DNA of 64,000 nt. It comes from an uncultured Actinomycetota bacterium (GTDB lineage Bacteria > Actinomycetota > Actinomycetes > Propionibacteriales > Nocardioidaceae). The translations under genes and the position numbers were made by a program. Positions within the stretch are counted from its first letter, which is position 1. The number at the start of each line of letters is the position of its first letter. This document shows positions 1-64,000 of this stretch, one piece after another. The notes beneath the pieces were generated by a model. That model made no database searches, was not told the DNA's origin, and saw only the letters and a program-made list of their open reading frames with translations. The DNA lies in contig CAWIAY010000002.1 of NCBI GenBank assembly GCA_963834315.1, positions 4,730 through 68,729 on the forward strand. The letters run 5' to 3'.

Positions 1-1393
<1,393 letters not shown>

Positions 1394-1524
1394 TCGAATC
1401 GCTCCTTGCCATGCCCCGGATGCGGGTCCGGGGCGATGTCACGTGCCCGTGTGCCTGCTTGCAGTGTGTTGCATGTCCACGGGGCAGATCTGGGAGTGCT
1501 CCCCTGGCGGGACGCACACGGTGT

Positions 1525-1552
1525 CAACCCCGAGCACTACCCTACGTGTTCC
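1525..1552 (-). promoter_or_regulatory. Possible SigH/SigR-type ECF promoter for clpC, overlapping a SigA-type -10
   Basis: Minus strand GGAAC (1552..1548)-N19-GTTG (1528..1525), with TAGGGT (1544..1539) inside the spacer. Confidence 0.45.
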
Positions 1553-1572
1553 GCTGCCGGGCCGGTAACGGC

Positions 1573-1588
1573 TTCGCCCTCAGCGAAC
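1573..1588 (-). promoter_or_regulatory. Probable ClgR operator upstream of clpC
   Basis: Minus strand reads GTTCGC-TGAGG-GCG, matching the Streptomyces ClgR consensus GTTCGC-N5-GCG. It forms a TTCGC-N5-GCGAA palindrome about 40 bp upstream of a TAGGGT -10 (1544..1539). Confidence 0.7.
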
Positions 1589-1615
1589 ATGGCCCCTCAG
1601 GGACGTCCCGGCGGC

Positions 1616-1960
1616 TCAGTGGGCGGCGTCGTACGCCTCGCGCACCTCGGCGGCGACCCGGCCCCGCTCCGGCACGTCCCAGCCGTTCTCCCGCGCCCAT
1701 GCCCGGATCTCGGCGGGGGTGGCACCTCCGGACGTGGGCGCGGCTGAGCCGCTGCTCGCCGACCCGCTCCCCTTGCGTCGCCGGCCCCCCGTCCTGCGAC
1801 CGTGACCGACGTAGAGCGCGAATGCCTCGCGGAGCGCCGCCGCGTGCTCGTCATTGAGGTCGATCTCGTAGTCGACGCCGTCGAGCCCGAACGTCACCGT
1901 CTCGTCGGCGTCGCTGCCGTCAAGGTCGTCGACGAGAACCACGTGTACGCGCTGCGCCAT
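1616..1960 (-). CDS. lsr2: Nucleoid-associated protein Lsr2
   Basis: MAQRVHVVLVDDLDG..ADETVTFGLDGVDYEIDL N-terminal domain; C-terminal EIRAWARENG..V.ERGR AT-hook-like motif; lysS-lsr2-clpC synteny. Confidence 0.96.
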   Translation of the reverse strand: MAQRVHVVLVDDLDGSDADETVTFGLDGVDYEIDLNDEHAAALREAFALYVGHGRRTGGRRRKGSGSASSGSAAPTSGGATPAEIRAWARENGWDVPERGRVAAEVREAYDAAH

Positions 1961-2089
1961 GGGTGAGCCTTCCGATTCTTGGTCCGAATATCACCGATCG
2001 TGAATGTGCCCCCAGGCCAGACATTAGCCGACCATGTCATCGCAAATGCGCTGCAATCGAAAAGGCTCCGGATATCGCTTTCAGCCAAT

Positions 2090-3610
2090 TCACTCGGGCC
2101 GCAATAGCGGGAAGAGGATCGTCTCGCGAATTCCGGTGCCGGTCAGGAGCATCACCAACCGGTCCACTCCGATGCCGATTCCGCCCGCGGGGGGCATCCC
2201 GTACTCCATGGCGCGCAGGAAGCTCTCGTCGAGATCCATCGCCTCCGGGTCGCCACCCGCAGCGAGCCGCGACTGCTCCTCGAGACGCGCCCTCTGGATG
2301 ACCGGGTCGTTGAGCTCGGAGTAGGCCGCGCCGAGCTCGACGCCGTTGATGATCAGGTCCCAGGCCTCGTTGAGCCCGCGCGTGGACCGGTGTGGCTTGG
2401 CGAGCGGCTTGACGGCCTCGGGGTAGTCCATGACGAACGTGGGTTGGATCAGTGACTCCTCGACGAGCTGCTCGAACAGCTCGACGACGATCTCCGCCGG
2501 CCCCCAACCGTCCTGGAGCACGACGTCGTGCTTGGTGGCGAGATCACGCAGGGTCGGGGCATCGGTGTCCACGTCCAGCTCGACGCCGGTGGCCTCCGAG
2601 ACGAGGTCGAGGATCGGTGCCTCGCGCCATTCGCCCTGCAGGTCGATCTCGCTCCCGTCGCGTCCTACGACGGCGGGTGTCCCGATCGCCTGGTGCGCGT
2701 CGCGGACCAGCGCCTTGGCCAGCTCGATCATCGTGTGCTGGTCGCCGTAGGCCTGATAGGCCTCGAGCATCGAGAACTCTGCTGCGTGGGTGGAGTCGAT
2801 GCCCTCGTTGCGGAACGTCCGCCCGATCTCGAAGACCCGGTCGACCCCACCGATCATCGCCTTCTTCAGGTCGAGCTCCAGCGCGATCCGCAGCAGCATC
2901 TCCTGGTCGAGAGCGTTGAGGTGAGTCTTGAACGGCCGGGCTGCGGCACCCCCGTTGGTGAGCTGGAGGATAGGAGTCTCGACCTCGATGAAGGCCCGCT
3001 CGTCGAGAGTCGCGCGCAGCGACTTCAGGACCGCGGCCTTCTGTCGGACCATCCTGCGCGGCTCGTCGCGGACCATCATGTCGACGTAGCGCAGTCGCAC
3101 CCGCGCCTCCTCGGAGAGGGGCTTGTGCTCGTTGGGCAGGGGACGCAACGTCTTGGCGGCCATGGACCACTCACCAGCCTGCACGGAGAGCTCACCGCGT
3201 CTGCTGGTCACGACCTCGCCCCGGACTGCGAGCAGGTCACCGAGGTCGACGGTTGTCTTGAAGTCCGCCAGGGACTCCTCACCGAGGTCGGCGAGGGACA
3301 GCATGACCTGGAGCTCGGTGCCGTCGCCCTCGCGGAGCCGCACGAAGCAGAGCTTCCCGGTGTTCCGCAGGAACATCACCCGGCCGACGACGGCGATGTC
3401 GTCGCCCGTGTGGGTGTCCGGCTCGAGGCCTGCCTCGTCGTAGCGCTCGCGAATCTCGGTGAGCGTGTGGGTGCGGTCGACGGTGACGGGGTACGCCGAG
3501 ACACCGGACTCCAGCAGCCGCGCCCGCTTGTCGCGCCGGACACGCATCTGCTCGGGAAGGTCGTCCTCGCCAGAGGGCGCAGATGCGTTCGACAGGGGGG
3601 CGTCGCTCAT
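2090..3610 (-). CDS. lysS: Lysine--tRNA ligase (class II)
   Basis: OB-fold RNTGKLCF, EVETPIL, GGAAARPF, FRNEG..STH..EFSMLEAY, YGMPPAGG.G.GVDRLVML..IRETILFP. Start placed at ATG 3610, 8 nt after a TAGGCT -10. Confidence 0.97.
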   Translation of the reverse strand: MSDAPLSNASAPSGEDDLPEQMRVRRDKRARLLESGVSAYPVTVDRTHTLTEIRERYDEAGLEPDTHTGDDIAVVGRVMFLRNTGKLCFVRLREGDGTELQVMLSLADLGEESLADFKTTVDLGDLLAVRGEVVTSRRGELSVQAGEWSMAAKTLRPLPNEHKPLSEEARVRLRYVDMMVRDEPRRMVRQKAAVLKSLRATLDERAFIEVETPILQLTNGGAAARPFKTHLNALDQEMLLRIALELDLKKAMIGGVDRVFEIGRTFRNEGIDSTHAAEFSMLEAYQAYGDQHTMIELAKALVRDAHQAIGTPAVVGRDGSEIDLQGEWREAPILDLVSEATGVELDVDTDAPTLRDLATKHDVVLQDGWGPAEIVVELFEQLVEESLIQPTFVMDYPEAVKPLAKPHRSTRGLNEAWDLIINGVELGAAYSELNDPVIQRARLEEQSRLAAGGDPEAMDLDESFLRAMEYGMPPAGGIGIGVDRLVMLLTGTGIRETILFPLLRPE

Positions 3611-3684
3611 GGCAGGAGAGCCTAGCCCGCGGCCGTCGCGGTCAGCCCAGGTCCCCGGAGCCCACTCCTCGCCGCCGAGCCGAC

Positions 3685-4632
3685 TCAAGGATCGCGCCGG
3701 GCGATGACTTCCTCCAGCTCGTCGATGCGCTGCTGCAGACCGGAGATCGTGGCAGCACTCCTCGCCTCTCGGTCGAGCCAGTCCGGCAGGTCCGTCCCCA
3801 GCTCCGGTTCGTCGTCGCGTGGACCGGTGGTGTCCTCATGCCTGGGGATCCTGCGCAGAACCACGTAGAACTCGACGAGGCCCCGGGGCGCGTGGACCCG
3901 CTCGACCCGCCAGGGGTGTAGGCCGAGCCCACGCAGCTCCGCGACCTGGTCGACGAAGGAGGCCGGGGTGAACGTCCACACGTGCGCGTCCACGTAGTCG
4001 CCCTCCAGCGCCCTACGCACCTGGTCCATCACCTCGGCCGGGCTGTTCTCCCGCTCCGCCAGGCCCGGAGGGCGGGCTCCGGCCCACAGCGCGGCGGTGT
4101 CCACGTCGACCTTGGACCGGTAGAAGTCGTAGACCGCCCGCACGGACGGGACCTCGTCGTGCGCGTAGTGGGCACGAAGAATCTCCCCCACGGTGGTCTC
4201 GGGTCGAAGCACGTCGAAGCAGTAGCGCCGGTCCGGGATCGCCAGGAAGAGCGCACCGTCATCTCGCGTCACCTCGGCGAGCTGGCTCAGCCAGTCGACA
4301 AGATCCGGCACGTGCTCGACCACGTGGGAGGCCAGCACCCAGTCGTAGGGCGCGCTCGGGGCGGCCGCCTCCGCAAGGCTCCGGATCCCATCGGGACCGT
4401 GGAGGACGAAGTCGATCTCGGGGATCAGCTCGACCTCGACCAACGGGTCCTCGCGATAGCTCGCCACCAGTCGCTCCCGGCTGAAGACGTCGAGGTAGCG
4501 AACGTCCGCGGCTCCGCGCTGCACGATCGGGGTGTGCAACGGACCGACCTCCAGTCCCGTCCCCTGTGCGAAGTCGAACAGCTCCCAGATGGCGCGCCGA
4601 CGTCCCTCGGCTACGTCATCCTGTTCCGGCAT
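3685..4632 (-). CDS. Class I SAM-dependent methyltransferase of the glycan-locus type, with a short C-terminal coiled coil
   Basis: GLEVGPLHTP motif I, YDWVLASHVVEHVPD, LFLAIPDRRYCFD. C-terminal ATISGLQQRIDELEEVIARR. Upstream TAGGCT -10 and GAGGAG RBS. Confidence 0.8.
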   Translation of the reverse strand: MPEQDDVAEGRRRAIWELFDFAQGTGLEVGPLHTPIVQRGAADVRYLDVFSRERLVASYREDPLVEVELIPEIDFVLHGPDGIRSLAEAAAPSAPYDWVLASHVVEHVPDLVDWLSQLAEVTRDDGALFLAIPDRRYCFDVLRPETTVGEILRAHYAHDEVPSVRAVYDFYRSKVDVDTAALWAGARPPGLAERENSPAEVMDQVRRALEGDYVDAHVWTFTPASFVDQVAELRGLGLHPWRVERVHAPRGLVEFYVVLRRIPRHEDTTGPRDDEPELGTDLPDWLDREARSAATISGLQQRIDELEEVIARRDP

Positions 4633-4687
4633 CGGGGCTCCTCGTGTCGACTTGCAGAAGGAGCCTAGCCAGGCGGCAAACAGGCCT

Positions 4688-7222
4688 TCACCGCGGCGGC
4701 TGCGCCCCCGCCTTCACCCGAGCCAACAGTCGACGGGTGTTGGCGTCGTCGACCGGGCCGTGGAGGAGTCGCACCCGTCGCCACCGTTCCTCGAGCTGTC
4801 CTGCGCTCGGGGTGTCGAGCAGACCGTCGAGGGCGGCCATCAGCTGGTCGAAGTCCTGGCAGACGGGACCGGGGAGGACGCAACCGAGGTCGTAGAAGAG
4901 ATCCGGGACCTCGCCGGTGAGATAGCTCACCACGGGTCGGCCGGTGACCATGAACTCCGTGGCGCGCGACGACCAGTCCGTGAGCATGGCGACGGCGACC
5001 CTGTCGTGCACCACGGTGCTCGGGAACTGTCCGTAGCCCAGACGGATGGACGCGAGCGGCTCCATGAGGTGTGACAACCTGCGCGAGGTGTCGGCCGGGT
5101 CGTCGCGGAAGCCGAGCACCACCGACTCCTGCTCGCACCAGCGGTTGACCCGCCGCGCCTGGTCGTCCGTCAGGGTCCACCCCCGCCCGTGCTCGAAGCT
5201 CGGGACGACCAGGACGAGGCGTCGATGGTCCAGCAAGGCACGCAGCTCACGCTCCTCGGACTGCAGCGCCGGGGGAAGTACGTCGAAGGGGCTCACCACC
5301 AGGTCGTTGCGGGGCGCGCCGGTCGGCCAGACGTCCTCGAACCCCAGCGGGAAGAAGGCGGCTGAGGCGGCCAGTCGGGCCAGTCCGTCCGAGCTCACGA
5401 CGGCGTGGCATCCCGAGGCATCCTCGAGCTCTTCCGTCGTGGCGGCGAGGTCGGCACGTCCGTGCCGGACGAGCGAGGGCGCACCGACGTTGATGAAGCG
5501 GTGGCGCCTCGGTGAGATCGGATACGTGACGCAGGTTCGGGGCTTGTCCGTGACGAAGACGGTCCCGGACCTGACCAGGTGCAGCTGTCCCTCGGAGCTC
5601 CTGAGCGGGTGGACCACGACGTTCGCGCCGTCAAGGAGCACCCGGCGCGTCCTGGTGAGGACGATCTTCTTGATGGAGGGATCCTCGCGCACGGACTCGA
5701 ACACCGCGCGCTGGTCCCCCGACAGGAGGTGGTCTCGGGGGGAGACGGGAAAGGCCCACCAATGGTCGAACTTGGGCGCGTATCGGTCTTCCTCGACCAG
5801 CGCGCGACCGACCAGCGGGGTGGGCTGGTCGACCCGCCCGTCGTCACCGGTGACGAGAGAGAAGCTGCGGTGCAGGCTGTCCGCGGCCGACACCCTGAGC
5901 AGGTTCCGCTCCACCTTGTCCAGGTCCGCCTCGGGGGCGAGGGCAGCGACTCGTTCGCGCCAGTTGACGAGGTCCGGGACGTTGCGGCTGTTCTCCGAGA
6001 GGAAGTTCCGCTTCAGCAGGGGGAAACCGAGGCGAAGGAGGTCGAAGTACTGCGCGGTGTAGAGCGGGTGGAACGGGTACAGCTCGTCGATGAACGTGCT
6101 GAAGTCGAAGCCCCTGCACATCAGGTAGCGACTCAGGCCGATCTCGTACTTGTAGATGACGAGGACCTTCTGCGACTGGGGCGCGACGGCGTCGAACCGT
6201 TTGCGGAAGCCCGGGTCCACAACGACCGGGCGCCGCAGAACCAAGAAGTAGGAGCTGATGTGGAGGTGGTCGAGCTCGCTCATGAAGCGCTCGCCGATCA
6301 TCTCGGCCTTGGCCTGCGCGATCGGCAGGGGTCGTCCCCCGTTGGAGTCGCGCTCGAAGTCGTGCCTGGTCATCTGCAGGCCCCACCAGTCGCACGGCCG
6401 TTGATCCATCTCGTCGAACACGTCCTCGAGGGAGCGGACGAGGAAGCCGCTGTCGTTGGCCAGGATCACCTCGTCGTAACCGTCGAGGACGTCCCAGCCG
6501 ACGAGGTCGCGGGCGAGCGTGGCGTAGGAGCCGAAGTCGTAGGCGCCGTGCGGCAGCGCCCAGGCCTGCCGCGTCACCTCGCGGAGCTTGAGCAGCTCGG
6601 CGGCGTGGATGAACCCGTCGGCGAGGTAGTACACGTCGGCGAAGCGACTGAGCTCGCGGAGGTAGTCGACGACGTAGTCGTCGATCATCCCGTCGGGGTC
6701 GTAGCCGGCGAACAGGCACACCCGTCGTGGCGTGGCCCCGCTCGGGTAACGCGTCGGGGGGCGGGTCTCGTGTCGCGGCGGGACCGGGTCAGCGCTCTCA
6801 CGCCGTCCGAGCACCAGGAAGTGCAGGAGCGGGTTCACCTCGTCCGTGGCGGGATCCAGGTACTCGGACCAGTACCACCACACGTCGAACGCTGTGCTGG
6901 GGTTGCGCAGCAGGCGCCAGCCAACCTCGCAGAAGTGAACGAGAGGATCGAGGTCACCTGCTCGCACGTCCGCGTTGGCGCGGCGGTAGGCACGCGCGTC
7001 GAACAAGTCGCTTCCCCGGATCACCTCGACCGCGCAGCGTGCCGAGAGCTCCTCGCCGAGCCGGTCGTCCTCACCGCCGGACGGGAGTCCGTCGGTGACC
7101 GCTTCGAGGCCGGACTCCAGAAGCTCGTCGACGAGCGCCCGGGCCTTCCCCGGCGCCTTCTGCAGCTGCGCCCACCGCGTGACGAACCGGGACCACCGCA
7201 GGAGGAACTCGGCCTGCCTCAT
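4688..7222 (-). CDS. Multidomain glycopolymer protein: FDxxWY repeat + RgpF (rhamnan synthesis F)-like domain + degenerate TagF-like domain
   Basis: RgpF-like motifs YDFGSY, ILANDS, DWWG, HISSYF, YEIGLS, FPLLKR. TagF-like C-terminus lacks WHG (INVGAP) and the second His (GFRDDP). ATGA overlap with the upstream paralog. Confidence 0.75.
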   Translation of the reverse strand: MRQAEFLLRWSRFVTRWAQLQKAPGKARALVDELLESGLEAVTDGLPSGGEDDRLGEELSARCAVEVIRGSDLFDARAYRRANADVRAGDLDPLVHFCEVGWRLLRNPSTAFDVWWYWSEYLDPATDEVNPLLHFLVLGRRESADPVPPRHETRPPTRYPSGATPRRVCLFAGYDPDGMIDDYVVDYLRELSRFADVYYLADGFIHAAELLKLREVTRQAWALPHGAYDFGSYATLARDLVGWDVLDGYDEVILANDSGFLVRSLEDVFDEMDQRPCDWWGLQMTRHDFERDSNGGRPLPIAQAKAEMIGERFMSELDHLHISSYFLVLRRPVVVDPGFRKRFDAVAPQSQKVLVIYKYEIGLSRYLMCRGFDFSTFIDELYPFHPLYTAQYFDLLRLGFPLLKRNFLSENSRNVPDLVNWRERVAALAPEADLDKVERNLLRVSAADSLHRSFSLVTGDDGRVDQPTPLVGRALVEEDRYAPKFDHWWAFPVSPRDHLLSGDQRAVFESVREDPSIKKIVLTRTRRVLLDGANVVVHPLRSSEGQLHLVRSGTVFVTDKPRTCVTYPISPRRHRFINVGAPSLVRHGRADLAATTEELEDASGCHAVVSSDGLARLAASAAFFPLGFEDVWPTGAPRNDLVVSPFDVLPPALQSEERELRALLDHRRLVLVVPSFEHGRGWTLTDDQARRVNRWCEQESVVLGFRDDPADTSRRLSHLMEPLASIRLGYGQFPSTVVHDRVAVAMLTDWSSRATEFMVTGRPVVSYLTGEVPDLFYDLGCVLPGPVCQDFDQLMAALDGLLDTPSAGQLEERWRRVRLLHGPVDDANTRRLLARVKAGAQPPR

Positions 7223-9774
7223 CCTCGACCCCCCCCGGCGTAGAGCCTCTTCACGCGATCGACCACGCGGACGGCGTTCTGGTCGTCGAGGTGGTCGAAG
7301 AAGATGCGGCGGCGCCCCTCGTACGACGGGGATGGCCCCTGTCGTGTGCCGTCGAACAGCAGGTCCATCGCTCGCGACAGCTGCTCGAAGTCGGCACAGA
7401 CGGGTCCCGGGAGGACGTCCTCGAGCTCGTAGAAGAGCCCGCGCTCGTCGTCGCGGTAGCGGTCGTGGTCGTAGGCAAAGCTCACCACCGGTCGTCCCGT
7501 GACCAGGAAGTCGACCAGACAGCTCGAGTAGTCGCTCACCACCGCGCTCGCAACCCGATAGACGACCTCGACGTCGGGGAACCTGCCGGCGGACAGGTCG
7601 AGGACCCCGAGATCCTCGAGCTGGCGGGTGTAGGCGTGCGCCGTGTCCGCCATGTGCTCACGGACTCCGAGCACGGCGCCGTGCCGGCGCTGCCACTGCG
7701 AGAGCCACTCGAGCTCGCCCTCGGAGAAGGTGTAGTAACCCTCTTCCTGGTCATCGCGGAAGGTGGGGCAGAAGAGCACGAGCTTGCGGTCTCCGACGAG
7801 ATCGCGGAGCTCCGCCAGCTGCCGACGCAAGTCCCCCGGAAGGCGGGACTCGGCCCTCAGGACGAAGTCGAAGCGCGGCAGTCCGGTCACCCACATGTCG
7901 CGGATCGAGAGCGGCGCGAACGCCGCCGCCATCGCGAGACTGTCGACCCGGGAGGAAGCGATGACGGCGCGCGAGCGGGAGTTCTCCAGCAACAGCTGGT
8001 CCCGGACGTCGTCGATGCCGTGCGAGGCGAGACCGAACCGCTTGAGCGGGATGCCGTGCCAGAGGTTGACGATGTTCCGGCGCTCGGGGAGGAGCCGGAA
8101 GCCGACATTGATCCGGGCACCGTGCTTGACGAAGAGCTGACCTGCCCGCAGGAGGTAGTGCTGGCCCTCAGGACTCTCGAGGGGCACGGTCACCACGTTC
8201 TGTCCCTCCAGCTCCACCGCGCGGCTCCGCGTCAGCACGATCTTCTTCACCGACGGGTCATCGGCCACCGCTTCGAAGACGGCTCTCTCGTTCCCCGTGA
8301 GCTGGTGGGTGAAAGCACAGACCGGGAAGGCCCACCAATGGTCGAACTTCGGCGCCCAGCGGTCTTCCTCGACCAGGTCGTCCGGCTCGAGCATCTCGGG
8401 CACCACCGGGCTACCCGCCTCGTCGGCGGTCACGCTGTGGGCCCGCCGCATGACGTCGTCGGCGGAGCTCCGCACGAGGTCCAGCTCGATGCGGCGCAGA
8501 TCAGCGCCCGGAGAGACGGCACGGAGCCGCTCCTTCCAGTCGGCCAGGTCGGGCAGGAGGGCCGGGTTCTCGGCCAACAACCGACGGGACACGAACGGGA
8601 CCCCCTTCGCGACGAGAGCGAACGGATCGGGTCCCAGGAAGGGGTCGTCGCCGACGTGCTCCCCCAGGAAGGTCGCAAGGCAGTGACCACGAGCAGAGAG
8701 CAGTCGCGTCAGGTTGATGCCACGCCACGGATCGGCGAGCGACCGCTGCTCGGTCGCGCACACCTCGAAGAAGCGCCGGACCTCCACGTCCTCCAGCACC
8801 GCACGTCGGAGACCGACGAGGGGCCCGGACCACGAGAAGGCCTCGAGGTCCGTCTCGTCGAGGACGCGGAGCCCCGCGTCGTCGTGGCCGTCCTCGGCGG
8901 TCCCTGCCCCAGAGGTGGCGATCGACCACCAGTCCGAGGGACGGGTGGCCATCTCGGCGAGCAGAGGCTCCAGGTCGTCGACCAGGAAGGCATTGTCCCC
9001 GGCGAGCAGCACCTCGTCGTAGTCCGCGAGCCGCTCCCACCCCACGAGCCGGGCCGCCAGCCGGGCGTGCGAGGTGAGGTGTCCTCCGTCGTGGCGGGTC
9101 GACCAGGCCGCCGACACGTACGGACCGAGCTGCTCCCGCTGTACAGCTCCCATGGAGGAGTCGTCGAGGTAGTACACGTCGGCGTGACGCGAGAGCTCGC
9201 GGACCTGGTCGACCGCAGTGGGGTCCAGCACTCCGTCGCGGTCGTGTCCCGCGAAGAGGCAGGCACGGCGCGGCGAGCTCGGGAGGGTGGTGGCGGGTGC
9301 GGCCCCGGGGTGCGGCAGGGACGGCCGGGTCGCCACTGCCTGCAGGTGTCCGGCCACGACGTAGTGAAGGAATGGGTCGACGTGCTCGCTCCCGGGTCCG
9401 AGGTTCACCCATCGGTACCACCACAGGTCGAAGTCGGCACGAGGACGGCGGAGCTCCCGCCAGCCTCGGCGGCAGAAGTGCTCCAGCGGGCTGCGGCGCA
9501 CCGATGTCCTGGACGGGTCGCGCTCCTCGCCGTAGTCGGACTCGGGCTGGTCGACGATCAGGAGCAGGTCGAGATCCTCGTCGAGCGCGGGACCCTGCCG
9601 GGCGGCGTAGAACTCCGCGTCGAAGTACCCGCTCGCGCGGATCACCTCGATCTCGTCGAACACGCTCAGGACCGGCCAGCGCGCGGGGTCCGGATCGGGG
9701 CTCGAACCGGTGAGCTGCTCGAAGGCCCGGCGTGCCGCCGCGACGTCGGGCGCGGCGACCTGCTCCGCCGTCAC
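7219..9774 (-). CDS. Multidomain glycopolymer protein: FDxxWY repeat + degenerate RgpF-like domain + intact CDP-glycerol glycerophosphotransferase (TagF-like) domain
   Basis: NLWHGIPLK, TGLPRFD, FCPTFR, VREHM and SDYSS are all present. Collinear paralog of 4688..7222, sharing EEDRxAPKFDHWWAFPV. Confidence 0.8.
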   Translation of the reverse strand: MTAEQVAAPDVAAARRAFEQLTGSSPDPDPARWPVLSVFDEIEVIRASGYFDAEFYAARQGPALDEDLDLLLIVDQPESDYGEERDPSRTSVRRSPLEHFCRRGWRELRRPRADFDLWWYRWVNLGPGSEHVDPFLHYVVAGHLQAVATRPSLPHPGAAPATTLPSSPRRACLFAGHDRDGVLDPTAVDQVRELSRHADVYYLDDSSMGAVQREQLGPYVSAAWSTRHDGGHLTSHARLAARLVGWERLADYDEVLLAGDNAFLVDDLEPLLAEMATRPSDWWSIATSGAGTAEDGHDDAGLRVLDETDLEAFSWSGPLVGLRRAVLEDVEVRRFFEVCATEQRSLADPWRGINLTRLLSARGHCLATFLGEHVGDDPFLGPDPFALVAKGVPFVSRRLLAENPALLPDLADWKERLRAVSPGADLRRIELDLVRSSADDVMRRAHSVTADEAGSPVVPEMLEPDDLVEEDRWAPKFDHWWAFPVCAFTHQLTGNERAVFEAVADDPSVKKIVLTRSRAVELEGQNVVTVPLESPEGQHYLLRAGQLFVKHGARINVGFRLLPERRNIVNLWHGIPLKRFGLASHGIDDVRDQLLLENSRSRAVIASSRVDSLAMAAAFAPLSIRDMWVTGLPRFDFVLRAESRLPGDLRRQLAELRDLVGDRKLVLFCPTFRDDQEEGYYTFSEGELEWLSQWQRRHGAVLGVREHMADTAHAYTRQLEDLGVLDLSAGRFPDVEVVYRVASAVVSDYSSCLVDFLVTGRPVVSFAYDHDRYRDDERGLFYELEDVLPGPVCADFEQLSRAMDLLFDGTRQGPSPSYEGRRRIFFDHLDDQNAVRVVDRVKRLYAGGGRG

Positions 9775-10325
9775 GTGCCCGACGTGTCCGCGTCGCGGTC
9801 CGAGCCCTGCTGGAGGAAGTGCAGCAGCGGATTCATGCCGGACCGTCGGACGTCGGGGTGGGCCTCGAGGTACTCGGTGACATCGAACTTGGGACCGGGG
9901 TCACGTCCCTCCTTGTGCCCGTCACGGAGGAAGTGGAGCGCCGGGTCGACCCCGCCTCGGGCGATGTCGAGATTCTGCCGGAGATACCACGCCGGGCGGA
10001 AGTAGCTCGACTGCCGCAGGATCTGGACCTGCTCCCACTCCTGACGACTGATCCGTCCCTGACCTGCTCGGTACCAGGCCCCGCGAGCCCGCTCCCGGGT
10101 CTCCTTGTTGAGGGTGTCGGCCAGCGACTTGGCCAGGATCTCGGACTCCTTCTGGGCCTTCGCCTTCGAGCGACGCAACCGAGCCTGGGTCTCGGCGACC
10201 TCCTCGTAGTCCTGGCGTGCCCGCGCCAGCTCGAGCCGCGTCTGCGCGAGCTCTTCGCGAAGCCGCTCGAGCTCGACTGTTGGGTCGGAGCCATCACGCA
10301 ACGGCCCCTGTGCTGCGGTTCCCAA
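9771..10325 (-). CDS. Hypothetical protein: coiled coil plus stand-alone FDxxWY/HF repeat domain
   Basis: 3' part of the 9771..11438 ORF. TTG start at 10325 after an AGGAG RBS. ELERLREELAQTRLELARARQ coiled coil, then YFRPAWYLRQN..PALHFL..GRDPGPKFDVTEYL..NPLLHFL. GTGA overlap with the next gene. Confidence 0.65.
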   Translation of the reverse strand: MGTAAQGPLRDGSDPTVELERLREELAQTRLELARARQDYEEVAETQARLRRSKAKAQKESEILAKSLADTLNKETRERARGAWYRAGQGRISRQEWEQVQILRQSSYFRPAWYLRQNLDIARGGVDPALHFLRDGHKEGRDPGPKFDVTEYLEAHPDVRRSGMNPLLHFLQQGSDRDADTSGT

Positions 10326-10399
10326 CGAACGTCCTCTCCTCACCGGGGCGGGGTACCGGGCCCGCCGATGACCGCTGACCGTAACACGGGCGTCAGCCC

Positions 10400-11818
10400 T
10401 CAGATGAAGACGTTGAGGAACGATGCCAGCGCCAGCACGGCGAGGGCGCGGGCCAGCACGACCCCCCGGAAGGTCCACCCCGCCAGCGCGATGAAACCGG
10501 CCAGGAATCCATACCCGTAGCGAGGCGGAAGGGCGAAGTAGAGGTTGTTGCCGTAGAGGTTCGCGGCGGTGAGGACCACGGGGCCGACGACGGCCATCAC
10601 AAGCATCCCCCACGCCAGCGCACTTGCCTCCACGTTGCGTCGGAGGGCCACCACGCCGGCGAGCACCGCGAAGCTCAGCACCCCCACCATCAGTCCTTCC
10701 ATCCGCACGTTGACCACGCTCTCCAGGAACGACGCGTTGAAGTTGCCGACGTTGGGCGTGAAGAAGTTGAAGAACAGCTGCGCCTTGATCTGCAGCCACG
10801 GGACGACCGCCGGGGGCATCGCGTCGGCGGCGGCGGCGACCTCGGGTGGCAGCGGGCGCAGCACCCAGGCAAGTGACAGGACCACGAACACCGCGCCCAC
10901 GACTGCTGCGAGGGACAGTCCCCGCAGCCACCCGCGCGCCCGACCCGCCGCGCCGCTCGCGGAGATCGCGCGGATCAGGAGGACGGTCATCGCCACGCCC
11001 ACTGCCGTGATGGCCGTCAGCTTCGTCACTGCGGCGAGAGCCACCACGAGGACGAGCCAGCCCGTGGCACGGCGGCTGCCGTCGTGGGCGGCCGCGGCCA
11101 GCATGACGAGCCCGCCCATGACCGCGGTGGCCGTGTCCGGGCCGACCGTTGCCGCCGACGTGACCGCGTCGCTGGAGGTGCCCACCAGGACGGCCGCAGA
11201 CGCGGCGGCGACCCTGCCCGCGCCGATCCGGCGACCGAGCGCGTAGCCCACGCCCATCAGACCCGCGAGCCACAGGATCCCGACACCGCGGACCAGCGTC
11301 ACCAACGGGATGTCGATGACGTAGGCGATCGGCCGGGTGAGCGCCGCCGTGACGAAGTAGTAGAGCGGCGCGGTGGATCCCGCGGTCGACTTCCCACCGC
11401 CCGGGAACGCGTTCGGATCGAAGCGGTCGCTGCGGCACGGAGGCCAGGGGTACTGAGCCAGACCCTGGTCGAACAGGTCCTCGGGGTAGCCGCGGCAGGC
11501 GGTCATCCTGAGGCTGTCCTGGGACAACGTGTCAACACCCGTGGGAATGTCCGGGAGGATGCGGATGTAGTCGAAGTGGGCATTCTCGTCGATGGGCGAG
11601 AGGTACGGGTACTTGAACATGTGCCAGCCCACGACCGCAGCGGCGACGACGAGGAAGAGGGCGGCGGGGGCCAGGATGCGAACGGGCGGGAGCCACGACG
11701 ACAGGGCCCGACGACGCCCCGAGACGGGGGCTCCTCCGCGCCCGCCGCCTGTCTTCTCCTGCTCACGTGTCTCAGCGATTTCTCTCACTGGCCCTCTCAC
11801 GAACGCTTCACCGACCAC
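10400..11818 (-). CDS. Polytopic membrane protein, probable GT-C-fold glycosyltransferase
   Basis: About 11 hydrophobic segments; acidic SPIDENAHFDY motif in the first extracytoplasmic loop; C-terminal PPRYGY. Confidence 0.55.
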   Translation of the reverse strand: MVGEAFVRGPVREIAETREQEKTGGGRGGAPVSGRRRALSSWLPPVRILAPAALFLVVAAAVVGWHMFKYPYLSPIDENAHFDYIRILPDIPTGVDTLSQDSLRMTACRGYPEDLFDQGLAQYPWPPCRSDRFDPNAFPGGGKSTAGSTAPLYYFVTAALTRPIAYVIDIPLVTLVRGVGILWLAGLMGVGYALGRRIGAGRVAAASAAVLVGTSSDAVTSAATVGPDTATAVMGGLVMLAAAAHDGSRRATGWLVLVVALAAVTKLTAITAVGVAMTVLLIRAISASGAAGRARGWLRGLSLAAVVGAVFVVLSLAWVLRPLPPEVAAAADAMPPAVVPWLQIKAQLFFNFFTPNVGNFNASFLESVVNVRMEGLMVGVLSFAVLAGVVALRRNVEASALAWGMLVMAVVGPVVLTAANLYGNNLYFALPPRYGYGFLAGFIALAGWTFRGVVLARALAVLALASFLNVFI

Positions 11819-11861
11819 GCGATGCTAGTAGGGCGCTGCCCGCGCAGCGCACCCGGTCGCG

Positions 11862-12635
11862 TCACCGGTTGCGTTCGAAGGCGAGCTCGAGGCCGCGCAG
11901 CGTGAGCCAGGGTTGGTGGTCGGTGAAGCTCGTGCACTCCTCGATCACCAGCGGGGCGAGGCCACCGGTCGCGACGACGTGGGCCTCCCCCGGCTGCAGA
12001 GCGAGCTCGGCGAGCATCCGGGCGACGAGGCCGTCGACCTGGCTCGCGAAGCCGTAGAGGATCCCGGACTGCAACGCCTCGACGGTGTTCTTCGCGATGA
12101 CCGACCGAGGTCGGAGCAGCTCGACCTTGCGCAGCTGCGCACCGCGACGACCCAGCGCCTCGAGGGAGATGTCGATGCCGGGCGAGATCGCGCCACCGAC
12201 GTACTCACCCTTCGCGCTGATCACGTCGAAGGTGGTGGCCGTGCCGAAGTCGACGACGATGGTGGGTCCGTCGAAGAGCTGCGCCGCGGCGAGGGCGTTG
12301 ACGATGCGGTCGGCGCCCACCTCGCGAGGGTTGTCCATGAGCACCGGGACACCGGTCCGCACGCCCGGCTCGATGACGACGTGCGGGACGTCGCCGTGGT
12401 AGGTGCGCAGCATCTCGCGCCACTCGTGCAGCACGGCGGGCACGGTGGCGCACACCGCGACGCCCGCGGGGCGCTCCGGAGAGCTCGCGTGTTCGAGCAG
12501 CCCGCGCACCAGAAGACCCCACTCGTCGGCCGTGCGGCGCTCATCGGTGGCAACGCGCCAGTGCTCGAGCACGTCACCCTCGTGGAGAAGCCCCATGGTG
12601 GTGTGGCTGTTGCCGATGTCGGCACAGAGCAGCAT
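11862..12635 (-). CDS. coaX: Type III pantothenate kinase
   Basis: LCADIGNSHT, VGADRIVN, VVDFGTATT, GGAISPG, VVATGG. Confidence 0.95.
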   Translation of the reverse strand: MLLCADIGNSHTTMGLLHEGDVLEHWRVATDERRTADEWGLLVRGLLEHASSPERPAGVAVCATVPAVLHEWREMLRTYHGDVPHVVIEPGVRTGVPVLMDNPREVGADRIVNALAAAQLFDGPTIVVDFGTATTFDVISAKGEYVGGAISPGIDISLEALGRRGAQLRKVELLRPRSVIAKNTVEALQSGILYGFASQVDGLVARMLAELALQPGEAHVVATGGLAPLVIEECTSFTDHQPWLTLRGLELAFERNR

Positions 12636-13546
12636 CACGCGGCTCCAGGTCCGCGCAGGTCCATGGCGATGTCGAGCACGGGCGCACTGTGGGTCAGGGC
12701 TCCCACGGCGAGGAAGTCCACCCCGGTGGCCGCGACCTCACGGGCGCGGGCGAGGTCGAGCCCCCCGGACGCCTCCAACCTGGCCCGACCGGCGGTCAGG
12801 CGCGCGGCCTCGGTCATCTGCTCGGTGGACATGTTGTCGAGGAGGATCTGGTCGCAGCCCACGTCCAGCAACTCCCGCAGCTGGTCGAGGGAGGTCACCT
12901 CGACCTGGACGGGCACGTCGGGGGAGCGAGTCCTGACGGCCTCGTAGGCAGCGACCACCCCGCCTGCGGCGAGGACGTGGTTGTCCTTGACCAGGGCTTG
13001 GTCCGACAGCGTGGCGCGATGGTTGACTCCGCCCCCGCAGCGGACGGCGTACTTCTCCAGGCCCCTGAACCCTGGAGTCGTCTTGCGGGTGTCCCGGACC
13101 CGGGCGCCGGTGCCCTCGAGAGCCGACACCCACCGGGCCGTGGTCGTCGACACCCCGGAGAGGTGACAGAGGTAGTTCAGGGCCGTGCGCTCAGCCGTCA
13201 GCAACCGGGCCGTCGGTCCAGTGACACTCGCGATCAGATCACCCCGCACGACGTGCCGTCCGTCGGAGACGTGCCGGCTGGTCTCGAGGCCGGTCCCCAC
13301 GACGCACCAGAAGACGAGCTCGGCGACATCGAGTCCGGCCACCACGCCGTCCGCGCGCGCGACCAGGTCGGCGGTGGAGACCTCATGCGGATCGATCGTC
13401 GCCGCGCTGGTCACATCCTCCCCCGGCTGGTCCTCCTCGAGCGCGCGCACGACCGCTTCGTAGACGCTGCGCGGATCGAGACCAGCGGAGCCGAGTCGGT
13501 CCAGGAGCTGTCGCGGGACGTCGGCGTAGTCGGTGCAGGCGATCAC
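12635..13546 (-). CDS. nadC: Quinolinate phosphoribosyltransferase
   Basis: EDQPGEDVTS, LTAERTALN, DTRKTTPG, GGGVNHR, KDNH, ILLDNM, LEASGG, VGALTHSAP.LD. Confidence 0.96.
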   Translation of the reverse strand: MIACTDYADVPRQLLDRLGSAGLDPRSVYEAVVRALEEDQPGEDVTSAATIDPHEVSTADLVARADGVVAGLDVAELVFWCVVGTGLETSRHVSDGRHVVRGDLIASVTGPTARLLTAERTALNYLCHLSGVSTTTARWVSALEGTGARVRDTRKTTPGFRGLEKYAVRCGGGVNHRATLSDQALVKDNHVLAAGGVVAAYEAVRTRSPDVPVQVEVTSLDQLRELLDVGCDQILLDNMSTEQMTEAARLTAGRARLEASGGLDLARAREVAATGVDFLAVGALTHSAPVLDIAMDLRGPGAA

Positions 13547-15180
13547 GCAGTGCCTCCGTCGTGAGTGGTCGAGGTGTCGTAGGTGAGGACTCCGTCCTCC
13601 AGCCGGACATCGATGTGCCGGGACCAGCGCGCGTCGTCACGACCGGCGAAGTCGTCTCGCCAGTGAGAGCCGCGTGTCTCCTCACGCAACCCCGCGGCCC
13701 CCATCAACGCCGCACTGACCGTCAACAGGTTGGTGGTCTCCCACGCTTCGACGCCGGGCTGGCCGCTGGGACGGGCCGCACATCGTGAGAGCTCCTTGTC
13801 CCCGACGTCCATGCCCTCGCGGGAGCGCAGCACGCCGGCGCGCTCGGTCATCACGTCCTGGAGCTCGCGGCGAACCGCGCTCGACGTCAGACCGACGCCA
13901 CGGGAGTCCGTGACCGGCTCTCGACGAGGAGGAAGCCCCTCGCGCAGCCGCAGCGCGATACGACGAGAGAAGACGAGGCCCTCCAGCAACGAGTTCGAAG
14001 CCAACCGGTTGGCGCCGTGGACCCCGGAGCACGCGACCTCACCGCAGGCGAAGAGCCCAGGTAGCGAGGACTGACCGGACAGGTCGGTGGCAACGCCTCC
14101 CGACGCGTAGTGACAGGCGGGTGCCACCGGGATCAGCTCCGTGACCGGGTCGATGCCGTGGCTTCGACACGTGGCGAGAATCGTCGGGAACCGGGCCTGC
14201 CACTTCGCGGCGCCGAAGTGCCGCGCATCCAGCCACAGATGGGGACGACCGGACTCCCGCATCCGGCGCATGATGGCCTTGGCCACCACGTCCCGGGGGG
14301 CCAGGTCGGCCAGCTCGTGCTGGTCCTGCATGAACCGATCGCCGTGGTCGTCGACGAGGAAGGCGCCCTCGCCGCGCACCGCCTCCGAGATCAGCGGCTG
14401 CTGGCCGGTGGAGTCGACGCCCAGCCACATCACCGTGGGGTGGAACTGCACGAACTCGAGATCGCGCAGCACGGCGCCACCACGCAGGGCGAGCGCCATC
14501 CCGTCACCGGTGGCGACCGGGGGGTTGGTCGTGGCCGAGTAGACCTGCCCCAGGCCTCCCGACGCCAGCACCACCGCGCGGCAGTGCACGGCCCCGACCC
14601 CGTCGCGCTGGCCTTCTCCCATCACGTGCAAGGTCACCCCTGCCACCCCGCCACCCTCGCCCGGGATCAGGTCGAGCACGAGGGCGTGCTCCACGACCTC
14701 GATGTCGGGCGCCGCCTGCACCGCCGCCACCAGCGCGCGCTGGATCTCGGCGCCGGTGGCATCGCCGCCCGCATGGGCGATCCGGTCCCGGAGGTGGCCG
14801 CCCTCGCGGGTCAGGGACAGCTCGCCCGCCTCGGTGTGGTCGAAGACGGTGCCGAGCTCGATCAGGCCGCGCACCGCGTCGGGACCTTCGGTCACGAGGG
14901 CGCGTACAGCCTTCTCGTCGCACAGCCCAGCTCCCGCCACGAGGGTGTCGTGGAGATGCTGCTCCGGGGTGTCGCCGGGTCCCAGCGCAGCCGCGATCCC
15001 ACCCTGGGCCCACCGCGTGGACCCGGCGGACAAGATGTCCTTGGTCACGACCATCACCGAGCCGAGCTCGCGCGCCTGGAGTGCTGTGGTGAGACCGGCG
15101 ATCCCGGAGCCGACGACGACGACGTCGGCGTACGTCGTCCAGCCCGGTGGTGGGGCGGACAGGCGCTCGGGGAGGGTCAT
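13543..15180 (-). CDS. nadB: L-aspartate oxidase
   Basis: VVVGSGIAGL FAD motif, STRWAQGGIAA, REGGH, EFVQFHPT, LISEAVRGEG, HYASGG, GVHGANRLASNSLLEG. ATG 15180 lies 6 nt after a TAGATT -10. Confidence 0.96.
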   Translation of the reverse strand: MTLPERLSAPPPGWTTYADVVVVGSGIAGLTTALQARELGSVMVVTKDILSAGSTRWAQGGIAAALGPGDTPEQHLHDTLVAGAGLCDEKAVRALVTEGPDAVRGLIELGTVFDHTEAGELSLTREGGHLRDRIAHAGGDATGAEIQRALVAAVQAAPDIEVVEHALVLDLIPGEGGGVAGVTLHVMGEGQRDGVGAVHCRAVVLASGGLGQVYSATTNPPVATGDGMALALRGGAVLRDLEFVQFHPTVMWLGVDSTGQQPLISEAVRGEGAFLVDDHGDRFMQDQHELADLAPRDVVAKAIMRRMRESGRPHLWLDARHFGAAKWQARFPTILATCRSHGIDPVTELIPVAPACHYASGGVATDLSGQSSLPGLFACGEVACSGVHGANRLASNSLLEGLVFSRRIALRLREGLPPRREPVTDSRGVGLTSSAVRRELQDVMTERAGVLRSREGMDVGDKELSRCAARPSGQPGVEAWETTNLLTVSAALMGAAGLREETRGSHWRDDFAGRDDARWSRHIDVRLEDGVLTYDTSTTHDGGTA

Positions 15181-15214
15181 CACGCGAATCTATCGGCTCG
15201 GCCGCACCCGCAGC

Positions 15215-17233
15215 TCACTGTGGTGTGCCGCGGACGCCGGCGTCCCAGGCAGTCGCGGCTCCGGCGCCGTCCAGACGGAGGCAGCGCAGTCCCGCGAACT
15301 TCCGGGTCCGACCCGCGCCGTCGAGCCACGCCCGCAGGGCGGCATCCTCCTCCAGAGCACACATGAGGGCTACATCGAGGTGGTCCAGCGCGGCCACGAT
15401 GGCCTCGGAGGGTGGCAGCGGCGCGTTCCCGGCGACGAACTCTGTCTGGTAGAGCAGCTGCCGGGCGTCCTGATCGCCCGGCTTCGCCTCCGGGCCGGGC
15501 AGGTAGAACCCGCGGGGAACCAGCGGGAAGTGCTCGGTCGTGTGGATCGGGAGCACTTCCATGTGGACGGGTGGGAGCAGCCACGGCCCGGGGCCGACCT
15601 CGGCACGGTCCAGGGCACGCACGTCCGCGAGAGCTCTCTGGTCGACCTTCCAGGTCGGTCGATCGGTCAGCCGCGCCCCCACGTCGTCGGACCACAGCGG
15701 AGTGCCACTGGTCATGACGATCGTGCCGACGGCAACCGCGACCACGACGGGGGCGAGGCGAATCGCCCTGGTCCGCGCAGGCCACCTGACGGTGACCAAC
15801 AACCCCACCAGGACCCAGGTCGGCACGCCCAGCAGCATCCGCCACAGCACCGGTCCCGCACCGGTCAGGGCGTTCGCGAGCTCGAACACGCCCGGGACGA
15901 GCGCGAGGAGGGCGGCCAGGGACGCGAACGCCACCAGTGCCCGTGCACGCCCACGCACCAGGAACGGTCCGACCACCACGGCGACGAGGCTCAACCCGAC
16001 CATGGCCGGCGCGATCCCGGTCATGTAGCCGAAAGCCACGTCGATCGGCAGCGGCTCCGGCGCCGCTCCGGCGACAGGCACCGGGCTGGCCGCGACGACG
16101 GCCCCGGCGATCACCGGGGCCGCTGCCAGCAGCATGGCGCCGGCGAGCAGCAGCCTGTCCCGGAGCACGATCGCGGCGACGACGGCGGGAGCGGCGATCA
16201 TCGGCACCTGGAGCGTGGCTGTCGACGCCAGCCCGACGAAGCAGACCCCGGCCGCAGCGAGGAGGAGCAGGTGCCGGCGGGTTCGCTGCTGAAGGAGCTC
16301 GGTCACGTAGGCCCAGATCAGCGGTGTGAGCATGATGAACGCCAGTGCCTTGCCCTGCCAGAGCCGCCCGAGCGAGTAGGACCCGACGGTGCTCTCGGCG
16401 CTCATCAGCAGGAAGCTGACGGCGACGAGGAACACGAGCAGGGGCGCACGCGAGGCCCACGCGCGACAGAGCCGCCAGGTGGCCCAGGTCATGGCGAACG
16501 CCAGCACGGGCAGGACCACCAGATAGATCAGCGAGCCCGCACTGATGCCGACCAGGTGCGCCAGACCTCCCCACAGGGACTCCACCGACGACAGCGGAAG
16601 TCCTCCGGCGTAGGCGGACGGCAGCTCCTCCGGACCGTAGAGGGTGTCGCGGAGGGAAGGCACGCCGTGCTCGGCCACCCACAAGGACCGGTTGACGAAG
16701 AAGGTGTCGTCGGCGTCCGGCTTCAGCAGGAAGGAGGCGAGACCGGAGACGGCCAGTCCCACGGCGACGGCGACCAGATCGGACCACCACGACACTCGGC
16801 CTGAGATGACTGCCGGCCGGGTGGCGCCCCTACGCCACGACCGTGCGAGCAGCACCACGATCACCGCGATGGATCCCAGGACCACTCCGGGGAGACCGAT
16901 CCTGGACCGCAACCCGAGCAGGACGATGACCGCCAAGACCGCGACCGTGACCTCGACGACGCCGATGGCGCCCTTCGCGGGCTCATCGGGCATCGCGGCG
17001 GAGGAAGGGCGAGGCTCGCGTCGTAGCGCTGTGACGGCACCCCCCAGAACCGCTGCGACAGCGAGGACCGCCCACACGGCCGCTGCGGTCCAGACCTGCC
17101 AGCGCGCCCAGAGGGCGACTTCGTAGAACAGCGTCCAGGCGGCGAAGGAGAGGACGGCTCCGTCCACCCCGCCGTCGACGGCGACGCCGAGCCGGGACCG
17201 AGGATGCGTGGTCTCCCGAGAAACGTCCAGCAT
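15215..17233 (-). CDS. Large polytopic membrane protein, DUF6077-like, probable GT-C glycosyltransferase
   Basis: More than 12 hydrophobic segments; DADDTFFV acidic motif; RLWQGK motif; soluble C-terminal domain; inserted between panD and nadB. Confidence 0.5.
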   Translation of the reverse strand: MLDVSRETTHPRSRLGVAVDGGVDGAVLSFAAWTLFYEVALWARWQVWTAAAVWAVLAVAAVLGGAVTALRREPRPSSAAMPDEPAKGAIGVVEVTVAVLAVIVLLGLRSRIGLPGVVLGSIAVIVVLLARSWRRGATRPAVISGRVSWWSDLVAVAVGLAVSGLASFLLKPDADDTFFVNRSLWVAEHGVPSLRDTLYGPEELPSAYAGGLPLSSVESLWGGLAHLVGISAGSLIYLVVLPVLAFAMTWATWRLCRAWASRAPLLVFLVAVSFLLMSAESTVGSYSLGRLWQGKALAFIMLTPLIWAYVTELLQQRTRRHLLLLAAAGVCFVGLASTATLQVPMIAAPAVVAAIVLRDRLLLAGAMLLAAAPVIAGAVVAASPVPVAGAAPEPLPIDVAFGYMTGIAPAMVGLSLVAVVVGPFLVRGRARALVAFASLAALLALVPGVFELANALTGAGPVLWRMLLGVPTWVLVGLLVTVRWPARTRAIRLAPVVVAVAVGTIVMTSGTPLWSDDVGARLTDRPTWKVDQRALADVRALDRAEVGPGPWLLPPVHMEVLPIHTTEHFPLVPRGFYLPGPEAKPGDQDARQLLYQTEFVAGNAPLPPSEAIVAALDHLDVALMCALEEDAALRAWLDGAGRTRKFAGLRCLRLDGAGAATAWDAGVRGTPQ

Positions 17234-17301
17234 CCGCGCTTGCTCCCCTGATCGTCTGGTCGCGCTGGGCAGGGGGAACGGTACCGGACCGCGGCGAGGA
17301 C

Positions 17302-17715
17302 CTAGATGACACCGTCGCCGCGGATGAGTCCACTTCCCACCAGGGCCTCAGCCGCGTCGGAACCGGTGTGGACGATGCGATTCGCGGCGTCGACGAACAC
17401 CACGTGCGGCCTGTGCTGACGAGCCTCCACGGTCTCCATCTGGCCGTATCCGATCAGGATCACGAGATCACCCGGGTGGACCAGTCGCGCGGCGGCGCCG
17501 TTGATGCCGATCACCCCGGACCCACGCTGTCCGGCGATCGTGTAGGTCTCCAGACGGGCACCGTTGGTGATGTCGACGATGTGCACCAGCTCACCGGGCA
17601 GCAGGTCTGCCGCGTCGAGCAGGTCCTCATCGACCGTGACCGAGCCGACGTAGTGCAGGTCGGCGTGGGTGACGGTTGCCCGGTGGATCTTGCTGGTCAT
17701 CATCGTGCGCAGCAT
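17302..17715 (-). CDS. panD: Aspartate 1-decarboxylase
   Basis: [22 protein letters not shown] self-cleavage site, [14 protein letters not shown]. Confidence 0.96.
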
Positions 17716-18578
17716 CAGGGTCTCCCGAGGTCGAGGGAACGATTGTCGATGAGTCGGGTGGTCCCGACCCGGGCGGCGACGAGCACGCGGGCCGCGCCGA
17801 CGGCCGGCGCCGGACCCAGATCCGGATCGGTGACCACCAGGTAGTCCGGGTCGAGGCCGGCACGCGCCAGGACCGCGCGCGCGGACTCGAGCGCAGCACC
17901 CGGCCCGTCCGGGGCGCTCGCCACCGCCGCGGCCAGCGCACGCGACAAGGCCAGCGCCGAGGAGCGCTCAGGAGGATCGAGGTAGACGTTGCGCGAGGAG
18001 AGCGCAAGCCCGTCGGCGTCGCGGACGGTCGGGACACCGACGACGTCGACGCCCAGGCAGAGGTCCGCGGCCATCCGCCTGATCAGGACGAGCTGCTGGT
18101 AGTCCTTCTCGCCAAAGACGGCGACGTCGGGTCGCACCAGCCCGAAGAGCTTGGCGACGACCGTCAGGACGCCCCGGAAGTGGGTCGGCCGGGACGCGCC
18201 CTCCAGGATCTCGCCGAGGGGCCCGGGCGCCACCGTGACCTGTGGTTCCCCTCCGGGATACACCTCCGCGGCGTCCGGTGCGAACACGACGTCGACCCCG
18301 TGGTCGGCGCACAGGGCGAGGTCGGTCTCGAACGTGCGGGGGTAGCGCTCCAGGTCCTCGCCTGCCCCGAACTGCAGCGGGTTCACGAAGATCGAGACGA
18401 CCACCCGTCCCTCTGGTGGGAGCCTGCGCCGGGCGTCGGCCATCAGGGCACCATGCCCGTCATGGAGGGCGCCCATGGTCGGCACCAGGCACACCGGAGC
18501 GCGCCGTGCCGGGTCGCCGAGTGCGTCTAGAAGCTGCCCGCGCGTGCCGGAGACGACCGGCATCGGGGCCCCGGTCAC
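17715..18578 (-). CDS. panC: Pantoate--beta-alanine ligase
   Basis: [49 protein letters not shown]. Confidence 0.96.
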
Positions 18579-19505
18579 GCCCCTGGTCCAGGGCCGGCCC
18601 CGGTCCGGACCGAGTCCACGGCCCGGGAGGCCGGCGCCAACGCGTCGTTGAGCACGCCGACGAGCTTGGCTGCTCGGATCGGGAGCAGCCGACCGTCGAC
18701 GACGGCCTGGTTGGCGGTGGCGCGAGCCATGGCGACGTAGGACTCCAGCGTCGCCGGCTGGGTGAGGGCGATGTCGGCGAGGTGCGCCCGCACGGTCTCC
18801 ACGTCACCCCGCACGATCGGACCGGTCAGGGCCGCGCTGCCGTAGGAGAGCGCGTTCTCCAGGGCGGCGGCGAGGAGGGGGCGCAAGGTGGCGGCGGGGT
18901 CGACCGCACCGGAGGCTCGCAGGAGGTCCATCGACTGGGTGACCAGCGTGACGAGGTGGTTGGCGCCGTGCGCCAGTCCCGCGTGGTAGAGCGCACGCCG
19001 GTCCTCCGGGACCCACGCCACCTGGCCGCCGACGTCGCGGACGAGGCGCTCGGCGAGCTCGTGGGTCTGCGGGGCTCGCGGTGACGCCGTAGACGCACCC
19101 TTCGAGGCGAGACAGGTCGATGTCGGTGCCGGTGAACGTCATCGCGGGATGCATCGCCAGCACGTGGGCGCCGAGAGCGGCGGCCGGAGCGAGCACGGAC
19201 AGGCCGTGCTTGCCGGAGGTGTGCACGACGTACTGACCCTCACGGATCGCCCCGCTCGCGGCCAGCATCGATGCGACGTTGCCCAGCATGTCGTCGGGCA
19301 CCGTGAGCAGCAGCAGGTCGCAGGCGCGGGACACAGCAGTGGGCTTCGCGACCGGGACACCCGGGAGCAGGGTCTCGATGCGGGTGCGTGTGGCCGGGGA
19401 CTCGCCCGCCACCGACACGATCTCGTGCCCGGCTTGTCTCAGCGCGGCGGCCAGGACTGCGCCGACACGGCCTGCGCCGACAACCCCGATACGGGTCATG
19501 TTCAT
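18575..19505 (-). pseudogene. Rossmann-like + DUF2520 protein (PanG-like ketopantoate reductase candidate), split by an apparent +1 frameshift at about 19071-19074
   Basis: The N-half (IGVVGAGRVG..VHTSG..HPAMTF) is in ORF 18804..19505. The C-half ([31 protein letters not shown]) is in the frame of ORF 18575..19021. Removing one G from GGGG at 19071-19074 joins them. Confidence 0.8.
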
Positions 19506-19676
19506 CGCCTTTCGTTCCAGTCCCTCTCGGGTACCGGACGGTGTGCAGATGCACCATCGAGACTAGGCCCAAAGTTTCTCCGGCGGTAACCCGGCGAGTG
19601 GTGTCGTGGGTCACAACACCTCGGTGAAGGGACCGTCCGTACCCTGGGACACGTGTCCAGCCCCACGTCTCTCGGC

Positions 19677-20666
19677 ATGCCGCCGGTGCCGCCGCCCACG
19701 TCGGACCCGTCGTGGAAGGCCGCCTGGGATGACGCGTTGTACGGCGCCGGAGGCTTCTTCCGGCGCGAGTCGCCCGCGGCCCACTTCCGGACCTCCGTGC
19801 ACGCCTCTCCCCTGTTCGCGCAGGCGCTGGTCCGACTCGTGCGGGCGTCCGGCCTGGACACGCTCGTCGACATCGGGGCCGGTCGCGGCGAGCTCCTCCG
19901 CGCCGCCCACGCCCTCGACCCCGACCTCGAGCTTCTCGCCGTGGAGGTGGCCTCACGCCCCGCCGACCTGCCACAGTCGATCGGCTGGACGACGGCGCTT
20001 CCGGAGTCCGTCGAAGGCGTCGTCGTGGCCAACGAGTGGCTCGACAACATCCCCTGCCACGTGGTGGAGATGGCCGCGGACGGCATGGCCCGGATGGTGC
20101 ACGTCGACGCCGCCACCGGCAGGGAGTCGCTCGGACACCGCCTCGACCACTCCGCCGTACCCCCCTCTTTGCGCGCGTGGGTCGATCGCTGGTGGCCCCT
20201 CGACCCGACCGAGCCCGGCGCCCGGGCGGAGATCGGGAGCAGCCGGGACGCCGCCTGGGCCGAGGTCGTCAGCCGGGTCTCTCGGGGTCTGGCCGTGGCC
20301 ATCGACTACGGCCACACCCGCGAGGAGCGACCACCGTTCGGTTCGCTCCGCTCCTACCGCGACGGCAAGGAGGTCGAGGTGCTGCCCGACGGGTCCCGCG
20401 ACGTGACCGCACCCGTCGCGGTGGACTCCGTCGCCGAACGCGTCGGGGGGTCGATCACCTCCCAGCGGGACGCCCTGACCCGTCTCGAGGTCTCCGGTGT
20501 GCGTCCCGACCTCGCCCTGGCCAGGAGCGATCCGGCGGGCTACGTGCGGTCCTTGGCGCGCGCCGGCGAAGCGGCGGAGCTGACCTCCGGAGGCGGGCTC
20601 GGGGACTTCTGGTGGGTGGTCTCCGTCGTGGGCGAGATCGACCTGGCGCCCACCGTGCTGGCCTGA
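19677..20666 (+). CDS. SAM-dependent methyltransferase, MidA/NDUFAF7 family
   Basis: WDDALYGAGGFF, HFRTS, VDIGAGRGELL, VVANEWLDNIP, AIDYG, RDVTAPV, GGLGDF. The start could be 19653 or 19677. Confidence 0.85.
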   Translation: MPPVPPPTSDPSWKAAWDDALYGAGGFFRRESPAAHFRTSVHASPLFAQALVRLVRASGLDTLVDIGAGRGELLRAAHALDPDLELLAVEVASRPADLPQSIGWTTALPESVEGVVVANEWLDNIPCHVVEMAADGMARMVHVDAATGRESLGHRLDHSAVPPSLRAWVDRWWPLDPTEPGARAEIGSSRDAAWAEVVSRVSRGLAVAIDYGHTREERPPFGSLRSYRDGKEVEVLPDGSRDVTAPVAVDSVAERVGGSITSQRDALTRLEVSGVRPDLALARSDPAGYVRSLARAGEAAELTSGGGLGDFWWVVSVVGEIDLAPTVLA

Positions 20667-20755
20667 GCGAGGTGCCGTCCCCGCATTCCACGGGCCCCGT
20701 CGGGCCGGGTTAGCATGTCGCGCCGCACGAGTGAGTCGACGGGGGTTTCCAGGTC

Positions 20756-21754
20756 ATGGGTGATGTCACCTATTCGATCATCGTCCCCGCTTTCAACGAG
20801 AGCGAGTCACTCGGAGCGCTGATCGCCGACCTGCACTGGCTGATGGAGCGACTCGACGGTCCGGCCGAGGTCCTCATCGTCGACGACGGCAGCCACGACG
20901 GGACACACCAGATCGCTCGGTCGGCCCAGGAACAGGACCCGCGGATCCGGGCGCTGCGGCTCTCGCGCAACTTCGGCCACCAGGTCGCACTGACCGCCGG
21001 TGTCGCGCGCTCCCGCGGCGACGCGGTGATCACGATGGACGGCGATCGGCAGCACCCCGTGACGGCCGTCCTCGAGATGGCTGCCAAGTGGCGCGAGGGC
21101 TACGACGTCGCCTACGGCGTCATGACCGACCGGCCGAGCGAATCCCGCTTCAAGCAGGCCACCTCCAACGGCTTCTACCGGCTGATCGACCGCCTGACCG
21201 ACACGCCGATGCCGCGCAACGCCGGGGACTTCCGCCTCATGGACCGGCAGGTCGTCGACGCGCTGCTTCGGATGCCGGAGCGCAACCGCTACATCCGAGG
21301 GATGGTCAGCTGGCTCGGGTTCTCCCAGGTCGGCATCCCCTACGTGTGCGGCACGCGCCACGGCGGGGCGAGCTCCTACACCTTCCGCCGGATGGTCAGG
21401 TTCGCCGGCGACGCCCTTCTGAGCTTCTCCATCTGGCCGCTGCGCGCCGGCCTCACGCTGGGCTTCGCTGTGTCGGCCATCGCCGTCCTGTTCGGCATGT
21501 TGACCATCGCCATGCGGCTCATGTCCCACACGGTCCCCGGCTGGGCGACGATCGTCGTGGTGACGTCGTTCCTCGGCGGCATCCAGCTCGTGGTGCTGGG
21601 TGTCGTCGGCGAGTACGTCGGCCGCATCTACGAAGAGGTCAAGGGGCGGCCCACCTACGTCGTGCGCGAGGAGCGCCAACTCCCCCCGGTCATCGCTCCG
21701 AGACAGGCGCCCGAGGAGTACGAGAGGGCCGCCGAGGCCGGTGCGGATGAGTAG
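20756..21754 (+). CDS. GT2 polyprenyl-phosphate glycosyltransferase (GtrB/CsbB/YkoT type)
   Basis: IIVPAFNE, VDDGSHD, LSRNFGHQVALTAG, MDGDRQHP, GDFRLMDR, two C-terminal TMs, GEYVGRIYEEVKGRP.YVV. Confidence 0.9.
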   Translation: MGDVTYSIIVPAFNESESLGALIADLHWLMERLDGPAEVLIVDDGSHDGTHQIARSAQEQDPRIRALRLSRNFGHQVALTAGVARSRGDAVITMDGDRQHPVTAVLEMAAKWREGYDVAYGVMTDRPSESRFKQATSNGFYRLIDRLTDTPMPRNAGDFRLMDRQVVDALLRMPERNRYIRGMVSWLGFSQVGIPYVCGTRHGGASSYTFRRMVRFAGDALLSFSIWPLRAGLTLGFAVSAIAVLFGMLTIAMRLMSHTVPGWATIVVVTSFLGGIQLVVLGVVGEYVGRIYEEVKGRPTYVVREERQLPPVIAPRQAPEEYERAAEAGADE

Positions 21755-23252
21755 CGGCCTGAGGAGGACGGCCCGACGACCGTCCATCCCCCGGTGGCTC
21801 TCCTCGCCGGCGCTGTGGCTGGCAACCAGTCTGGCAACGCTTGCCTACGCCCTGTGGCCGACGTTCGGCATCCGCTTCGCCGCGGTCGACGACCACGAGA
21901 TCGTGGACATCATCGGTCGCGGAGAACGTCTCGCCGCATCCCGCGTCCTCGAGACCGTGCTCACCAGCACCGACGAACCTCTCGGGAGGTTCCGCCCCCT
22001 CTACTGGGTCGGCCGGGCGCTCGAGTCTGCGACAGCAGGACAGAGCTCGACCTGGTGGTACGTCGACCGATTCCTTCTGGCGGCCATCACGGTGACCGCG
22101 ATCTACGTGACGATCGTCCGCTTCGTGGTCCCGCCCCTGGCCGCACTGATCGCCCTCCTGCCGATCGTGGGGATCCAGTCAGAGGTGTGGACCCGACTCG
22201 GCCCCAACGAGGCCTATGCCATGCCTCTGCTGGTCGTCGGTGTCGCCATCGTCGTGCGCCTGACGAGCAAGGCTGCCTCCCCGGCCAGCCAGTGGTTGGG
22301 CTACCTGTTCCTGCTGAGCGCCGGGCTGGCCAAGGAGAACTTCCTCTTCGTCTCCGTCCTCGTGATCGCGTGGTCCGGACTCCACTACGGCCTCCGGCGG
22401 TGGAACGTGCGGGACTGGCTCGTGGTCATCGGCGCCGCTGCCATCTCCTTGCTCGACCTGGCGGCGATCGCGATCAAGGTCCGCCACCACGGTGACGTCT
22501 ACCCCCAGGAGCGTTCCTGGGACACCAGCCGCGCCTGGCTCGACGCCGCGGTCGCCACCATGGACGACGCGCACCGGTTCACGACCGGCGCGGTTGCGGC
22601 CACGCTGCTGTGCATCGTCCTCTCCAGCCGGCCCAGCCGAAGGGTGCTCCTCGGGCTTGCCGCGGTCTGCGTCGGGTCGGCGGTGTCGCAGGCCGTCTTC
22701 TACGCGGACAAGCCCGAACCCGGCCGCTACTTCTACCCCGTCGTGCTCCTGTCGGTGGTCGTGTGGACACTGACGATGCACCAGCTGCGCCGGCACCCGA
22801 ACCGCCGTTCAGCCCTGATCGGCAGCGTCGTCGTCGCTCTCGCCCTCGCTGGGCCGTTGTACGACGAGGTCAAGGCCATCCGCGAAGCGGCCTCCTCCAG
22901 TGCCACGACCACCGCAGCCTTCCAGGAGAACCTGAGCAACCTCGAGAGGCAGATCTCAGAGGCCGGCGTCGACGTGGTCGTGCTGCACCCGTGGGAGTCC
23001 CGGTCCGACACCGAGCCGGTGCTGTCCCTCGCGCGATACCTCACGACACGCGACGACCTCACCGTGATGACCCTCCCCGCTCCCGAGGAGACCCAGGGGG
23101 ACCGTGCGGACCTCAACGCGCTGCTCCTGCGATGGTCGCGCCGCGGGTTCGACCGCCTCACCGCCTACGACGCGCCGGCGCCGGAATCCTGCGTGTCGAT
23201 CGTCTTCGGCAGCGCGGTCGCGCACTGCGCCGTCGCCCTCCCGCCGGCTTGA
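21747..23252 (+). CDS. Polytopic membrane glycosyltransferase (GtrC/GT-C-like)
   Basis: ATG overlaps the gtrB end; about 11 TMs; AVDDHE acidic loop motif; GRFRPLY; AKENF; lies between gtrB-like and gtrA-like genes. Confidence 0.65.
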   Translation: MSSGLRRTARRPSIPRWLSSPALWLATSLATLAYALWPTFGIRFAAVDDHEIVDIIGRGERLAASRVLETVLTSTDEPLGRFRPLYWVGRALESATAGQSSTWWYVDRFLLAAITVTAIYVTIVRFVVPPLAALIALLPIVGIQSEVWTRLGPNEAYAMPLLVVGVAIVVRLTSKAASPASQWLGYLFLLSAGLAKENFLFVSVLVIAWSGLHYGLRRWNVRDWLVVIGAAAISLLDLAAIAIKVRHHGDVYPQERSWDTSRAWLDAAVATMDDAHRFTTGAVAATLLCIVLSSRPSRRVLLGLAAVCVGSAVSQAVFYADKPEPGRYFYPVVLLSVVVWTLTMHQLRRHPNRRSALIGSVVVALALAGPLYDEVKAIREAASSSATTTAAFQENLSNLERQISEAGVDVVVLHPWESRSDTEPVLSLARYLTTRDDLTVMTLPAPEETQGDRADLNALLLRWSRRGFDRLTAYDAPAPESCVSIVFGSAVAHCAVALPPA

Positions 23253-23256
23253 TCCC

Positions 23257-23676
23257 GTGACGTCACCTCAAGGCTGGTGGAGGTCTCGCCTCGTCGGCTA
23301 CGTGGTCGCCGGGGGCGGGTCGATGCTGCTCGACGTCGTGACGCTCGTTGCGCTGCGGTCGGGACTCGGGGTGCCCCTGGCCGTGGCGACGACGATCGCC
23401 TACGGGGTCGGCCTGGTCAGCAACTTCTGTCTCAACCGGTACGTCGTCTTCTCCAGCTCACAGTCGGTGGCGACCAGCGGGGTCCGCTATCTCACCCTCG
23501 TGTTGCTCAACTACGTGATGACGGTCCTGATCGTCACGGGTGGTGCGACTGCCGGGATCCCCTACCTGGTCGGCAAGGGCATCGCCGTCGCCCTCACGCT
23601 GGTCTGGAACTTCCTGGCCTACCGCCACTGGGTGTTCCCCGACCCAGCAGACGACGAGACGCTCCCTCGACGCTGA
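23257..23676 (+). CDS. GtrA-family flippase-like protein
   Basis: Four TMs; YVVAGG, NFCLNRYVVF, RYLTL, WNFLAYRHWVF. Confidence 0.88.
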   Translation: MTSPQGWWRSRLVGYVVAGGGSMLLDVVTLVALRSGLGVPLAVATTIAYGVGLVSNFCLNRYVVFSSSQSVATSGVRYLTLVLLNYVMTVLIVTGGATAGIPYLVGKGIAVALTLVWNFLAYRHWVFPDPADDETLPRR

Positions 23677-23697
23677 CGTCGCCGCGGGCGGTGAGGA

Positions 23698-25119
23698 TCA
23701 GCCGCGGCGTCGTCGCGCCGCGTGCGCGAGGCGCTGCTCCTCCTCGAAGATCCACCGGGCGTCTGCGGCGGCACGGTGGCGCGCGCGCACCTGGACAGGG
23801 CCCGGCGGGCTGTCGAGGTGCACGTCTGCAAGGCCCAGCCGCCGCTGGAGGGGTCCCTGGCTGAGCCGGACCGACTGCACCCGCCCGTGCCGGACCGCGT
23901 GGGTGCTGCGGGTGAACCAGCCCGAGCGCGCGACGGCGAGCTCCCCGTCGTGCCCGGCACCCATGAAGCGGCGGCTCACGGGATCGAGCCAGCGTGCGCC
24001 TGCCGGCGGCGAGGTGAGGGGGACGGCGGAGATGTCGAGGTCGATGTGGGCGTCGTCGCCACGCAGGAGGTGGGCGGCCAGCGCGAGCACCTCCTCGAGC
24101 GCCGCGGCCGGCATGACCGTGGTGGCCGCCGGCCCGCCGTCGGACTCGCTCACTCCCCCCGAGCCCGCCACCGAGACGTCGAGCTTCGCCCAGCCGAACG
24201 GCCGCCACATCACGGGCTCGCTGACGACCACTCCCTGGACCCTGGCGAGTGCGATGGTCTGGGTCGAGCGCTCGAAGAGCCCGCGCCGCACCTGGAGACC
24301 GGCCCGGGTCTGGCTGACGGTGAAGTCGTAGTAGGCGGAGAGCCTGCGCAACAAGATGATGGCGAAGCCACCGACCACCGGGAGTCCGGGCGCGATCACC
24401 ACGACGTTGCCCAGGGCGCTCACGATGCCCACGACCGCCACCGTGACGACGAGGACGACCGTCTCGGGCGAGAGCAGAGTGCTCAGGACGAGCCTTCGCA
24501 GGTCGAGCCTGGCGATGTCGTGATCTGGCGGGAGCCATGCCGGGGTCTCCTCCTCAGGTGTCCCCGCCGGTTCGTCGGACGCCGTGGCCGCACTGTGCCC
24601 GCGCCGGACGGCGTCGCGCCGCTCGAGGAGCACCTGCCTGACCCGATGCGCCTCCGCGAGCGGCAGGAAGGCCAGCCTGCCCTCGGCGTCACCTCCCGCC
24701 ACATCCATCTTCAGCTCGGCCAGACCCAGGAGGCGGGCCACGAACGGCTGCCGGATGTCCACGCCTTGCAGTCGATCGATCCTGATCCGGCGCGACTGGT
24801 GGTAGACCACGCCGGTGTCGATGCGCAGCTCGCGATCGTCGATCCAGTACCGGGTGCGCAACCACGAGAGGAAGCCGTAGACGGCGCCCGCGACCAGTAC
24901 GGCGAGCATCGCCAGCGCGAACGTGCCGAGCCGCCCGCTCAGCAGGTCGTCCCACGTGGAGACGGCCACCGCGACCACGAGGATGGCGCCACGGACCACC
25001 GGCGTCAGCGGGGAGAGCCGGTGGGAGCCCCGCGCCGCGGAGTCCTCGGCTGCCGCCTCGGGCAGCGGCCGCTCCGGAGGCTCCGGCGCGGGCCAGGAGT
25101 CGAGCGGCGGCTCCGTCAC
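23698..25119 (-). CDS. Bacterial PH-domain membrane protein (YdbT-like)
   Basis: HRLSPLTP, YWIDDRELRIDTGV..RIRIDRLQGVDIRQP, RVQGV, RVQSV.L.QGPLQRRLGLA repeats. Confidence 0.85.
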   Translation of the reverse strand: MTEPPLDSWPAPEPPERPLPEAAAEDSAARGSHRLSPLTPVVRGAILVVAVAVSTWDDLLSGRLGTFALAMLAVLVAGAVYGFLSWLRTRYWIDDRELRIDTGVVYHQSRRIRIDRLQGVDIRQPFVARLLGLAELKMDVAGGDAEGRLAFLPLAEAHRVRQVLLERRDAVRRGHSAATASDEPAGTPEEETPAWLPPDHDIARLDLRRLVLSTLLSPETVVLVVTVAVVGIVSALGNVVVIAPGLPVVGGFAIILLRRLSAYYDFTVSQTRAGLQVRRGLFERSTQTIALARVQGVVVSEPVMWRPFGWAKLDVSVAGSGGVSESDGGPAATTVMPAAALEEVLALAAHLLRGDDAHIDLDISAVPLTSPPAGARWLDPVSRRFMGAGHDGELAVARSGWFTRSTHAVRHGRVQSVRLSQGPLQRRLGLADVHLDSPPGPVQVRARHRAAADARWIFEEEQRLAHAARRRRG

Positions 25120-25619
25120 AGCCCGGCCGCCTGAGCCTCACCGAGCGCCGTGAGTCGGTCGCGGAGCCGGGCGGCCTCGGGGGCCGGCAGGCCGGGGATG
25201 TGGGCTGAGGTGCCCGGAGCCGCGGTGTGCATCTGCACCCGCGCCAGCCCGTAGGCGCGATCGATCGGTCCGGCCTGGACGTCGACGTACTGCATCCGCC
25301 CGTAGGGCACCACCACGAGCCGACGGAACATCGCACCGCGGGTGACGTAGAGCTCCCCGTCGAGCTCGGCATAGCCCCAGCGCCGGGCGTTCCGACCGAT
25401 CAACCACCAGACCCAGCCCCCCACACCGGCCAGCACGACGATCCCCAGAGCAGGCACCCACAGGGGCAGGTCGAGGAACACCTCCAGCACCACCACGACG
25501 AGGGTGAGGACGACAAGGACGGCGCTCAGGACTGCGCGCCGCAGGTGCGCCAACCGGGGGGAGACAGGTTGCCACGAGGTGCCGGGCGGGGCGAAGAGGT
25601 CGTCGTCCGTGCCCGTCAT
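25116..25619 (-). CDS. Bacterial PH-domain membrane protein (YdbS-like)
   Basis: Two TMs then WGYAE..L..TRG...VPYGRMQYVDV.AGPIDR..GLA. Leaderless TACGCT-N7-ATG. Confidence 0.87.
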   Translation of the reverse strand: MTGTDDDLFAPPGTSWQPVSPRLAHLRRAVLSAVLVVLTLVVVVLEVFLDLPLWVPALGIVVLAGVGGWVWWLIGRNARRWGYAELDGELYVTRGAMFRRLVVVPYGRMQYVDVQAGPIDRAYGLARVQMHTAAPGTSAHIPGLPAPEAARLRDRLTALGEAQAAGL

Positions 25620-25649
25620 GGCTCAGAGCGTACGTGCAAGGATGACGCG

Positions 25650-26333
25650 GTGAGCGCACCGCGGGGAGACGGGTCGGCCGGCCACGACCTGCCTGGCCAC
25701 CTCTTCATCGTCACCTACGGCCGTTCCGGCTCGACGCTGCTCCTGGGCGTCCTCAACTCCATCGACGGATACCTGATCCGCGGCGAGAACGACGGTGCGG
25801 CCTACCGGTTGCACCAGTTCCACACCGACACCGTCAATCGCAAGCGTCGGCTGCGCAAGCGATTCGAGATCCCGCTCGACACGACCAACCCGCACTTCGG
25901 CCTCGACGACTTCCCGGCGGCGGTCTCCCTGCGGATGCTGCGACGACTCGTCACCACGACGTTGTTGCGACCCGAGCCCGACACCAGGGTGACGGGCTTC
26001 AAGGAGATCCGGTGGTACCAGGACGACCTTCCGGCGTATGTCGACTTCCTGCGCGAGCTGTTCCCGGGCGCCCGGTTCGTGATCAACACGCGCGACCACG
26101 CGGCGGTTCTCGCGAGCGGCTGGTGGCCCGAGAAGCCGCTCGACGGACGCCTGGAGCGGATGGAGCAGGCGATTCTCGACCTCGCCGACTCCCTCGGTGA
26201 GGCGGCCTACCGCGTGCACTTCGACGACTACACTGCCGACCCAACGGCCCTCCGAGGCCTCTATGAGTGGCTCGGGGAGGACTTCGACGAAGCCCGGGTG
26301 CGCGCGGTGCTGGGTGTCCGTCATTCTGTCTGA
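25650..26333 (+). CDS. Sulfotransferase-family protein
   Basis: FIVTYGRSGSTLL (5'-PSB-like P-loop), GFKEIRW, FVINTRD, YRVHFDD. GTG start after an AAGGA RBS. Confidence 0.75.
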   Translation: MSAPRGDGSAGHDLPGHLFIVTYGRSGSTLLLGVLNSIDGYLIRGENDGAAYRLHQFHTDTVNRKRRLRKRFEIPLDTTNPHFGLDDFPAAVSLRMLRRLVTTTLLRPEPDTRVTGFKEIRWYQDDLPAYVDFLRELFPGARFVINTRDHAAVLASGWWPEKPLDGRLERMEQAILDLADSLGEAAYRVHFDDYTADPTALRGLYEWLGEDFDEARVRAVLGVRHSV

Positions 26334-26384
26334 GGAACTGGAAACGTCGGGTCCACACCCTGGACCCCCGCACCGAGGAGACCT

Positions 26385-27215
26385 GTGAGCACCACCCTGT
26401 CGATCACCCTGGTGATCGCGGTCGCCTTCTTGCTGTTGCTGAGCGTGCAGGTCGTGATCCTCCTCTACGTGCGCAGTGCGCTCACCGACGCCGAGCTCGG
26501 CGAGCCCGTCGACGAGGAGCCGCAGCCCCATCGCCGCACCGAGACCGCGGGCCTGGTGGGCCGCCTCCGCCGCAGCGGGGTCGAGCAGCACTCGCGCAGC
26601 GTGCGAGAGCTGGAGGCGCTGATCGACCTGCGCGCGCTGGTGCCTGCGCGCACGACCATGCCGTCCACCCAGGGGTGGGCTGCCAGCCCCGTGACGATCA
26701 GCTCGTTGGTGCGCGAGGTCCTGGAGACCAGCCCCGCCCTCGTCGTCGAGGCGGGCAGCGGCGGGTCCTCGGTGTGGGTCGGCTACTGCCTCGAGCGTCT
26801 CGGCCGGGGACGGTGCATCTCGCTCGACCACGACGAGGAGTACGCCGCCAAGACCCGCGCGGACATCGAGCGGCACGGGCTCACGGCGTACGTCGACGTC
26901 GTTCACTGCCCTCTCGTGGAGGTCGAGCTCGCCGGCGAGACGTTCCGCTGGTACGACCTGAGCAAGGTCGAGGGTCTCCACGGCATCGAGGTCGTCTTCG
27001 TCGACGGTCCTCCCGGCACCACCGGACCGTTGGCGCGCTACCCCGCGCTTCCGGTGCTGCAGCCCTACTGCGCCCCCGGCGCCAGATTCATCCTCGACGA
27101 CGCCGCGCGGCCCGATGAGCGAGCCATCGTGCACCGCTGGACGCGCGAGCACGGCGCCCGGACGATCGACCGCACCCCGGGTCCGCTGGGTTGCGTGACG
27201 GTCCAGGTCGACTGA
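26385..27215 (+). CDS. Class I SAM methyltransferase (Methyltransf_24-like) with N-terminal membrane anchor
   Basis: N-terminal TM; VVEAGSGGSS, SLDHD, VFVDGPPG, FILDDAARPDE. Confidence 0.82.
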   Translation: MSTTLSITLVIAVAFLLLLSVQVVILLYVRSALTDAELGEPVDEEPQPHRRTETAGLVGRLRRSGVEQHSRSVRELEALIDLRALVPARTTMPSTQGWAASPVTISSLVREVLETSPALVVEAGSGGSSVWVGYCLERLGRGRCISLDHDEEYAAKTRADIERHGLTAYVDVVHCPLVEVELAGETFRWYDLSKVEGLHGIEVVFVDGPPGTTGPLARYPALPVLQPYCAPGARFILDDAARPDERAIVHRWTREHGARTIDRTPGPLGCVTVQVD

Positions 27216-27359
27216 GAGGGGGCTGGTCCATGAGCGCCCAATGGTTGGCCACTGCAAGGGATTTCGACCCCAACGGGGGTGGATGGCTAGACTTTCGGGC
27301 TGTCGTACACCCGTCAGTCCCGACTAGGCACACGGGCGGTTCACCCGCCGGGTACTCAG

Positions 27360-30300
27360 ATGGTTGCTGGTAGTCAGCCCCGGCCAGGTCCCGAGGGGCC
27401 GTCGGCGGTTCGGACGTCCGCGCGCCGGCTCGCCGATCGGTTCCTGGCCAGGCGCAACCCCGAGGCACCCGACGACGCCGCTCCCGACTCGGGCGACCCG
27501 CGACCCACGCGCATCGACCGTCTGCTCGAGTCGGGCCTCTTCGACGTCGAGTTCTACACCGCCACGGCCGGCAGGGAGTTCGAGTCCGAGCGGCACGCGG
27601 CGCGCCACTGCATCAACGTCGGCATGCCCCAGGGGCACTCGCCCAACCCGCTGCTCGACATCTACTCCGTGCCACGCACGGTGCGCACCGCCTGGCGGCG
27701 GGGCCAGATCGGCAAGGTCGTCGACCACCTCGAGTCCGAGGGGGGCTGGGGCGCCTCCTCCGGACCCCTCTTCTACCCCCCGGCCCTCACCCACCCCCTC
27801 ATCGGGCAACATCACGGCGGCTCGGCGATCGCGCAGTTCCTGACTCGCGCGGACGCGGACACCCTGTTGCCCGTTCCTCCCGGCTACTGGGGCCCCGCGC
27901 CCACCTTGGCGCAGACGCGGGCGACGCTCATCGCCCATGCGCGCGCAGCCTCCGGCTCCCTGCACGACGACGACATGCCACGAGCCGCCGGCCACGACGC
28001 GGCGATCGCGACCCTCGGCGCGGAGCTGGAGGGGCATCACCTCGCCCCTTCGGTCTCGCCACGGGTCTCGCTCGTGTGCGGGCCGCCCTCCTCCCCCCGT
28101 GAGTTCATCGAGATGATCGACCGACTCCGGGGGCAGACCATGACCAGCTGGGAGCTGCTCATCCCCTCCGGGGACTGGGACCCCGAGCTGAACCGCGTGG
28201 TCGACGTCGCCTCGACGCGGGACCCGCGCATCAGGGTCGTCGAGAGCTGCCCCGGTGCCGACAGCGAGGGCGCCTGCGCATCGCTGTGGACGGCACTGGG
28301 CGAGTTCGTCGGCTTCGTGACCCCGGGCACGGCCTGGGACGGCGACTACCTGCGTGCCATGTCCTCGGCTCTCCACGCGCGTGGGCTGCTGGCCGCCCAG
28401 GGCTGGCTGGTCAAACGGGACGACGAGGACGGCAACGAGGTGCTGCACTCCTTCGGCGAGGCGCACGATGTGCTGGTGCACTCGCGCGAGGTCAGCCTCG
28501 GCGCGGCCATGGTCCGCCGCGACGCCCTCGTCGGCGACCACCTGCACCACGTGTGCCAGGCCACGCGCACGGAGGCGGCGGGGCTGCAGTTCCTGCTGGA
28601 GGTCTCCCATGACACCCGGTGGCCGCTGCTCCCCCTGGTGGCCGGGCACGTCGTCGACACGCTCGTCGGAACCGCACCACCGGCGGGTGCGCGCGCGGCA
28701 GCCGACGTGGTCCAGGAGCATCTGCTGGCCTGCCAGGGCAGCCGTCGACGACCCCGAGAGCGGGTGCCAGGACGCATCTCCATCGTGGTGCCGACCTCCG
28801 ACGAGTTCAGGATGACGATCGCGGCGGTGTCCGCCACCCTCCGCACCACGAGCACCGACGACATCGAGGTGGTGATCGTCGACAACGGCTCCAAGGCGGA
28901 GGTGGGCGCTCGCCTCGTGGCGGCGTTCCTCACCGAGCCTCGGGTGCGCTACCACCGCGTCGCCCGCAACGTGAACTTCGCCCTGGGCTGCAACATCGGG
29001 TTCGCCGAGTCGAGCGGCGAGTTCGTGGTGTTCCTCAACAACGACACCATCCCGCGCGGCGACTGGCTGGGGGCGATGCTTCCGGGCCTGGAGGACCCGT
29101 CGGTCCGTGGGGTCCAGCCCCTGCTGCTCTATCCCGATGACAGCATCCAGAGCGCCGGCCTCTACTTCCCGGCGAAGGACACCCTCCCGTGCCACTTCCT
29201 GGTGGGTCACCCGCCCGAGGACGCACACCGCGCCGGGGAGCGCCGGTTCTACGCCGCGTCCGGGGCAGCCCTGCTGCTGCGTGCGGCCGAGTTCGAGGCC
29301 CTGGGAGGCTTCGACGTCGAGTTCGTCAACGGGATGGAGGACGTCGACCTCTGCCTGCGCGCGAGGGAGCTCTTCGGAGGTGCCTTCGCGGTGGTGCCGG
29401 AGGCGCGGGTCACCCATCTCGAGGGCAAGACGCCCGTGCGCCCCGAGGTCGTCCTCGCGAACCGCGCGTCCTTCATGCGGCGGTGGCGATCGCGGCTCCC
29501 CGTTCCCGACACCGACCGGTTGAGCGACATCGGCTTCCGGCTCGCGCACATCGGCGCCGACGACGTCGCCATCCCGGTGCCGCGTCCGGTGCTCACCCGC
29601 GAGGTCGGAGGGAGCCTGGTCGGCTCTCCGCAGCGGTTGAGGTGGGGGATCAAGCTGCCCTCGATCCCAGGCCCCTCCGGAGACCACTGGGGCGACACGC
29701 ATCTGGCTCGCTCCCTCGCGGCCGCGCTGCGCGAGCTCGACCAGGACGTCGTCACCTACCGCCGCGGCACCCACCAGTCCAACGCGTCGTACCTCGACGA
29801 CGTGGTGCTCGGCATCCGCGGGCTCGAGAGGATCCACCCCCAGGCCGGCAAGATCAACGTGCTCTGGGTGATCAGTCACCCCGATGACGTCACCGTCGAC
29901 GAGCTGCACTCCTTCGACCTGGTGTTCGCAGCCTCCGAGTCGTGGAGCCGGCAGATGACCGCGCGCTCCGGACGGCGAGTGCAGGTGCTTCGGCAAGCGG
30001 TCGACGCTCGTCAGCTGCCCTCTGCCGACGCGCCGACCGGCGACGGCTCGCGGCCCGTGTTCGTCGGCGGCAAGTACGGCGACCGGCGGCGTCAGGTCGT
30101 CTTCGACGCCATGCAGGCCGGCATCGACTTCGAGGTGCACGGTCCGGGATGGGAGGGGCTGATCCCGGCACCCGTCCTGCGCAGCAGCTACGTGCCCAAC
30201 CACGAGGTCACTGCGGTCTACAGGTCGCGCGGTCTCGTCCTCGCCGACCACTGGGACGACATGGCACGTGAAGGCTTCATCGCCAACCGGATCTTCGACG

Positions 30301-30539
30301 CGGTCGGCGCGGGTGCGAGGGTGATCAGCGACGACGTGCCCGGCATCGAGGACGCCTTCGACGGCGCCGTGCAGGTGTACCGCTCGGTGGACGAGCTGGC
30401 GTTCCTGTGCAGCGACGAGGGGCGCAAGCGCTTCCCGGACGCCGAGACGCTGACGGCGATCGCCCGGCGGATCCGCGAGGAGGAGTCGTTCCTCTCCCGC
30501 GCCCGGGTGCTGGTGGATGCGGCCCGCCGCGCCCTCTGA
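27360..30539 (+). CDS. Multidomain glycosyltransferase: FDxxFY repeat + degenerate GT2 + GT2 + C-terminal GT-B (CgeB/YkvP-like)
   Basis: SGLFDVEFY near the N-terminus; ISIVVPT..VDNGS..FLNNDT..GMEDVDLCLR; C-terminal VFVGG..HGPGW..DHWDDM..GFIANRIFDA. Confidence 0.8.
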   Translation: MVAGSQPRPGPEGPSAVRTSARRLADRFLARRNPEAPDDAAPDSGDPRPTRIDRLLESGLFDVEFYTATAGREFESERHAARHCINVGMPQGHSPNPLLDIYSVPRTVRTAWRRGQIGKVVDHLESEGGWGASSGPLFYPPALTHPLIGQHHGGSAIAQFLTRADADTLLPVPPGYWGPAPTLAQTRATLIAHARAASGSLHDDDMPRAAGHDAAIATLGAELEGHHLAPSVSPRVSLVCGPPSSPREFIEMIDRLRGQTMTSWELLIPSGDWDPELNRVVDVASTRDPRIRVVESCPGADSEGACASLWTALGEFVGFVTPGTAWDGDYLRAMSSALHARGLLAAQGWLVKRDDEDGNEVLHSFGEAHDVLVHSREVSLGAAMVRRDALVGDHLHHVCQATRTEAAGLQFLLEVSHDTRWPLLPLVAGHVVDTLVGTAPPAGARAAADVVQEHLLACQGSRRRPRERVPGRISIVVPTSDEFRMTIAAVSATLRTTSTDDIEVVIVDNGSKAEVGARLVAAFLTEPRVRYHRVARNVNFALGCNIGFAESSGEFVVFLNNDTIPRGDWLGAMLPGLEDPSVRGVQPLLLYPDDSIQSAGLYFPAKDTLPCHFLVGHPPEDAHRAGERRFYAASGAALLLRAAEFEALGGFDVEFVNGMEDVDLCLRARELFGGAFAVVPEARVTHLEGKTPVRPEVVLANRASFMRRWRSRLPVPDTDRLSDIGFRLAHIGADDVAIPVPRPVLTREVGGSLVGSPQRLRWGIKLPSIPGPSGDHWGDTHLARSLAAALRELDQDVVTYRRGTHQSNASYLDDVVLGIRGLERIHPQAGKINVLWVISHPDDVTVDELHSFDLVFAASESWSRQMTARSGRRVQVLRQAVDARQLPSADAPTGDGSRPVFVGGKYGDRRRQVVFDAMQAGIDFEVHGPGWEGLIPAPVLRSSYVPNHEVTAVYRSRGLVLADHWDDMAREGFIANRIFDAVGAGARVISDDVPGIEDAFDGAVQVYRSVDELAFLCSDEGRKRFPDAETLTAIARRIREEESFLSRARVLVDAARRAL

Positions 30540-30589
30540 ACGGTTCTGCCTTCGCCGGCCCGGGACGGGACGTGTCCTAGGGTACGAGG

Positions 30590-31453
30590 ATGCGCGGAAT
30601 CATCCTGGCCGGCGGGACCGGATCACGACTGCACCCGATCACGCTCGGTGTCAGCAAGCAGCTGATCCCGGTGTACGACAAGCCGATGATCTACTACCCG
30701 CTCTCGACGCTGATGCTGGCCGGGATCAGGGACGTGCTGGTGATCACCACCCCCGAGGACGCCAGTGCCTTCCATCGACTGCTGGGGGACGGGTCCAAGC
30801 TCGGCATCTCCTTGACCTACGCCGTCCAGGACGCGCCCAACGGGCTCGCCGAGGCGTTCATCATCGGTGAGGAGCACATCGGCGACGACGCCGTGGGGCT
30901 GATCCTCGGCGACAACCTGTTCTACGGGCCAGGACTCGGCACGCACCTGCAGGACATGGCGGAGCCCGAGGGAGCCACCATCTTCGGCTACCGGGTCGCC
31001 GATCCGACCGCCTACGGCGTCGTCGAGTTCGACGCCTCCGGTCGCGCCATCTCCTTGGAGGAGAAGCCCCAGAAGCCCAAGAGCAGCTATGCCGTGCCCG
31101 GTCTGTACTTCTACGGCAACGACGTCGTGAAGCTCGCCCACTCCCTGCGCCCCTCTGCGCGCGGTGAGCTGGAGATCACCGACCTGAACCGGATCTACCT
31201 CGAGCAGTCCCGCCTGACCGTCGAGATCCTGCAGCGTGGGACGGCCTGGCTCGACACAGGCACCGTGGACGACCTCAACGAGGCATCCAACTTCGTGCGA
31301 ACCATCGAGTCTCGACAAGGGCTGCGGATCGGGGTGCCCGAGGAGGCGGCCTGGCGGATGGGCTGGCTCAGCGACGACCAGCTCGCCGAGTGCGCCGCAC
31401 CCCTGACCAAGAGCGGCTACGGCACCTACCTGCTCAGCCTGCTGCAGCGCTAG
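30590..31453 (+). CDS. rfbA: Glucose-1-phosphate thymidylyltransferase
   Basis: [61 protein letters not shown]. Leaderless TAGGGT-N6-ATG. Confidence 0.96.
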
Positions 31454-32513
31454 GACCGCGGAGCAGTCCTCTCCACGACTCCAACGACTCCGGAGTCATC
31501 GTGCGATCGCGACGGACCAGGTCGCGCGCCGAGCGCCCCTGCGAGAGCGCGTGGGCGACCGCGTCGACCCACTGGTCAGGGGTGGCGGCCGTCGCGGCCA
31601 GGCCCCCGGAGCCACCGAGCCGGTAGGGCCCCACCGGTGAGGCGACGACCGGGAGGCCGAGAGCGGCGTACTCCAACAGCTTGAGGTCGCTCTTGGCGTG
31701 GTTGAAGCGCTCGTCCACGAGCGGGGCCAGCCCGACTGACCACCGTGCCTGGTTGCGACGCAGCCAGGCCACGAAGCCTGGGTAGTGGGTCTTGAGCGGG
31801 AGCAGCCGTCGCGTGCCCGGCGGCAGGTCCGACGCGGTGATCCCGACGACCTCGATGACCACGGGTCTCGCCAACCGCGCGGTCAGGCGCTCCGGCAGCC
31901 CGTCGAGCAGGCAGAGGTCGTCGGCGTGGGTGCTGCTCCCCATGTAGAGAAGCCTGAGCTCCGCGTCCTCCCCGACCTCCAGGTCCGGGGCAGCGGGATC
32001 AGCATCGAACCAGAGCAGAGGATCGAGCTCGTTGGGCACCACTGACACCCGCCCGGGCCGAAGTGGTCCGACGAGATCTGCGAGGTGCCCGGTGCTGACG
32101 ATCACCTGGTCGGCCCTGCGCAGGATCCCGGCCAGCGCGTCGAGCTGGTCCAGCGCGTACCCCTGGTCCCCCAACCGAGCACGCGCCTCGTCGGTGACGA
32201 GATCGTCGTCGAGGTCGACCACGACACGAGTGCCCTCGTCGGTTGCACGCGCGACCAGCGCATCCACGCAGGTCGAGGGCACGGCGTCCCGCACCACCAG
32301 CAGGGTGTCGGGACGGGCGGACTCCCTCGCTGCATAGTCCTCCGCCGACACCCGGGTGAAGTCGAGACCGGACCCCGTGCTGTTGCGTGCCCTCCGGTGC
32401 ACCCGGATCGCCGCGGACGGCGGGGTTCGCCGCAGCCCGCCCTTGTCCACGATCGTGACCCGGTACGTCGAAGGCGCGGATGGTCGGCGCCTGAGCAACC
32501 CCTGCCGTCCCAT
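31434..32513 (-). CDS. GT-B glycosyltransferase (GT4-like)
   Basis: [55 protein letters not shown]. Start placed at ATG 32513 after GAGGAAGGA. Confidence 0.75.
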
Positions 32514-32616
32514 TCGCGTCGTCCTTCCTCGGTGCGACCGCCTCATGCTAGGTCGTCCCCGCTGGCCCGAGGAGCACCACCCGGCCCGCCTGCTTGCTTG
32601 GCCTACACTCGCGGCC

Positions 32617-33927
32617 ATGCGCGTATCGGTGATCGGCTGCGGCTATCTCGGCGTGACCCACGCCGCGGGGATGGCCGAGCTCGGCTACGACGTGATCGGT
32701 CTCGAGATCGACGCTGCCAGGGTGGCCGAGCTGTCGGCAGGCCGGGTGCCGTTCTACGAGCCGGGTCTCGAGGAGCTGCTCGCGCGGCACGTGCGCGAGG
32801 GCAACCTGCGGTTCACCACGTCGTACGAAGAGGCAGGCGCCTTCGCCGGCGTGCACTTCCTGTGTGTGGGCACTCCCCAGCAGGCGAACGGCCTCGGCGC
32901 CGACCTGAGCCAGGTCGAGGCCGCGGTCGCCTCGCTGGCGCCCCACGTCGTCGGCGACGCCCTCGTCGTCGGGAAGTCCACCGTGCCGGTCGGCACCGCC
33001 CAGCGCCTGGCCCCCCTCCTCGCCCAGGGTGCTCCGGTGGGCACGACGCCACGACTGGCGTGGAACCCCGAGTTCCTGCGCGAAGGCTTCGCCGTCAAGG
33101 ACACCCTCGCGCCCGATCGGCTCGTCTTCGGCGTGAGCGAGCCGACGGCCGAGGCGACCCTCCGCGAGGTCTACGCCAAGACGCTCGCCGACGGGACGCC
33201 GTGTGTCGTCACCGACCTGGCCACCTCGGAGCTGGTCAAGGTGTCGGCCAATGCCTTCTTGGCCACCAAGATCTCCTTCATCAACGCGATCGCCGAGATC
33301 TGCGAGGTGGCCGGCGCCGACGTGAAGGACCTGGCCGATGCACTCGGCCACGACGCCCGGATCGGCCGCAAGTTCCTCAATGCCGGCATCGGGTTCGGAG
33401 GCGGCTGCCTGCCCAAGGACGTCAGGGCGTTCCAGCACCGCGCCGGCGAGCTCGGCGTCGACCACCTCACCAGCCTGTTGCGCGAGGTCGACGCGATCAA
33501 CATGCATCGGCGCGACCGGGTCGTGGAGATGGCGCGGGACATGCTCGGTGACCTGGGTCAGGCGCGAGTTGCCGTGCTGGGAGCCGCGTTCAAGCCCGAC
33601 AGCGACGATGTCCGTGACTCGCCCGCCCTCTATGTCGCCGGGCAGCTGCACCTCGCGGGCGCCCAGGTGACGGTCTACGACCCGAAGGCCAACCACAACG
33701 CGCGTGGCCGGTTCCCGACCCTCGACTACGTCGACTCCACCGCGGCTGCCTGCGACCAGGCCGACCTGGTGCTCCACCTGACGGAGTGGCCGGAGTTCCG
33801 CTCGCTCGCTCCGGCCGACCTCGAGGACGTCGTCCGCCGGCGCCAGATCATCGACGGTCGCAACCTCCTCGACGCCGAGCCCTGGCGCGCTGCTGGTTGG
33901 ACCTTCCGGAGCATGGGCCGGCGTTGA
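32617..33927 (+). CDS. ugd: UDP-glucose/GDP-mannose 6-dehydrogenase
   Basis: VIGCGYLG, CVGTP, KSTVPVGT, NPEFLREG, ELVKVSANAFLATKISF, GFGGGCLPKD, FKPDSDDVRDSP, IDGRN. Leaderless TACACT-N7-ATG. Confidence 0.93.
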   Translation: MRVSVIGCGYLGVTHAAGMAELGYDVIGLEIDAARVAELSAGRVPFYEPGLEELLARHVREGNLRFTTSYEEAGAFAGVHFLCVGTPQQANGLGADLSQVEAAVASLAPHVVGDALVVGKSTVPVGTAQRLAPLLAQGAPVGTTPRLAWNPEFLREGFAVKDTLAPDRLVFGVSEPTAEATLREVYAKTLADGTPCVVTDLATSELVKVSANAFLATKISFINAIAEICEVAGADVKDLADALGHDARIGRKFLNAGIGFGGGCLPKDVRAFQHRAGELGVDHLTSLLREVDAINMHRRDRVVEMARDMLGDLGQARVAVLGAAFKPDSDDVRDSPALYVAGQLHLAGAQVTVYDPKANHNARGRFPTLDYVDSTAAACDQADLVLHLTEWPEFRSLAPADLEDVVRRRQIIDGRNLLDAEPWRAAGWTFRSMGRR

Positions 33928-36900
33928 GTCGGCAGCACGGCCGTGCCCTCGCGGACCTCCTCGTCGACGGCCGGCGCGTGGTGGTGCTGCACGACCCGTT
34001 CCTCACCGAGGAGGAGGTCAGCGGGCTCGACCTCCCCGCGTCCCTCACCGTGTGCGACCTCTCCCGAGCCCAGCCGGATCCGGGCGAGGTCGACGGGGTG
34101 CTGCTGGCCGTCGCAGACCTCACCGGGCTTCGCCGCTGCGTCACTGCCGTGAGCGCAGACCTGACGGCAGCGACCATCGGCACCATCGTGGTGCGGGGTG
34201 GCCCGACCCCACCCGTCCTCCTCCCGCACCCCTCGTGGCCGCCACTGAGCAGCCTGGACGTGCAGGTGGGTGAGCCCACCATCTCGATCGCGTGCTTCGC
34301 GGCGCCCGCACCGGCGCGACGCGTGCTCGCGGCGCTCGCTCGGTCAGTCGCACCTGGCGCGACCACCACGGCCGGGTGGCCCAGCACCGGAGCCCCACTG
34401 TCGGAGCCCCATCGTTGGCCGGTGGTCGACCTGGGCACCCGCGTCGGCGAGGCTGCCCACGTCCAGGACGTGACAGTGGACTTTCCTCCGGCACTGGTGG
34501 TCTCGAAGGACCCGTGGACTCTGGACCGGGTCGAGCACCCCGTCACCGGAAGGGCGCCGGTGACGGTCGCGGTCGGCGAGGAGCCGGTCTGGGACGAGCC
34601 TCCTGCTGACCTCGCGGACGCGCTCCGCCTGGCTGGACCGACCTCGCTGGGCCCGCTCGACGAGAGGCTGCTCAATCCGATCGGGTTCAAGCGGCAGCAC
34701 CGCAGGCCGGTGGCCCGGCTGGTCCCCCACGAGCACGCCGACCTGCTGGGTCTCCGCACCGCGGACGGGGTCACCGGCCTCGACGCGCGACATGGCCCGT
34801 CACCGGGCGACATCGAGGGACTGCGCCGCCTCGCCGGGATCCACCTCGGCTGGGAGGGCGCCCGCGGACCACACGCCTACGCACGCTACGTGGCGGGCCT
34901 GGCCATGGCCGGAGTCCCCCTGACGAGCCACCAGACGCCGGAGTGGGCGGCGAGTCTTCTGCATCCGGCGCTCATCACGGCGCTCGACAGCGCCCCACCG
35001 CATCTCGACGACATCGTCGAGCGTGAGGCCTACAGCATCCGGCTCCGACGCGCGGCCCTGGACCATCACGGCCAGGTCGGCTGGCGGCGCGATGCCGGCA
35101 CCGTGCACGGGCTGCAGACGACGCCCGCCCCGCGTGTCTCGGTGCTGCTGCCGACGCGACGACCCGAGCAGGTCACGTTCGCGCTGCGCCAGGTCTCCCG
35201 GCAGCGTGGAGTCGATCTCGAGCTGGTGCTCGTCACGCACGGCTTCGCAGCCGATCCGGCCGTCCTCGAGGAGTTCCGCCGCTCGACCGACGTACCCCTG
35301 AGCGCCATCGAGGCCCCGGCAGACCTGATGTTCGGCGCGGTGCTCAACCTGGCGGCCCGGGCGGCGTCGGGTGACCTGCTCCTCAAGATGGACGACGACG
35401 ACTGGTACGGCCGAGACTTCCTGGCCGACCTGCTGCTGGCTCGGCGCTACAGCGGGGCCGACGTGGTCGGCACCCCGCCCGAGTTCACGTTCGTGGAGCC
35501 GCTCTGGCTGACCGTGCGGCGCCAGGACGCCACCGAGGCCTTCCGACCCGTCGTGGCGGGCGGCACCATGCTCATCGACCGAAGCGCCTTCGTCGCGCTC
35601 GGAGGATTCCGGGAGACCCGGAAGTTCGTGGACGCCGGCCTGCTCGCGGCCGTGATCGACGCAGGTGGGACCGTCTACCGCAGCCACGGCCACGGCTACG
35701 TCCTTCGCCGTGGCACCCAAGGGCACACCTGGGACCCGGGCCTGGGCTACTTCGTGGGACGCAAGCTGTCCTGGCAGCAGTGGCGCGGCTTCCGGCCGAG
35801 CCCGTTGCTCGAGGCGGATGAGCTGCGACGTGCCGCAACGGGCCGCGAACGACGACGAGGGAGGGAGTCAGGCATGACCAGTGTCTCGACAGGCCGGCAG
35901 GAGCAGCCTCGGGTGCGCGGGAACGACTGGCCGGGCCTGTCGCCCGCGACGTTGGGCGAGTGGGCACCGACCCTCTCGGTGAGCATCGTGATCCCGGCGT
36001 ACGGCGCAGCCCGGACGCTGCCCTACACCCTTGCCGCACTCGCCCTCCAGAGCTATCCCGACGATCTCCTCGAGGTGGTGGTCGTCGACGACGGCACGGA
36101 GCCGCCCCTGGAGCTGCCGGAGCGCCGCCCCACCAACACCCGGATCGTGCGCACGACCGAGTCGTGGGGACGCGCGCACGCCTGCCACACGGGCGCGCTC
36201 GCCTCGAGCGGTCGGATCATCCACTGGCTGGACGCCGACATGCTCCCGCACCGTGACGAGGTCGAGGCACAGCTGCGCTGGCACCACCTCGTCGACCACG
36301 CGGTGGTGATGGGACACAAGCTGTTCGTCGACGTCTCCGACGAAGCGGGGGGCCTGCCCGACCTCGAGGACACCCTGGACGCCGTGGCCGCGGGACGCGC
36401 GACAGGCCTGTTCGCCGATCGTTGGACCTCCGGCCACGAGTGGGTCGAGGAGCACATCGGCAAGACCCAGGGACTGACCCACAACCCGACCCGGAGCTAC
36501 CTCGTGCACACGGGGGCGAGCGCCTCGGTGCCGCGCGACCTCTACGACGAGTCGGGTGGGATGGCCGCCGACCTCAAGCTCGGCGAGGACGTCGAGCTCG
36601 GCTACCGGCTGGCCCAGCAGGGGGCGCTCTTCGTGCCTGACGACCATGCCCGGTCCTGGCACCTCGGGCGCACCACGCTGATGCAGCAGCAGGACGAGGT
36701 GAACCGCTACAACAGGCCCTTCGTCACCGACCGGGTGCCTGACCTACGTCATTGGCGCACCAAGGGCAGGAGCTACACGGTGCCCTGGATCCGTGCGGTC
36801 GTCGACGTGCGCGGCGCGCGGCTCGAGGCCGTCAAGCACTCGGTCGACGCCCTGCTCACCGGGTCCGCCCACGATGTCGAGGTGGTCCTCCTGGGGGCGT

Positions 36901-37478
36901 GGGGCGGACTGGGTGACGAGCGCCGCTCCCCGCTGGGCGATCCTGACCGGGAGCTGCGGCTGGTGCAGGCCGAGTATGCCGGTGAGGGCCGGGTCAGCTT
37001 CGCCGAGTCGACCGCGGCGACGGCCTTCCCGGCGCCGTACCGGCTGCTGCTTCCCGCGGGATGGGCACCGGAGCGGGACGCGGTGGCCCGGCTGGCGCGC
37101 GAGATGTCCAAGCTCGACCGGGGACTGGTGTCCGTCCTGCTCGGCGACGGCCAGGTCGCCCGCCTCGAACGCACCTCGGCGTTCGCCCGCGCGCGGCGAC
37201 TGCTCGTACCAGGCGAGGTCGTCGACGACGCCGTCGACGACGTCTCGGGCACCTGGTGGTTCGACGGCCGCGAGGAGGGCTTCACCTGGGTGGAGGATGC
37301 GGGCGACGACAGCCGGGCCGGCGAGGGCCCGAGCAGTCCCAGCGGTCCCAGGCCGAGCAGACGCGGCAGCGCGAGCCGCGAGGACATCGCGGGTGCGGAT
37401 GAGGAGGGCACAGAGGAGCCGGCGGCGGATTCCTTGAGCGACAAGGCCCGCCGGGCGCTCAGGCGCCGTACCCGCTGA
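33924..37478 (+). CDS. Double GT2 glycosyltransferase; apparent in-frame fusion of two formerly coupled genes (internal RBS+ATG at 35874)
   Basis: TTG overlaps the ugd stop. First GT2: [17 protein letters not shown]. Second GT2: SIVIPAY..VVDDG..WLDADM..GEDVELG. Arg-rich linker 35820-35873; GAGGGAG RBS and ATGA at 35874-35877. Confidence 0.75.
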
Positions 37479-37488
37479 GCATGCGAGG

Positions 37489-38733
37489 ATGAGCGACGTG
37501 GCAGCGGACCCTTCGACGGGCTCAGGACGACGCGGGCGCGAGCAGGTCGTCGTCGGGGTCGGGGACGGCGCTGCCGGGTTCGCCGGCCACGACCGCGGCG
37601 GCAGCACGCCGGGCGGGCTGGCCACGCAGGACATGGTGCTCAACATCGGCCCGCAGCACCCCGCCACCCACGGTGTCCTCCGGCTCAAGATCACCCTCGA
37701 CGGCGAGCGGATCGTCGACTGCGACCCGATCGTGGGCTACATGCACCGCGGCGTGGAGAAGCTCTTCGAGGTCCGCGACTACCGGCAGATCATCGTCCTG
37801 GCCAACCGACACGACTGGCTCTCGGCGTTCTCCAGCGAGCTCGGCGTCGTGCTCGCGGTCGAGCGGATGCTGGGCATGGAGGTGCCGCAGCGAGCCGTGT
37901 GGCTCCGCACGATGCTCGCCGAGCTCAACCGGGTGCTCAACCACCTGATGTTCCTGGGCTCCTACCCCATCGAGCTCGGGGCGATCACGCCGATCTTCTA
38001 CGCCTTCCGCGAGCGCGAGACGCTCCAGGCGGTGATGGAGGAGATCTCCGGCGGCCGGATGCACTACATGTTCAACCGCGTCGGTGGCCTCAAGGAGGAC
38101 ATCCCGGCCGGCTGGCTGGACCGCGTCGAGGACGCAGCCACGGCCGTGCGCACGCGGATGCCCCAGCTGGAGGACCTGATCTTCGGCAACGACATCTTCC
38201 GGGCCCGGACCAGGGGCGTCGGCGTGCTCTCGCCGGAGCTCATCGACGCCTACGGTGTGAGCGGCCCGATCGCCCGCGCGTCGGGGGTGGACTTCGACCT
38301 GCGACGCGACGAGCCCTACCTCGCCTACCCCGAGCTCGTCGCCGACGGCGTGATGCAGGTCGTCACCCAGGAGGAGGGCGACTGCTACGCACGGTTCGGG
38401 ATGCTGCTCGACCAGGTGCAGGTCTCCCTCGACCTCGTGGAGGCGTGCGTGGACCGGCTGCGTTCCCTGGACCGCGGACCGGTGAACGTCCGGCTGCCCA
38501 AGATCCTCAAGGCCCCCGAGGGCGCGACCTACGCCTGGACCGAGAACCCGCTGGGCGTCAACGGCTACTACCTCGTCTCCCGGGGCGAGAAGACGCCGTG
38601 GCGGATGAAGCTGCGCAGCGCCTCGTTCAACAACATCGCGGTCCTTCCCGAGGTGCTCAACGGGTGCGTCGTCGCCGACATGGTGGCCATCCTCGGCTCG
38701 ATGTTCTTCGTCGTCGGCGACATCGACAAGTGA
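37489..38733 (+). CDS. nuoD: Stand-alone NADH-quinone oxidoreductase subunit D paralog (NuoD2-like)
   Basis: [69 protein letters not shown]. No other nuo genes nearby and no NiFe CxxC motifs. Confidence 0.9.
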
Positions 38734-38776
38734 CGGCCCCGCACGCCGAGCTTGCTCGGGTGCGGACGAGGCCGTC

Positions 38777-39040
38777 AGGTTGAGGAGCGGGGCTCCCGCC
38801 GAGCCTGCGAGGTGAGCAGCGCGTCTCGCGGCCGAGCCTCGCGAGGACGCGAACGGGGCGGGAGGTTGAGGAGCCGGACTGCGACCGAGCCCGCGAGGGC
38901 GCAGCCCAGGCGTCTCGAAACCCCTGCCTGCCCCGAACCGCACGTATCAATCGCCCGGAGGCACGTCTCAACTCCCCGGAGGCACGTCTGAACATGGCTG
39001 GGGGCCGAGCCTGCGAGGGGGAGCACCGCGTCTCGAAACC
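38777..39040 (+). repeat. Cluster of REP-like intergenic repeats
   Basis: AGGTTGAGGAG x2 (about 38777, 38863), CCGAGCCYGCGAGG x3 plus one variant, GCGTCTCG(AAACC) x3, and CCCGGAGGCACGTCT x2 (38954, 38975). Confidence 0.7.
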
Positions 39041-39067
39041 ACCCCGGCCCCCGGTATCGTGCAGCCC

Positions 39068-40135
39068 ATGTCCCCTGAGCCCGACCACGCCGCCACGGCG
39101 GGTGCCCGCAAGCTCGTGATCGTGACCGGGTCGGGCCGCAGCGGGACCAGCACGGTGACCGGCAGCCTGAAGATGCTCGGCTGCTACATCCCGCAACCGG
39201 AGATCCCCGCGAACGAAGCCAACCCCCGCGGCTACTTCGAGCCCACCTGGACCGTCGAGTTCCAGAAGCGGGTCCTCGCCGACGCCGGCGTGCGCACCCT
39301 CGACGCGCGCCCCGAGGCCTACGAGCTGATGCAGCCGACGTGTGCCAAGGCGTCGTTCCAGGACGAGCTCAGCGCCTGGTTCGCCACCCAGCTCGAGGGC
39401 CAGCAGATCGTGGTGAAGGACCCGCGCTCGTTCTGGCTGCGCAACCTGTGGGTCCCCACCGTCGCCGGCCTCGGCGTCGACACCGTCTTCTTGACCATGC
39501 TGCGCCACCCGGCCGAGGTGGTGGGCTCGCGCGACATGCACTACCTGAAGAACGCCGACGACGACCGTCGGCTGGCGCGCGAGACCGGCAACCTCGGTGG
39601 CTGGGTCAACGTGGCCCTGACGAACGAGCGGGTCGGGCGCGAGAGCCCCAGGACCTTCGTGCACTACACCGACATGATCAGTGACTGGCGTTCCGCGATG
39701 CGCGAGGTCGGGGACAAGCTCGGGCTGTCGTACGACGCCGACCTCAGCGGTGACGCGCACCACCCGATCGACGACTTCATCGACTCCAGCCTCCACCGCT
39801 CCCAGGTGGGCTTCGACGACCTCGACGTGCCCGCTCAGCTCGTCGAGATCGCTGCCACGGTGTGGGAGAACCTCGACGCCCTGGCTCGGGACCCCTACGA
39901 CGAGGCCGCCATGAAGAGCAACGACGAGATGCGCGAGGCCTACGGCCAGCTGCACACCTACTCCGTCGCCCTCAGCCAGGACCACACCAACTACTCCGTC
40001 GACGTGGCTCGGGCGCAGGCCCGCCGCCGCGTCACCCGGGAGCTCCAGCAGCAGGCCCCGGCGGCCGTGTCCTCGCTGCCACGGCGCGTCGTGCGCAAGG
40101 TCCGGTCGCTGGCCCACCGGAGAGCATCACGATGA
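39068..40135 (+). CDS. Sulfotransferase-like P-loop protein
   Basis: IVTGSGRSGTSTVTG, NPRGYFEP, VVKDPR, MLRHPAEVVGS, FVHYTDMISDW. Leaderless TATCGT-N7-ATG; ATGA overlap with the next gene. Confidence 0.75.
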   Translation: MSPEPDHAATAGARKLVIVTGSGRSGTSTVTGSLKMLGCYIPQPEIPANEANPRGYFEPTWTVEFQKRVLADAGVRTLDARPEAYELMQPTCAKASFQDELSAWFATQLEGQQIVVKDPRSFWLRNLWVPTVAGLGVDTVFLTMLRHPAEVVGSRDMHYLKNADDDRRLARETGNLGGWVNVALTNERVGRESPRTFVHYTDMISDWRSAMREVGDKLGLSYDADLSGDAHHPIDDFIDSSLHRSQVGFDDLDVPAQLVEIAATVWENLDALARDPYDEAAMKSNDEMREAYGQLHTYSVALSQDHTNYSVDVARAQARRRVTRELQQQAPAAVSSLPRRVVRKVRSLAHRRASR

Positions 40136-42765
40136 CCGACCCGCAGGTCCCCAGTGTCACCGGGACGGTGCGCCAGCGGCTCGCCCTGCGCACCCGGGCC
40201 CGCGCCGCCCGTGAGGCGGTCACGTCCGCTCGCTACGCGCGCTGGCGCGAGCGGCCCGTGGCGCCGCGGACGGTGATGTACGAGTCCTTCTCCGGCAACG
40301 GGATGCTCGACAACCCCGAGGCCATCTTCCGGCACCTGCTGACCCAGCCGGACATGAGCGACCTGCAGCACATCTGGGTCCTCGACGACCCGGCGAAGCA
40401 TCCCGAGGTGCTCGAGGAGTTCGCCGACAACCCGCAGGTGAGCTTCGTCAAGATCCTCTCCGACGGCTACTTCAAGGCCCTGGCGACGTCGCAGTACCTC
40501 GTCAACAACGCGACCTTCCCCCAGCAGCTGGCCAAGCGCCCCGAGCAGACCTACCTCAACACCTGGCACGGGATCCCCCTCAAGCACATGGGATTCGACC
40601 TGCCCGGTGGCGGCGCGCTCTCGCGCAACGTCATCCGCAACTTCCTGCAGACCGACTTCGCGATCAGCGCCTGCGGGTTCATGACCGAGACGATGTACCG
40701 GCGCGCCTACCGACTCCAGGGGATCTTCCGCGGAGCCGTGATCGAGGAGGGGCACCCGCGCACCGACCGTCAGGTCGAGGCGGTCAAGGATCCCACTGCC
40801 GTGATGGAGCTGCTCGAGGAGCGCGGCTGCCGGATCGACGGCCGTCACGTCGTGCTCTTCGCGCCGACCTGGCGCGGTGACTCCTTCCAGGACCCGCGGG
40901 TCAACGCCGGGCAGCTGCTGGCGACGGTCAAGGACCTCCAGAAGTCCCTCGACCCGACGACCCACGTGGTGCTGCTGAAGGTCCACCAGGCCGTCTACGA
41001 CGCGGTCAAGCAGCGCGTGGGCGAGTGTGACTTCCTGGTCCCCAACAGCGTCCCGACCAACCAGACCCTGGCCGTCGCCGACCTCCTCGTCACCGACTAC
41101 TCCTCGATCTTCTTCGACTTCCTCGCCACCGGGAGGCCGGTGGTGCACTACGTCCCCGACCTCGACGACTACCGGTCGGGGCGCGGGCTCTACCTGGACG
41201 AGACCGACCTTCCCGGCCCGGTCTGCGCGACCATGCCCGAGCTCGTCGAGGCCGTCGGTGCCGGCCTGGCCGCGGGCCCCGCCGACCGGTCTGCCGAGCT
41301 CGCCCAGGTCTACAACCCCAAGGACGACGGGTCGGTCTGCGAGCGGGTCGTCGACATCGTGTTCCGTGGACACGAGGACCCCTACACGGTCCACCGTGAC
41401 TTCGGCACCGACAAGGAGACGCTGCTGGTCTACCTCGGCAGCCTCAAGACGCAGGGCATCACCACCTCGGCGCTCAACCTGCTGCGCAACCTCGACTACG
41501 ACAAGTACGACGTGACCGCGTTCTACACCTTCTCCAAGGGTCGTGACCGACTCAAGAACGCTGCCCTCGTGGACCAACGCGCGCGCGTCATCCCCCGGGC
41601 GATCCAGTTCAACGGTTCGCCGGCGCGCGTGCGCCGCGAGACCAAGAAGCTGATGGAGCACGGCCTGCCCGAGCAGCTCAGCGCCGATCACGTGAGGTTC
41701 TGGACCGACGAGTGGCAGCGGGTCTTCGGGCACGCCCGGTTCGACCACCTGATCGACTTCAGCGGCTACGGCTGCTACTCGCCCTTCCTGTTCTCGGTGA
41801 CCGAGGCCAAGCACAAGTCGATCTGGCTGCACAACGACATGTACGCCGACATGCAGCGTGAGACGGTCGGCGAGAAGCATCTCGAGGACCGGTTGCAGGC
41901 CGTGTTCACGACGTACAAGTACTTCGACCACCTCGTCTCCGTCTCACCTGCACTCGAGGCCATCAACCGGACCTCCCTCGCCGCCTTCGCACCGCCGGAC
42001 CGGTTCACTCATGCGGTGAACACCATCGACGGGGACCGGATCCTCCAGCTGTCCGGCCTGACTGCGGCGCAGGCAGCCGCCAAGGCCGACGGTGAGGACG
42101 TCGGGTCCGTCCGGCCCCGCGACCTGGTCGAGATCGACCCGACCAACCTCACCTCCACGATGTCCGTCCTGCTGGAGCACTTCGCTGTGGAGGACGTGCT
42201 CCGCGAGGCTCGTGGGCGGCTGCGGCTGGCCAACCAGCCGGCCGCCACGGCGGGCACCGTCACCTTCGTGACGATCGGCCGGCTCTCGCCGCCGAAGAAC
42301 CACACCCGGATGATCAAGGCCTTCGCCAAGGTCCACGAGCGCAACCCGCACATCCGGCTGGTGATCATGGGCTACGGACCGCTCGAGCAGGACCTGCAGA
42401 CCCTCATCAACAGTCTGGGCATGGAGTCGGCGATCACCCTCGCCGGACTCGTCGACAACCCCTACGCGATCCTCGCCCAGAGTGACTGCTTCGTGCTGTC
42501 GAGCGACTACGAGGGTCAACCCATGGTGATCCTCGAGGCGCGGACCCTGGGGCTCCCCGTCGTCACCACGGCGTTCTCCTCGGTCAGCGATGCCGTCCCC
42601 GACACCGCGGGACTCGTCGTCCCCCAGTCGGTCAAGGGCGTGGCGAGCGGGTTGCAGGCCTTCCTCGACGGCTCGGTCCCGGCCGAGGTCCTCGACACCG
42701 TCGACTACAACACGCTGGCCATGCGCCAGTTCGACGCCGCGATCCACCATCGCCCCGGCGGCTGA
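40132..42765 (+). CDS. Bifunctional CDP-glycerol glycerophosphotransferase (TagF-like) / GT4 glycosyltransferase
   Basis: NTWHGIPLK, GHPRTD, FAPTWRG, KVHQ, TDYSSIFFD. C-terminal TIGRLSPPKNH, SDYEGQPMVILEA. Confidence 0.88.
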   Translation: MTDPQVPSVTGTVRQRLALRTRARAAREAVTSARYARWRERPVAPRTVMYESFSGNGMLDNPEAIFRHLLTQPDMSDLQHIWVLDDPAKHPEVLEEFADNPQVSFVKILSDGYFKALATSQYLVNNATFPQQLAKRPEQTYLNTWHGIPLKHMGFDLPGGGALSRNVIRNFLQTDFAISACGFMTETMYRRAYRLQGIFRGAVIEEGHPRTDRQVEAVKDPTAVMELLEERGCRIDGRHVVLFAPTWRGDSFQDPRVNAGQLLATVKDLQKSLDPTTHVVLLKVHQAVYDAVKQRVGECDFLVPNSVPTNQTLAVADLLVTDYSSIFFDFLATGRPVVHYVPDLDDYRSGRGLYLDETDLPGPVCATMPELVEAVGAGLAAGPADRSAELAQVYNPKDDGSVCERVVDIVFRGHEDPYTVHRDFGTDKETLLVYLGSLKTQGITTSALNLLRNLDYDKYDVTAFYTFSKGRDRLKNAALVDQRARVIPRAIQFNGSPARVRRETKKLMEHGLPEQLSADHVRFWTDEWQRVFGHARFDHLIDFSGYGCYSPFLFSVTEAKHKSIWLHNDMYADMQRETVGEKHLEDRLQAVFTTYKYFDHLVSVSPALEAINRTSLAAFAPPDRFTHAVNTIDGDRILQLSGLTAAQAAAKADGEDVGSVRPRDLVEIDPTNLTSTMSVLLEHFAVEDVLREARGRLRLANQPAATAGTVTFVTIGRLSPPKNHTRMIKAFAKVHERNPHIRLVIMGYGPLEQDLQTLINSLGMESAITLAGLVDNPYAILAQSDCFVLSSDYEGQPMVILEARTLGLPVVTTAFSSVSDAVPDTAGLVVPQSVKGVASGLQAFLDGSVPAEVLDTVDYNTLAMRQFDAAIHHRPGG

Positions 42766-42778
42766 GCCGCTCAACCCC

Positions 42779-43354
42779 TCAGCGCAGCGGCACGAAGGAG
42801 TAGTGCCCGTGCTTGCTCACCCGCGGCCCCTGCGGCGTCCGGGTGACCCGGAGCATCCGCCCGTCCACCGGCGCCACCAGCACCCCGTCGTCGGCCAGCT
42901 GCGCCACGAGGGCGTCGGGTAGCGCAGCGGCCATCGCCGAGACGAGCACCCTGTCGTACGGCGCCCCAGCGGGCCGTCCGAGCACGTCCTCGTCGGCCTG
43001 CTCGATCCTGGCCCAGGGTCGACCGACCTTCGCCAGGTTCTCCGTCCCGAAGGAGACGAGCACCGGCTCGAGCTCGACCCCGAGCACCTCACCGTCGGGA
43101 CCGACGAGGTCGGCGAGCAGCGCCGTGGTCCACCCGGAGCCGGAGCCGACGTCGAGCACCCGCTGCCCCGGACGCACGTCGAGCAGCCGAAGCATCGCCG
43201 CCACGGTGCGCGGCTGGGAGCAGGTCTGACCGGCCGCGATGCGTACCGGCTGGTCCAGGGCGGCGAGGAAGCGGGCCGACTCGGGCAGGAAGCGCTCACG
43301 CGCTGTCGTCGCCATGGCGGCGGACACGCGGTCGCCGGGCTCCGTCTCGTCCAC
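42779..43354 (-). CDS. pcm: Protein-L-isoaspartate O-methyltransferase-like protein
   Basis: RERFLP, GQTCSQP..VA.ML, VLDVGSGSGWTTALL, APYDRVLVSA, GVLVAPV, YSFVPLR. Confidence 0.85.
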   Translation of the reverse strand: MDETEPGDRVSAAMATTARERFLPESARFLAALDQPVRIAAGQTCSQPRTVAAMLRLLDVRPGQRVLDVGSGSGWTTALLADLVGPDGEVLGVELEPVLVSFGTENLAKVGRPWARIEQADEDVLGRPAGAPYDRVLVSAMAAALPDALVAQLADDGVLVAPVDGRMLRVTRTPQGPRVSKHGHYSFVPLR

Positions 43355-43449
43355 AACTCCGAGTCAAGCACCGGGCCGGGGCGGGCGCACCTCGGCAGGG
43401 CGGCCACGTGGTGGTCAGGGGGTCGGGCGACCCGGAGGGCGGCGCCGGA

Positions 43450-46400
43450 TCAGGTCCACTCCGCGGCGACGACCCGCTCTGCGGCCCGGCCGTCGTCGAG
43501 CGGCAACAGCTGTTCAGCGAGGCTCCGTCGACCCTCGTAGACCGTGTCGAGGCCGTCAACCAACCACGGCACCAGCTCCTCGGTGCTCTCGGCGACGGGT
43601 CCCGGGGGCGTCCGGGTCACCTCGAGGAAGAAGCCGACGTCCTCGAACTCCTCGCGGTCGGGCAGGAAGAGGCCCACGGGCGTGTCCGAGGCGAGCACGT
43701 CGACCAGCAGCGAGGAGTAGTCGGTGACCACTGCATCGGCGGCGAGCACCAGGTCGGAGAGCTCGGGGTAGAGCGTCACGTCGAGCATCCCCGACTCCGG
43801 CGCGAGCACCTGACGGTTGGCGCTGTTGGGGTGTCCACGCAGCAGCACCGTGAGTCCGGGCACTGCCTCCTGCAGGACAGGTACGTCGATGTCGACCACC
43901 TTGGCGCGTCGCGTGTGCGCGCGGATCGCCTGGCGGGTGGTGGGCGCGACCAGCAGCACCGGTCCGTCGTCCAGCCCCAGCCGGCGGCGTACGTCGGCAG
44001 CACGCGCCTCCCGGCCCGCGGCCCGGTAGGCGTCCACGGCAGGATGCCCGACCTCGCGCACCTCGCCGGCGAACCCGGTGGCCTCCCGCATCCACGCCGT
44101 CGCCTGCGCGCTGCCGGTGTAGAGCACGTCCCAGGCCGCCACGTCGCTGTCGAGGCCGCGGATGCCTGCCGGACCGACGCCACCCGCCTCGACCGCGTGC
44201 CCGAACCGCAGCAGCGGAGTCCCGGACCACAGCTGAACCAACCGCTGACCCGGCGCCTTCTCGAAGATCCGGGGCATCGTCTGGTTGGTCAGCACGTGCG
44301 ATGCGGTGGCGAGGTGGTCGAACCAGTCCGCCGACTGGCGGAGCACCGGGGTGGTGCCCGATGGTACCGGGAGGCTCTCGTCCCGCAACGCCCAGACCAC
44401 CTCGAGATCGGGTCGCTGGTCGCACAGCGCCCGGACGACCGCTCCGCAGCCGTGCAGGAAGCCGCGCCCGACGAACGAGTCCACCAGGACCACGGGTCGC
44501 CGAGCCGCGGTCCGGCCGGTGGCATAGCGCCCACGGCGGAGCACCTCTTGACCGTGCCTGGTGTGGGTCTCGGTCTCGCTGCCGCGACTGCGCTCCAGGA
44601 CGAGCACGTTCCCCTCGCCGGCCCGCAACGACCACTGCGCGGACCCTGACGGCGCGTCCGCGGCGACGAGGGACGGGGGCGCCACCACCTCGCGTCCCTC
44701 CCCAGCCATCACGGTGTAGAGATCCCGGGGAAGCGGGAGCGCAGCATCGTCGAGAGGCGAGGCCCGGGTCAGCGGGATGGCGGCCGTCCAACGGCCGGAC
44801 TCGACCGTCAGTGGCAGCGCGGCCCGGAACCTCGGTCCCACCAGGGCCAGCTCATCCGGTGCGGAGCCCACCAGCGTTCCCGAGAGGACCAGCTCCTCGG
44901 GACCGAGCGTGACCTCCTCCGCCTCGAGCAGCCCCGGCAACGAGGACACGCGCACGAACCCGTCGGTGGCCAGCAGCACCCCCCGGTCGCCGGGGAGCCG
45001 GGTGACGCCGAGGTAGCCCAGGGTCACCAACGGTTGCGTGGTGTCGTCGCCGGTGTCGACCTGGATCCGCCGACCGGCGAGGGAGGTGACCGCGTGCGGT
45101 ACGTCGAGAAGGACGCGCCAGGTCGACGCGTCCGGGTCCACCTGACGCACCTCCCCGGCCGGCTCGTCCTGCACCCGCAGCGCCTGCGGGGTGATGCCGG
45201 GCGCGGAGCGCAACAACAGGACGAGACCGTCGGGGTCCGACTCCCACCCGGTCAGGACCACCCAGTCGCGCCGCACCGTCACCGTGACCCCCAGCCGGTC
45301 CGACCAGCCGGCCTCGAGGAGTGCGTCTCCGGACAGCCGTCGTTGCGGCACGAGCGCCGAGCCGTGCTCCGCACGCTGGCTGAACACGGAGTCCCGCGTG
45401 CTGCCGAGCGCCGTGCACTCGACGCGGGTCTGCCACACGGTGCGCGCGCCGGTCGACCGCTCCACCAGGTCCTCGATCGGCACCTCGGCCACGAAGCCGT
45501 CGCCGCGGTGGTCCTCGTAGTGGCGGTCGGCGAAGACGTTGGCGTCCTCGACTCGCAGCCCCCGGGTCGACACCCGCAGGAGCTCTCCCCCGGCCCTTCG
45601 TCGGAGGGTCAGCGTGACCTCGTGCGCATGGTCTGAGTCGACGTAGCGCGTCAGCCCCACCCCCCGCACCCGCAGCGCCGCGTCGTCCCAGCCGAGGTCG
45701 TCGAGCCTGGCCTCCACCAGCAGGTCCTTGTCGCCGACGACCAGCAGCTCCGGCGGGATGTCCTGCGGGAGTCCGAGAGCCTCGGTGTCCGCCACCAGGC
45801 CGAGTCCTTCGGCGCGCACCGGGATGTTGCCGGAGAGCAACGGCGACTCCAGGAGCCGGGTCAGCGTCTCCCTGCCGCCGTGGACCAGCGCCCAGGCCGC
45901 CAGCCGATGACGTAGGTCGACGTTGACCCACGCCTCGGCAGGTGCTCCGTCGAGGACGCGGGAGACGGTCTCGACCAGCGTGGCGTAGTAGTCGTCGTCG
46001 GCATCGAGGCTCGCGCGGATGTAGGCAAAGAGGTCGAACTCGAAGACCTTGCCGTACCAGCCCTGCAGCACCGCGGGACTGCCGCTCTCCCGCACCATCG
46101 TGGCCACCTCGTTGACGGCGAGCAGCCGGTCGGCGAGGTCGTCCTTGCGCGCCTTCTGCTGGGTGATGGACGAGCCGTCGCGGCGCGACCGCCACCGATA
46201 GACGATGTCGGGCAGGATGTCGAACCCGCGGGCCCTCAAGTAGGCGCGGGTGATCGGCACCTGGTCCTCGTAGCGCACTCCGACCGGGAAGCGCAGCCCG
46301 ATCTCGTCGACGAAGGCGCGCCGGAACACCTTGGTGCAGGCGAAGACGTTGGCCATCGCCTCCGGCGCCTCCTCCAGTCGGACGTCGCGCCGGAGCACCT

Positions 46401-46929
46401 GGTGGAGTCGCCGCGACCACGGCTTCTGCACGTAGGTGGTCGCGCTCTGCTGTCGCTCCAGAGCGCCGACGGAGAAGTCCGAGCCGCTTGCCCGCAGGCT
46501 GCGCACGTGCCGTGCGATGGCGTAGTCGGGCAGGGTGTCGTCGGAGTCGACGAAGGTGATCAGCTCGCCGCGTGCCTCGTCGATGCCCCGGTTGCGAGCT
46601 GCCCCCAGCCCGGCGTTGGCCTGTCGCACGATCCTGATCCGGTGGTCGCGGGCGGCGTACCGCTCGACGATGGCCATGGAGCCGTCCGGCGACCCGTCGT
46701 CGACGACGACGACGTCGAGGTGCGGATAGGTCTGACCGAGGATCGAGTCCAGACAGTCCTCGATCCACTCCTCGACGGCGTACACCGGGACGACGACCGA
46801 GACCGTCGGCTCTCCGGAGACAGCCGGGTGGCTCGGCGGGGCGGACTCTGCCCGGGCGGGCTCGCCGCGGGCGCGCAGGCGCGAGACCAGTCGTCCGGCC
46901 AGTCGACGTGGCGCGCCCGGCTCCTCCAC
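43450..46929 (-). CDS. GT2 (intact) + linker domains + degenerate TagF-like domain
   Basis: VVPVY..VDDGSPD..AARNRG..FVDSDD..YEDQVP. TagF-like part reads QLWSGTP, GHPAVD, VAPTTR, TDYSS. Start placed at GTG 46929 after GAAAGGGAG; the ORF track start is 46965. Confidence 0.82.
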   Translation of the reverse strand: MEEPGAPRRLAGRLVSRLRARGEPARAESAPPSHPAVSGEPTVSVVVPVYAVEEWIEDCLDSILGQTYPHLDVVVVDDGSPDGSMAIVERYAARDHRIRIVRQANAGLGAARNRGIDEARGELITFVDSDDTLPDYAIARHVRSLRASGSDFSVGALERQQSATTYVQKPWSRRLHQVLRRDVRLEEAPEAMANVFACTKVFRRAFVDEIGLRFPVGVRYEDQVPITRAYLRARGFDILPDIVYRWRSRRDGSSITQQKARKDDLADRLLAVNEVATMVRESGSPAVLQGWYGKVFEFDLFAYIRASLDADDDYYATLVETVSRVLDGAPAEAWVNVDLRHRLAAWALVHGGRETLTRLLESPLLSGNIPVRAEGLGLVADTEALGLPQDIPPELLVVGDKDLLVEARLDDLGWDDAALRVRGVGLTRYVDSDHAHEVTLTLRRRAGGELLRVSTRGLRVEDANVFADRHYEDHRGDGFVAEVPIEDLVERSTGARTVWQTRVECTALGSTRDSVFSQRAEHGSALVPQRRLSGDALLEAGWSDRLGVTVTVRRDWVVLTGWESDPDGLVLLLRSAPGITPQALRVQDEPAGEVRQVDPDASTWRVLLDVPHAVTSLAGRRIQVDTGDDTTQPLVTLGYLGVTRLPGDRGVLLATDGFVRVSSLPGLLEAEEVTLGPEELVLSGTLVGSAPDELALVGPRFRAALPLTVESGRWTAAIPLTRASPLDDAALPLPRDLYTVMAGEGREVVAPPSLVAADAPSGSAQWSLRAGEGNVLVLERSRGSETETHTRHGQEVLRRGRYATGRTAARRPVVLVDSFVGRGFLHGCGAVVRALCDQRPDLEVVWALRDESLPVPSGTTPVLRQSADWFDHLATASHVLTNQTMPRIFEKAPGQRLVQLWSGTPLLRFGHAVEAGGVGPAGIRGLDSDVAAWDVLYTGSAQATAWMREATGFAGEVREVGHPAVDAYRAAGREARAADVRRRLGLDDGPVLLVAPTTRQAIRAHTRRAKVVDIDVPVLQEAVPGLTVLLRGHPNSANRQVLAPESGMLDVTLYPELSDLVLAADAVVTDYSSLLVDVLASDTPVGLFLPDREEFEDVGFFLEVTRTPPGPVAESTEELVPWLVDGLDTVYEGRRSLAEQLLPLDDGRAAERVVAAEWT

Positions 46930-47009
46930 TCGAGCTCCCTTTCGTGGACCCTCATGAACTGCCACGGCAGCCTATCGAGTCGCCTCGCGGGGACCGCAGC
47001 CCCGTCGCC

Positions 47010-50000
47010 TCAGATCTGGGAGAGCAACCAGTCCACGGCGCGCACGGAGGCCCGCCCGTCGTCCCAGGGGTTGAACCTCGCCCGGAGGTCGGCACGCGCC
47101 CCCGCATGGACGTCCTCCGCCGTCAGGGCCGCGGCCACCTCGTCGGTGTCGGCAACCATCGGGCCCGGCGCCGCCTCCTCGAGGTCGAAGTAGAAGCCGC
47201 GCTCCACGTCGCGGTACTGCTCGAGGTCGGGAACGAGGAGCAGCTGTGGCTTGTCGGTGAGCGCGAAGTCGAACATGACCGAGGAGTAGTCGGTGACGAG
47301 GACGTCGGCGACGAGGTACAGGTCCGCGATGTCGGGGTAGCGGGTGACGTCCCGGATCCGCGCGTGGTCGATGAAGACATCGGCCTGGTGGGTGCTGTTG
47401 TAGTGGCCCCGCACGAGGACCACGGCGTCGGGCACCGAGCCGATCAGGGCCGGTGCATCGAGGTAGAGCGGCTTGGCGTCGCGCACCCCGACGTACTCCC
47501 GCCACGTCGGGGCGTACAGCACGACGCGGTCGCTGTCGCTCAGCCCGAGCCGGGCACGCACCCGGGTGCGTACGACGTCGGCGCGTGTCGGGTCGAGGAG
47601 CACGTCGTTGCGGGGGTAGCCCACCTCCAGGAACCGCCCATCGAAGCGGAACGCGCTTCGGAAGTGCTCGGAGCAGAACGGACTCGGCGAGATCATCGCG
47701 TCCCAGCCCGCTGCCTGGAGAGCCATCCGGCGTCGATGCCGCCAGGTTGCGAAGTCGCCGGGCCCGCGATCCTCCCCGATCCGCTTGAGAGGGGTGCCGT
47801 GCCAGGTCTGCAGGTGGATCTGTCCGGTCCTCTTCTGCCACCAGTGCGGCGCGCCGGCATTGCTGACGAGCACCCGCGCCCGCGCGAGGGCGTCGTACCA
47901 CCGTTCGGAGCGACGGGGCAGCGCGCGCGTGCCCTCAGGCACGACGACGCTCGGATCGTCCACCACCCAGGCGAGGTCGAGGTCCAGCCCGCGAGCCATG
48001 ATCTCCCGCCCGATGGCCCCCGGACTGTCGCCCACGGAGCGTCCGCGGAACGTCTCCAGGAGCACCAGCGGCGAGGAGGACGTGCCGGGTGCGGCGTAGA
48101 CACCGCTCTGCAGCCGCTGCTGGTCGTAGGCGCTCCGCTCGTCGTGGCCCAGCGGAGCCGACACCGTCAGCGTCGGGCCCTCGCTCGAGTCGGACCTGAC
48201 CACTCGCAGGCGCTCCCCGATCAGCTCGCCCTGGGGGGATGCGGCGTCCCAGACCGCCTCCACCGCTGCGTAGCCGGAGGCAGCGGCCTGCTCGACCTGG
48301 ACCACGTAGCGCCCCGCCGGCAACAGCACGCTGCTGCCGAAGAGGTCCGTGACCAGGGGAAGACGCACCGTCCACGAGCCCGGCACACCCTCGGTCGGTA
48401 AAGGGACCGCGGCGGCGGCACCCTTGGTGCCGGCGAGTCGCACCGAGGCCGGCACGCTCGCGGACCCGGCGCCGGTGAGCACCAGCACCGGTTCCGCGCC
48501 GGAGTCGTCCAGCTCGACCGCGCGCAGGGTCGCCACGTCGTCCGGCGGCGGCGTCGTGATCGCCACCTCGTGAGAGCCGGCGCGCCGTCCGAGGTGCACG
48601 TCGACTCGCCAGGGACCGTCGGGTCCCCCCGGTTCGAGCCCGGGTTCGAGTCGCGCGGTGAAACCGACGTCGGCGCGATCCTCCCAGGCCCGTCGCGCCC
48701 ACAGGTTGAGGTCGGGGTCGGCCCGGGGCTGCACGTGCATCGGCACCTGCCGCCCGTCCGGGGAGGCGAGCGTGACCGAGGGCGGGGTCGCTCGCTCGCC
48801 GTACTCCACGAAGGCGGCGCCGTTGATGCGGAGGCTGCCGGTGTCGTCGCGGCGCATCGTCCCCACCACCGTCCGGAGGACCCGGTCGACCTGCTCGATC
48901 CGGCGCACTGCGTCGGGAACGGGAACAGCGAGGCCGGCCGGGAGCCGGACCACCTGGGCGCCCTCGGCCGAGCGCTCGCAGGGCAACCCGTGCGGGTTGT
49001 CGGCCAGCAGGTCCTGCATGAGCGCGAGGTCGTGCAGCGAACCTTGCGAGGCCCGGCTCAGCATCCGGGCAGCGACCGGGACGTCGGCCAGCGCTCCCGG
49101 CCCGGTGTCCGCGACGAGGTCGCGCACCAGAGGGGAGAGCAGCTCGAGGGTGCGCTGGCCGCCGCCGATGGTGTCGACGAGCAACCCGGGCAGCACATGC
49201 GTCAGGGTCAGGACCAGCCACCGTCGGTAGATCGCGGGGTCCGTCGCGGCCACGAGCCGCGCCACCTGCCGCAGTGCGCCGACCCGAGCCGCCACCACGG
49301 AGGGACGGAAGCGGGCTTGTTCATCGACCGGGAGGGACGCATCCCGCGCGTGCACGACGTACGCCGGACCGGGAACCACCTCGAAGCTGGTGGAGGCCAG
49401 CAGCATCCGGACCGCCGGCACCTCGCGGGCCGTCCAGTCGGCGACGGACTCACCGACGGCGCGCCAGGCCTGGGTGCGGAAGAGCGATCCGACCAAGTCG
49501 GCGCCGACGACCGCGTCGGGACACGACCCCAGGGTCTGCACGGAGAGCCGCCCGGCGAAGAGGGTGCCGACCCACGGACGTGGCCGGATCACCCCACCCC
49601 GCGCCGTCGCGACCGGTCCGAGCGCCAGCTGCGAGTCCGATGTCTCCAGGGCCTGGACCAACGACCCCAGGGCACCGGGCTCGACCACGTCATCGGCGTC
49701 CGCGAAGGCGAGGTAGGTCCCCCTGGCCGCGGCCACGGCCCCGTCGACGCCGGCTCCGTCCAGCGGCAACGCGCGCACGCGTCGATCCGTCGACCGCGCG
49801 GCAGCAGCGGCTCGCTCGGCAGCGGGGTCCAACGGCGCCAGCAACACCTCGACCTTGTCGTGGCCGGCGTCGAGGAAGGACGCGACGCAAGCGTCGAGGA
49901 AGTTCGCCGGTCCGTGCACCGCGACGACGACGCTCACGACCGGGCCGGTCGCAGTCCACTGAGTGCGGGCACGCTCGGCGGTTCGCGCCGCTCGGCGGCG

Positions 50001-50054
50001 CAGGGGACCCAGCAGACTCGTCGCGGAACGTCGGACTCGGCTCACGCCGGTCAT
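47010..50054 (-). CDS. Degenerate GT2 + linker domains + intact TagF-like CDP-glycerol glycerophosphotransferase
   Basis: QTWHGTPLKRIG, GYPRND, YAPTWRE, RGHY, TDYSSVMFD are intact. The N-terminal GT2 lacks DDGS, RN.G and ED motifs. Confidence 0.84.
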   Translation of the reverse strand: MTGVSRVRRSATSLLGPLRRRAARTAERARTQWTATGPVVSVVVAVHGPANFLDACVASFLDAGHDKVEVLLAPLDPAAERAAAAARSTDRRVRALPLDGAGVDGAVAAARGTYLAFADADDVVEPGALGSLVQALETSDSQLALGPVATARGGVIRPRPWVGTLFAGRLSVQTLGSCPDAVVGADLVGSLFRTQAWRAVGESVADWTAREVPAVRMLLASTSFEVVPGPAYVVHARDASLPVDEQARFRPSVVAARVGALRQVARLVAATDPAIYRRWLVLTLTHVLPGLLVDTIGGGQRTLELLSPLVRDLVADTGPGALADVPVAARMLSRASQGSLHDLALMQDLLADNPHGLPCERSAEGAQVVRLPAGLAVPVPDAVRRIEQVDRVLRTVVGTMRRDDTGSLRINGAAFVEYGERATPPSVTLASPDGRQVPMHVQPRADPDLNLWARRAWEDRADVGFTARLEPGLEPGGPDGPWRVDVHLGRRAGSHEVAITTPPPDDVATLRAVELDDSGAEPVLVLTGAGSASVPASVRLAGTKGAAAAVPLPTEGVPGSWTVRLPLVTDLFGSSVLLPAGRYVVQVEQAAASGYAAVEAVWDAASPQGELIGERLRVVRSDSSEGPTLTVSAPLGHDERSAYDQQRLQSGVYAAPGTSSSPLVLLETFRGRSVGDSPGAIGREIMARGLDLDLAWVVDDPSVVVPEGTRALPRRSERWYDALARARVLVSNAGAPHWWQKRTGQIHLQTWHGTPLKRIGEDRGPGDFATWRHRRRMALQAAGWDAMISPSPFCSEHFRSAFRFDGRFLEVGYPRNDVLLDPTRADVVRTRVRARLGLSDSDRVVLYAPTWREYVGVRDAKPLYLDAPALIGSVPDAVVLVRGHYNSTHQADVFIDHARIRDVTRYPDIADLYLVADVLVTDYSSVMFDFALTDKPQLLLVPDLEQYRDVERGFYFDLEEAAPGPMVADTDEVAAALTAEDVHAGARADLRARFNPWDDGRASVRAVDWLLSQI

Positions 50055-50067
50055 CCTGACAGCAGCA

Positions 50068-50098
50068 GACGCCCGGGAGCCCTCAGGTCCCGGGCGTC
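50068..50098 (-). terminator. Probable intrinsic terminator after the osmoprotectant ABC operon
   Basis: Perfect 11-bp stem GACGCCCGGGA / TCCCGGGCGTC with a 9-nt loop, 24 bp past the stop at 50122. Confidence 0.7.
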
Positions 50099-50121
50099 CG
50101 CCCATGTCGTGCCTCGCGCGC

Positions 50122-51096
50122 TCAGGCGTCGATCAGTCCCTCGTCGACGAGGTACTGCCGAGCGACGTCGGCCGGGAGCTCCCGCTCGAGGTCGACCTTG
50201 CCGATCAGCTCGGTCAGGTCCTCTGTGGTGAGACCGGCCGACATCTCGTTGAGCACGTCGGCGATGTCGCCGTGCTCGGCGAGGTAGTCGCTGTTGACCA
50301 TCGGCACCAGGTTCTCCGCGTTCTGGAGCTCCTTGTCGTCCTCCAGGATGACCAGGCCCAGCGTCTCCAGCGTGGCATCGGTGGTGCCCACCTGACCGAG
50401 GACGACCTCGCCCTTCTTGAGCGCGTCCTTGGTGGCCTCGGTGCCGAAGCCGAGCGGCTCGACCTTGGTGATGTCGAGACCGTAGGTCTCCTCGAGCCCG
50501 ACCTTGCACTCGTCCCGCTCGGGGCAGTCCTCTGCGGCAGCGAGCGTGACCGGCTCACCCAGCCCGGCGAGGTCGCTGAGCGTGGTCAGGGAGTTCTCGT
50601 CTGCGAACTCCTGGGTCACCGCGAAGGCGTTGGCGTCCTGGGCCTCGGCGGGCTCGAGCGGCTCGATCCCGGTCGGCTCGGCCAGCGCGCGGAGCTCCTC
50701 GACGGTGGCGTCGGCGTCGTTGGAGGCGACCGGGTCGGCGTCGGGACCATTCGCCTCGGCGTTGAGGTACTCGGTCATCGAGGAGAGGTAGTCGGCCGAG
50801 ACGTCGACGTTGCCCTTCTGCATCTCGGGCGCGTAGACCGCGCGGCTCTCGACCAGCTTGAGGGTCGCGTCGTAGCCGGCGTCCTCGAGGAGCGCCTTGT
50901 AGATCTCGCTCATGATCTGCATCTCGGTGTAGTTCTGACCACCGATCACGACCTTTCCGCCGGCGCTGTCTCCGGAGTCGCCGGAGTCGCCGGAGTCGCC
51001 GCTGAGGGCGTCCTCCCCGGCGCAGGCACTGACGACCAGGAGTGGTGCGACGGCCGCCACCGCGACGAACCGTCGGAACAGGGGTGTCTTGGGCAT
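50122..51096 (-). CDS. Glycine betaine/choline ABC transporter substrate-binding lipoprotein
   Basis: Lipobox LVVSAC, GGQNYTEMQIMSEIY, QDANAFAV, LEDDK..ENLVP. Confidence 0.88.
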   Translation of the reverse strand: MPKTPLFRRFVAVAAVAPLLVVSACAGEDALSGDSGDSGDSGDSAGGKVVIGGQNYTEMQIMSEIYKALLEDAGYDATLKLVESRAVYAPEMQKGNVDVSADYLSSMTEYLNAEANGPDADPVASNDADATVEELRALAEPTGIEPLEPAEAQDANAFAVTQEFADENSLTTLSDLAGLGEPVTLAAAEDCPERDECKVGLEETYGLDITKVEPLGFGTEATKDALKKGEVVLGQVGTTDATLETLGLVILEDDKELQNAENLVPMVNSDYLAEHGDIADVLNEMSAGLTTEDLTELIGKVDLERELPADVARQYLVDEGLIDA

Positions 51097-51197
51097 CTCG
51101 CTCCGCCTTCTGTGTCCCGCGACGCGTGTCGCCGCGCGTGTCCGGCGGGCGCCATGTGCTCGAGCACCCGCTCGTCATCAAGCCTACGTGGGCCCTC

Positions 51198-51935
51198 CTA
51201 CAGCGGCGCCGCGGGCTCCGAGGCGGTCTGGGAACGGATCGGACGCGCCGCCCGGCGGGCCCGGGCGACCGGGTCCACGACCGCCTGGAGCAGCACCAGG
51301 CCGACCTCGAGCAGCAGAGCCACCACGGCGATCACGAGAGCCCCGCCGACGATCTGGGCGATGTCTTGTCGGACGAAGCCGAGCGTCACGATGCGCCCCA
51401 GGCCGGGGCCGGCCACCAACGCGGCGATCGATGCCGTGGCCCACACCTGCACGACGGCGAGCCGGAGTCCGCTCATGATCAGCGGGAGCGCCAGCGGGAG
51501 CTCGACCTGTCGCAGCAGCTGTCCTCCCGCCATGCCCATGCCGCGGGCGGCCTCGACGGTGTCGCGGTCGACCTCGCGCATCCCCACATAGGTGTTCGTG
51601 ACGATCGGGGGTAGCGCGAAGAGCACGAGGGCCACCAGGGTCGCCGCACCGGCGCGACCGTAGGGACCGAAGTACGACGAGCCGATCGGGCCGAGCGCGA
51701 GCAGCAGCAGCACCGCGAAGGTGGGCACGGCCCGCCCCACGTTGGTGATGTTGACCGCGAGCAGCCCGCCCTTGCCGAGGTGGCCGAGCCAGATCGCGAT
51801 CGGCAGCGCGATGGCCGCGGCCACGAGCGTGGCGGTGAGGGTGAGCAGGGTGTGCTCGAGGAGCCGGTTGAGGATGCCGCCCTCCCCCGCCCAGGTGGCC
51901 GGGTCCGAGTACCACTCCCACAACGCGCCGATCAT
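51198..51935 (-). CDS. Osmoprotectant ABC transporter permease
   Basis: RLLEHTLL, GRAVPTFA, LFALPPIV.NTYVG, EAARGMGM EAA loop, GPGLG. Confidence 0.9.
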   Translation of the reverse strand: MIGALWEWYSDPATWAGEGGILNRLLEHTLLTLTATLVAAAIALPIAIWLGHLGKGGLLAVNITNVGRAVPTFAVLLLLALGPIGSSYFGPYGRAGAATLVALVLFALPPIVTNTYVGMREVDRDTVEAARGMGMAGGQLLRQVELPLALPLIMSGLRLAVVQVWATASIAALVAGPGLGRIVTLGFVRQDIAQIVGGALVIAVVALLLEVGLVLLQAVVDPVARARRAARPIRSQTASEPAAPL

Positions 51936-52639
51936 GCGGGGACCTTCGTGCCCCGGCGGGGACGGCGGGTCCACGGCGTCAGCATCCGCTGGAGGCCTAC
52001 GAGCAGCACGTCGAAGAGGATCGCCAGCACCACGCACAGCACCCCCGCGGTGAGCACCTGGGCCTTGAACTGGCTGTCGACCGCGGTCAGCAGCAGGTTC
52101 CCCAGGCCGCCGTACCCCACGATCGAGCCCACGGTGGTCAGCGCGACGGTGGAGACGGCAGCCACCCGTAGACCGGCGATGACGGTGGGGAGGGCGAGCG
52201 GGAGCTCCACGCCGAGCAGCAGGCGCGTGCGGCTGTAGCCCATCCCGATCGCGGACTCCCGGACGTCCCCGGGGACACCCTTGAGCCCCTCGATGATGTT
52301 GCGGACCAAGATGGTGAGGGAGTAGAGCGCCAGGCCGAGCACGACGGTCGCAGGGGACAGCCCGGTGAAGGGCAGCAGCAGCGCGAAGAGCGCCAGTGAG
52401 GGGATCGTGTAGACAGCGGTCGTGGCGCCCACCACGATTCCTTCGATCCTTCGGTAGCGTCGAGCCAGCAGGGCGAGCGGGAACGCGAGCGCCAGACCGA
52501 GCAGGACGGACACCACCGTGATCCAGATGTGCTCGACGAGCGCCTCGGTGATGATGTCGGCGCGGGTGCGGAAGTACTCACCACACACCCACTCGTTGTT
52601 GACCAGACAGCTCGGCGCCGTCGACGACAGGGGAACCAC
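51932..52639 (-). CDS. Osmoprotectant ABC transporter permease
   Basis: ALVEHIWI, YTIPSLAL, ESAIGMGY EAA loop, GYGGLG. The start codon is uncertain. Confidence 0.88.
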   Translation of the reverse strand: MVPLSSTAPSCLVNNEWVCGEYFRTRADIITEALVEHIWITVVSVLLGLALAFPLALLARRYRRIEGIVVGATTAVYTIPSLALFALLLPFTGLSPATVVLGLALYSLTILVRNIIEGLKGVPGDVRESAIGMGYSRTRLLLGVELPLALPTVIAGLRVAAVSTVALTTVGSIVGYGGLGNLLLTAVDSQFKAQVLTAGVLCVVLAILFDVLLVGLQRMLTPWTRRPRRGTKVPA

Positions 52640-53647
52640 GTGACCGACCGTAGTCCACAGCCTGCCGCCGACGACGCCACCGAGCCGATGATCCGGCTCG
52701 TCGGTGTCGGGAAGACCTTCGACGACGGCACCGTGGCGGTCCAGGCGCTCGACCTCGACGTACCCCGCGGCCGCACGGTCTGCCTGGTGGGACCGTCGGG
52801 GTGTGGCAAGTCGACGACCCTGAAGATGGTCAACCGGCTGATCGAGCCGACGTCCGGCCGAATCCTGATGGACGGCGAGGACATCACCGATGCCGACCCG
52901 GTCACGCTGCGCCGTCGCATCGGCTACGTGATCCAGCAGGTGGGGCTCTTCCCGCATCAGAGCATCCGCACCAACGTCGCCACTGTCCCCTCCCTCCTCG
53001 GCTGGGACAAGAAGAAGTCGGCGACGCGGGCCGACGAGCTGCTCGACCTCGTCGGGCTCGACCCGGCGCAGTACGGCTCACGCTTCCCGCACCAGCTCTC
53101 CGGTGGCCAGCGTCAGCGGGTGGGCGTCGCCCGCGCCCTCGCCGCCGACCCGCCGGTGCTGTTGATGGACGAGCCGTTCGGCGCCGTCGACCCGATCGTG
53201 CGCACGCGGTTGCAGGACGAGTTCGCCCGGATCGCCCGCGACCTGGACAAGACGGTCCTGTTCGTCACCCACGACATCGACGAGGCGATCAGGATGGGGG
53301 ACAAGGTCGCCGTGTTCGCCGCCGGCGGACGGCTGGCGCAGTACGACGAGCCGGCCGTGCTCCTCGGCAGTCCCGCCGACGACTTCGTGGCACAGTTCGT
53401 GGGCGCCTCACGAGGCCTGCGGAGACTCTCGGTCACCCCGATCAGCGAGACCGACCTCCAACCACGCACGGGCGACGCGCCGATCGAGTCGGTGCCGCTC
53501 ACCAGCACGCTCGAGGATGCCCTGGCCACGATGCTGCGTCAGGACGACGCCCGGGTCTCGGTGACGAGCAACGGCGCGATCCTGGGCGTGCTCACCCCCG
53601 ATGCGGTCCACCAGGCGCTGCGCAGGTCGATCAACCAGGAGACCTGA
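52640..53647 (+). CDS. Osmoprotectant ABC transporter ATP-binding protein
   Basis: GPSGCGKS, YVIQQVGLFPH, LSGGQRQRVG, LLMDEPFGAVDP, VTHDIDEA. Start is GTG 52640 or ATG 52688. Confidence 0.92.
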   Translation: MTDRSPQPAADDATEPMIRLVGVGKTFDDGTVAVQALDLDVPRGRTVCLVGPSGCGKSTTLKMVNRLIEPTSGRILMDGEDITDADPVTLRRRIGYVIQQVGLFPHQSIRTNVATVPSLLGWDKKKSATRADELLDLVGLDPAQYGSRFPHQLSGGQRQRVGVARALAADPPVLLMDEPFGAVDPIVRTRLQDEFARIARDLDKTVLFVTHDIDEAIRMGDKVAVFAAGGRLAQYDEPAVLLGSPADDFVAQFVGASRGLRRLSVTPISETDLQPRTGDAPIESVPLTSTLEDALATMLRQDDARVSVTSNGAILGVLTPDAVHQALRRSINQET

Positions 53648-53656
53648 GCGCCGGCC

Positions 53657-54706
53657 CTACAACACCGGGACGTCCTTGTGCCAGGACTGGGTGACGTACT
53701 TCGTCGCCCACCCCATCGAGGTGTAGAGCCCGTCCGCGCCGGTCGGCGAGTCCGCGTCGACCTCGAGACCCACGCGGTCGCGTCCACAGGATGCCGCGTC
53801 GGCGATGATCGTGGCGAGGAGGGACTTCGCGACACCGCGGCCGCGAGCGTTGGCCAGCACGCCGATGTACTCCACGTAGCTCCCGTCCGGCTGCTCGCCG
53901 TCCCCTTCATGGACGGCGCCGACCAGGGCCCCGGCGGGCTCGGTCGCACCCGTCTCCGGGTCCACGAGCTCGGCGATCCACCAGTGGTCCCAGCGGTGTC
54001 CCGGGTCCTCACGGAGGCGGAAGACGAACTCGTCGAAGGTCTCCTCGTGGGAGTTGAAGTGATCCGCGAACGCGCTCTCGAGGACGTCGTGCACGATCCT
54101 GAGGTCGTCCTCGGCGGGCATCCCGGCCCCCTCGCGCTCGACGAGTCGGATCCGGACGCCCTCCCCGGGCTCGTTGTCCAGGTCGACCTCGTCGGCGGTG
54201 ACCGGCCGGGTCATCTGCCACCAGGTGCGCACCAAGGCGTAGCCGGCACTCTCCAGCCACCTGTGCTGGCGCGTGTCGTCGGCAAAGGCTCCCGAGTCGA
54301 TCTGCTGCACGTCGAGCGACCGCTCGGCCCCGACCCGCTCGGCCGCCGAGTCCGCCCAGTCGAACAGCAGCGCGGCGACCTCGTCGGCGACGTCGTCGGG
54401 GAGCCTGGGGTCCACGATGACGACCAGCAGCATCCTTCCGGCGGCACGGTCGTGGGCACTCGCCCAGCCGCGCAGGTCCCCCGGGGGGTCCCGCAGGATG
54501 ACGTTCTCCCGGGTGATGTAGCCGCGTGCCGAGACCTCGATGAGGACGTCGTCCTCCCCCGACCCGGCCCAGCCGCGAGCATGCTCCTCGTGACGGCGCA
54601 ACAGCTCGGCCAGCTCGGGGGCGTCCCCGGCGTCGGGGGCCGAGACCGTCCAGCCCTCCGGCAGGGCGGCGATGATCCTATCGGGCAGCGGGTGGTCGGA
54701 AGTCAC
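53657..54706 (-). CDS. Tandem GNAT acetyltransferase
   Basis: YVEYIGVLANARGRGVAKSLL acetyl-CoA motif, LEVDADSPTGA..LY; N-terminal degenerate GNAT domain. Confidence 0.85.
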   Translation of the reverse strand: MTSDHPLPDRIIAALPEGWTVSAPDAGDAPELAELLRRHEEHARGWAGSGEDDVLIEVSARGYITRENVILRDPPGDLRGWASAHDRAAGRMLLVVIVDPRLPDDVADEVAALLFDWADSAAERVGAERSLDVQQIDSGAFADDTRQHRWLESAGYALVRTWWQMTRPVTADEVDLDNEPGEGVRIRLVEREGAGMPAEDDLRIVHDVLESAFADHFNSHEETFDEFVFRLREDPGHRWDHWWIAELVDPETGATEPAGALVGAVHEGDGEQPDGSYVEYIGVLANARGRGVAKSLLATIIADAASCGRDRVGLEVDADSPTGADGLYTSMGWATKYVTQSWHKDVPVL

Positions 54707-54718
54707 CGAGACAGTGTC

Positions 54719-55378
54719 TCAGGCTTCCTTCCTGACCTCCGGAGGCAGGGCGGCCGCAGTGATCGCGCCGACCTTCTCCTCCCAGGCCATCAGGTCGACC
54801 ACGGTCTCGAAACCGTCCCAGGTGGCGAGCCCGTCGTGGTCGGAGTCGGGCGACTCGTCCTCGGCCTGGTCGGCCTGGAGCGCCTCCAGCTCGTGCATGC
54901 GCTCCTCTAGCTCGGCGACCTTCTCGTCGGCCTCCGCAGCCCTGCGGGCCTCGCGCTGGACGCGGGTCTCCGCCTCCGCAGCGCGACGCTGCGCCTCGAC
55001 GATGCTGACCTGCAGGTCGGCGACCTCGGCGTCGGTGTGCCTCATCCGGTCGGTCATGGCGGTCGTGAACTCGGCGTGCTCCGAGGCCCGCTCGGCGAAC
55101 AGTGACTTGTACGCCTGGGCCTGGGCGGCCCGGTCCGTTGCGTTGTCACGGCGCGACTGGGCGAGCTCGGTGTAGACGATGCGCGCCGCGGCCCAGCCGC
55201 AGGCGAGCGCGAGGACGGAGGAGAAGGTCAACCAGACCGGGGACTGCGTGGGCACGGCGAGGAGGACGCCGACGGTCGCCGCAGCGAGCAGGGCGACGGC
55301 CACGCTGACGCGGACGCTGCGCTGACGACGGCGAGAGGGGCGGCCCGAGGGTACGTCTTGGGGGGAAGATGTGGCCAT
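54719..55378 (-). CDS. Hypothetical membrane-anchored coiled-coil protein
   Basis: Two N-terminal TMs then a long heptad-rich helix; leaderless TAGGCT-N6-ATG. Confidence 0.65.
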   Translation of the reverse strand: MATSSPQDVPSGRPSRRRQRSVRVSVAVALLAAATVGVLLAVPTQSPVWLTFSSVLALACGWAAARIVYTELAQSRRDNATDRAAQAQAYKSLFAERASEHAEFTTAMTDRMRHTDAEVADLQVSIVEAQRRAAEAETRVQREARRAAEADEKVAELEERMHELEALQADQAEDESPDSDHDGLATWDGFETVVDLMAWEEKVGAITAAALPPEVRKEA

Positions 55379-55394
55379 GCGACCAGCCTAGGAC

Positions 55395-55901
55395 TCAGGG
55401 GTCGTCGCGACGGACCCGACACGCTCGTTCGAGGAGCAGCGATCCGATGACGACCGCCACTCCGGCCACCCCCGCGAGCCCGGCGCGCAGGACCCGCTCG
55501 CCGGCCAGCTCGGGCGCCTCGAGGCCGAGCCAGCTGAGGGCATAGCCGAGGTAGCCTCCCGCGGCGGCGGCACCGGAGATCGCGCACGCCTTGGCCAGCA
55601 CGAGGCGGTTGACCGCCTGGTGAGGCTCGATGGAGCCACGATGCAGGTGCACCGTCCGGTGCGTCGACCAGGCCACTGCGACCAGGATCAGCGCGACCAG
55701 TGCCAACGCGAGGGGCTGCAGCCAGGCCACCCGTGGCGCCGACCCCAGCCAGGCGATGCCGGCCGGACGGGTTGCCCAGCCGAGGACGAGCCCGACGAGA
55801 CCCACGACGACGAGCACGCCGGGTGGCGTCGTACCGACCCGACCTGCGGGGTCCGGCAGCTCGGGATCCGGTTCCAGCTCGGGGTCAGGAAGCCTGCTCA
55901 C
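55395..55901 (-). CDS. DUF3180 membrane protein
   Basis: AVNRLVLAKA..GA...GGY, LLLERACRV; directly after folK. Confidence 0.85.
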   Translation of the reverse strand: MSRLPDPELEPDPELPDPAGRVGTTPPGVLVVVGLVGLVLGWATRPAGIAWLGSAPRVAWLQPLALALVALILVAVAWSTHRTVHLHRGSIEPHQAVNRLVLAKACAISGAAAAGGYLGYALSWLGLEAPELAGERVLRAGLAGVAGVAVVIGSLLLERACRVRRDDP

Positions 55902-56464
55902 TGCAGGTCGAGCGTCAGGTCGTCTCGTCGGGTGATGCCGTCGGTGGACGCCTTGGCCAGCAGCTCGGCGACAGGCCCCTGGTCGAGAAGCTCGGCGTCG
56001 GCCTCGACGTCGTTCCAGGGCGCGAGCACGAAGGAACGCTCGTGGGCCTTCGGGTGCGGGAGCACCAGGTCGTCGTCGCTGGCGCGCCGATCACCCACCA
56101 CGATCAGGTCGACGTCGAGGGTGCGTGGGGCACCGCGCTCCCCGCGCTCGCGGCCGAAGGCATCCTCGATGGCGAGGGCGCGATCGAGCAGCGTGCGGGC
56201 CGACAGCGTGGTGTCGGCCAGGACGACGGCGTTCAGGAAGTCCTTGGAGCCGTCGGGGGCGTCGACGGGCTCGGACTCGTAGACCGGGGACACCGCGGTG
56301 AGCCAGACCTCCGGAGTGTCGGCCAGTGAGGACACCGCACCCTGCAGGTAGTTGATCCGGTCACCGAGGTTGGACCCGATCGCCAGCACGCACCGACGGA
56401 TCGGGTGCATCTCTCCGGTCAGGGTGTCGGTGTCGACGATGTGCGGGTTGGGGGTCTCAGTCAC
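55898..56464 (-). CDS. folK: 2-amino-4-hydroxy-6-hydroxymethyldihydropteridine diphosphokinase
   Basis: LAIGSNLGDR, SPVYESEP, FLNAV, PRTLDVDL, LPHPKAHERSFVL.P. Confidence 0.95.
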   Translation of the reverse strand: MTETPNPHIVDTDTLTGEMHPIRRCVLAIGSNLGDRINYLQGAVSSLADTPEVWLTAVSPVYESEPVDAPDGSKDFLNAVVLADTTLSARTLLDRALAIEDAFGRERGERGAPRTLDVDLIVVGDRRASDDDLVLPHPKAHERSFVLAPWNDVEADAELLDQGPVAELLAKASTDGITRRDDLTLDLQ

Positions 56465-56850
56465 GGTCGGCTCCGATGGATCGTGAGGGCGACGTCCGAG
56501 AACGTCGCTTCGATGGGCGCGTCGGGCTTGTGCACGGTGACCTCCACCCAGCTGACCCGGGAGTCGGCGAGGCAGACGTCGGCGATGCGCTGGGCCAGTG
56601 TCTCGATCAGGTCGACCGGGTCGTTCTCGATGGCCTTCATCACCTGCGCCACGAGGGTCCCGTAGTCGAGAGTGTCCTGCAAGTCGTCGCTGTCGGCGGC
56701 AGTCCTGGTGTCCAGGCCCAGCACCAGGTCGGCGAGGAACCGCTGTCCCTCGCGTCGCTCGAAGTCGAGAACACCGTGGTGGCCCACCGCCTCGATGCCG
56801 ACGACGGCGAGCCGGTCGGCGAGTTCGGGGGTGGACAGGGCGTCAGTCAT
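56461..56850 (-). CDS. folB: Dihydroneopterin aldolase
   Basis: GHHGVLDFERREGQRF, DDLQDTLDYG, LIETLA, VTVHKP.API. Confidence 0.95.
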   Translation of the reverse strand: MTDALSTPELADRLAVVGIEAVGHHGVLDFERREGQRFLADLVLGLDTRTAADSDDLQDTLDYGTLVAQVMKAIENDPVDLIETLAQRIADVCLADSRVSWVEVTVHKPDAPIEATFSDVALTIHRSRP

Positions 56851-57283
56851 GGTCTGGCCCCGAGAGTACCGGGGACGCGTGATGGATCCACAACCGCCAA
56901 CCGGCCTCCGTGCGGAGGAACACATTGGTCGCCACGGCGCGGACGCCGCCGAATCCCTCCGGCCCGGCGCGCTCATCGGCGGTGAGCACGTTCTCGGTGC
57001 AGGTGACCGAGGCCACATCGGCGACCACGCTCACCTCGACGTCGGTGAGGAAGAACTGGATGTAGGGCGTGTTCGCCATGATCAGGGCCCACGAGCGGCT
57101 GATGGCGGGGGTCCCGCGGACCGGCAGCGCCCCAGGATGGACGCACAACGCCTCCTCGTCCTCGAACCACAGCTCCCGCATCAGATCCAGGTCAGCGGTC
57201 TCGAACGCCTCGTAGAAGGCCGCATTGACGCGCTCGACGGCCGCTCGGTCCTCAGCACGGTCATGCGGGGCTCGCTCAGACAT
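56843..57283 (-). CDS. NTF2/SnoaL-like protein
   Basis: VNAAFYEAFETADL, CVHPG, G...ISRSW, ATNVF....GWRLWIHHASP. Confidence 0.85.
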   Translation of the reverse strand: MSERAPHDRAEDRAAVERVNAAFYEAFETADLDLMRELWFEDEEALCVHPGALPVRGTPAISRSWALIMANTPYIQFFLTDVEVSVVADVASVTCTENVLTADERAGPEGFGGVRAVATNVFLRTEAGWRLWIHHASPVLSGPDHD

Positions 57284-58154
57284 CGGGGACCGTCCTCCTC
57301 GCGGCCGCCCAGCGAGCCGCGACCCGGACGGCGTCGGCCGTGGCCCGCGCGTCGTGCGCCCGGACGCACCATGCTCCTGCGGCCGCGGCGAGGGCGGTGG
57401 TCGCCACGGTGGCGTCACCGCGTCCGGCGGGGGGCCGCACAGCCTCGACACCCCCCTCGGCGAGGAGATGGCCCAGGAACCGCTTGCGACTCGTCGCGAC
57501 GAGCAGCGGGTGCCCGAGGGCGTGCAGGCCCTCGAGCCCGCCGAGGACCTGCCAGTTCTGGTCGGCGGTCTTGGAGAAGCCGATCCCGGGGTCCAGGGCG
57601 ATCCTCCGCGGAGCGATTCCTGCGGCCACCGCAGCGTCGCGCTGGGCCTGCAGCTCGGCGGCCACCTCGCCGACGACGTCGTCGTAGTCGGTGTGCGCGG
57701 CCATCTGGGCGGAGTGCGACCGCCAGTGCATCAGCACGTAGCCGACATCGAGGCGCGCGACCGTCGCGAACATCTCCGGGTCTGCCCGACCACCCGACAC
57801 GTCGTTGACCAGCACCGCGCCTGCGTCGACGGCCGCCTCGGCGACCTCCGCGCGCATCGTGTCGACGGACACCAGGACCCCGGCTCCGCCGAGCCGACCG
57901 ACCACGGGGAGCACGCGGCGCAGCTCCTCGGCGAGCGGCACCCGCTCGGCCCCCGGCCGGGTGGACTCACCACCCACGTCGACCAGGTCCGCGCCCTCCT
58001 CGGCCAGACTGAGCCCGTGCGCGACTGCCCGGTCGTGGTCGAGGTAGCGGCCTCCGTCGGAGAACGAGTCGGGGGTCACGTTCACGACCCCCATGACCAG
58101 GGTGCGGCCCGGTCGGGGCAGACCCTCGACGGTGTGGGGCGGGGCGGCGTACAC
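57276..58154 (-). CDS. folP: Dihydropteroate synthase
   Basis: MGVVNVTPDSFSDGG, DVGGESTRPGA, SVDTMRA, VNDVSGG, DPGIGFSK, SRKRFLG, VRAHD. Leaderless TAGTCT-N6-GTG. Confidence 0.96.
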   Translation of the reverse strand: MYAAPPHTVEGLPRPGRTLVMGVVNVTPDSFSDGGRYLDHDRAVAHGLSLAEEGADLVDVGGESTRPGAERVPLAEELRRVLPVVGRLGGAGVLVSVDTMRAEVAEAAVDAGAVLVNDVSGGRADPEMFATVARLDVGYVLMHWRSHSAQMAAHTDYDDVVGEVAAELQAQRDAAVAAGIAPRRIALDPGIGFSKTADQNWQVLGGLEGLHALGHPLLVATSRKRFLGHLLAEGGVEAVRPPAGRGDATVATTALAAAAGAWCVRAHDARATADAVRVAARWAAARRTVPDV

Positions 58155-58199
58155 CCGCGCAGACTACCCACCCACCCCGGGAAGTCTGCCCCGCGCACA

Positions 58200-58231
58200 C
58201 GTGTGCCCCCGGCAGGAGCCGGGGGCACACG
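58200..58231 (-). terminator. Strong hairpin terminator between the GH16 pair and folP
   Basis: Perfect 14-bp stem CGTGTGCCCCCGGC-AGGA-GCCGGGGGCACACG. Confidence 0.75.
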
Positions 58232-58270
58232 AGGAGGTTCAGCGAACGGTCAGCGACTGGTCACTGGGTG

Positions 58271-59485
58271 TCACTGGAGGTTCTTGCGGGCCAGCTCGGG
58301 GGTCTGCCACACGCGGACCCAGTCGACCTTCATGACGCCCTTGCCCGACCTCGGCATGTTCTTGAGCTCGTAGTCGGAGGACAGCAGGCTCAGGATCAAG
58401 ATGACCTGCTTGTCCGAGCGTGCCTTCGAGGTGCGGAACGTCTCCTCACCGTCGATCCGGAAGGAGTAGCCGCTGGGGGTCCACTCGACGGAGAACACGT
58501 GGAACTTCTTCCACCAGTTGTCGCTGCCCTTGAGCACGTCGTCGGCGCCCTTCTGCAGGCCACCGATCTTGCGCCCCTTGTAGTGCAGGAACTGGGCGAG
58601 ACCGCCGTCCTTGTAGCCCTTGCCGAAGAACTCGACCGTGTCGATCTCGACGGGGCGGGTGCCCTGGGGCGCGCTACCGCTGGTGTTCATCCAGAACGAG
58701 CCGTGCATGCCCTGGGGCTTCTGGAACTTGACCCTGGCGGCTGCGACCCCGTAGCGGAAGTCGAACTTCAGGTCGGTCCCCACGTGACCGTTGAGGTAGT
58801 AGGGGTACTTGAACTTCTTCGACGTGCCGGGCTTGCGCCACTTGCACGTGTCTCCGCGCCGCGAGCCGTCCTTCTTCACCTTGACGCTCAGCACGCCCTT
58901 GCCGACGCGGGTCATCTTCGGCGAGGCCTTGGAGCACTTGCGCAGCGAGCCCTTGTCGTAGGCGTCCCCGCGGGTCGACCAGACGTCACTGAGGGAAGTG
59001 CCGGCGAACTGGTCGTCGAAGATCATCGTCCAGTCATCGGTGGCGCTGCCGGTGGTGTAGGTCGACAGGCCCTGGAATCGCTTGGCCTTGGCCCGGTAGG
59101 CCCACTCGCCGGTGCCCAGGGGTGAGGCGAGGGAGAAACCGACACGACCGTTGCCGTCGGTCTTCTTGACCGTCCACTTGGTCCAGCCGCCTCCGTTGTG
59201 GCTGCGCTGGATGACGACCTTCCGGCCGGCCTTGGCGGGGGAGAAGATCGCCTCACCCACGGCCTTGGCGCGGTCGGCACTCTTGGCGCCCTTGCTCGAG
59301 GAGTCGACCTTCGGCAGCACCGAGATCCGTCCGCGCTGGGCTTTCTTGCGAGCGGTGCTCGCCTTGGTCAGGGTGGGCATGGCCGCGCCGTCGGAGACCA
59401 TCGCGGCCGTGCCGGGGGCGGTCAGGAGCAGCGGCATCAGGGCGACCGTCACGACGGACGCCGTCAGTGCGCGCAGAGAAGACAT
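58271..59485 (-). CDS. Secreted glycoside hydrolase family 16 protein (Lys-rich)
   Basis: Signal peptide, Ig-like N-domain, WTMIFDDQFAG, FRYGVAAARVKF, SFWM, EIDTVEFFG catalytic ExDxxE, FHVFSVEWTP, VDWVRVWQ. Confidence 0.85.
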   Translation of the reverse strand: MSSLRALTASVVTVALMPLLLTAPGTAAMVSDGAAMPTLTKASTARKKAQRGRISVLPKVDSSSKGAKSADRAKAVGEAIFSPAKAGRKVVIQRSHNGGGWTKWTVKKTDGNGRVGFSLASPLGTGEWAYRAKAKRFQGLSTYTTGSATDDWTMIFDDQFAGTSLSDVWSTRGDAYDKGSLRKCSKASPKMTRVGKGVLSVKVKKDGSRRGDTCKWRKPGTSKKFKYPYYLNGHVGTDLKFDFRYGVAAARVKFQKPQGMHGSFWMNTSGSAPQGTRPVEIDTVEFFGKGYKDGGLAQFLHYKGRKIGGLQKGADDVLKGSDNWWKKFHVFSVEWTPSGYSFRIDGEETFRTSKARSDKQVILILSLLSSDYELKNMPRSGKGVMKVDWVRVWQTPELARKNLQ

Positions 59486-59613
59486 GAAAGGGAACCCCCG
59501 AGGAGTCAGATAGGTGTCAGGGTGCTCGGCAAGGGTAACGGACAGCACCAGGATGTGTCAGATGTTGCGGGTGTTGCGCCTGGGACGTGGCGTCCGGTCC
59601 GCGGAGAGGTCGG

Positions 59614-61164
59614 TCAGCGGTTCACGTCGGCGAGGCGGGTGTCCTGCCAGACCCGCACCCAGTCCACGTCCATGGAGCCGGTGCCGGCCTCGGGCATCCG
59701 CTTGAGCTCCCAGTCGGAGGTGAGCAGGCTCAAGATCACGAAGACCTTGCGGTCCGCCACCCCCTGGTCGGTCCGCAGCGTCTCCACGCCGTCGATCCGG
59801 AAGACGTACTCCTCAGGGGTCCACTCGACGCTGAAGACGTGGTAGCGGCTCCACCAGCTGTCCCGCGGGCCCTGCAGTGCCCGGTCGGCGTCGGGCTGGG
59901 TACCGCCGACCTCCTCGCCCTCGCTGGGGTAGATGAAGGAGGCGATCCCACCGTTGTTGAAGCCCTTGCCGAAGAACTCGACCGTGTCGATCTCGGCACC
60001 GATGGTTCCCTCGGGCTCGTTGCTGTCCTGCAGCCAGAACGCGCCGTGCATGCCCTGGGGCTGCTGGAACTTCACCCGGGCGGCGGCGACCCCGTAGCGG
60101 AAGGAGTAGGCACCCTCGGTGCCGATGTGGGCGTTGAGGAAGTAGTCGGAGGTGCCACTGGCCCCGGTGGACGGGTTCTCCCACGAGCAGGTGCCCGGCT
60201 CGTACGCCGCGTCGCGGGCCGCGGACAGGGTCGCCACACCGTCCGCCGAGACCACCATGCTCGGGTCCGCCTTGGCGCAGGTGCGGCTCGAGGTCGGGGA
60301 GTGCTCGGTCTGGCGAGTGGACCAGACAGTGGGGTCGACCCCGGCGGAGAAGCCGTCGTCGAAGTCGAGGTTCCACCGGTTGGAGGCCTGCGGCTTGGAC
60401 GCCATCGTGTCGGCGCCGTCGTGGGCGGCGGCGACCACGCGGAACTGGTAGGGGGTGCCGGCGTCCTGCTCGAGCCGGAAGCGCACCTTCCCCTCCGCTC
60501 CCTGCGTCGCCGTGGCGACGGTGTCCCAGGACCCGCCGGGAGCCCGACGTTCGACGAGCACCTCGCGGCCCTTGCGAGCGGGCGCGAAGCCCGCCTCGGC
60601 GACGAGGTCGGCCTCGCCCGGCTCGGCCGCCGCCGGTCCCGCCTGGTCGATCCCCGGCAGCACGGTGAAGGACTCGACCTCCTGCGGGACGACGCGCACC
60701 AGGGGGAGGGCAGTGGTGACCGCGGGGTGGCTCTGTCCCAGGTCGCGGATCTGGGGAAGCACGACGCGGTAGCGGCGGTCGCGCTTGATGGTCAGGTCGG
60801 TGAACCCGAACCCGCCCTTGGCGCCGGTCTGGGAAGACTCGACGCGCGACCAACCCTTGCCGCTCGAAGCCTCCAGGAAGACCGGTCTCTCGATCGCGCT
60901 CGACGTGGTGCCCGCGATCGAGAAGCGCTCGCCGGCCATGACGCCACCCGCCGGCCCCTTGATCGAGGCGGACACCTCGGCCACCTCGGCGGTGACCATC
61001 GATCGACCGAAGACGAAGATCGCGGCGCCCAGCAACAGCACGACCACCCCGACCGCCAGTCCGCGCATGACCTGCTGACGAGCCGCCGGCTCGTCTCGTC
61101 GCACGCGTCGCCCACCCCGGGCGCTGGGCCGTGGGGAGTGCTCGCGGTCCGTCGTCTGGGTCAT
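59614..61164 (-). CDS. Membrane-anchored glycoside hydrolase family 16 protein (acidic)
   Basis: N-terminal TM, two Ig-like domains, FRYGVAAARVKF, AFWL, EIDTVEFFG, YHVFSVEWTP, VDWVRVWQ. Confidence 0.85.
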   Translation of the reverse strand: MTQTTDREHSPRPSARGGRRVRRDEPAARQQVMRGLAVGVVVLLLGAAIFVFGRSMVTAEVAEVSASIKGPAGGVMAGERFSIAGTTSSAIERPVFLEASSGKGWSRVESSQTGAKGGFGFTDLTIKRDRRYRVVLPQIRDLGQSHPAVTTALPLVRVVPQEVESFTVLPGIDQAGPAAAEPGEADLVAEAGFAPARKGREVLVERRAPGGSWDTVATATQGAEGKVRFRLEQDAGTPYQFRVVAAAHDGADTMASKPQASNRWNLDFDDGFSAGVDPTVWSTRQTEHSPTSSRTCAKADPSMVVSADGVATLSAARDAAYEPGTCSWENPSTGASGTSDYFLNAHIGTEGAYSFRYGVAAARVKFQQPQGMHGAFWLQDSNEPEGTIGAEIDTVEFFGKGFNNGGIASFIYPSEGEEVGGTQPDADRALQGPRDSWWSRYHVFSVEWTPEEYVFRIDGVETLRTDQGVADRKVFVILSLLTSDWELKRMPEAGTGSMDVDWVRVWQDTRLADVNR

Positions 61165-61232
61165 AAGTCCGCCCATCCTAACGGCAGGGGCCGCGAGTGA
61201 CCCGCTGGGCGGCGCGCCGCCGGACGGGACGG

Positions 61233-61844
61233 CTAGCGAGTGCCCCGGATGAGGCTCATCGCCTCCTGCCGCGTGGCGGCGTTGTGCATGCTGCCGCGGA
61301 TCGCGGAGGTGATCGTCTTCGCGCCGGGCTTCTTCACTCCCCGCATCGTCATGCACAGGTGCTCGGCCTCGATGACGACGAGCGCACCCCGCGCCTGAAG
61401 GATCTCCATCAGGGCGTCGGCGACCTGGGTGGTGAGGCGTTCTTGCACCTGTGGCCGCTTGGCGTAGACGTCCACGAGCCGGGCGAGCTTCGACAACCCG
61501 GTGATCCGACCGTCCTCGTTGGGGATGTAGCCGATGTGAGCGACGCCGGTGAAGGGCACCAGGTGGTGCTCGCACATCGACCAGAGCTCGATGTCGCGCA
61601 CCAGGATCAGCTCGTCGTGCCCGATGTCGAACGTCGTGGTGAGCACGTCCTCCGCGACCAGGCGCATCCCCGCCAGCATCTCCTGGTAGCTGCGGGCGAC
61701 CCGCGCCGGAGTGGCGCGCAGACCCTCACGATCGGGGTCCTCGCCGACAGCGAGGAGCAGCTCGCGAACAGCCGCCTCGGCGCGGGCATGGTCGAAGTCA
61801 GGGATCTGCTCGCGCTTCTCCTGGCTGATCCGGTCAATCGACAT
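61233..61844 (-). CDS. folE: GTP cyclohydrolase I
   Basis: [52 protein letters not shown]. Confidence 0.96.
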
Positions 61845-63858
61845 CGGAGCTGACACCCGGGTCACCGTGGACGTCGCCGCCGCTTCCGGGCGGCGTGAGG
61901 ATCACGCCTCCCTGCGACGGCTCGGCCGCGCTGCCGTTGGCCGCGGCGCGCGCCTTGACCGCATCGGGCACGTCGACCGGAGGGATCGAGGAGGGGGAAC
62001 GGGTCGGCGAGCCGGTCCACGGCGGGCGCACCGGGCGACGGCGCAGCGGCTCGAAGACCGCCGCGATCTCAGCCTTGTCGAGGGTCTCCCTCTCCAACAG
62101 CTCGATCACGAGCGCATCGAGCACGTCGCGGTTCTCCTCGAGGATGTCGAAGGCCTCCTGGTGGGCCACCCCGAGGAGGGTCTTGGTCTCGGCGTCGACC
62201 ATGGCGGCGACGTCCTCGGAGTAGTTGCGCGCGTGGCCCATGTCGCGTCCCAGGAACGGCTCACCTTGAGGCTCACCGAGCTTGATCGCGCCGAGCTTCT
62301 CGGTCATGCCGTACTGGGTGACCATCGCGCGGGCCAGCGAGGTCGCCTTGTCGATGTCGTTGCCGGCGCCGGTGGTCGGGTCGTGGAAGACCATCTCCTC
62401 GGCCGCGCGCCCGCCGAGCATGTAGGCGAGCTTGTCGAGCAGCTCCGAGCGGGTCTGGGAGTACTTGTCCTCGTCGGGCAGCACCATCGTGTAGCCCAGC
62501 GCCCGGCCGCGCGGCAGGATCGTCACCTTGTGCACCGGATCGGTGCCAGGCAGCGCCGCCGCAACGAGAGCATGGCCACCCTCGTGGTAGGCGGTGATGA
62601 GCTTCTCCTTCTCGCTCATCAACCGGCTGCTGCGCTGCGGACCTGCGATGACCCGGTCGATCGCCTCGTCGAGCGCCTCGTTGTCGACGAGCTTGCGATT
62701 CTCACGGGCGGTCAGCAGAGCAGCCTCGTTGAGCACGTTGGCCAGGTCGGCGCCGGTGAACCCGGGCGTACGGCGGGCGACGGACAGCAGGTCGACACCC
62801 GGCCCCATCGGCTTGCCACGCGAGTGCACCTGGAGGATCTTGTGGCGGCCGGCCAGGTCGGGCGCGTCCACGCCGATCTGCCGGTCGAAGCGGCCCGGGC
62901 GCAGCAGCGCCGGGTCGAGGATGTCGGGCCGGTTGGTGGCCGCGATCAAGATGACGCCGCCCCGCACGTCGAAGCCGTCCATCTCGACCAGCAGCTGGTT
63001 GAGAGTCTGCTCCCGCTCGTCGTGGCCGCCGCCCATGCCGGCACCGCGGTGACGGCCGACGGCGTCGATCTCGTCGATGAAGACGATCGCCGGCGCGTTC
63101 TCCTTGGCCTGCTCGAAGAGGTCACGCACCCGGGAGGCACCCACGCCGACGAACATCTCGACGAAGTCGGAGCCGGAGATCGAGTAGAACGGCACCCCGG
63201 CCTCGCCCGCGACCGCGCGCGCCAGGAGGGTCTTGCCGGTCCCGGGCGGACCGTAGAGGAGCACGCCCTTGGGGATCTTGGCGCCGACGGCCTGGAACTT
63301 GGCCGGCTCCTGGAGGAACTCCTTGATCTCGCCGAGCTCCTCGATCGCCTCCTGGCAGCCGGCCACGTCGGCGAAGGTGGTCTTGGGCATGTCCTTGGAG
63401 ATCAGCTTGGCCTTGGACTTGCCGAACTGCATGACGCGGCCACCGCCGCCCTGCACCTGGTTCATCAGGAACAAGAACAGCAAGATGATCAGCACGAACG
63501 GCAGGAACGTCGCCAGGATCGACCCGAGCAGGCTGGGCTGGGGGTTCTCGGAGTTGGACTTCTCGATCGTCCCGCCCTCGACAGCCTTCTGGGCCAGCGC
63601 GAGGATGCTCTGCTGCTGCCCGGCGACCCAGGTCGCGGTGATCTTGCTGCCGTCGTCGAGCTCGGCGTTGATCTCCTGGTCGCCGTCGACGAAGGTGATC
63701 TCCTTGACGGAGCCGTCCTTGATGTGACCCACCATCTCGGAGGTCTCGACCTGCTCGTAGCCACCGTTGGGCGCGAGGAACTGCAGCGCGACGAGCACGC
63801 CCACCACCGCGATGACGATCCACAGCCACGGGCCGCGGAAGATGCGCTTGAAGTCCAT
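61834..63858 (-). CDS. ftsH: ATP-dependent zinc metalloprotease FtsH
   Basis: Two TMs, [43 protein letters not shown] zinc motif, GGRAAEE. Confidence 0.98.
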
Positions 63859-64000
63859 GATCCGGGGCTCGCGCCCCGCCCTCCTGCCAGTTCAACCACT
63901 TCGAGACACCGACGGTACATGCGCGCCGGAATGGCGCCGCTGCCGGAAACCAACATTCTCCCACCCCTGACCGGACACCGCGCCGCGAGGGCGGGCGGAA

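Follow-up and report, generated by a model that had tools for sequence, protein, structure and literature searches.

The window, a 64,000-nucleotide stretch of DNA from a soil actinobacterium, bears two tandem gene pairs whose products combine a glycosyltransferase (GT) domain with a C-terminal TagF-like domain (Table 1). P1 and P2 (pair 1) are paralogous over their full length (39% identity); between P3 and P4 (pair 2), identity is 34% for the TagF domain and 24% for the N-terminal region. The ATG start codon of P2 overlaps the P1 stop codon (ATGA), and the P1 start codon is in turn overlapped by the stop codon of a small upstream gene (GTGA). The product of this small gene begins with a coiled-coil-like stretch and contains, in duplicate, a repeat module that also makes up the N-terminus of P1 and recurs in that of P2 (38% identity to the P2 module over 81 residues in BLASTP, E 1e-15); it found no match in Pfam or NCBIfam searches. 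Genes for 160–190 residues occupy the equivalent position at five other loci (L020, L021, L023, L026 and L027). The small protein may be a third component. A further gene encodes a third TagF-like protein, P5, whose GT4 domain lies at the C-terminus (Glyphos_transf 257 bits, Glycos_transf_1 96 bits). P5 keeps both TagF His residues (WHG, KVH) and adjoins the P3/P4 pair also at loci L017–L019. The longest P5 reading frame probably over-extends the N-terminus, since its orthologs comprise only 878–881 residues. For P3, the second ATG at 50054, from which the earlier reading had started the protein, agrees with the orthologs more closely than does the start of the longest frame at 50105, and is likely the true start. 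Among the window reading frames scanned, no CDP-glycerol synthase gene was seen, a point against the joint-action reading given below.

Table 1. Genes, domains and motifs of the two pairs and neighbouring genes (window coordinates)
Feature	Window position	Strand	Length or residues	Remark
P1	7219–9774	−	851 aa	upstream member, pair 1
P1 eroded RgpF-like GT-A domain	8455–9279		~166–440	
P1 intact TagF-like GT-B domain	7222–8364		471–851	
P1 TagF His motifs	8053–8061; 7654–7662			WHG; REH
P2	4688–7222	−	844 aa	downstream member, pair 1
P2 intact RgpF glycosyltransferase domain	5879–6736		163–448	
P2 TagF-like domain, predicted dead	4691–5788		479–844	
P2 former TagF His sites	5477–5485; 5099–5107			WHG replaced by GAP; REH replaced by RDD
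P3	47010–50105	−	1031 aa	upstream member, pair 2; longest frame
P3 eroded GT2 domain	49176–49943		about 55–310	
P3 intact TagF domain	47013–48095		671–1031	
P3 TagF His motifs	47796–47804; 47403–47411			WHG; RGH
P4	43450–46965	−	1171 aa (longest frame)	downstream member, pair 2; called product 1159 aa
P4 intact GT2 domain	46006–46809		53–320	DDGS 46678–46707; DSDD 46537–46548
P4 TagF-like domain	43453–44520		816–1171	
P4 TagF His sites	44221–44229; 43831–43839			WSG for WHG; RGH kept
Small gene upstream of P1	9771–10320	−	about 180 aa	start approximate
P5	39862–42765	+		context gene

A sequence-only reading of this DNA had proposed that in both pairs the upstream protein keeps an intact TagF domain next to an eroded GT domain, and the downstream protein the reverse. 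Pfam scores, motifs and counts of invariant positions all bore this out. P1 matched Glyphos_transf (PF04464; cut-off 22.1 bits) over the full domain with 152 bits, and its RgpF score (PF05045; cut-off 25 bits) stayed below threshold at 18.1 bits. P2 scored 72.5 bits with RgpF; its Glyphos_transf score of 34 bits lies above the cut-off, but covers only profile positions 270–358, corresponding to the last ~90 residues. P3 gave a full-length Glyphos_transf match of 303 bits (E 2e-56 against PDB TagF in phmmer) and a partial GT2 match (PF00535; cut-off 23.3 bits) of 38 bits, above the cut-off, and P4 reached 122.5 bits with GT2 and 172 bits with full-length Glyphos_transf.

The catalytic positions followed the same pattern. 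We mapped the two TagF His residues on Staphylococcus epidermidis TagF (PDB 3L7I), in which H444 of the WHG motif is the catalytic base and H584 of the RMHY motif contacts the donor phosphate. The first His is present in P1 and P3 and absent from P2 (GAP) and P4 (WSG); the second is present in P1, P3 and P4 and absent from P2 (RDD). The proposed lack of the catalytic His in the downstream TagF domains thus holds for the first His, but P2 is without both and P4 without the first only. That TagF needs two His residues, as the earlier reading had also stated, holds in every family enzyme tested, namely TagB, TagF and TarL (H300N/H433A; PMC10901376) and Cps7D (H612A/H743A; PMC5974469). Because the first invariant His is missing, P2 and P4 are not classed here as active TagF members and are predicted to lack catalytic competence of this type. 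In the RgpF domain of P1, YDFGS is replaced by GHLTS and NDS by GDN, and KYE is deleted, the catalytic status of these residues being deduced from conservation only. In the GT2 domain of P3, DDGSxDxS has become LDPAAEA, and with the RN-G loop also deleted only DADD is left, whereas P4 has both nucleotide-sugar-binding motifs, DDGS and DSDD, in place.

We then counted positions that are at least 93–95% invariant in about 100–150 homologues with both domains intact. P1 keeps 40/61 such positions in its RgpF domain and 110/114 in its TagF domain (Fisher p 7e-8), as against 61/61 and 70/114 in P2 (p 2e-10); P3 keeps 21/63 in GT2 and 69/74 in TagF (p 4e-14), as against 62/63 and 53/74 in P4 (p 9e-6). 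In each protein, the losses are concentrated in one domain. None of the four (0/4) has the intact pair of active sites in a single chain that characterizes Cps1B and Cps7D; both motif sets are kept in about 146/212 RgpF-TagF homologues and in 75 of the 142 proteins scored in the P3 search.

For P1 and P2, AlphaFold (AF2) gave models that are confident throughout (pLDDT 89.7 and 92.8), although such models lean on alignments made up mostly of intact homologues. The RgpF-like part of P1 is folded in its model, the best PDB fold match of which is TagF. Against TagF entries 3L7J/3L7K, the two models gave target-normalized TM scores of 0.68–0.72 (E 1e-20 and 5e-14), with the dead domain of P2 still matching TagF at 0.68–0.70; both also matched PDB 8QOY. 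The C-terminal domains of both models adopt a GT-B fold like that of TagF and TarL.

The reciprocal states are conserved in Nocardioidaceae orthologs. Orthologs of pair 1 (L001, L021) retain both states and adjacency at 61–66% identity, and those of pair 2 (L017, L019) retain motif states, adjacency and synteny. Both His residues are missing in 24 members of the P2 clade. Eight P4 orthologs (62–78% identity) all carry WSG or WTG (8/8) and have additional changes in common (K to L, PRND to PxxD, TWR to TTR and RGFY to xGFF); the replacements at former TagF invariants are fixed in 9/9 members of the P4 clade. The dead domains are in frame and full length in all orthologs, at 45–65% identity, and many structural invariants remain 85–100% conserved across 47 TagF-dead proteins. 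In all four dead domains dN/dS (NG86) is below 1, with values of about 0.54 (P1), 0.43 (P2), 0.35–0.39 (P3) and 0.16–0.33 (P4) compared to 0.18–0.29 in the live domains, figures that are rough because dS is near saturation (0.5–1.2). Dead domains evolve 1.2–2.5 times faster than live ones and are under relaxed yet persisting purifying selection. The four uninterrupted reading frames, cited earlier as an argument against decay, are indeed present, but at 70% G+C they are weak evidence by themselves; a spurious 904-residue antisense frame lies over P1 as well. The real support comes from the orthologs.

The design was called recurrent on account of the two pairs in the window, and it has also arisen independently in other lineages. 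The RgpF-TagF family contains single proteins whose two domains are both live (L003, L004, L008), tandems of a TagF-dead and a fully live copy (L002, L005, L015) and tandems of a TagF-dead and an RgpF-dead copy (L026, L027, L029). In the latter, the gene order is opposite to that in the window, so that the shared order noted earlier applies within the window and is reversed elsewhere. Every RgpF-dead protein with recovered context (6/6) adjoins a TagF-dead, RgpF-live partner, in either gene order, and the 4-bp start/stop overlap (ATGA or GTGA) of the window is found again at L021, L026, L027 and L029. Not one of the 212 family members has lost both motif sets. Judged by the TagF domain, every RgpF-dead protein has a fully live protein, and not another RgpF-dead lineage, as its nearest relative, which indicates that heavy RgpF erosion took place in at least four independent lineages. 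The combination of eroded GT2 and live TagF seen in P3 defines a broad, old clade (15 or more clusters at 50% identity).

TagF-dead proteins are also found with no partner next to them (L006, L020, L022, L023, L024, L025) and therefore can work outside such a pair. In N. iriomotensis, N. panacis and a MAG, the P2 type (RgpF live, TagF dead) stands alone at the syntenic coaX-lysS locus; in N. panacis, the gene is split into a 714-residue product and a 128-residue Glyphos_transf fragment. A sister clade of P4 (WRG for WHG) lies alone at a folB-folK locus, with the first His replaced by Arg in nine of its ten members and by Pro in one.

Based on these results, we consider it probable that each pair stems from duplication of a bifunctional GT/TagF-like wall-polymer synthase followed by complementary degeneration, and that the partners act jointly on one chain. 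We infer the role of RgpF-TagF and actinobacterial GT2-TagF proteins as canonical bifunctional polymerases from their domain content. Degeneration of the two copies would amount to domain-level subfunctionalization: P1 and P3 would retain a polyol-phosphate transferase with the TagF-type His pair as their sole working site, P2 and P4 a glycosyltransferase (RgpF-type GT-A and GT2, respectively). With one live site left per partner, the pair together would supply the normal function of a single protein. The co-expressed partners would act on one growing, lipid-linked, teichoic-acid-like chain, one transferring (glycerol-)phosphate from a CDP-activated donor and the other a sugar from a nucleotide sugar, and would jointly do the work of one canonical chain. 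The dead domains would be kept as folded, non-catalytic modules, their probable task being to anchor the protein at the membrane, to bind the anionic acceptor chain or to keep the partner within an oligomer.

Whether the partners also form a complex is a separate matter. The 4-bp overlaps and the strict adjacency of RgpF-dead proteins to TagF-dead partners are indirect hints of physical association, and a role of the dead domains as heteromer scaffolds, as proposed earlier, is plausible from the sequences. A stable heteromer of the paired proteins is nonetheless a tentative idea, with somewhat less than even odds. At least as doubtful is the broadest version, according to which the Nocardioidaceae TagF-like synthases would be obligate hetero-oligomers of paralogs, each with one live and one pseudo-enzymatic domain and possibly joined by the small upstream protein, an architecture at which a ratchet of duplication, TagF loss and then GT loss would have arrived on at least four or five independent occasions. 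The heteromer or scaffold idea, its obligate version included, is weakened because TagF-dead proteins occur in related genomes without a neighbouring partner. The breadth of the P3-type clade, whose members could just be TagF polymerases bearing a non-catalytic N-terminal domain of the kind described for TarL, likewise speaks against an obligate heteromer.

In teichoic acid synthesis, a TagF-type polymerase makes the poly(polyol-phosphate) chain, and the stand-alone enzymes TagE, TarM and TarS attach sugars to it. TarM acts as a separate polypeptide (PMC5974469). The proteins of each pair could similarly share a pathway and nothing more, with neither a heteromer nor alternating co-polymerization. 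P1 and P3 would then be TagF-type polymerases or primases whose GT-derived N-terminal domain is now purely structural, like that of TarL, and P2 and P4 would be separate glycosyltransferases that decorate finished poly(glycerol-phosphate) as TagE, TarM and TarS do, their TagF-derived domain binding membrane or polymer. The solo TagF-dead proteins at syntenic loci and the third, fully intact TagF protein P5 fit such an arrangement, as does the P3-type clade, the breadth and age of which imply that the eroded GT2 may long have been an ordinary structural N-terminal domain; in addition, TagF-like polymerases are reported in the TarL study to carry variable, non-catalytic, tetramerizing N-terminal domains (PMC10901376). 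However, the consistent placement of RgpF-dead proteins directly beside an RgpF-live/TagF-dead paralog, usually with translational coupling, is not accounted for, and RgpF erosion is seen only where a TagF-dead partner already existed, the preceding stage being represented by L002, L005 and L015. Complementation predicts this dependence and mere pathway neighbourhood does not, and we regard a shared pathway without further partnership as unlikely.

Another alternative concerns P4, which may not be half-dead if its TagF-like domain still acts as a transferase using another base or acceptor, making pair 2 a bifunctional P4 next to a monofunctional P3. P4 keeps most donor-site residues, including the second His and a DYSS donor-site motif, and dN/dS of this domain is as low as in live domains, so it may still do chemistry; moreover, its replaced residues are fixed, and a new His appears in GHPxxD (canonically GYPRND) in 9/9 members of the clade. 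Yet the first His, mutation of which kills activity in every family member tested, is Ser or Thr in 9/9 orthologs and is replaced in the sister clade as well, adjacent invariants are lost (K of WHGTPLK, R/N of PRND, W of PTWR and R of RGFY), and three orthologs have Tyr in place of the His of the nearby RFGH, leaving this alternative with little credit. Plain decay of domains on their way to loss, which would suit their faster evolution, the variation at former catalytic positions among members of the P2 and P3 clades and the split N. panacis gene, is scarcely credible given dN/dS below 1, the conserved structural invariants, full-length orthologs free of frameshifts, the confidently modelled folds of P1 and P2 and the lack of any doubly dead family member.

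Joint action of the partners has a close counterpart in the Gram-negative capsule polymerases Cps1B (GT-A plus TagF-like) and Cps3D and Cps7D (TagF-like plus GT-B) (PMC5974469; PDB 8QOY), which likewise fuse a GT domain to a two-His TagF-like polyol-phosphate transferase and make poly(glycosyl-polyol-phosphate); P3 matches Cps3D with E 2e-33. Mixing GT-dead and TagF-dead mutants of Cps1B or Cps7D in vitro restored wild-type polymer synthesis in trans (PMC5974469). Those enzymes carry two intact sites on a single chain, and their half-dead forms were made in the laboratory, whereas the pairs in the window are natural, reciprocal, adjacent and conserved paralogs; their GT domains are of the RgpF and GT2 types, and the host is a Gram-positive actinobacterium in which the product would be a wall polymer and not a capsule. 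In our best reading, the window pairs do in nature what the mixed mutants did in vitro. P1 and P3 resemble S. epidermidis TagF (3L7I) and S. aureus TarL (PDB 8VA1) in keeping both His residues and nearly all invariants, and the models of P1 and P2 share their GT-B fold, but TagF and TarL have neither a GT-derived domain nor a dead paralog as partner. TarL forms a tetramer via a non-catalytic N-terminal domain, a precedent for a structural role of this region (PMC10901376). Conversely, TagE, TarM and TarS contain no TagF-derived domain, nor are they paralogous to the polymerase with which they work.

The logic of a heteromer with scaffold domains, as proposed in the earlier reading, matches that of the animal glycosaminoglycan co-polymerases EXT1-EXT2 (PMC9675754) and CHSY-CHPF (PMC13389171), which are described as paralogous two-domain heterodimers in which some GT domains are catalytically silent and stabilize the active ones. 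Their folds and kingdom are unrelated, their complexes have been demonstrated experimentally, whereas the window pairs are known from sequence, and loss is one-sided (both domains of CHPF and one of EXT2 are silent) instead of reciprocal. If the obligate hetero-oligomer reading is true, the window pairs would be a bacterial counterpart of these heterodimers and a natural experiment in the constructive neutral evolution of a polymerase.

Database names mislead for such proteins: "CDP-glycerol glycerophosphotransferase family protein" is given to proteins without the catalytic His, and the N. iriomotensis P4 ortholog is named [quoted passage not shown] despite lacking it. Enzymes that combine GT and TagF-like domains are tools for making defined teichoic-acid-like or capsule polymers for vaccines, and the rules by which their domains cooperate are still emerging. 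The repeated natural split suggests that the two activities need not share one chain in vivo, and pairs of the type seen here offer pseudo-TagF and pseudo-GT domains with which membrane anchoring, acceptor holding and oligomer assembly could be probed. For the family as a whole, they would represent a clean case of domain-level subfunctionalization, the intermediate stages of which are still present in living genomes.

Two histidines are essential in TagB, TagF and TarL (H300N and H433A show negligible activity; PMC10901376), as they are in Cps7D (H612A, H743A; PMC5974469). The equivalent residues of S. epidermidis TagF were placed via PDB alignments, with H444 in QTWHG (QTWNG in the 3L7J chain) and H584 in RMHY (RMAY in the 3L7M chain). 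The title of entry 3L7M reads "TagF, H548A", while its deposited chain has Ala at 584, which makes H584A the actual mutation; the title is apparently misprinted. The upstream members of the two tandem pairs in the window, P1 (RgpF and TagF domains) and P3 (GT2 and TagF domains), carry WHG and REH, and WHG and RGH, respectively; their downstream partners, P2 and P4, fail this TagF-family test. The sequence-only reading had both downstream partners lacking the catalytic His, which holds with the correction that P2 lost both residues (GAP, RDD) and P4 only the first (WSG, RGH). Relocation of the P4 residue to the His of WSGTPLLRFGH was rejected, as that position is Tyr in three of nine clade members; a clade-specific His in GHPxxD remains a caveat to this rejection.

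The reciprocity is already visible in Pfam scores: P1 matches Glyphos_transf with 152 bits and RgpF with a sub-threshold 18 bits, P2 RgpF with 72.5 bits and Glyphos_transf with 34 bits over its C-terminal 90 residues only, P3 Glyphos_transf with 303 bits and GT2 partially with 38 bits, and P4 GT2 with 122.5 bits and Glyphos_transf with 172 bits. No NCBIfam equivalog was found for any protein, and P2 drew no NCBIfam match whatsoever. Among columns invariant (at least 93–95%) in homologues with both histidines (96 RgpF-TagF and 98 GT2-TagF proteins), P1 retains 40/61 RgpF and 110/114 TagF positions (Fisher p 7e-8), P2 61/61 and 70/114 (2e-10), P3 21/63 GT2 and 69/74 TagF positions (4e-14), and P4 62/63 and 53/74 (9e-6). 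The P1 RgpF motifs YDFGS and NDS have become GHLTS and GDN, and KYE is deleted; in the P3 GT2 domain, DDGSxDxS has become LDPAAEA and the NxGLGAARNxG loop is cut. The P2 TagF domain has lost KH, WHG, REH, DYSS and the SFAYD...ERG stretch, and that of P4 shows, besides H to S, changes of K to L in TPLK, PRND to PAVD, PTWR to PTTR and RGFY to VGFF. Domain scores, His motifs and invariant-position counts thus confirm the reciprocal half-dead state of both pairs. No single one of P1–P4 qualifies as a TagF-like polymerase with all its catalytic sites in one chain, and known families (PF04464, PF05045, PF00535) supply all components. P1 and P2 are full-length paralogs (39% identity); P3 and P4 are 34% identical over the TagF part and 24% over the N-terminal part, and the TagF domain is the sole part common to the two pairs.

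Coordinates of the polymerase genes and of other features in the window and in homologous loci (L numbers)
Feature	Sequence	Position	Strand	Description
P2	window	4688-7222	-	844 aa; pair 1, after P1
P1	window	7219-9774	-	851 aa; pair 1, first of tandem
Antisense ORF	window	7291-10005	+	spurious
Small gene	window	9771-10320	-	start approximate; stop overlaps P1 start; coiled-coil-like N-terminus and two repeat copies
NuoD-like gene	window	37489-38733	+	Complex1_49kDa, 241 bits
P4	window	43450-46965	-	longest ORF 1171 aa, called product 1159 aa; pair 2, after P3
P3	window	47010-50105	-	1031 aa; pair 2, first of tandem; likely true start 50054
P0125	L017, Nocardioides iriomotensis	10001-13432		WHG His replaced
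Solo P2-type gene	L023, Nocardioides panacis CP077062.1	10001-12559		714-aa RgpF protein and separate 128-aa ORF
GT2-TagF tandem	L105, metagenome contig	4856-11217		GT2-live WQG copy upstream of TagF-live copy without recognisable GT2
GT2-TagF tandem	L065, metagenome contig	1342-8372		GT2-live FHG copy adjoining GT2-eroded, TagF-live copy

The window has a G+C content of 70%, its top homologues are labelled Nocardioides, Aeromicrobium and other Nocardioidaceae, and the sequencing runs matching the locus are soil-metagenome and DNA runs only, with no RNA run among them. The P2 start overlaps the P1 stop (ATGA), and the stop codon of a small gene upstream of P1 overlaps the GTG start of P1 (GTGA). 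P3 and P4 are separated by 44–80 bp, depending on the start chosen. Scans for promoters and terminators between the paired genes gave no signal beyond shuffled expectation. Around the pairs lie housekeeping genes (lysS, coaX, nadC, nadB, an OpuA-type ABC system) and envelope-glycan genes encoding large GT2 and GT4 proteins, an RmlA-like nucleotidyltransferase, a UDP-glucose dehydrogenase, a sulfotransferase-like protein, methyltransferases, DUF6077/DUF6056 membrane proteins and P5, a third TagF protein that combines TagF with GT4 and has both His intact. A lone NuoD-like gene sits inside this glycan-synthesis cluster, next to the sulfotransferase-like gene and P5; the layout is kept in L017–L019, and no further NADH-dehydrogenase subunits were seen nearby. 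That all four ORFs are uninterrupted had been taken as an argument against decay, but it does not stand alone: at 70% G+C chance antisense ORFs are expected and reach 904 aa in the window, so ORF length by itself is no proof of a gene, and the real frame is marked by a third-position G+C of 0.85–0.95.

The repeat of the small upstream gene, F-x3-Y ... (D/N)P-L-x-H-F, also makes up the invariant module at the N-terminus of P1, P2 and the RgpF-TagF family as a whole; against the P2 module, the gene product shows 38% identity over 81 aa (E 1e-15). The gene has no match in Pfam or NCBIfam, and genes of 160–190 aa occupy the equivalent position in L020, L021, L023, L026 and L027. Its product may be an assembly partner.

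The reciprocal losses are kept in orthologs. Pair 1 occurs with equal order and reciprocal states, at 61–66% identity, in a MAG (L001) and in a Logan assembly (L021, with a 4-bp overlap). Pair 2 occurs in N. iriomotensis (L017) and a MAG (L019) as OpuAC followed by the P3 and P4 orthologs, with a P5 ortholog near; L018 shows the same layout with a P3 ortholog fragmented in the assembly. P3 orthologs combine an eroded GT2 with an intact TagF domain, and in all eight P4 orthologs (62–78% identity) the motif is WSG or WTG and the GT2 domain is fully intact. P0125 and other P4- and P2-clade proteins bear the public names [quoted passage not shown] or "CDP-glycerol glycerophosphotransferase family protein"; for members without the WHG His, these names are probably wrong.

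Pairwise NG86 dN/dS between window and orthologs was 0.54–0.55 for the dead RgpF and 0.22–0.23 for the live TagF domain of P1, 0.42–0.45 (dead TagF) and 0.18–0.20 (live RgpF) for P2, 0.35–0.39 (dead GT2) and 0.19–0.20 (live TagF) for P3, and 0.16–0.33 (dead TagF) and 0.20–0.29 (live GT2) for P4, ratios that are rough and probably too high given a dS of 0.5–1.2, close to saturation. As anticipated from the sequence alone, all dead domains lie below 1 (0.16–0.55), and the direction is clear, pointing to relaxed but retained constraint. This picture fits the P4 clade, where replacements at former TagF invariants are fixed in nine of nine members, and the 47 TagF-dead proteins of the RgpF-TagF family, where many TagF structural invariants persist at 85–100% and active-site and donor-site positions at about 50%. 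AlphaFold2 models of P1 (pLDDT 89.7, pTM 0.89) and P2 (92.8, 0.91) are confident across the dead domains, with the caveat that intact homologues dominate the input alignments; their C-terminal domains match TagF and TarL (TM 0.68–0.72).

Among 212 RgpF-TagF proteins, 146 have both motif sets, 47 have lost only the TagF motifs, 19 deviate only in the RgpF motifs and none has lost both. The RgpF call is a strict string test that over-calls mild variants (e.g. P0053, P0065), and an RgpF domain was counted as eroded only if at least 10 of the 61 invariant positions were gone in its lineage. The genomic contexts form a series of stages: one protein with both domains live (L003, L004, L008, L011, L016); two such proteins (L007); a tandem in which a TagF-dead copy precedes one with both domains live (L002, Aeromicrobium; L005, N. 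ginsengisoli; L015); a tandem in which a TagF-dead copy precedes an RgpF-dead/TagF-live one, the genes overlapping by 4 bp (L026, L027, L029); and the reverse order of the latter (window, L001, L021). The gene order noted as common to the two pairs therefore holds within the window but is reversed elsewhere. The idea that all RgpF-dead proteins share one origin was dismissed: the TagF domains of the heavily eroded proteins are each nearest a different both-live protein (distances 0.12–0.18), none is nearest another RgpF-dead lineage, and the P1 group stands apart (0.36). The glycosyltransferase domain was thus eroded on at least four independent occasions. In every one of the six contexts recovered, the RgpF-eroded protein adjoins a partner with a live glycosyltransferase and a lost TagF site; the TagF-dead proteins form no fewer than two distinct clades (P2-like and L002-upstream-like).

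In the GT2-TagF family, WHG is replaced by WRG or WPG in a second clade of 10 proteins, and P3-type proteins (eroded GT2, live TagF) form at least 15 clusters at 50% identity. A metagenome scan with back-translated patterns (TWHG.PLK, VLYAPTWR) proved generic, returning no close P3 relatives but the wider family at 34–46% identity, and its sole result was to show tandem GT2-TagF paralogs of mixed domain state to be common; L105 and L065 each carry such a tandem.

The pairs had been proposed to act as heteromers with the dead domains as scaffolds. An obligate heteromer is argued against by this broad P3-type group, by P2-type genes standing alone at the coaX-lysS locus in N. iriomotensis (L020), a MAG (L022) and the complete genome of N. 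panacis (L023), and by the WRG clade standing alone after folB-folK-DUF3180 (L024, L025). In N. panacis, where the separate 128-aa ORF carries the Glyphos_transf domain end, the partnerless dead TagF domain seems to be disintegrating. Two solo proteins, one RgpF-live/TagF-dead (L006) and one GT2-live/TagF(WRG) (L024), are encoded in the MAG GCA_039915665.1 (Nocardioidaceae bin.401). Stand-alone glycosyltransferases fused to a dead TagF domain seem to be common in Nocardioidaceae. The P3-type N-terminal domain may long since have become structural; TagF-like polymerases have variable non-catalytic N-terminal domains, and that of TarL builds a tetramer (PMC10901376). A stable heteromer is possible; oligomeric relatives, translational coupling and, in animals, the precedents of EXT1-EXT2 (PMC9675754) and CHSY-CHPF (PMC13389171) speak for it.

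The donor site of the P4 TagF-like domain is mostly retained, so that this domain may still bind a CDP-linked ligand; that it even keeps some chemistry is an unlikely alternative. In P2, DYSS, REH and the ERG loop are lost and the donor site is destroyed, which precludes canonical CDP-donor binding. Polymerases with GT and TagF-like domains alternate the two to build poly(glycosyl-polyol-phosphate), and mixing GT-dead and TagF-dead mutants of Cps1B or Cps7D gave wild-type polymer synthesis in trans (PMC5974469). In a reciprocal split, P1 and P3 would likewise provide polyol-phosphate transfer and P2 and P4 sugar transfer, with pair 1 presumably co-translated and pair 2 co-transcribed, and the dead domains would persist in folded form to bind the membrane or the acceptor or to assemble oligomers. 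In the TagF-like polymerase studies consulted, half-dead versions are described only as laboratory mutants, and full-text searches found no paper combining "CDP-glycerol glycerophosphotransferase" and "pseudoenzyme". Computationally, the split is strongly supported as conserved, recurrent and reciprocal. GT-dead proteins seem to require an adjacent GT-live paralog, whereas TagF-dead proteins need no particular partner.

Follow-up and report, generated by a model that had tools for sequence, protein, structure and literature searches.

Two overlapping genes on the minus strand of the window (the whole stretch of 64,000 nt analysed here, from an uncultured soil actinobacterium of the family Nocardioidaceae) encode paralogous proteins, P1 and P2, in which a glycosyltransferase domain and a TagF-like domain lie in one polypeptide and have been eroded reciprocally. 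P1 (851 aa, 7219-9774) has an intact TagF-type phosphotransferase domain and an eroded RgpF-like domain, and P2 (844 aa, 4688-7222) has an intact RgpF-like glycosyltransferase domain and an eroded TagF-like domain. The two share 39% identity over 823 residues (E 3e-163), and instead of two competent catalytic centres in the same chain there appears to be one centre per chain, the pair totalling one of each. We propose, with about even confidence, that P1 and P2 form a hetero-oligomeric split co-polymerase that makes a teichoic-acid-like poly(glycosyl-polyol-phosphate). The preliminary description of this DNA had called both ORFs at these positions and described RgpF and TagF paralogs with reciprocal domain erosion; the identity, the Pfam scores and the counts of invariant columns bear this out.

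The TagF (Glyphos_transf) domain of P1 occupies residues 490-841 (7252..8307, minus strand). The Pfam match scores 151.9 bits (threshold 22.1) and spans profile positions 24-365 of 367. By sequence the domain matches TagF 3l7i (E 7e-14) with the histidines of the WHG and R.H motifs aligned: His573 (8056-8058, minus strand), whose codon had been located correctly before, corresponds to TagF H444, and His707 (7654-7656, minus strand) to TagF H584. A Foldseek search of the PDB with the AF2 model of P1 retrieved TagF (3l7j, E 2e-21, TM 0.69-0.73) and also linked P1 to Cps3D and Bcs3, while the NCBIfam equivalogs scored 68.9 for TarF (cut-off 550) and 50.6 for TarL (cut-off 1000). Taking as invariant those columns that are at least 95% conserved among the 145 family members intact in both domains, the TagF domain of P1 keeps 70 of 74. 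Its RgpF-like domain (residues 169-432; 8479..9270, minus strand) reaches 18.1 bits against Pfam RgpF, less than the 25 bits of the gathering score; 34 of its 54 invariant columns and 4 of its 16 motif positions remain. Whole conserved motifs are gone, namely YDFG, the N and S of NDS, SY, KYE.G including its Glu, and the K of KR. The invariant acidic residues still present in P1 include D178, D184, D199, D253/E254, D260 (in the NDS motif) and D281, and D281-W283 and R323 are retained as well. Given the motifs lost, the RgpF-like domain of P1 is probably catalytically dead; a residual or altered activity is conceivable.

P2 shows the opposite pattern. Its RgpF-like glycosyltransferase domain (residues 166-440; 5903..6727, minus strand) matches Pfam RgpF at 72.5 bits (threshold 25) on residues 203-421, a match covering only profile positions 7-210 of 503, and carries the motifs YDFGS (228-232), NDS (256-258), SY (324-325), KYE.G (358-362) and KR (404-405). 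The domain is 82% identical to that of the ortholog in locus L003, and its model has a Rossmann-like beta-alpha-beta order with NDS immediately past strand 251-256. The eroded TagF-like domain of P2 (residues 485-835; 4718..5770, minus strand) gives a Glyphos_transf match of 34.0 bits confined to the C-terminal 86 residues (residues 745-830, profile positions 270-358). Both TagF catalytic histidines are absent, the W-H of WHG being deleted and REH being changed to RDD (D707, D708; 5099-5104, minus strand), and the retained residues are R586, PR637-638, D640, R706, D749 and SS751-752. The TagF fold is still recovered from the PDB with the AF2 model of P2 (Foldseek E 2e-13, TM 0.67-0.69). The histidine pair is essential in TagF, TarL and capsule polymerases (PMC5974469; PMC10901376). 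Because P2 lacks both of these residues, whose mutation abolishes activity there, its TagF-like domain is predicted to be dead; judged from its sequence, P2 belongs to the TagF fold and is not a catalytic member.

The profile scores of the two proteins are thus reciprocal, and the paralogs do not score equally at the conserved positions: in the RgpF-like domain P2 keeps all 54 invariant columns and all 16 motif positions (P1, 34/54 columns), and in the TagF-like domain it keeps 41/74 columns (P1, 70/74). In the N-terminal region both proteins keep 11 of 11. All the motifs quoted in the preliminary description occur in the translations, in P1 NLWHGIPLK, GLPRFD, CPTFR, REHM and DYSS together with the eroded GHLTSH, AGDN, SWSGPLV and RGINLT, and in P2 YDFGSY, ANDS, HISSYF and YEIGLS together with the eroded NVG, PSFE and RDD. 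Its replacement of HISSYF by WSGPLV needs a small correction, as the P1 sequence is present and the alignment is shifted by one residue; its claim of active-site loss stands for the TagF-like domain of P2 and is a probable reading for the RgpF-like part of P1.

Between the window and the L003 orthologs, rates were 0.79 for the eroded and 0.33 for the live domain of P1, and 0.66 for the eroded and 0.20 for the live domain of P2, so that evolution runs 2-4 times faster in the eroded than in the live domains. The corresponding dN/dS was 0.47-0.55 for eroded and 0.17-0.24 for live domains, at a dS (~0.9-1.0) near saturation. Our conclusion on selection is therefore based on L003 and L002, between which dN/dS was 0.21 for the eroded domain of P1 and 0.27 for that of P2 (dS ~0.1, few substitutions). 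These data indicate that the eroded domains are under purifying selection. Moreover, stops and indels are absent from them in the independent metagenomes, and they are modelled confidently (pLDDT 94.7 and 90.9), the RgpF-like domain of P1 as an alpha/beta fold. The residues substituting for lost motifs vary among orthologs (GHLTSH versus GRAGSR, INLT versus YVAGAG), which favours a lost catalytic constraint over a new site. The top 50 Foldseek matches of the whole models were GT-B/TagF matches, with none for the RgpF-like domain; a profile search with this domain against PDB sequences found nothing, and hhalign against a GT2 protein of the window gave no significant match (probability 0.1).

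Immediately 5' of P1 lies a gene for a small protein (184 aa; 9771..10325, minus strand), whose TTG start follows AGGAGAGGA; start and Shine-Dalgarno sequence were read directly. The N-terminal half of this protein is coiled-coil-like, and its second half holds two copies of the repeat 'FD..Y ... DP.LHF..G..EGR.P' that also makes up the N-termini of P1 and P2. It is 81% identical to a 182-aa ORF of L003, and ORFs of this type are found immediately 5' of family genes in most loci, proteobacterial ones included; no relatives were found in Pfam, NCBIfam or the PDB. The preliminary description had left out the minus strand, this conserved small gene and the fact that P1 and P2 are no recent local duplicate. 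The stop of the small gene overlaps the GTG start of P1 in a GTGA (9771..9774, minus strand), and the stop of P1 overlaps the ATG start of P2 in an ATGA (7219..7222, minus strand). The ATGA overlap, noticed earlier and read there as a sign of a putative 1:1 expression, is real and identical in L003, and tandem pairs of the family are as a rule joined by an NTGA. A SAM-dependent methyltransferase gene (315 aa, Methyltransf_23; 3685..4632, minus strand) lies 55 nt 3' of P2. L002 and L003 have it in the same place after the pair (62% identity), and it may act in the P1/P2 system. Upstream of the operon, GC3 frame analysis delimited a polytopic, possibly GT-C-like membrane protein (472 aa; 10400..11818, minus strand) with zero above-threshold matches in Pfam or NCBIfam. 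In L003, L002 and L082 it likewise precedes the pair (69-81% identity), and the equivalent site of L050 encodes a protein 36% identical to it with a weak PMT_2 match; on this synteny it may be part of the system. A frameshift at 9771-11818 was ruled out, as the frame change at ~10300 divides two conserved genes, those of the small protein and the membrane protein, which are separate ORFs in L003, L002 and L082. Scanning 1400-12800 for promoters and terminators gave no informative signal.

Contigs of independent soil metagenomes span the pair and the P1-P2 junction at 97-99% identity with zero indels, and the pair is therefore no assembly artefact. The runs containing pair sequence were DNA-type soil runs only. 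A joint 6889->9602 (runs X3 and X4), considered as a P1-less haplotype, probably results from the collapse of a paralogous k-mer: one of its sides spans 23 nt, its depth is ~2x the local value, and P1 fragments occur in the same sample. The window also holds a second pair, GT2 and TagF, with the same pattern.

One search retrieved 598 matches to the RgpF-like/TagF-like fusion family, which is spread over Nocardioidaceae, Isoptericola, Demequina, Xanthomonadales, pseudomonads and roseobacters. Both domains are intact in 145 of 188 homologs, and tandem, overlapping paralog pairs are common. In Luteimonas both tandem copies are intact; other relatives have asymmetric pairs, with a doubly intact copy beside a TagF-eroded one, and in L036 one copy lacks the catalytic WHG only. 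Partially reciprocal pairs are present in L018, L081, L083 and L084, and reciprocal pairs with reversed gene order in L078 and L079. Full reciprocity has arisen in the window clade and, independently and with the gene order reversed, at least once elsewhere in the family. RgpF erosion was found in 9/25 cases with an adjacent RgpF-intact paralog versus 3/32 otherwise (Fisher p 0.02, uncorrected for phylogeny; p 0.075 with the window clade counted once). Within actinobacteria it was found only beside an RgpF-intact paralog (window clade, L078, L079, L081, L018, L083 and L084), the neighbour in L084 being cut and its intact state presumed. A full-length NJ tree gave a single ancient TagF loss (3 changes), which was gone once the eroded region was left out: 0/100 bootstraps then supported it and at least 7 changes were needed, pointing to a long-branch artefact. 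TagF loss recurred several times. A 1916-aa 'natural fusion' of two copies in L039 was rejected as Rosetta-stone evidence for a complex, its linker being an R/P-rich, out-of-frame read-through that is best explained by a frameshift in the long-read MAG. Within the literature library searched, neither RgpF-TagF fusions nor the genetics of teichoic acids in Nocardioides turned up as the subject of a paper.

In the split co-polymerase that we propose, the ancestor of P1 and P2 would have been bifunctional, with an RgpF-like (GT-A-type) glycosyltransferase and a TagF-like polyol-phosphate transferase in one chain that alternated sugar and glycerol-phosphate addition into a teichoic-acid-like poly(glycosyl-polyol-phosphate). 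In the present organism the phosphotransferase site would come from P1 only and the glycosyltransferase site from P2 only, and in each paralog the other domain would persist, folded and under selection, as a module without catalysis. A single message would carry the small gene together with both paralogs and be translated via the GTGA and ATGA overlaps. The most likely assembly of P1 and P2 is a hetero-oligomer that is associated with the membrane and has one working site per kind, a natural counterpart of the trans-complementation seen in the laboratory among TagF-like capsule polymerases mutated in a single domain. The observations that bear on this putative physical complex are the overlapping genes, their conserved order and their co-occurrence. 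Also counted in favour of the split co-polymerase are the reciprocity of scores, columns and rates, the recurrence of such pairs, the oligomeric state of TarL, tagD-like neighbours of family genes and the second pair in the window; counted against it are the acidic residues retained in P1, the weakening of the association to p 0.075, the lack of tagD among the scanned ORFs and several arrangements in relatives. Solitary P2-like genes (RgpF intact, TagF eroded) occupy the same coaX...lysS site in L072, L076, L054 and L082, and 11 Nocardioides loci have convergent pairs with both members TagF-eroded, so P2-like proteins can work without a P1-type partner. At the pair site, L050 has both a separate GT2 and a stand-alone TagF domain (60% identity to the P1 C-terminus), indicating that the eroded glycosyltransferase domain is dispensable in a relative. 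Furthermore, P1 and P2 fall in different clades and are not mutual closest relatives, and the pair is thus no simple local duplicate. All of these, together with the finding that capsule polymerase domains fold and act independently (PMC5974469), fit a possible but, in our judgement, rather doubtful reading in which P1 and P2 are independent enzymes of one pathway with no obligate complex. P1 would then be a TagF/TarF-type glycerol-phosphate primase or polymerase and P2 an ordinary glycosyltransferase adding a backbone or side-chain sugar, and each eroded domain would help its own protein, for instance to associate with the membrane, to self-oligomerise or to bind the acceptor. Independent enzymes are harder to reconcile with the overlap and order conserved in L003 and the pair and order conserved in L002, with actinobacterial RgpF erosion lying only beside RgpF-intact paralogs, and with purifying selection over the entire 850-aa architecture of both proteins.

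Purifying selection on the eroded domains could also mean that they have acquired new functions, as nucleotide/polymer-binding or allosteric modules or in a different transfer at a remodelled site. The residues retained in P1 (D178...R323) and P2 (R586...SS751-752) agree with this, as does CHSY-CHPF, in which inactive domains stabilise active ones (PMC13389171). We regard such new functions as improbable, because the motif substitutes differ from one ortholog to another (window, L002 and L003), evolution is faster in the eroded domains than in the live ones, and P2 lacks both TagF histidines, whose mutation leaves negligible activity. The higher rates and window/L003 dN/dS of the eroded domains, and the frameshifted or fragmented family copies in L008, L061 and L071, would further be expected if one or both genes were decaying duplicates en route to pseudogenes with no functional meaning. 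This is very improbable and already largely refuted by the intact ORFs of ~850 codons in the window, L003, L002 and independent metagenome contigs, by the low eroded-domain dN/dS between close orthologs (0.21-0.27) and by the one fully conserved catalytic domain in each protein. With somewhat less than even confidence, we extend the split co-polymerase to the family as a repeated evolutionary series, from a homo-oligomeric bifunctional polymerase through asymmetric pairs to obligate reciprocal hetero-oligomers. Luteimonas (both copies intact), L036 or loss of the whole TagF site (asymmetric), and the window clade with L078/L079 (reciprocal) may represent its stages. If so, these polymerases would be oligomers needing one site per kind per assembly and the silent domains would be structural or allosteric partners, a bacterial counterpart of EXT1-EXT2, providing a first handle on type II (sugar-in-backbone) wall teichoic acid polymerisation in Actinobacteria.

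The donor substrates, sugar and polymer product of P1/P2 are putative, the alternating polymer being read from the architecture only. For the rhamnose/glycerol-phosphate polymer suggested in the preliminary description, the second component gains family-level backing: in 27 proteobacterial loci a tagD-like cytidylyltransferase gene lies directly 3' of the family member, which points to glycerol-phosphate as a building block and gives indirect backing to a putative release of CMP from CDP-glycerol or CDP-ribitol with a lipid- or polymer-linked acceptor. Among the scanned window ORFs no tagD was present. Rhamnose as the sugar is only faintly suggested. The rmlA noted in the window is a true one (TIGR01207, 465 bits) but lies 21 kb away, and only 7 related loci have an rmlA at a distance of 10 kb or less. 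Not every enzyme of the RgpF family is a rhamnosyltransferase, and sugar specificity in the family is not uniform (PMC9574508).

The polymerisation of sugar-in-backbone (type II) teichoic acids in Gram-positives is largely unknown (PMC5974469), and this abundant, uncharacterised fusion family is an obvious candidate for it. The pair amounts to a natural experiment, with activities apparently on separate chains, silent domains under selection and every intermediate state in relatives, and opens questions on oligomeric action, silent domains as structural partners and the course of subfunctionalisation in multi-domain enzymes. Current names mislead: proteins that lack the catalytic histidines are called 'CDP-glycerol glycerophosphotransferase family protein', and other members of the same family 'rhamnan synthesis F family protein'.

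Among known systems, P1 and P2 most resemble the TagF-like multi-domain capsule polymerases of Gram-negative pathogens, such as Cps1B, Cps12B and CslB (GT-A/TagF-like), Cps3D and Cps7D (TagF-like/GT-B) and Bcs3; the sources for the group are Litschko et al. 2018 (PMC5974469) and PDB 8qoy and 8a0c. Their products are similar to type II wall teichoic acid, of the poly(glycosyl-polyol-phosphate) or poly(oligosaccharide-phosphate) kind, and their single-domain mutants complement each other in trans (PMC5974469). Both groups combine a glycosyltransferase and a TagF-like domain per chain, with a His pair equivalent to TagF H444/H584. However, the glycosyltransferase of the capsule polymerases is K4CP-like GT-A or TarM-like GT-B, whereas that of P1/P2 is of the RgpF family (PF05045); their N-termini are annotated as TPR, whereas P1/P2 have a distinct helical repeat, and the host here is a Gram-positive actinobacterium. 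The chief difference is that the two active sites appear to be split here over two paralogous chains. TagF (S. epidermidis, PDB 3l7i-m) and TarL (S. aureus, PDB 8va1) differ from P1 in their N-terminal domains and, unlike the TagF-like domain of P2, have both histidines; TagF and TarL (H300/H433 in the latter) are membrane-associated, oligomeric enzymes (PMC10901376). RgpF, the 'rhamnan synthesis protein F' (PF05045) of streptococci and lactococci, elongates rhamnan using dTDP-rhamnose (PMC9574508); residues 203-421 of P2 match the N-terminal 200 model positions of this family, for which a PDB sequence search revealed no solved structure or defined catalytic residues. The eukaryotic glycosaminoglycan co-polymerases EXT1-EXT2 and CHSY-CHPF likewise consist of paralogous two-domain subunits with catalytically silent domains, and are heterodimers in which silent domains stabilise the partner, whereas a complex is only proposed here; they share with P1/P2 neither sequence, fold families, chemistry nor kingdom. 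One of the EXT1-EXT2 subunits has both activities (bioRxiv 10.1101/2022.06.19.496623), and in CHSY-CHPF both activities lie in one subunit and none in the other (PMC13389171). In contrast, P1/P2 appear fully reciprocal, with one live site per chain, and asymmetric states occur among their relatives.

P1 (7219-9774, minus strand, 851 aa) and P2 (4688-7222, minus strand, 844 aa), the upstream and downstream members of the pair, share 39% identity over 823 residues (E 3e-163). The motifs quoted for both proteins in the preliminary description were all found in the translations; likewise, the ATGA at 7219-7222 reads as the P1 stop and the P2 start, and the codon at 8056-8058 is that of P1 His573. 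In Pfam, P1 matched Glyphos_transf with 151.9 bits and RgpF with 18.1 bits, below the gathering score of 25, whereas P2 matched RgpF with 72.5 bits and Glyphos_transf with 34 bits over its last 86 residues only. Invariant columns were defined from an alignment of 188 RgpF-like + TagF-like fusion proteins (hereafter the family) as those with a conservation of 95% or more among the 145 members in which every motif of both domains is present. P2 keeps all 54 invariant columns of the RgpF-like domain and P1 34 of them, whereas P1 keeps 70 of the 74 TagF columns and P2 41; in the N-terminal repeat, both keep 11/11. Since the two paralogs thus score unequally at conserved positions, the observation of reciprocal erosion stands. 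By profile, fold and catalytic histidines, P1 is a TagF-like family member that lies below the RgpF threshold, and P2 is a Pfam RgpF member that has the TagF fold but lacks these histidines. Neither chain by itself fits the definition of a bifunctional glycosyltransferase (GT) + TagF polymerase, whereas the pair does.

TagF, TagB, TarL and the capsule polymerases all depend on a pair of invariant histidines, namely H444 and H584 in TagF and H300 and H433 in TarL (PMC5974469; PMC10901376). H573 and H707 of P1 align with H444 and H584 of TagF (PDB 3l7i). The title of PDB 3l7m reads 'H548A', which appears to be a typo, as the deposited sequence is changed at His584 (RMHYL to RMAYL), in agreement with the H584 given in publications. 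P2 has lost the W-H of WHG to a deletion and has RDD in place of REH. Because both experimentally required histidines are absent, the TagF-like domain of P2 almost certainly has no phosphotransferase activity. For the RgpF-like domain, searching PDB sequences with a profile gave no match, and whole-model Foldseek searches with P1 and P2 matched the TagF half only. The RgpF-like domain of P1 lacks YDFG, SY, two residues of NDS (N and S), the K of KR and all of KYE.G, its invariant Glu among them, and retains D178, D184, D199, D253/E254, D260, D281-W283 and R323. The residues replacing the lost motifs vary among the orthologs in the window and in L002 and L003, the two loci with ortholog pairs of P1-P2 (GHLTSH versus GRAGSR, INLT versus YVAGAG), which makes it less likely that a new conserved active site has arisen. 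The reciprocal active-site loss originally claimed is therefore borne out by the P2 histidines, and on the P1 side the lost motifs strongly suggest that the RgpF-like domain is catalytically inactive.

The window, L003 and L002 all have both genes at full length, as do independent metagenome contigs, there without indels. AF2 models had pLDDT values of 94.7 for P2 and 90.9 for P1, although the underlying alignments contain mostly intact homologs and may flatter the eroded domains; the eroded domain of the P2 model matched TagF in Foldseek with a TM score of 0.67-0.69. Between the window and the L003 orthologs, the rates were 0.79 for the eroded RgpF-like and 0.33 for the live TagF domain of P1, and 0.20 for the live RgpF and 0.66 for the eroded TagF-like domain of P2. 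In the closer comparison of L003 with L002 (dS ~0.1), dN/dS was 0.21 (eroded) and 0.22 (live) for P1 and 0.27 (eroded) and 0.17 (live) for P2; between the window and L003, near saturation, it was 0.55 and 0.47 for the eroded and 0.24 and 0.17 for the live domains. Selection on the eroded domains is relaxed, yet clearly purifying, and these domains are kept rather than decaying. In contigs of one sample (runs X3 and X4), window positions 6889 and 9602 are joined in frame with 2712 nt left out, a joint that would fuse the P1 N-terminus to P2. With a short side of 23 nt and a depth of ~2x local, it probably reflects the collapse of a paralogous repeat, and a recombinant haplotype devoid of P1 is the less probable reading.

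The window has a G+C content of ~70% and a conserved actinobacterial backbone (clpC - lsr2 - lysS ... coaX - nadC - nadB ... panD - panC ... folP - folE - ftsH), within which the glycopolymer genes are inserted. Its LysS and CoaX share 83-85% identity with the Nocardioides iriomotensis proteins, which marks the organism as a Nocardioidaceae-like soil bacterium, and soil metagenomes contain near-identical DNA. A membrane protein gene upstream of the pair (10400-11818, minus strand) and a methyltransferase gene downstream (3685-4632, minus strand) are co-conserved in the window, L002 and L003. Directly upstream of P1, a 184-aa ORF (9771-10325, minus strand) begins with TTG after AGGAGAGGA and overlaps the P1 start by GTGA; with a 182-aa ORF of L003 it shares 81% identity across 143 aligned residues. 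Its product has a coiled-coil-like half followed by an 'FD..Y / DP.LHF..G..EGR.P' repeat shared with the N-termini of P1 and P2, and searches of Pfam, NCBIfam and PDB found no relative. Small ORFs of this kind occur upstream of family genes at most loci, including those of Proteobacteria, and convergent family pairs have one copy per gene. In both Actinobacteria and Proteobacteria, a protein of ~160-190 aa is encoded directly upstream of nearly every family gene, often with a 4-nt overlap (for example at 6903-7451 in L003, 7045-7536 in L078, 1333-1833 in L079 and 5730-6311 in L082). It might act as a scaffold or as a chain-length factor.

The fusion is common, with 598 of the scored candidates matching at E <= 1e-3, and is found in Nocardioides, Aeromicrobium, Mumia, Isoptericola and Demequina as well as in Luteimonas, Lysobacter, Pseudoxanthomonas, Rhodanobacter, the Pseudomonas fulva group, Massilia and roseobacters. 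We classified ~75 non-redundant loci by the state of the RgpF-like (R) and TagF (T) domains (+, intact; -, eroded; ~, partly eroded). Single genes were R+T+ at 31 loci and R+T- at 11, and convergent pairs with both members R+T- occurred at another 11, all in Nocardioides (L052, L055, L058, L059, L063-L065, L069, L070, L073 and L075); in these pairs, any role of the TagF-like fold is other than phosphotransfer. Tandem pairs, in which an NTGA junction is the norm, were R+T- then R+T+ (8 loci), R+T+ then R+T- or R+T~ (3), R+T+ twice (Luteimonas L007), R+T- then R~T+ (L018, L081 and the Mumia locus L083, and also L084 if its cut neighbour is R+T-), R+T- then R-T+ (L078 and L079), and R-T+ then R+T- (the window, L002 and L003). 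Among culturable relatives, Nocardioides terrae, N. agariphilus and N. ginsengisoli have asymmetric pairs, and Mumia sp. ZJ430 has a partly reciprocal one. Young tandem duplicates with 78-81% identity were observed in L036 (9029-15545) and L039 (6776-12526, MAG MFD10113.bin.2.145), where the downstream copy has lost only WHG (QVRDALPLD) and keeps PTFR, REHM and DYSS, a state that resembles an early step in the inactivation of TagF. A 1916-aa 'fusion' ORF in L039 looks like a frameshift artefact and was rejected. The roseobacter members (L035, L037, L040, L044, L053 and L067) are ~1200-1300 aa long, with an extra C-terminal region of ~350 aa; the solitary one of Aliiroseovarius zhejiangensis (L037, 9779-13390) has an intact TagF domain and a strongly eroded RgpF-like domain (6/16 motif positions), and the extra domain may supply the glycosyltransferase.

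In a full-length neighbour-joining (NJ) tree, the level of all trees here, all actinobacterial TagF-eroded copies formed one cluster, which disappeared (0/100 bootstraps) when the eroded region was left out. On the latter tree, TagF loss required at least 7 changes. RgpF erosion required ~9 changes at the threshold used. P2 fell within a TagF-eroded clade (61/100) that also holds solitary genes from the same genomic place as P1-P2, the coaX...lysS site (L072 of N. iriomotensis, L076, L054 and L082), and P1 joined TagF-intact proteins of Nocardioidaceae (72/100). Given these different positions, the pair is not a recent local duplicate; P1 was either lost from relatives or recruited beside a pre-existing P2-like gene.

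Regarding the product, a rhamnose/glycerol-phosphate polymer had been suggested. For glycerol-phosphate there is family-level support: in 27 proteobacterial loci, the gene immediately after the family gene encodes a tagD-like cytidylyltransferase of 128 aa (PF01467); the scanned ORFs of the window included no such gene. Poly(glycosylglycerol phosphate) teichoic acids have been reported from Nocardioides walls, which would fit such a product. The loci with tagD-like followers include L007, L011, L014, L019-L025, L028, L030, L038, L041, L047, L049, L077 and L085, the last with ABC-transporter genes upstream, and genes for more large TagF-like proteins with the same N-terminal repeats often come after the tagD-like gene. 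In capsule polymerases of the GT-A/TagF-like type, it is hexose-phosphate that the TagF-like domain transfers (PMC5974469). The rmlA gene of the window is genuine (30581-31453; TIGR01207, 465 bits) and 7 related loci have rmlA at a distance of up to 10 kb, but RgpF relatives are not all rhamnosyltransferases (PMC9574508), and rhamnose is only a possible component. Sulfotransfer_3-family proteins are encoded among the glycosyltransferase genes (25209-26333 and 38870-40135, plus strand), near giant GT2 proteins (27291-30539 and 33618-37478), a UDP-glucose dehydrogenase-like protein (32338-33927) and a TagF+GT4 fusion (39862-42765), a hint that the wall polymer is sulfated or heavily modified in some other way.

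TagF-like enzymes form oligomers associated with the membrane, TarL being a tetramer (PMC10901376), and single-domain mutants of capsule polymerases complement in trans (PMC5974469). By analogy, the window pair would be the natural equivalent of that experiment. The most economical model, to which we give an even chance, is that P1 and P2 would form a hetero-oligomer with one working site of each kind, because TagF-like enzymes oligomerize, the genes are translationally coupled, the full architecture is kept and the silent domains are under purifying selection. RgpF erosion was found in 9/25 cases with an adjacent RgpF-intact paralog versus 3/32 otherwise (Fisher p 0.02, kinship ignored; p 0.075 with the window, L002 and L003 counted once), which lends the hetero-oligomer slight support. 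That P1 and P2 are instead two independent enzymes of one pathway, a looser model, seems to us rather doubtful, and it keeps this share of probability because of the two main points against the hetero-oligomer: P2-like proteins occur alone in relatives, and L050, at the same site, has a separate GT2 and a TagF domain on its own, which shares 60% identity with the P1 C-terminus. This locus (9381-15432, MAG MFD09848.bin.2.28) comprises, in this order, the small gene, the stand-alone TagF (416 aa, 4-nt overlap), a methyltransferase, the GT2 and a PMT_2-like membrane protein; this relative does entirely without the eroded GT domain.

Besides P1-P2, the window encodes a tandem GT2 + TagF-like pair, Pair B (47010-50105 and 43450-46971, minus strand, 38 nt apart). 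Its upstream protein keeps WHG, RGH and DYSS (TagF, 303 bits) with a weak GT2 match (38 bits) and a replaced DDGS-type motif, and its downstream protein has a strong GT2 match (122 bits), with WHG changed to WSG and the following Lys lost. Judged by these motifs, Pair B appears to have the same reciprocal tendency, suggesting a general habit of the glycopolymer machinery of this genome. No description of a strictly reciprocal split, in both gene orders, in a bacterial TagF-like family was found in the literature searched. Among characterised systems, the nearest are the TagF-like capsule polymerases, which carry the GT and the TagF-like domain in one chain and build poly(glycosyl-polyol-phosphate) or poly(oligosaccharide-phosphate) (PMC5974469). 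Functionally, the nearest analogues of P1-P2 are eukaryotic: EXT1-EXT2, in which one activity is lost in one subunit (bioRxiv 10.1101/2022.06.19.496623), and CHSY-CHPF, in which one subunit is fully silent and stabilises its partner (PMC13389171).

Follow-up and report, generated by a model that had tools for sequence, protein, structure and literature searches.

Four proteins encoded in a Nocardioidaceae cell-wall sugar-polymer region share a short repeated motif. Three are large enzymes and the fourth is a small protein with no catalytic domain, which raises the question of what such a motif does, and why it should occur both on enzymes and on a protein without one. The region lies in a 64,000-nucleotide stretch of DNA from an uncultured Actinomycetota bacterium, the whole of which we refer to as the window; the four carriers are p1 to p4. 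A sequence-only reading had marked the motif in these open reading frames (ORFs), called it unnamed, proposed that it assembles enzymes from separate loci into one complex, and cast the small protein as a scaffold or chain-length ruler. It also suggested a profile search with a list of co-occurring domains and a structure prediction of the repeat.

A 38-residue repeat in four window proteins

We built a 38-position profile (the external HMM) from 1,031 distinct repeats in 150 outside proteins, with the window sequence excluded, and ran it against all six-frame ORFs of the 64-kb window. Its four top matches were the ORFs in which the motif had originally been noticed, with whole-protein E values of 1.8e-27 (p3), 1e-22 (p1), 1.4e-6 (p2) and 4.8e-4 (p4). 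The next-best ORF had an E value of 0.16, so the 64-kb window holds no fifth carrier. By the same profile, the repeat is absent from the window's other glycopolymer enzymes, namely three more TagF-like fusions and a 1,230-residue GT2 protein. The repeat is real and specific, and the membership of p1 to p4 in its family is confirmed. A chance motif was considered as well, and is ruled out by the external-HMM E values and by conservation of the segment in orthologues.

The unit has the consensus LFDxxWYLxxNPDVAxAGxNPLxHYLxxGxxEGRxPxP, in which six signature residues (F2, Y7, P21, H24, G29 and P36) are each at least 90% conserved across the family. All six are kept in the first copies of p1 and p3 and in the split first copy of p2. 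The second copies deviate at position 21 in p1 (Thr), at position 36 in p3 (Ala) and at both in p2 (Ser and Arg). In p1 and p3 the two copies stand in tandem, spaced by exactly 38 residues. AlphaFold 2 (AF2) modelled the p3 repeat pair alone with a pLDDT of 91.5 and about three short helices per unit, which supplies the suggested structure prediction. We read most of the conserved positions of the external HMM as helix caps, core residues or turns, a pattern that would leave the repeat surface free to vary.

The smallest carrier, p3 (9771..10325, minus strand; 184 residues), is built of a single long helix with two repeats after it. Its reading frame opens with a TTG at 10325 that has AGGAGAGGA before it, shows high third-position GC and overlaps p2 through GTGA. 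Translation and scans of Pfam and NCBIfam, which gave no significant match to p3, bear out the earlier description of a protein free of catalytic domains, with repeats at its C terminus and GTGA coupling to an enzyme pair. In the AF2 model of the full protein (mean pLDDT 85.6), the coiled-coil-like helix spans residues 15–87 (10065..10283, minus strand; pLDDT 94–97). Its best heptad register is rich in Leu, Ala and Val at the a and d positions, and a crude heptad filter flags residues 16–70; the coiled-coil call combines this one AF2 helix with a filter whose background is 15%. The C-terminal repeat pair (9801..10001, minus strand; domain E values 1.2e-14 and 2.3e-11) comprises copies at nucleotides 9891–10001 and 9801–9887. 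We found 33 orthologues of about 170–196 residues.

The coupled enzymes p2 and p1 are 40% identical and overlap through ATGA. After its N-terminal repeats, p2 (7219..9774, minus strand; 851 residues) has a decayed RgpF-like domain (PF05045; 18.1 bits, under the 25-bit gathering cut-off) and an intact TagF-like domain, matched by Pfam Glyphos_transf at 3.1e-44 and 151.9 bits over profile positions 24–365 of 367. In p1 (4688..7222, minus strand; 844 residues), the N-terminal repeats are followed by an RgpF-like domain that passes the same 25-bit cut-off (3.6e-20, 72.5 bits) and a decayed TagF-like domain that matches Glyphos_transf with 34 bits over positions 270–358 only, the C-terminal quarter. 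The WHGxPLK motif is retained in p2 as WHGIPLK (NLWHGIPLKRFG); the WHG motif is absent from p1, which reads VGAPSLVRHG there, and from the p1 orthologues in loci L085, L001 and L002. Two catalytically important histidines are mentioned for TagF-like polymerases (PMC5974469), and we assume that WHGxPLK contains one of them. The p1 repeat pair (6779..7006, minus strand; residues 73–148; domain E values 1.8e-12 and 3.2e-9) has copies at nucleotides 6896–7006 and 6779–6889. The p2 repeat region (9346..9627, minus strand; domain E values 8.3, 4.1e-4 and 9.3e-3) is less regular: an insert of about 26 residues splits copy 1 into nucleotides 9574–9627 and 9442–9495, and copy 2 occupies 9346–9432.

Farther away, p4 (27360..30539, plus strand; 1,059 residues) combines the Pfam domains GT2 and Glyco_trans_1_2 with a single degenerate repeat near its N terminus (27537..27650, plus strand; residues 60–97), followed by a vestige. 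The match is full length (HMM positions 1–38). Read against the HMM, this copy keeps L1, F2, D3, the aromatic residue at 6, Y7, H24, G29, G33, P36 and P38 and lacks NPDV, NPL and P21. The segment is kept in three orthologues (Nocardioides iriomotensis and two MAGs), and the repeat of the p4 orthologue is the top match in each of the three loci, with E values of 2e-5 to 8e-5. The p4 copy is weak but real. The idea that the repeat joins enzymes from separate loci is not supported: its basis is this one degenerate copy, and the repeat is missing from the other glycopolymer enzymes of the window.

A large family associated with glycan enzymes

Searching outside the window placed the repeat in a very large family: clustered at 50% identity, its members form at least 28,827 protein clusters when E values up to 1e-3 are admitted, and 19,920 when the limit is set at 1e-10. 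The family spans many bacterial phyla, and its members carry from 1 to 28 copies; the p3 repeats are 45–57% identical to proteobacterial ones. Neither Pfam-A (2025 copy) nor NCBIfam 20.0 has a model over the repeat, whether queried with the four proteins, a four-repeat consensus or nearly repeat-only proteins, and 'unnamed' therefore holds for both collections. Their matches were confined to noise (Arm, ComX and Triabin) and to weak partial hits to DUF7669, below cut-off wherever bits were shown. PDB sequences and Foldseek gave no match to the repeat. The database names of carriers are generic, and literature text searches on the motif, DUF7669 and Nocardioides glycopolymers returned nothing relevant.

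Two domains of uncharacterised type invite comparison. DUF7669 (PF24706) was matched by the repeat consensus and by 3 of 52 repeat-rich proteins, over positions 27–59 of its 75; this partial coverage came with 20.3 bits for protein P0049 and 16.1 bits for the consensus, both under the 23-bit cut-off. The window proteins did not match DUF7669 at E 1 or better, and no mention of it was found in the literature searched. DUF4214 (PF13946), an accessory domain of this type that also occurs in repeats, accompanies glycosyl- and methyltransferases as well as secreted proteins of the RTX or hemolysin type. It thus shares the unusual double distribution of the repeat but is a different model: it matches no window protein and co-occurs with the repeat in 1 of the 52 proteins, where the two do not coincide.

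The company that the repeat keeps is mostly that of glycan enzymes, as the suggested listing of co-occurring domains brought out. Among the same 52 repeat-rich proteins, the associated families are GT2 (14), Glyco_trans_1_4 (14), RgpF (6), WsaF (3) and Methyltransf_24 (3), with WbsX, GT61, GT92 and Sulfotransfer_3 also present. Fusion partners are mostly glycosyltransferases (GT2, GT1/4, RgpF, WbsX and WsaF), joined by methyl- or sulfotransferases, and the PGAP names of carriers on plasmids agree with this association. The repeat is best explained as an accessory module, itself non-catalytic, that serves cytoplasmic enzymes of surface-glycan synthesis, and the earlier view of a discrete, non-catalytic module common to enzymes and to one carrier without a catalytic domain stands. 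For the window proteins, an extracellular cell-wall-binding repeat was also considered and rejected: p1 to p4 contain no transmembrane segments, and their fused enzyme domains would use cytoplasmic nucleotide-activated donors.

Gene neighbourhoods in Nocardioidaceae and in distant bacteria

The coupling of the small carrier to the enzymes, already proposed from the window, recurs in its relatives. An orthologue of p3 directly precedes, and often overlaps, a repeat-bearing RgpF/TagF-like gene in L001, L002/L003, L085 and L086, so that with the window the operon arrangement is conserved in all five of the Nocardioidaceae contexts that we examined. Loci with a single enzyme carry the p1-like orthologue. 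Directly upstream of p3 lies a polytopic membrane protein (10400..11818, minus strand) with at least seven transmembrane-like segments; it has no Pfam match at E 0.001 or better and so no family assignment. Its position is conserved in L085, and it is a possible membrane partner. The p3–p2–p1 gene row ends with a class I methyltransferase (3685..4632, minus strand; Pfam Methyltransf_23, 1.2e-7), whose place is likewise conserved in L085 and which is a candidate polymer-modifying or chain-terminating enzyme. The sole ABC system among about 55 scanned window ORFs is of the OpuA betaine-importer type; none of these ORFs encodes a Wzm/Wzt-type or ABC-2 exporter, which may lie outside the window. 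The coaX–lysS insert is lineage-specific, since no carrier occurs within 10 kb of coaX in the other Nocardioidaceae loci (L005–L010, L042, L056 and L058).

A scan of a genome collection with p3 alone yielded one distant locus. The wider repeat family shows a recurrent split layout on an E. coli plasmid and in several proteobacterial genomes. One gene encodes a domain, a long coiled coil and C-terminal repeats, and the next encodes N-terminal repeats and a polymerase with several glycosyltransferase modules. On an Escherichia coli IncHI1B plasmid (L168), the first protein (WP_231492747.1; 912 residues) has a methyltransferase, about 520 residues of coiled coil and two C-terminal repeats; the second (WP_096988435.1; 806 residues), encoded 3 nt downstream, has one N-terminal repeat and two GT2 modules, and the pair adjoins an ABC-transporter export cluster. 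At L157, a protein with methyltransferase, coiled coil and repeats is followed by one with repeats and WbsX. At L136 and L145, an N-terminal region without a Pfam match precedes the coiled coil and repeats, and the partner joins repeats to GT2+GT2 or GT2+GT4. Proteins P0095 and P0154 have the fused order methyltransferase, coiled coil, repeats, glycosyltransferase. The repeats thus lie on both sides of the split, at the exact break, which is the pattern expected of an interface. By the crude heptad filter, 80 of the 150 repeat-rich proteins contain a coiled-coil-like segment of 42 residues or more, as do 5 of 34 window controls.

A 42-residue variant occurs on RTX-type proteins of a Rhodospirillum rubrum plasmid, beside a type I secretion gene, rfbC and an ABC transporter, and would function there without need of a cytoplasmic partner.

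Proposed docking and its alternatives

Characterised glycan-assembly systems offer two points of comparison. In WbdD/WbdA, WbbB and the Klebsiella O4 and O7 systems, polymerase, terminator and coiled coil are variously distributed over polypeptides that act in multiprotein complexes (PMC11231755). The membrane-proximal end of WbdD, away from the terminating enzyme, recruits the polymerase WbdA, and glycan-assembly complexes form between variously split modules (PMC11231755). As in WbdD/WbdA (E. coli O9a and Klebsiella O3), WbbB and the Klebsiella O4/O7 terminators, a predicted coiled-coil protein is encoded beside a putative multi-module polymerase in the window, and the repeat-bearing pairs of L168, L157, L136 and L145 copy the WbdD/WbdA layout. 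In p3 the helix is far shorter than in WbdD, and a terminating enzyme is lacking; unlike WbdD/WbdA, the window enzymes are RgpF/TagF-like and actinobacterial, and no Wzm/Wzt is seen in the window. By analogy, p3 is best read as resembling the membrane-proximal, polymerase-recruiting end of WbdD-type proteins, minus the terminating enzyme. The second comparison is with the TPR domains of TagF-like polymerases, which mediate oligomerisation, are dispensable for catalysis and are proposed to make contact with further machinery components (PMC5974469). Like the TPRs of the capsule polymerases Cps1B and Cps7D and their relatives, the repeat is a non-catalytic helical element at the N or C terminus of a multi-domain enzyme. 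It differs from them in its 38-residue period, in its roughly three short helices per unit, in having no match to Pfam TPR or Sel1 profiles or to any TPR structure in Foldseek, and in occurring also on a separate, enzyme-free partner.

We propose that the long helix of p3 forms a coiled-coil oligomer, which would display two or three copies of its C-terminal repeat pair. These repeats would bind the N-terminal repeats of the paralogues p2 and p1, and perhaps also the one copy in p4. Together the proteins would make up a single heteromeric machine at the membrane, with p1 as a putative glycosyltransferase and p2 as a putative polyol- or sugar-phosphate transferase working in concert. With this assembly, p3 would best be read as an oligomerising adaptor or scaffold. 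Repeat-mediated docking of this kind is the best explanation that we can offer, and one that we hold tentatively, a little short of an even bet. The local and distant pairing and the fused forms lend it indirect but real comparative support, and gene and domain anatomy, including that of unrelated bacteria, suggests the same reading.

Several observations run against docking. Adjacent genes would also share domains if each of their products simply depended on one common targeting module; of the assessable C-terminal carriers, about half (L096, L101 and L123 among them) have no repeat-bearing neighbour; and arrays of up to 28 copies exceed what docking sites need. Also on this side of the balance are the RTX-type variant, whose function would require no cytoplasmic partner, the reliance of the coiled-coil call on one AF2 helix and a crude filter, and the lack of an ABC-2 transporter among the scanned window ORFs. 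A single carrier is present in 57 of the 80 loci, a count that likewise speaks against docking and fits a module by which each carrier independently seats itself on the inner membrane face or on an undecaprenyl-phosphate-linked acceptor, so that co-occurrence reflects shared location. Such a role, comparable to that of the C-terminal amphipathic helix of WbdD, would suit soluble carriers that must act at the membrane, and the repeats of the coiled-coil proteins lie at the end that is membrane-proximal in WbdD. Enzymes of many chemistries carry the module, so its ligand should be generic, and the conserved aromatic, His and Arg positions would suit interfacial binding. We nevertheless consider targeting unlikely: the p3 repeat pair is approximately charge-neutral, with no amphipathic or hydrophobic stretch (maximum 19-residue hydropathy 0.09), the conserved residues look mostly structural, arrays of 10 to 28 copies are atypical of membrane anchors, and the break-point pattern of fused and split forms is left unexplained. 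That same structural character of the conserved positions, with copy numbers that range from 1 to 28 between related proteins, could point to an inert, stiff stalk that separates domains and binds nothing. In p1 to p4 and in the two E. coli plasmid proteins, though, the single or paired copies occupy a free end and have no domains to hold apart, and a spacer would leave unexplained why a stand-alone protein finishes in repeats, making this role highly improbable.

The almost exclusive association with enzymes that build or modify glycans also admits a carbohydrate-binding-like module that holds the growing polymer for processivity. Multi-copy arrays fit avidity for a repetitive ligand; the RTX-type variants, with the neighbours described above, could hold their protein on a cell-surface glycan; and a domain resembling carbohydrate-binding modules is predicted for another terminator protein (PMC11231755). 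Set against this are the high conservation of the repeat across phyla, when RgpF, TagF-like, WbsX, GT2 and WsaF enzymes make polymers of widely differing chemistry, and the lack of an obvious benefit from polymer binding to p3, which has no enzyme attached. Small all-helical repeats are, moreover, unusual as carbohydrate binders, and we judge glycan binding to be quite unlikely. We rate as very unlikely that p3 is a true WbdD-type ruler, with a helix whose length keeps a terminating enzyme a set distance away from the polymerase and so determines polymer length. Coiled coils are a marker of this termination strategy (PMC11231755), the helix region of p3 is conserved in length, with no indels among close orthologues, a methyltransferase gene closes the p3–p2–p1 row, and the coiled-coil-plus-repeat proteins of other phyla bear methyl- or sulfotransferase domains at the far end. 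Characterised rulers, however, have their terminating enzyme at that far end (PMC11231755), where p3 has about 14 variable, poorly conserved, low-confidence residues and no catalytic domain. The ruler proposed by the sequence-only reading is therefore unsupported. The neighbouring methyltransferase has no repeat by the external HMM and is not flagged by the coiled-coil filter, the p3 helix measures 55–73 residues (about 8–11 nm) against about 520 in the E. coli plasmid protein, and no Wzm/Wzt-type transporter turned up among the scanned window ORFs.

Docking, the reading that we prefer for the window, can be extended to a wider and more doubtful one. The repeat may be a general plug and socket of coiled-coil-based glycan assembly machines across bacteria. 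Its arrays would be continuous in fused proteins of terminator, coiled coil and polymerase and cut in split systems, where the halves would rejoin through repeat-on-repeat stacking, bringing in the polymerase; p3 would be an adaptor reduced to coiled coil and plug. We regard this extension, drawn from sequence comparison, as possible and on balance unlikely. If it is true, the repeat would be a sequence marker for such machines and their binding partners in any genome.

An easily detected, conserved repeat sits exactly at the junction of coiled coil and polymerase, and the E. coli plasmid system provides a genetically tractable test bed for it. With at least 28,827 clusters and no structure or model found, the repeat is a large domain family to be modelled in Pfam or InterPro. 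If it proves to be an interface, membership of glycan-assembly complexes would become predictable from sequence, and glycoconjugate production would gain a point at which chain length or polymer composition could be re-engineered.

A repeat carried by glycan-making enzymes

Four proteins encoded in the window carry a 38-residue FDxxWY...NPLxHY repeat. On the minus strand, p1 (4688-7222) has two copies (residues 73-148) followed by an RgpF domain and part of a TagF-like one; p2 (7219-9774) repeats this layout, with an insert of ~26 residues in copy 1, a sub-threshold RgpF match and a full-length TagF-like match; and p3 (9771-10325) is a protein of 184 residues with no significant family match. 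On the plus strand, p4 (27360-30539) has one copy (residues 60-97) ahead of GT2 and GT-B-like domains. To avoid circularity, a 38-position HMM was made from 1,031 distinct repeats in 150 outside proteins and run against all six-frame ORFs of the window. Its top four matches were p3 (E 1.8e-27), p1 (1e-22), p2 (1.4e-6) and p4 (4.8e-4); the fifth best was 0.16. The sequence-only reading had assigned the motif to these four ORFs, whose translations are as it described; the motif is present in all of them, with copy 1 of p2 interrupted and p4 reduced to a single decayed copy. This weak p4 copy is kept in three orthologues, including that of N. iriomotensis, and is the top HMM match in each locus. 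None of the four proteins contains a transmembrane (TM) segment, so the module acts on the cytoplasmic side in p1 to p4.

Searching 1.84 billion representative proteins with a double-repeat profile returned 28,827 matches at E ≤ 1e-3, 19,920 at ≤ 1e-10 and 5,558 at ≤ 1e-30. The consensus, L-F-D-x-x-W-Y-L-x-x-N-P-D-V-A-x-x-G-x-N-P-L-x-H-Y-L-x-x-G-x-x-E-G-R-x-P-x-P, shows at least 90% conservation at F2, Y7, P21, H24, G29 and P36, and proteins hold 1 to 28 copies. Carriers occur in Alpha-, Beta-, Gamma- and Deltaproteobacteria, Acidobacteriota, Cyanobacteria, Verrucomicrobiota, Planctomycetota, Myxococcota, Leptospiraceae and Actinomycetota. AF2 models are confident (pLDDT: p3, 85.6; isolated repeat pair, 91.5) and build each unit from approximately three short helices plus an extended linker. 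In Pfam-A and NCBIfam the motif is unnamed, as had been proposed: neither has a model covering it, and source annotations of its carriers are generic (hypothetical protein, glycosyltransferase, class I SAM-dependent methyltransferase). The PDB yielded no sequence match, Foldseek no similar solved fold and the literature searched no mention. Despite its large size, the family appears undescribed and without a structure.

Families co-occurring with the repeat in 52 repeat-rich proteins were GT2, GT1/GT4, RgpF, WsaF, WbsX, GT61, GT92, Methyltransf_24 and Sulfotransfer_3, all of which make or decorate glycans. The exception to this company is a variant of 42 residues encoded on a Rhodospirillum rubrum plasmid, where it makes up the N-termini of two RTX-type proteins. 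Each of these proteins (NZ_CP077804, 39805-42297 and 47293-48681) has 3-4 variant copies; they carry the annotations hemolysin-type calcium-binding and M10 C-terminal domain, and close to their genes are rfbC, a type I secretion gene and an ABC transporter.

The p3 protein and its gene neighbourhood

The p3 gene starts at a TTG codon (10325) downstream of AGGAGAGGA, and third-position GC is high in its frame. It overlaps p2 by GTGA, and p2 overlaps p1 by ATGA. The 33 relatives of p3, most of ~170-196 residues, share an invariant pattern (W-Y, P, H, R-D-P-x-P, F, Y, P, H), and the p3 helix has no indels in close orthologues. In every readable context (Nocardioides panacis L001, soil MAG L002/L003, L085 and L086), the p3 orthologue lies immediately upstream of a repeat-bearing RgpF/TagF-like gene, often overlapping it. 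L085 has the full window order: membrane protein, p3, p2-like, p1-like, methyltransferase, lysS. The gene adjoining p3 on its upstream side (10400-11818, minus strand), found in the same place in L085, encodes a 472-residue polytopic membrane protein that has seven or more TM-like segments and belongs to no Pfam family.

Tandem paralogues with 40% identity, p1 and p2 have decayed in complementary ways. In p1 and its orthologues the RgpF match is strong and the WHGxPLK motif of the TagF-like domain is missing; p2 retains WHGxPLK and has mostly lost the RgpF signal. Single-enzyme loci have the p1-like form. This pattern fits joint work of both proteins and, because p1 keeps RgpF without WHGxPLK and p2 the reverse, suggests that they may be an obligate pair with one live domain in each.

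The setting is a conserved block of housekeeping genes (ftsH, folE, folP, folB and folK, then panC, panD, nadB, nadC and coaX, then lysS and lsr2), interrupted by many inserted cell-wall glycopolymer genes. Among the insertions are genes for five TagF-like proteins, several GT2 and GT1 enzymes, a UDP-sugar dehydrogenase, methyltransferases, one sulfotransferase and large membrane proteins without family assignment, as well as rmlA; a scan of ~55 window ORFs turned up no exporter of the ABC-2 (Wzm/TagG) type. The G+C content of the window is ~70%. Its CoaX shares 79% identity with the CoaX of a Nocardioidaceae MAG and N. panacis has a p3 orthologue, which places the source in the Nocardioidaceae. 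In other Nocardioidaceae loci (L005-L010, L042, L056 and L058) no gene within 10 kb of coaX carries the repeat, so the insertion of p3 and its enzymes between coaX and lysS is restricted to some lineages.

Three of the five TagF-like proteins are large fusions from which the repeat is absent: 39862-42765 (TagF+GT1), 43450-46965 (GT2+TagF) and 47010-50105 (GT2+TagF). A stand-alone NuoD-like gene (37489-38733, plus strand; Complex1_49kDa, E 1.5e-71), remote from any other respiratory-complex gene of the window, sits between a sulfotransferase gene and the gene for a 1,230-residue protein (33786-37478, plus strand) whose sole recognised domain is GT2 (residues 732-964), its first ~730 residues being without family assignment. 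The 219-residue product of 54719-55378 (minus strand) has no significant family match; weak membrane-protein family matches near its N-terminus (residues 10-76) precede a coiled-coil-like stretch of ~100 residues (78-174). Between nadB and panD is inserted a large DUF6077 membrane protein with ~14 TM-like segments (15215-17233, minus strand), in place of which L085 has a 676-residue gene without a Pfam match.

Coiled coils and repeats in split and fused proteins

An E. coli plasmid of type IncHI1B (NZ_CP073978, 84435-89596) has a notable gene pair next to a set of polysaccharide export and ABC-transporter genes. The first protein (912 residues) runs from a class I methyltransferase through ~520 heptad-rich residues to exactly two C-terminal repeats; the second gene, 3 nt downstream, encodes 806 residues with one N-terminal repeat and two GT2 modules. 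The plasmid is from a poultry isolate and its polysaccharide cluster is ABC-transporter-dependent; matches to the repeat occur in twelve E. coli plasmid records. Gene pairs elsewhere encode a methyltransferase, coiled coil and five repeats, then three repeats and WbsX (Xanthobacteraceae MAG, L157); an unassigned N-terminal region, 190-residue coiled coil and three repeats, then nine repeats and GT2+GT2 (alphaproteobacterium, L136); and a coiled-coil-rich protein with seven repeats, then two repeats and GT2+GT4 (Desulfohalobiaceae, L145/L146). Single chains join methyltransferase, coiled coil and repeats to two GT2 modules (P0095) or GT1 (P0154), and in P0137 and P0117 a sulfotransferase or Methyltransf_24 domain precedes a coiled coil and C-terminal repeats. 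A crude heptad filter flags coiled-coil-like stretches of at least 42 residues in 80 of 150 repeat-rich proteins versus 5 of 34 control window proteins; in 28 of those 80 the stretch ends within 60 residues of the first repeat. Repeats mark exactly the point at which the single chains are divided in the split systems, and both resulting parts have them; most simply read, they would form the interface between the halves.

These layouts match that of the terminator/ruler/polymerase machines of ABC-transporter-dependent O-antigen synthesis. There a coiled-coil protein either is fused to the polymerase or recruits it through the membrane-proximal end, and modules are spread flexibly over polypeptides (PMC11231755). 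The TPR domain of TagF-like capsule polymerases, which is non-catalytic and mediates oligomerisation (PMC5974469), is a useful precedent for the repeat. Non-catalytic helical repeats on glycan polymerases and coiled-coil organisers are already known in kind; p3, with a coiled-coil-like helix, a putative docking plug and no enzyme, would differ from the known organisers.

A proposed docking model and its alternatives

The functional claim for the repeat stands entirely on comparative anatomy, from which we infer, tentatively, the likeliest mechanism for the window, at somewhat below even odds. The p3 helix (55-73 residues, ~8-11 nm) would oligomerise, and the oligomer would display several repeat pairs. 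These pairs would engage the repeats at the N-termini of p2 and p1, perhaps also the decayed p4 copy, thereby bringing glycosyltransferase (p1) and phosphotransferase (p2) together at the membrane; the polytopic membrane protein at 10400-11818 may take part.

Repeats that target each carrier independently to the membrane or a lipid carrier are an unlikely alternative to docking. Less likely again is binding of the growing glycan, a role favoured by the arrays of many copies and by the RTX variant. The sequence-only reading also raised p3 as a chain-length ruler by analogy to WbdD. Such a ruler needs a terminating enzyme held at its far end, where p3 has only ~14 variable residues, and the neighbouring methyltransferase is without a repeat; we consider this role improbable. 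That the repeats are an inert spacer seems very improbable indeed. The observation of the repeat is solid and widely relevant, and the proposed docking mechanism is open to testing in E. coli.

Follow-up and report, generated by a model that had tools for sequence, protein, structure and literature searches.

Complementary motif loss in two adjacent GT-A/TagF-like paralogs of a Nocardioides lineage

Results

In the present study, two adjacent genes, B1 and B2, were analysed in the window (the whole 64,000-nucleotide stretch of DNA from a Nocardioides-like soil actinomycete). Both proteins have the GT-A plus TagF-like architecture, each chain carries one complete motif set, and the pair holds one of each. 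In the reading that we prefer, with a probability of about 0.6, B2 is a glycerol-phosphate polymerase, B1 is a TarS/RmlT-like glycosyltransferase, the dead domains have structural or binding roles and the two proteins cooperate. Inferred parts of this reading are the substrates, the joint work of B1 and B2 on a single polymer and a physical complex of the two, if there is one. The features of B1 are the following:

43450..46929, minus strand: B1 gene, live GT2 plus degenerate TagF-like domain (ORF, translation, Pfam)
46180..46809, minus strand: GT-A (GT2) catalytic domain with DDGS, RN, DSDD and YED intact (PF00535, 2e-35)
45832..46146, minus strand: helical linker, the TarS/RmlT-like region after GT-A (AF2 helices 262-366 in P0001 numbering, Foldseek)
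44590..45822, minus strand: beta-rich middle with several beta-sandwich modules (AF2 strands 371-780, pLDDT mostly >90)
43453..44502, minus strand: TagF-like GT-B domain, predicted non-catalytic or remodelled (PF04464, 2.5e-50)
44224..44226, minus strand: codon of Ser914, which stands where TagF has its catalytic base H444 (alignment to 3l7i and 3l7j)
43831..43833, minus strand: His1045 codon, the kept second His, equivalent to TagF H584 (alignment to 3l7m)

The GTG at 46929, taken as the start of B1 in the preliminary description, is better supported than an alternative GTG upstream at 46965, having the Shine-Dalgarno sequence GGGAG (46939..46935) 5 nt upstream; B1 residue numbers are nevertheless counted here from 46965. 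The database protein P0001 (1159 aa) is B1 and begins at 46929, and P0121 (1031 aa) is B2. The GC3 of both ORFs (0.89-0.90) is of the coding type. The GT2 domain of B1 had been called a textbook one, and its translation contains VVDDGS, ARNRG, DSDD and YEDQVP; the Pfam match scores 122.5 bits over profile positions 1-166 of 168, and the domain matches CgT/GalT1 5hea at 1e-36 and TarS at 6e-20. The C-terminal domain reaches 171.9 bits with PF04464 (curated cut-off 22.1) and contains the previously reported LWSGTP, GHPAVD and APTTR. Lost from it are the His that acts as catalytic base, the Lys of the polyol loop and R/N in GYPRND; the nucleotide-side motifs PT.R, RGH and TDYSS are kept. The position of His1045 (in RGHP) is invariant across the family. 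Since the first invariant His (of WHG) is replaced by Ser914, whose codon lies where it had been placed, B1 is classified as a TagF-like family member by fold and homology only; with its GT2 motifs all present in the sequence, it is a full GT2 member. The features of B2 are the following:

47010..50105, minus strand: B2 gene, degenerate GT2-like plus live TagF domain (ORF, translation, Pfam)
49350..49937, minus strand: GT-A-like pseudo-domain without DDGS, RN and ED (weak partial PF00535 match, AF2 fold)
48159..49304, minus strand: helical linker and beta-rich middle, about 140 aa shorter than in B1 (AF2 helices 268-369, strands 376-649)
47013..48071, minus strand: TagF GT-B domain with WHGTPLKR, GYPRND, APTWRE, RGHY and TDYSS all present (PF04464, 2.8e-90)
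47799..47801, minus strand: His769 codon, catalytic base, equivalent to TagF H444 (alignment of wild-type and H444N chains)

The translation of B2 contains every TagF motif that had been claimed for it (QTWHGTPLK, GYPRND, YAPTWR and RGHY), with the His769 codon at the expected place. The domain scores 303.4 bits with PF04464 against the curated cut-off of 22.1 and matches TagF 3l7i at 2e-56. His901 (in RGHY) is the second invariant His, equivalent to TagF H584, and because both invariant His are present we assign B2 as a full TagF-family member. The PL motif after WHGT would predict a glycerol donor. In the GT2 region, LLAPLDP and WTAREVP are read where the loss of motifs had been described (APLDP, AREVP). 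The Pfam match there (1.8e-9, 38.2 bits) is above the cut-off but partial, covering only profile positions 1-118 of 168. The DxD is DADD in the window copy and is not conserved across orthologs, which have DSAD, DCAD, GADD, SADD or DSTD. As DDGS, RN and ED are absent and the DxD is unconserved, this region is regarded as a pseudo-domain of GT-A fold.

In BLASTP, B1 and B2 are 34% identical over the C-terminal 505 residues and 22% in the N-terminal part. Together with their common four-part layout (GT-A, linker, beta-sandwich, TagF-like), this agrees with the paralogy proposed earlier, and by sequence comparison the two are paralogs. The AF2 confidence is high for both proteins (pLDDT 89-90), dead domains included, and the GT2-like domain of B2 folds confidently as GT-A. 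In Foldseek, B1 matched best the full-length structures of TarS and RmlT, with alignments of about 620-680 columns (TarS 5tz8, E 2.3e-29, 619 columns; RmlT 8bz4, E 1.5e-26, 676 columns), and B1 also matched TagF 3l7i/j/k with TM 0.76-0.78. The best match of B2 was TagF, with TM 0.79-0.83. Beta strands are predicted in the middle region of both proteins, in line with the beta-rich region supposed before; no Pfam match was found in these middle regions, and no TPR array is predicted by AF2 in B1 or B2, which have a helical linker and beta-sandwiches instead. Of the checks first proposed for this pair, pairwise alignment agrees with the reading of motif loss and structure prediction with the beta-rich middle region; all parts of the earlier proposal that are open to computation are borne out.

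The catalytic His columns were fixed by alignment to the PDB TagF mutants 3l7j (H444N) and 3l7m (H584A); the roles of H444, H584 and the PL motif in TagF have been described (PMC10901376). In this alignment both catalytic His are present in B2; in B1 the first column holds Ser and the second His. Both His are kept in 133 of the 135 nearest TagF-like cluster representatives, so the replacement in B1 is not a chance feature. For a wider census, we took 99 canonical homologs and used the columns whose conservation among them is 95% or more. Changes were found in 1 of 51 GT2 columns in B1 and 29 of 51 in B2, and in 2 of 60 TagF columns in B2 and 14 of 60 in B1. Seven of the 14 changed columns of B1 are fixed, with the same replacement in every one of the 9 orthologs; D838H and Y974H are among them and give two new invariant His (H838 and H974). 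Only 1 of the 29 changed GT2 columns of B2 is fixed. The census and the mutant alignment thus bear out the reciprocal losses, from which the degenerate TagF-like site of B1 and GT2-like site of B2 are presumed to be inactive.

Strain-specific loss, named beforehand as an outcome that would speak against the proposal, was not seen. W[S/T]GTP, GHPAxD and APTTR occur with an intact GT2 in 9/9 B1 orthologs, position 914 being S or T. In the 18 B2 orthologs the TagF motifs are invariant and the GT2 is degenerate throughout, DDGS, RN and the ED base being absent from every one. Six genomes share the order OpuAC-B2-B1-...-TagF/GT4, with the same orientation, a short spacer and 62-78% protein identity. 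Frameshifts in the B1/B2 genes of two MAGs (L005 and L010) may stem from errors of assembly or from gene decay. Some B2-type genes stand alone, without any B1-type neighbour, and in L001 and L004 a B2-like gene lies beside a canonical partner with both motif sets intact. Given these solitary B2-type genes and a B1-type gene without nearby B2 (L009), the partnership is not obligatory. TagF-dead R-variants (WRGQP) are single genes, and N. hankookensis has an independent reciprocal pair. Counting B1/B2, that pair and Pair A of the window, reciprocal degeneration was seen three times.

Evolutionary rates were compared in four matched genomes. The live domains are 82-84% identical with omega of ~0.19-0.25, and the degenerate domains are 57-71% identical with omega of ~0.33-0.41, the TagF-like domain of B1 having 71% and ~0.33. 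The degenerate domains are therefore under purifying selection and evolve about two times faster than their live counterparts. The B1 and B2 reading frames are full-length and intact in these four genomes and in the window, and the dead domain of B2 persists through divergence down to 45% identity. The GT2 loss in B2 is ancient and drift-like, and the TagF loss in B1 is recent, its conserved residues having been exchanged for a fixed new set; the two losses took place at different times and are not symmetrical. Because B2-type genes are found alone or beside an intact partner, the origin of the pair is not simply a tandem duplicate that subfunctionalised in one step.

Discussion

We propose that B1 and B2 are ancient paralogs of an actinobacterial family of GT-A / linker / beta-sandwich / TagF-like enzymes, which would be cytoplasmic, membrane-peripheral and make teichoic-acid-type wall polymers, and that the chemistry has been divided between them in this Nocardioides lineage. 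With both catalytic His and the PL glycerol motif, B2 would be the CDP-glycerol:glycerol-phosphate transferase (polymerase), its N-terminal GT-A domain being a structural module that folds but has lost catalysis. B1 would be an inverting GT2 enzyme using a UDP-sugar, its first ~650 residues resembling TarS and RmlT, which glycosylate wall teichoic acid (WTA); the likely task of its TagF-like domain is binding, of CDP/CMP, of the polymer or of a partner, and not the catalysis of transfer. B1, B2 and the product of the convergent TagF/GT4 gene may jointly make a glycosylated poly(glycerol-phosphate), with the sugar either attached as a side chain or alternating in the backbone. Among the window genes scanned, none for CDP-glycerol synthesis was seen; the locus is rich in other glycosyltransferases. 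Engineered GT-A-dead and TagF-dead mutants of Cps1B complement in trans to wild-type polymer synthesis (PMC5974469), and for this reason such a division of labour can work biochemically.

A different role for the TagF-like domain of B1 has to be weighed. As its new residue set is fixed and conserved, the domain may have a new role rather than none, and a new function seems to fit its 71% identity and seven fixed replacements better than a plain scaffold does. Its site could have been rebuilt around Ser/Thr914, His838 and His974 for another phosphotransfer or hydrolysis, or as a CDP-glycerol/CMP sensor that gates GT2 and couples glycosylation to polymerisation in a B1-B2 hetero-oligomer. The fixed replacements, the clear purifying selection and the kept nucleotide-side motifs are consistent with this. 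In addition, Cps7A has Tyr where TagF has H444 and is nonetheless active as a Gro3P transferase (PMC11666461), so that a missing equivalent His is no proof of inactivity. However, the catalytic His stands in nearly all of the nearest relatives (133/135), its mutation abolishes activity in TagF, TagB, TarL, Cps1B and Cps7D, the Lys of the polyol loop and R/N in GYPRND have gone too, and residue 914 itself varies between S and T. A remodelled functional site is accordingly rated as rather unlikely. If it were true, reciprocal degeneration of bi-domain paralogs could be a recurrent actinomycete route to multi-subunit wall-polymer machines.

Somewhat less probable still is that B1 and B2 do not cooperate and belong to separate polymer pathways, their adjacency reflecting a glycopolymer gene island. 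The occurrence of each type without the other, the single-gene R-variants and the many other glycosyltransferases at the locus would fit such an island. It is opposed by the order, orientation and short spacer common to six genomes whose proteins are 62-78% identical, by the complementarity of the activities retained according to the motifs, and by the linker and beta-sandwich modules common to both paralogs, since such modules mediate oligomerisation in TarS and TarL. We consider it improbable that B2 is bifunctional through a GT2-like domain acting with non-canonical residues: DADD and a confident GT-A fold are in its favour, but the DxD varies among orthologs, DDGS, RN and the ED base are missing in 18/18, and the 29/51 changed columns show almost no fixation, as under drift. 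That the degenerate domains are functionless remnants decaying toward deletion is hardly credible: their faster evolution relative to the live domains speaks for it, and against it are full-length frames in four genomes and the window, omega (0.33-0.41) well under 1, pLDDT of ~90 and, in B2, persistence down to 45% identity.

The preferred division of labour can be compared with known systems. The capsule polymerases Cps1B, Cps12B, CslB and Ccs2 (Litschko et al. 2018, PMC5974469) have, like B1 and B2, an N-terminal GT-A domain fused to a C-terminal TagF-like phosphotransferase. In Cps1B-type enzymes the two domains fold and act independently, and the knock-outs D133A/D135A and H587A complement in trans (PMC5974469). 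Both sites are live in one polypeptide there, whereas B1 and B2 are two paralogs, each with a naturally degenerate opposite domain. Moreover, the extra domain of the Cps1B type is TPR instead of a helical linker and beta-sandwiches, and the host of B1/B2 is, unlike those systems, a Gram-positive actinomycete. By analogy, the pair resembles a natural counterpart of the split-enzyme pair made so far only by laboratory mutagenesis. The C-terminal domain of B2 is 32% identical to S. epidermidis TagF (PDB 3l7i-3l7m), with TM ~0.8 and all active-site motifs. The N-terminal GT-A-like domain of that enzyme aligns with the GT2 of B1 (PMC10901376) and keeps DGS, RN and DxD, which the domain of B2 does not; its H444 has no equivalent in B1. 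TarS (5tz8) and RmlT (8bz4), the best structural matches to the first ~650 residues of B1, have the GT-A, helical linker and beta-sandwich layout in common with it. They glycosylate polyol-phosphate chains, and the same role is predicted for B1; unlike B1 they are without a TagF-like domain, and their sequence identity to B1 is only 14-21%. In the EXT1-EXT2 heparan sulfate co-polymerase, two bi-domain paralogs form a heterodimer and the GT47 domain of EXT2 is inactive (bioRxiv 10.1101/2022.06.19.496623), which resembles the canonical plus B2-like state of L001 and L004. It is eukaryotic, with unrelated folds and chemistry, and its loss is one-sided where that of B1/B2 is reciprocal; its physical complex is proven, whereas B1/B2 are known from sequences and predicted structures.

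TagF-like polymerases and TarS-like glycosyltransferases are core machinery for the synthesis of teichoic acids and teichoic-acid-like capsules, and they are antibiotic targets and tools for vaccine antigen production. Non-catalytic domains of the GT-A and TagF-like types could serve in oligomerisation, in the handling of the polymer, in positioning at the membrane or in allostery, and B1/B2 offer a ready-made system for this question. They are also a clean bacterial case of complementary degeneration of paralogs at the domain level, with intermediate states kept in related genomes, and they yield a prediction for the wall polymer of this Nocardioides clade. Since the cultured strain N. iriomotensis NBRC 105384 has the same B1/B2 pair, the idea is directly testable.

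Between the two genes there is one further element:

46960..46981, minus strand: conserved intergenic block GACTCGATAGGCTGCCGTGGCA with the -10-like TAGGCT (46974..46969) and a small palindrome TGCCnnGGCA (sequence)

The candidate -10 suggested earlier is correctly positioned and lies inside this block, which is conserved in five sequences (the window, L005, L007, L008 and L010), while the remaining spacer varies in length and sequence. B1 seems to be served by a conserved promoter-like element of its own; that such a promoter tunes the B1:B2 ratio is speculation.

Results

In the present study, the two neighbouring genes of Pair B were analysed together with their relatives. They are adjacent open reading frames of coding-type composition (GC3 0.89-0.90) in a window with a GC content of about 70%.

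43450..46965, minus strand: B1, live GT2 (GT-A) domain and degenerate TagF-like domain; likely start GTG 46929 with GGGAG before it, giving 1159 aa
47010..50105, minus strand: B2, degenerate GT2-like domain and live TagF domain; 1031 aa

The preliminary description had read reciprocal active-site losses from short motifs of these proteins. All the motif strings it quoted are present in the translations, its codon positions are right (B2 His769 at 47799..47801; B1 Ser914 at 44224..44226, counted from the alternative upstream GTG 46965), and the motif states themselves are confirmed. In Pfam, B1 matched GT2 in full (2e-35) and also TagF (2.5e-50), and B2 matched TagF very strongly (2.8e-90) but GT2 only weakly and in part (1.8e-9, profile positions 1-118 of 168). 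As had been proposed, the two proteins are paralogs, with 34% identity across the C-terminal 505 residues and 22% across the N-terminal part.

The catalytic His columns were set by comparing the PDB chains of Staphylococcus epidermidis TagF (wild type 3l7i, H444N 3l7j and H584A 3l7m). In this alignment both columns are His in B2; in B1 the first is Ser (LWSGTP) and the second is still His (RGHP). H444 of TagF serves as an invariant base for activation of the acceptor hydroxyl, with the second His working on the leaving group, and a 'PL' following WHGT is the mark of glycerol donors, not ribitol (PMC10901376). The sequence of B2 at this donor motif is WHGTPL. The GT2 domain of B1 matches solved GT-A enzymes motif for motif (CgT/GalT1 1e-36, TarS 6e-20), and the GT2-like domain of B2 is devoid of DDGS, the RN pair and the ED base.

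The motif losses are not strain-specific. The closest named relative of the window organism (Nocardioidaceae) is Nocardioides iriomotensis, and W[S/T]GTP, GHPAxD and APTTR[Q/H] occur with a perfect GT2 domain in 9/9 B1 orthologs (62-100% identity). DDGS, RN and ED are absent from all 18 full-length B2 orthologs (identity down to 45%), in which DxD is variable (DADD, DSAD, DCAD, GADD, SADD) and the TagF motifs are invariant.

Table. Census of columns at least 95% conserved among 99 canonical homologs
Domain; conserved columns; B1 clade; B2 clade
GT2; 51; 1 changed; 29 changed (1 fixed)
TagF; 60; 14 changed (7 fixed in 9/9 members); 2 changed

Since only one of the many GT2 changes in the B2 clade is fixed, this domain looks like a relaxed pseudo-domain. 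Half of the TagF changes in the B1 clade are fixed, and the TagF-like domain of B1 has thus moved onto a new conserved residue set, which includes H914S/T, K919L, W1010T and a GYPRND motif without R/N, together with two new invariant His (D838H, Y974H). Judging from the descriptions of TarL and TagF, these changes would gather in the loop of the catalytic base, in the polyol loop and towards the acceptor, and the motifs that are kept (PT.R, RGH, TDYSS) would form the nucleotide side. When the B1 TagF-like domain was searched against 1.84 billion cluster representatives, its type formed one narrow cluster, and both His were kept in 133/135 of the nearest TagF-like domains.

Among four genomes with both genes, identity was 82% and 84% in the live domains (B1 GT2 and B2 TagF), and 71% and 57% in the degenerate ones (B1 TagF-like and B2 GT2-like). 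Pairwise omega was ~0.25 and ~0.19 for live and ~0.33 and ~0.41 for degenerate domains, of which only the relative order is used, because the Nei-Gojobori method on strongly GC3-biased codons gives rough absolute values. The omega of the degenerate domains points to a constraint that is relaxed but still clearly purifying.

AlphaFold2 models were confident for B1 and B2 (pLDDT 89.3 and 90.3; pTM 0.85 and 0.88) and gave a common architecture of GT-A, helical linker, beta-rich region, amphipathic helix and GT-B. The beta-rich middle region that had been suspected in both proteins is borne out by these models, with a length of ~410 aa in B1 and ~275 in B2; the isolated middle regions had no match in Pfam at E up to 10. 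By Foldseek, B1 resembles the wall teichoic acid glycosyltransferases TarS and RmlT, each at full length, over its first ~650 residues, and TagF at its C-terminus (TM 0.77), and the best matches of B2 are TagF (TM 0.80-0.83), then TarL and TarS.

The hexamer TAGGCT (46974..46969) had been put forward as a -10 element between the genes. It carries little information alone, and a sigma-70 consensus scan of 42600..51300, with a consensus ill-suited to actinomycetes, found no promoter, but it lies inside a block, GACTCGnTAG(G/A)(C/G)TGCCnnGGCA, which five genomes share. Conservation in these genomes extends to the downstream GGGAGGAAGCTCGAG and to the start codon, and the remainder of the spacer is variable, at ~45 to 146 nt. 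Such a footprint favours a promoter or operator of B1 inside the spacer. The palindrome TGCCnnGGCA (46960..46969, minus strand), directly after the -10-like hexamer and kept in the five genomes at the orthologous place in the spacer, could be an operator. In N. iriomotensis the spacer is short and TAGAGT lies six bases ahead of the GTG, an arrangement like that of leaderless actinobacterial mRNAs. In two related loci (L001, L004) the two genes overlap. One terminator-like site was found in 42600..51300, which is the chance level, and Rfam at E up to 1 gave no riboswitch or leader in 42500..51500, with a single chance-level sRNA match. A search for sequencing runs returned soil-metagenome DNA runs only and no RNA runs. 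Tuning of the B1:B2 ratio by such an element is speculation.

Discussion

The reciprocal loss that had been proposed is supported in silico, with the refinement that the losses are asymmetric and stepwise and that the TagF-like domain of B1 may have taken on a new role. A division of labour is the simplest reading; in it, B2 would polymerise glycerol-phosphate from CDP-glycerol and B1 would carry out inverting sugar transfer, either onto the GroP chain, as a TarS/RmlT-like decoration, or alternating with GroP, which is the mode of poly(glycosylglycerol-phosphate) capsule polymerases. The known kind nearest to the pair is that of the GT-A/TagF-like teichoic-acid and capsule polymerases. That a split of the activities over two chains is biochemically feasible is documented for Cps1B: variants in which either the GT-A or the TagF-like site alone had been inactivated restored wild-type polymer synthesis when mixed (PMC5974469). 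The dead domains of B1 and B2 probably serve oligomerisation, positioning or substrate binding, which are the roles of NTDs and Ig-like domains in TarL and TarS (PMC10901376), and effects from non-catalytic presence are described in Cps7A (PMC11666461). A B1-B2 complex would be a plausible arrangement.

As the main rival explanation, the TagF-like site of B1 may be remodelled and functional still; the fixed new residues speak for this, as does Cps7A, an active enzyme that carries Tyr in place of H444 (PMC11666461). The division of labour between B1 and B2 is open to direct testing, since a cultured relative exists. Searches of the literature gave no description of natural pairs like B1/B2, of TagF pseudo-domain pairs or of the teichoic-acid chemistry of Nocardioides.

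The window and five other genomes share the gene order GNAT-ABC-permease-OpuAC-B2-B1-(variable small gene)-TagF/GT4 (convergent)-sulfotransferase-like-NuoD-like, and one more locus ends at a contig edge. More distant relatives retain earlier states. In L001 and L004 a GT2-dead B2-type gene comes after a partner with both motif sets, in swapped order, and in L084-L086 it stands without any GT2-TagF neighbour, accompanied in L084 and L085 by a TagF/GT4 gene. By these genes, the GT2 loss in B2 is old and independent of B1; the His loss in B1 is younger and limited to the window/N. iriomotensis clade. In neighbour-joining trees (no support values; long B1 TagF branch), B1 and the canonical partners of B2 fall into one Nocardioidaceae subfamily. 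A recent tandem duplication with symmetric subfunctionalisation was rejected because of the low identity (22-34%), the swapped order and the lone B2-type genes. In the MAG L009 a B1-type gene (WTGTP) lies in a different context, and the 6 kb around it contain no B2; in two nanopore-style MAGs (L005, 3969..7053; L010, 4008..10510) several frameshifts, which may reflect either faulty assembly or genuine decay, break the B2 and B1 orthologs.

Some neighbouring genes also deserve mention. In the plus-strand region 37489..42765, the sulfotransferase-like gene and the TagF/GT4 fusion always go with the B2-type gene, also where B1 is absent. The stand-alone NuoD-like gene of this region (Complex1_49kDa, 414 aa) has 89-94% identity between the genomes compared, and a lone homolog of a respiratory-complex-I subunit is odd inside a wall-polymer locus. 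Between B1 and TagF/GT4 lies a PCMT-type (isoaspartyl) methyltransferase gene (42779..43354, minus strand), which had no match in the related loci searched; N. iriomotensis has a DUF5946 gene at its place.

Live and dead TagF-like modules recur elsewhere. N. hankookensis CCUG 54522 (L023, 471..9189) has an independent reciprocal pair of another subfamily (FHGYP type), with divergent transcription: the gene on the minus strand combines a dead GT2 with a live TagF, and that on the plus strand a live GT2 with a TagF-like domain without either His (RTFSGFP, no RGH). In L018 a canonical protein adjoins a GT2-dead one. Six Nocardioidaceae MAGs (L003, L011, L013, L014, L015, L028) hold a GT2-TagF clade with WRGQP/GSPRND, in which Arg takes the place of the catalytic His; its members are single genes adjoining the fol operon, with no further TagF gene within 6-10 kb. 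In the window, the RgpF protein at 4688..7222 (minus strand) has a degenerate TagF-like C-terminus without WHG, with VPSFEH for PTWR and FRDD for RGH, and the gene at 7219..9774 (minus strand), the end of which overlaps it, has intact TagF motifs (LWHGIPLKR, CPTFRDD, VREH). This region (4688..9774), presumably Pair A of the preliminary description, shares the theme of a dead TagF-like module beside a live paralog. The database protein P0226 (1088 aa) combines two TagF-like domains in a single chain, of which the second reads WTGSP (His to Thr) and GLPSGL, and would be an intramolecular live/dead pair. Among actinomycetes, tandem paralogs with the GT2-TagF architecture are common, and only one of their fates is degeneration; three Streptomyces loci (L033, L035, L043) carry two or three adjacent GT2-TagF paralogs, all of which keep both motif sets.
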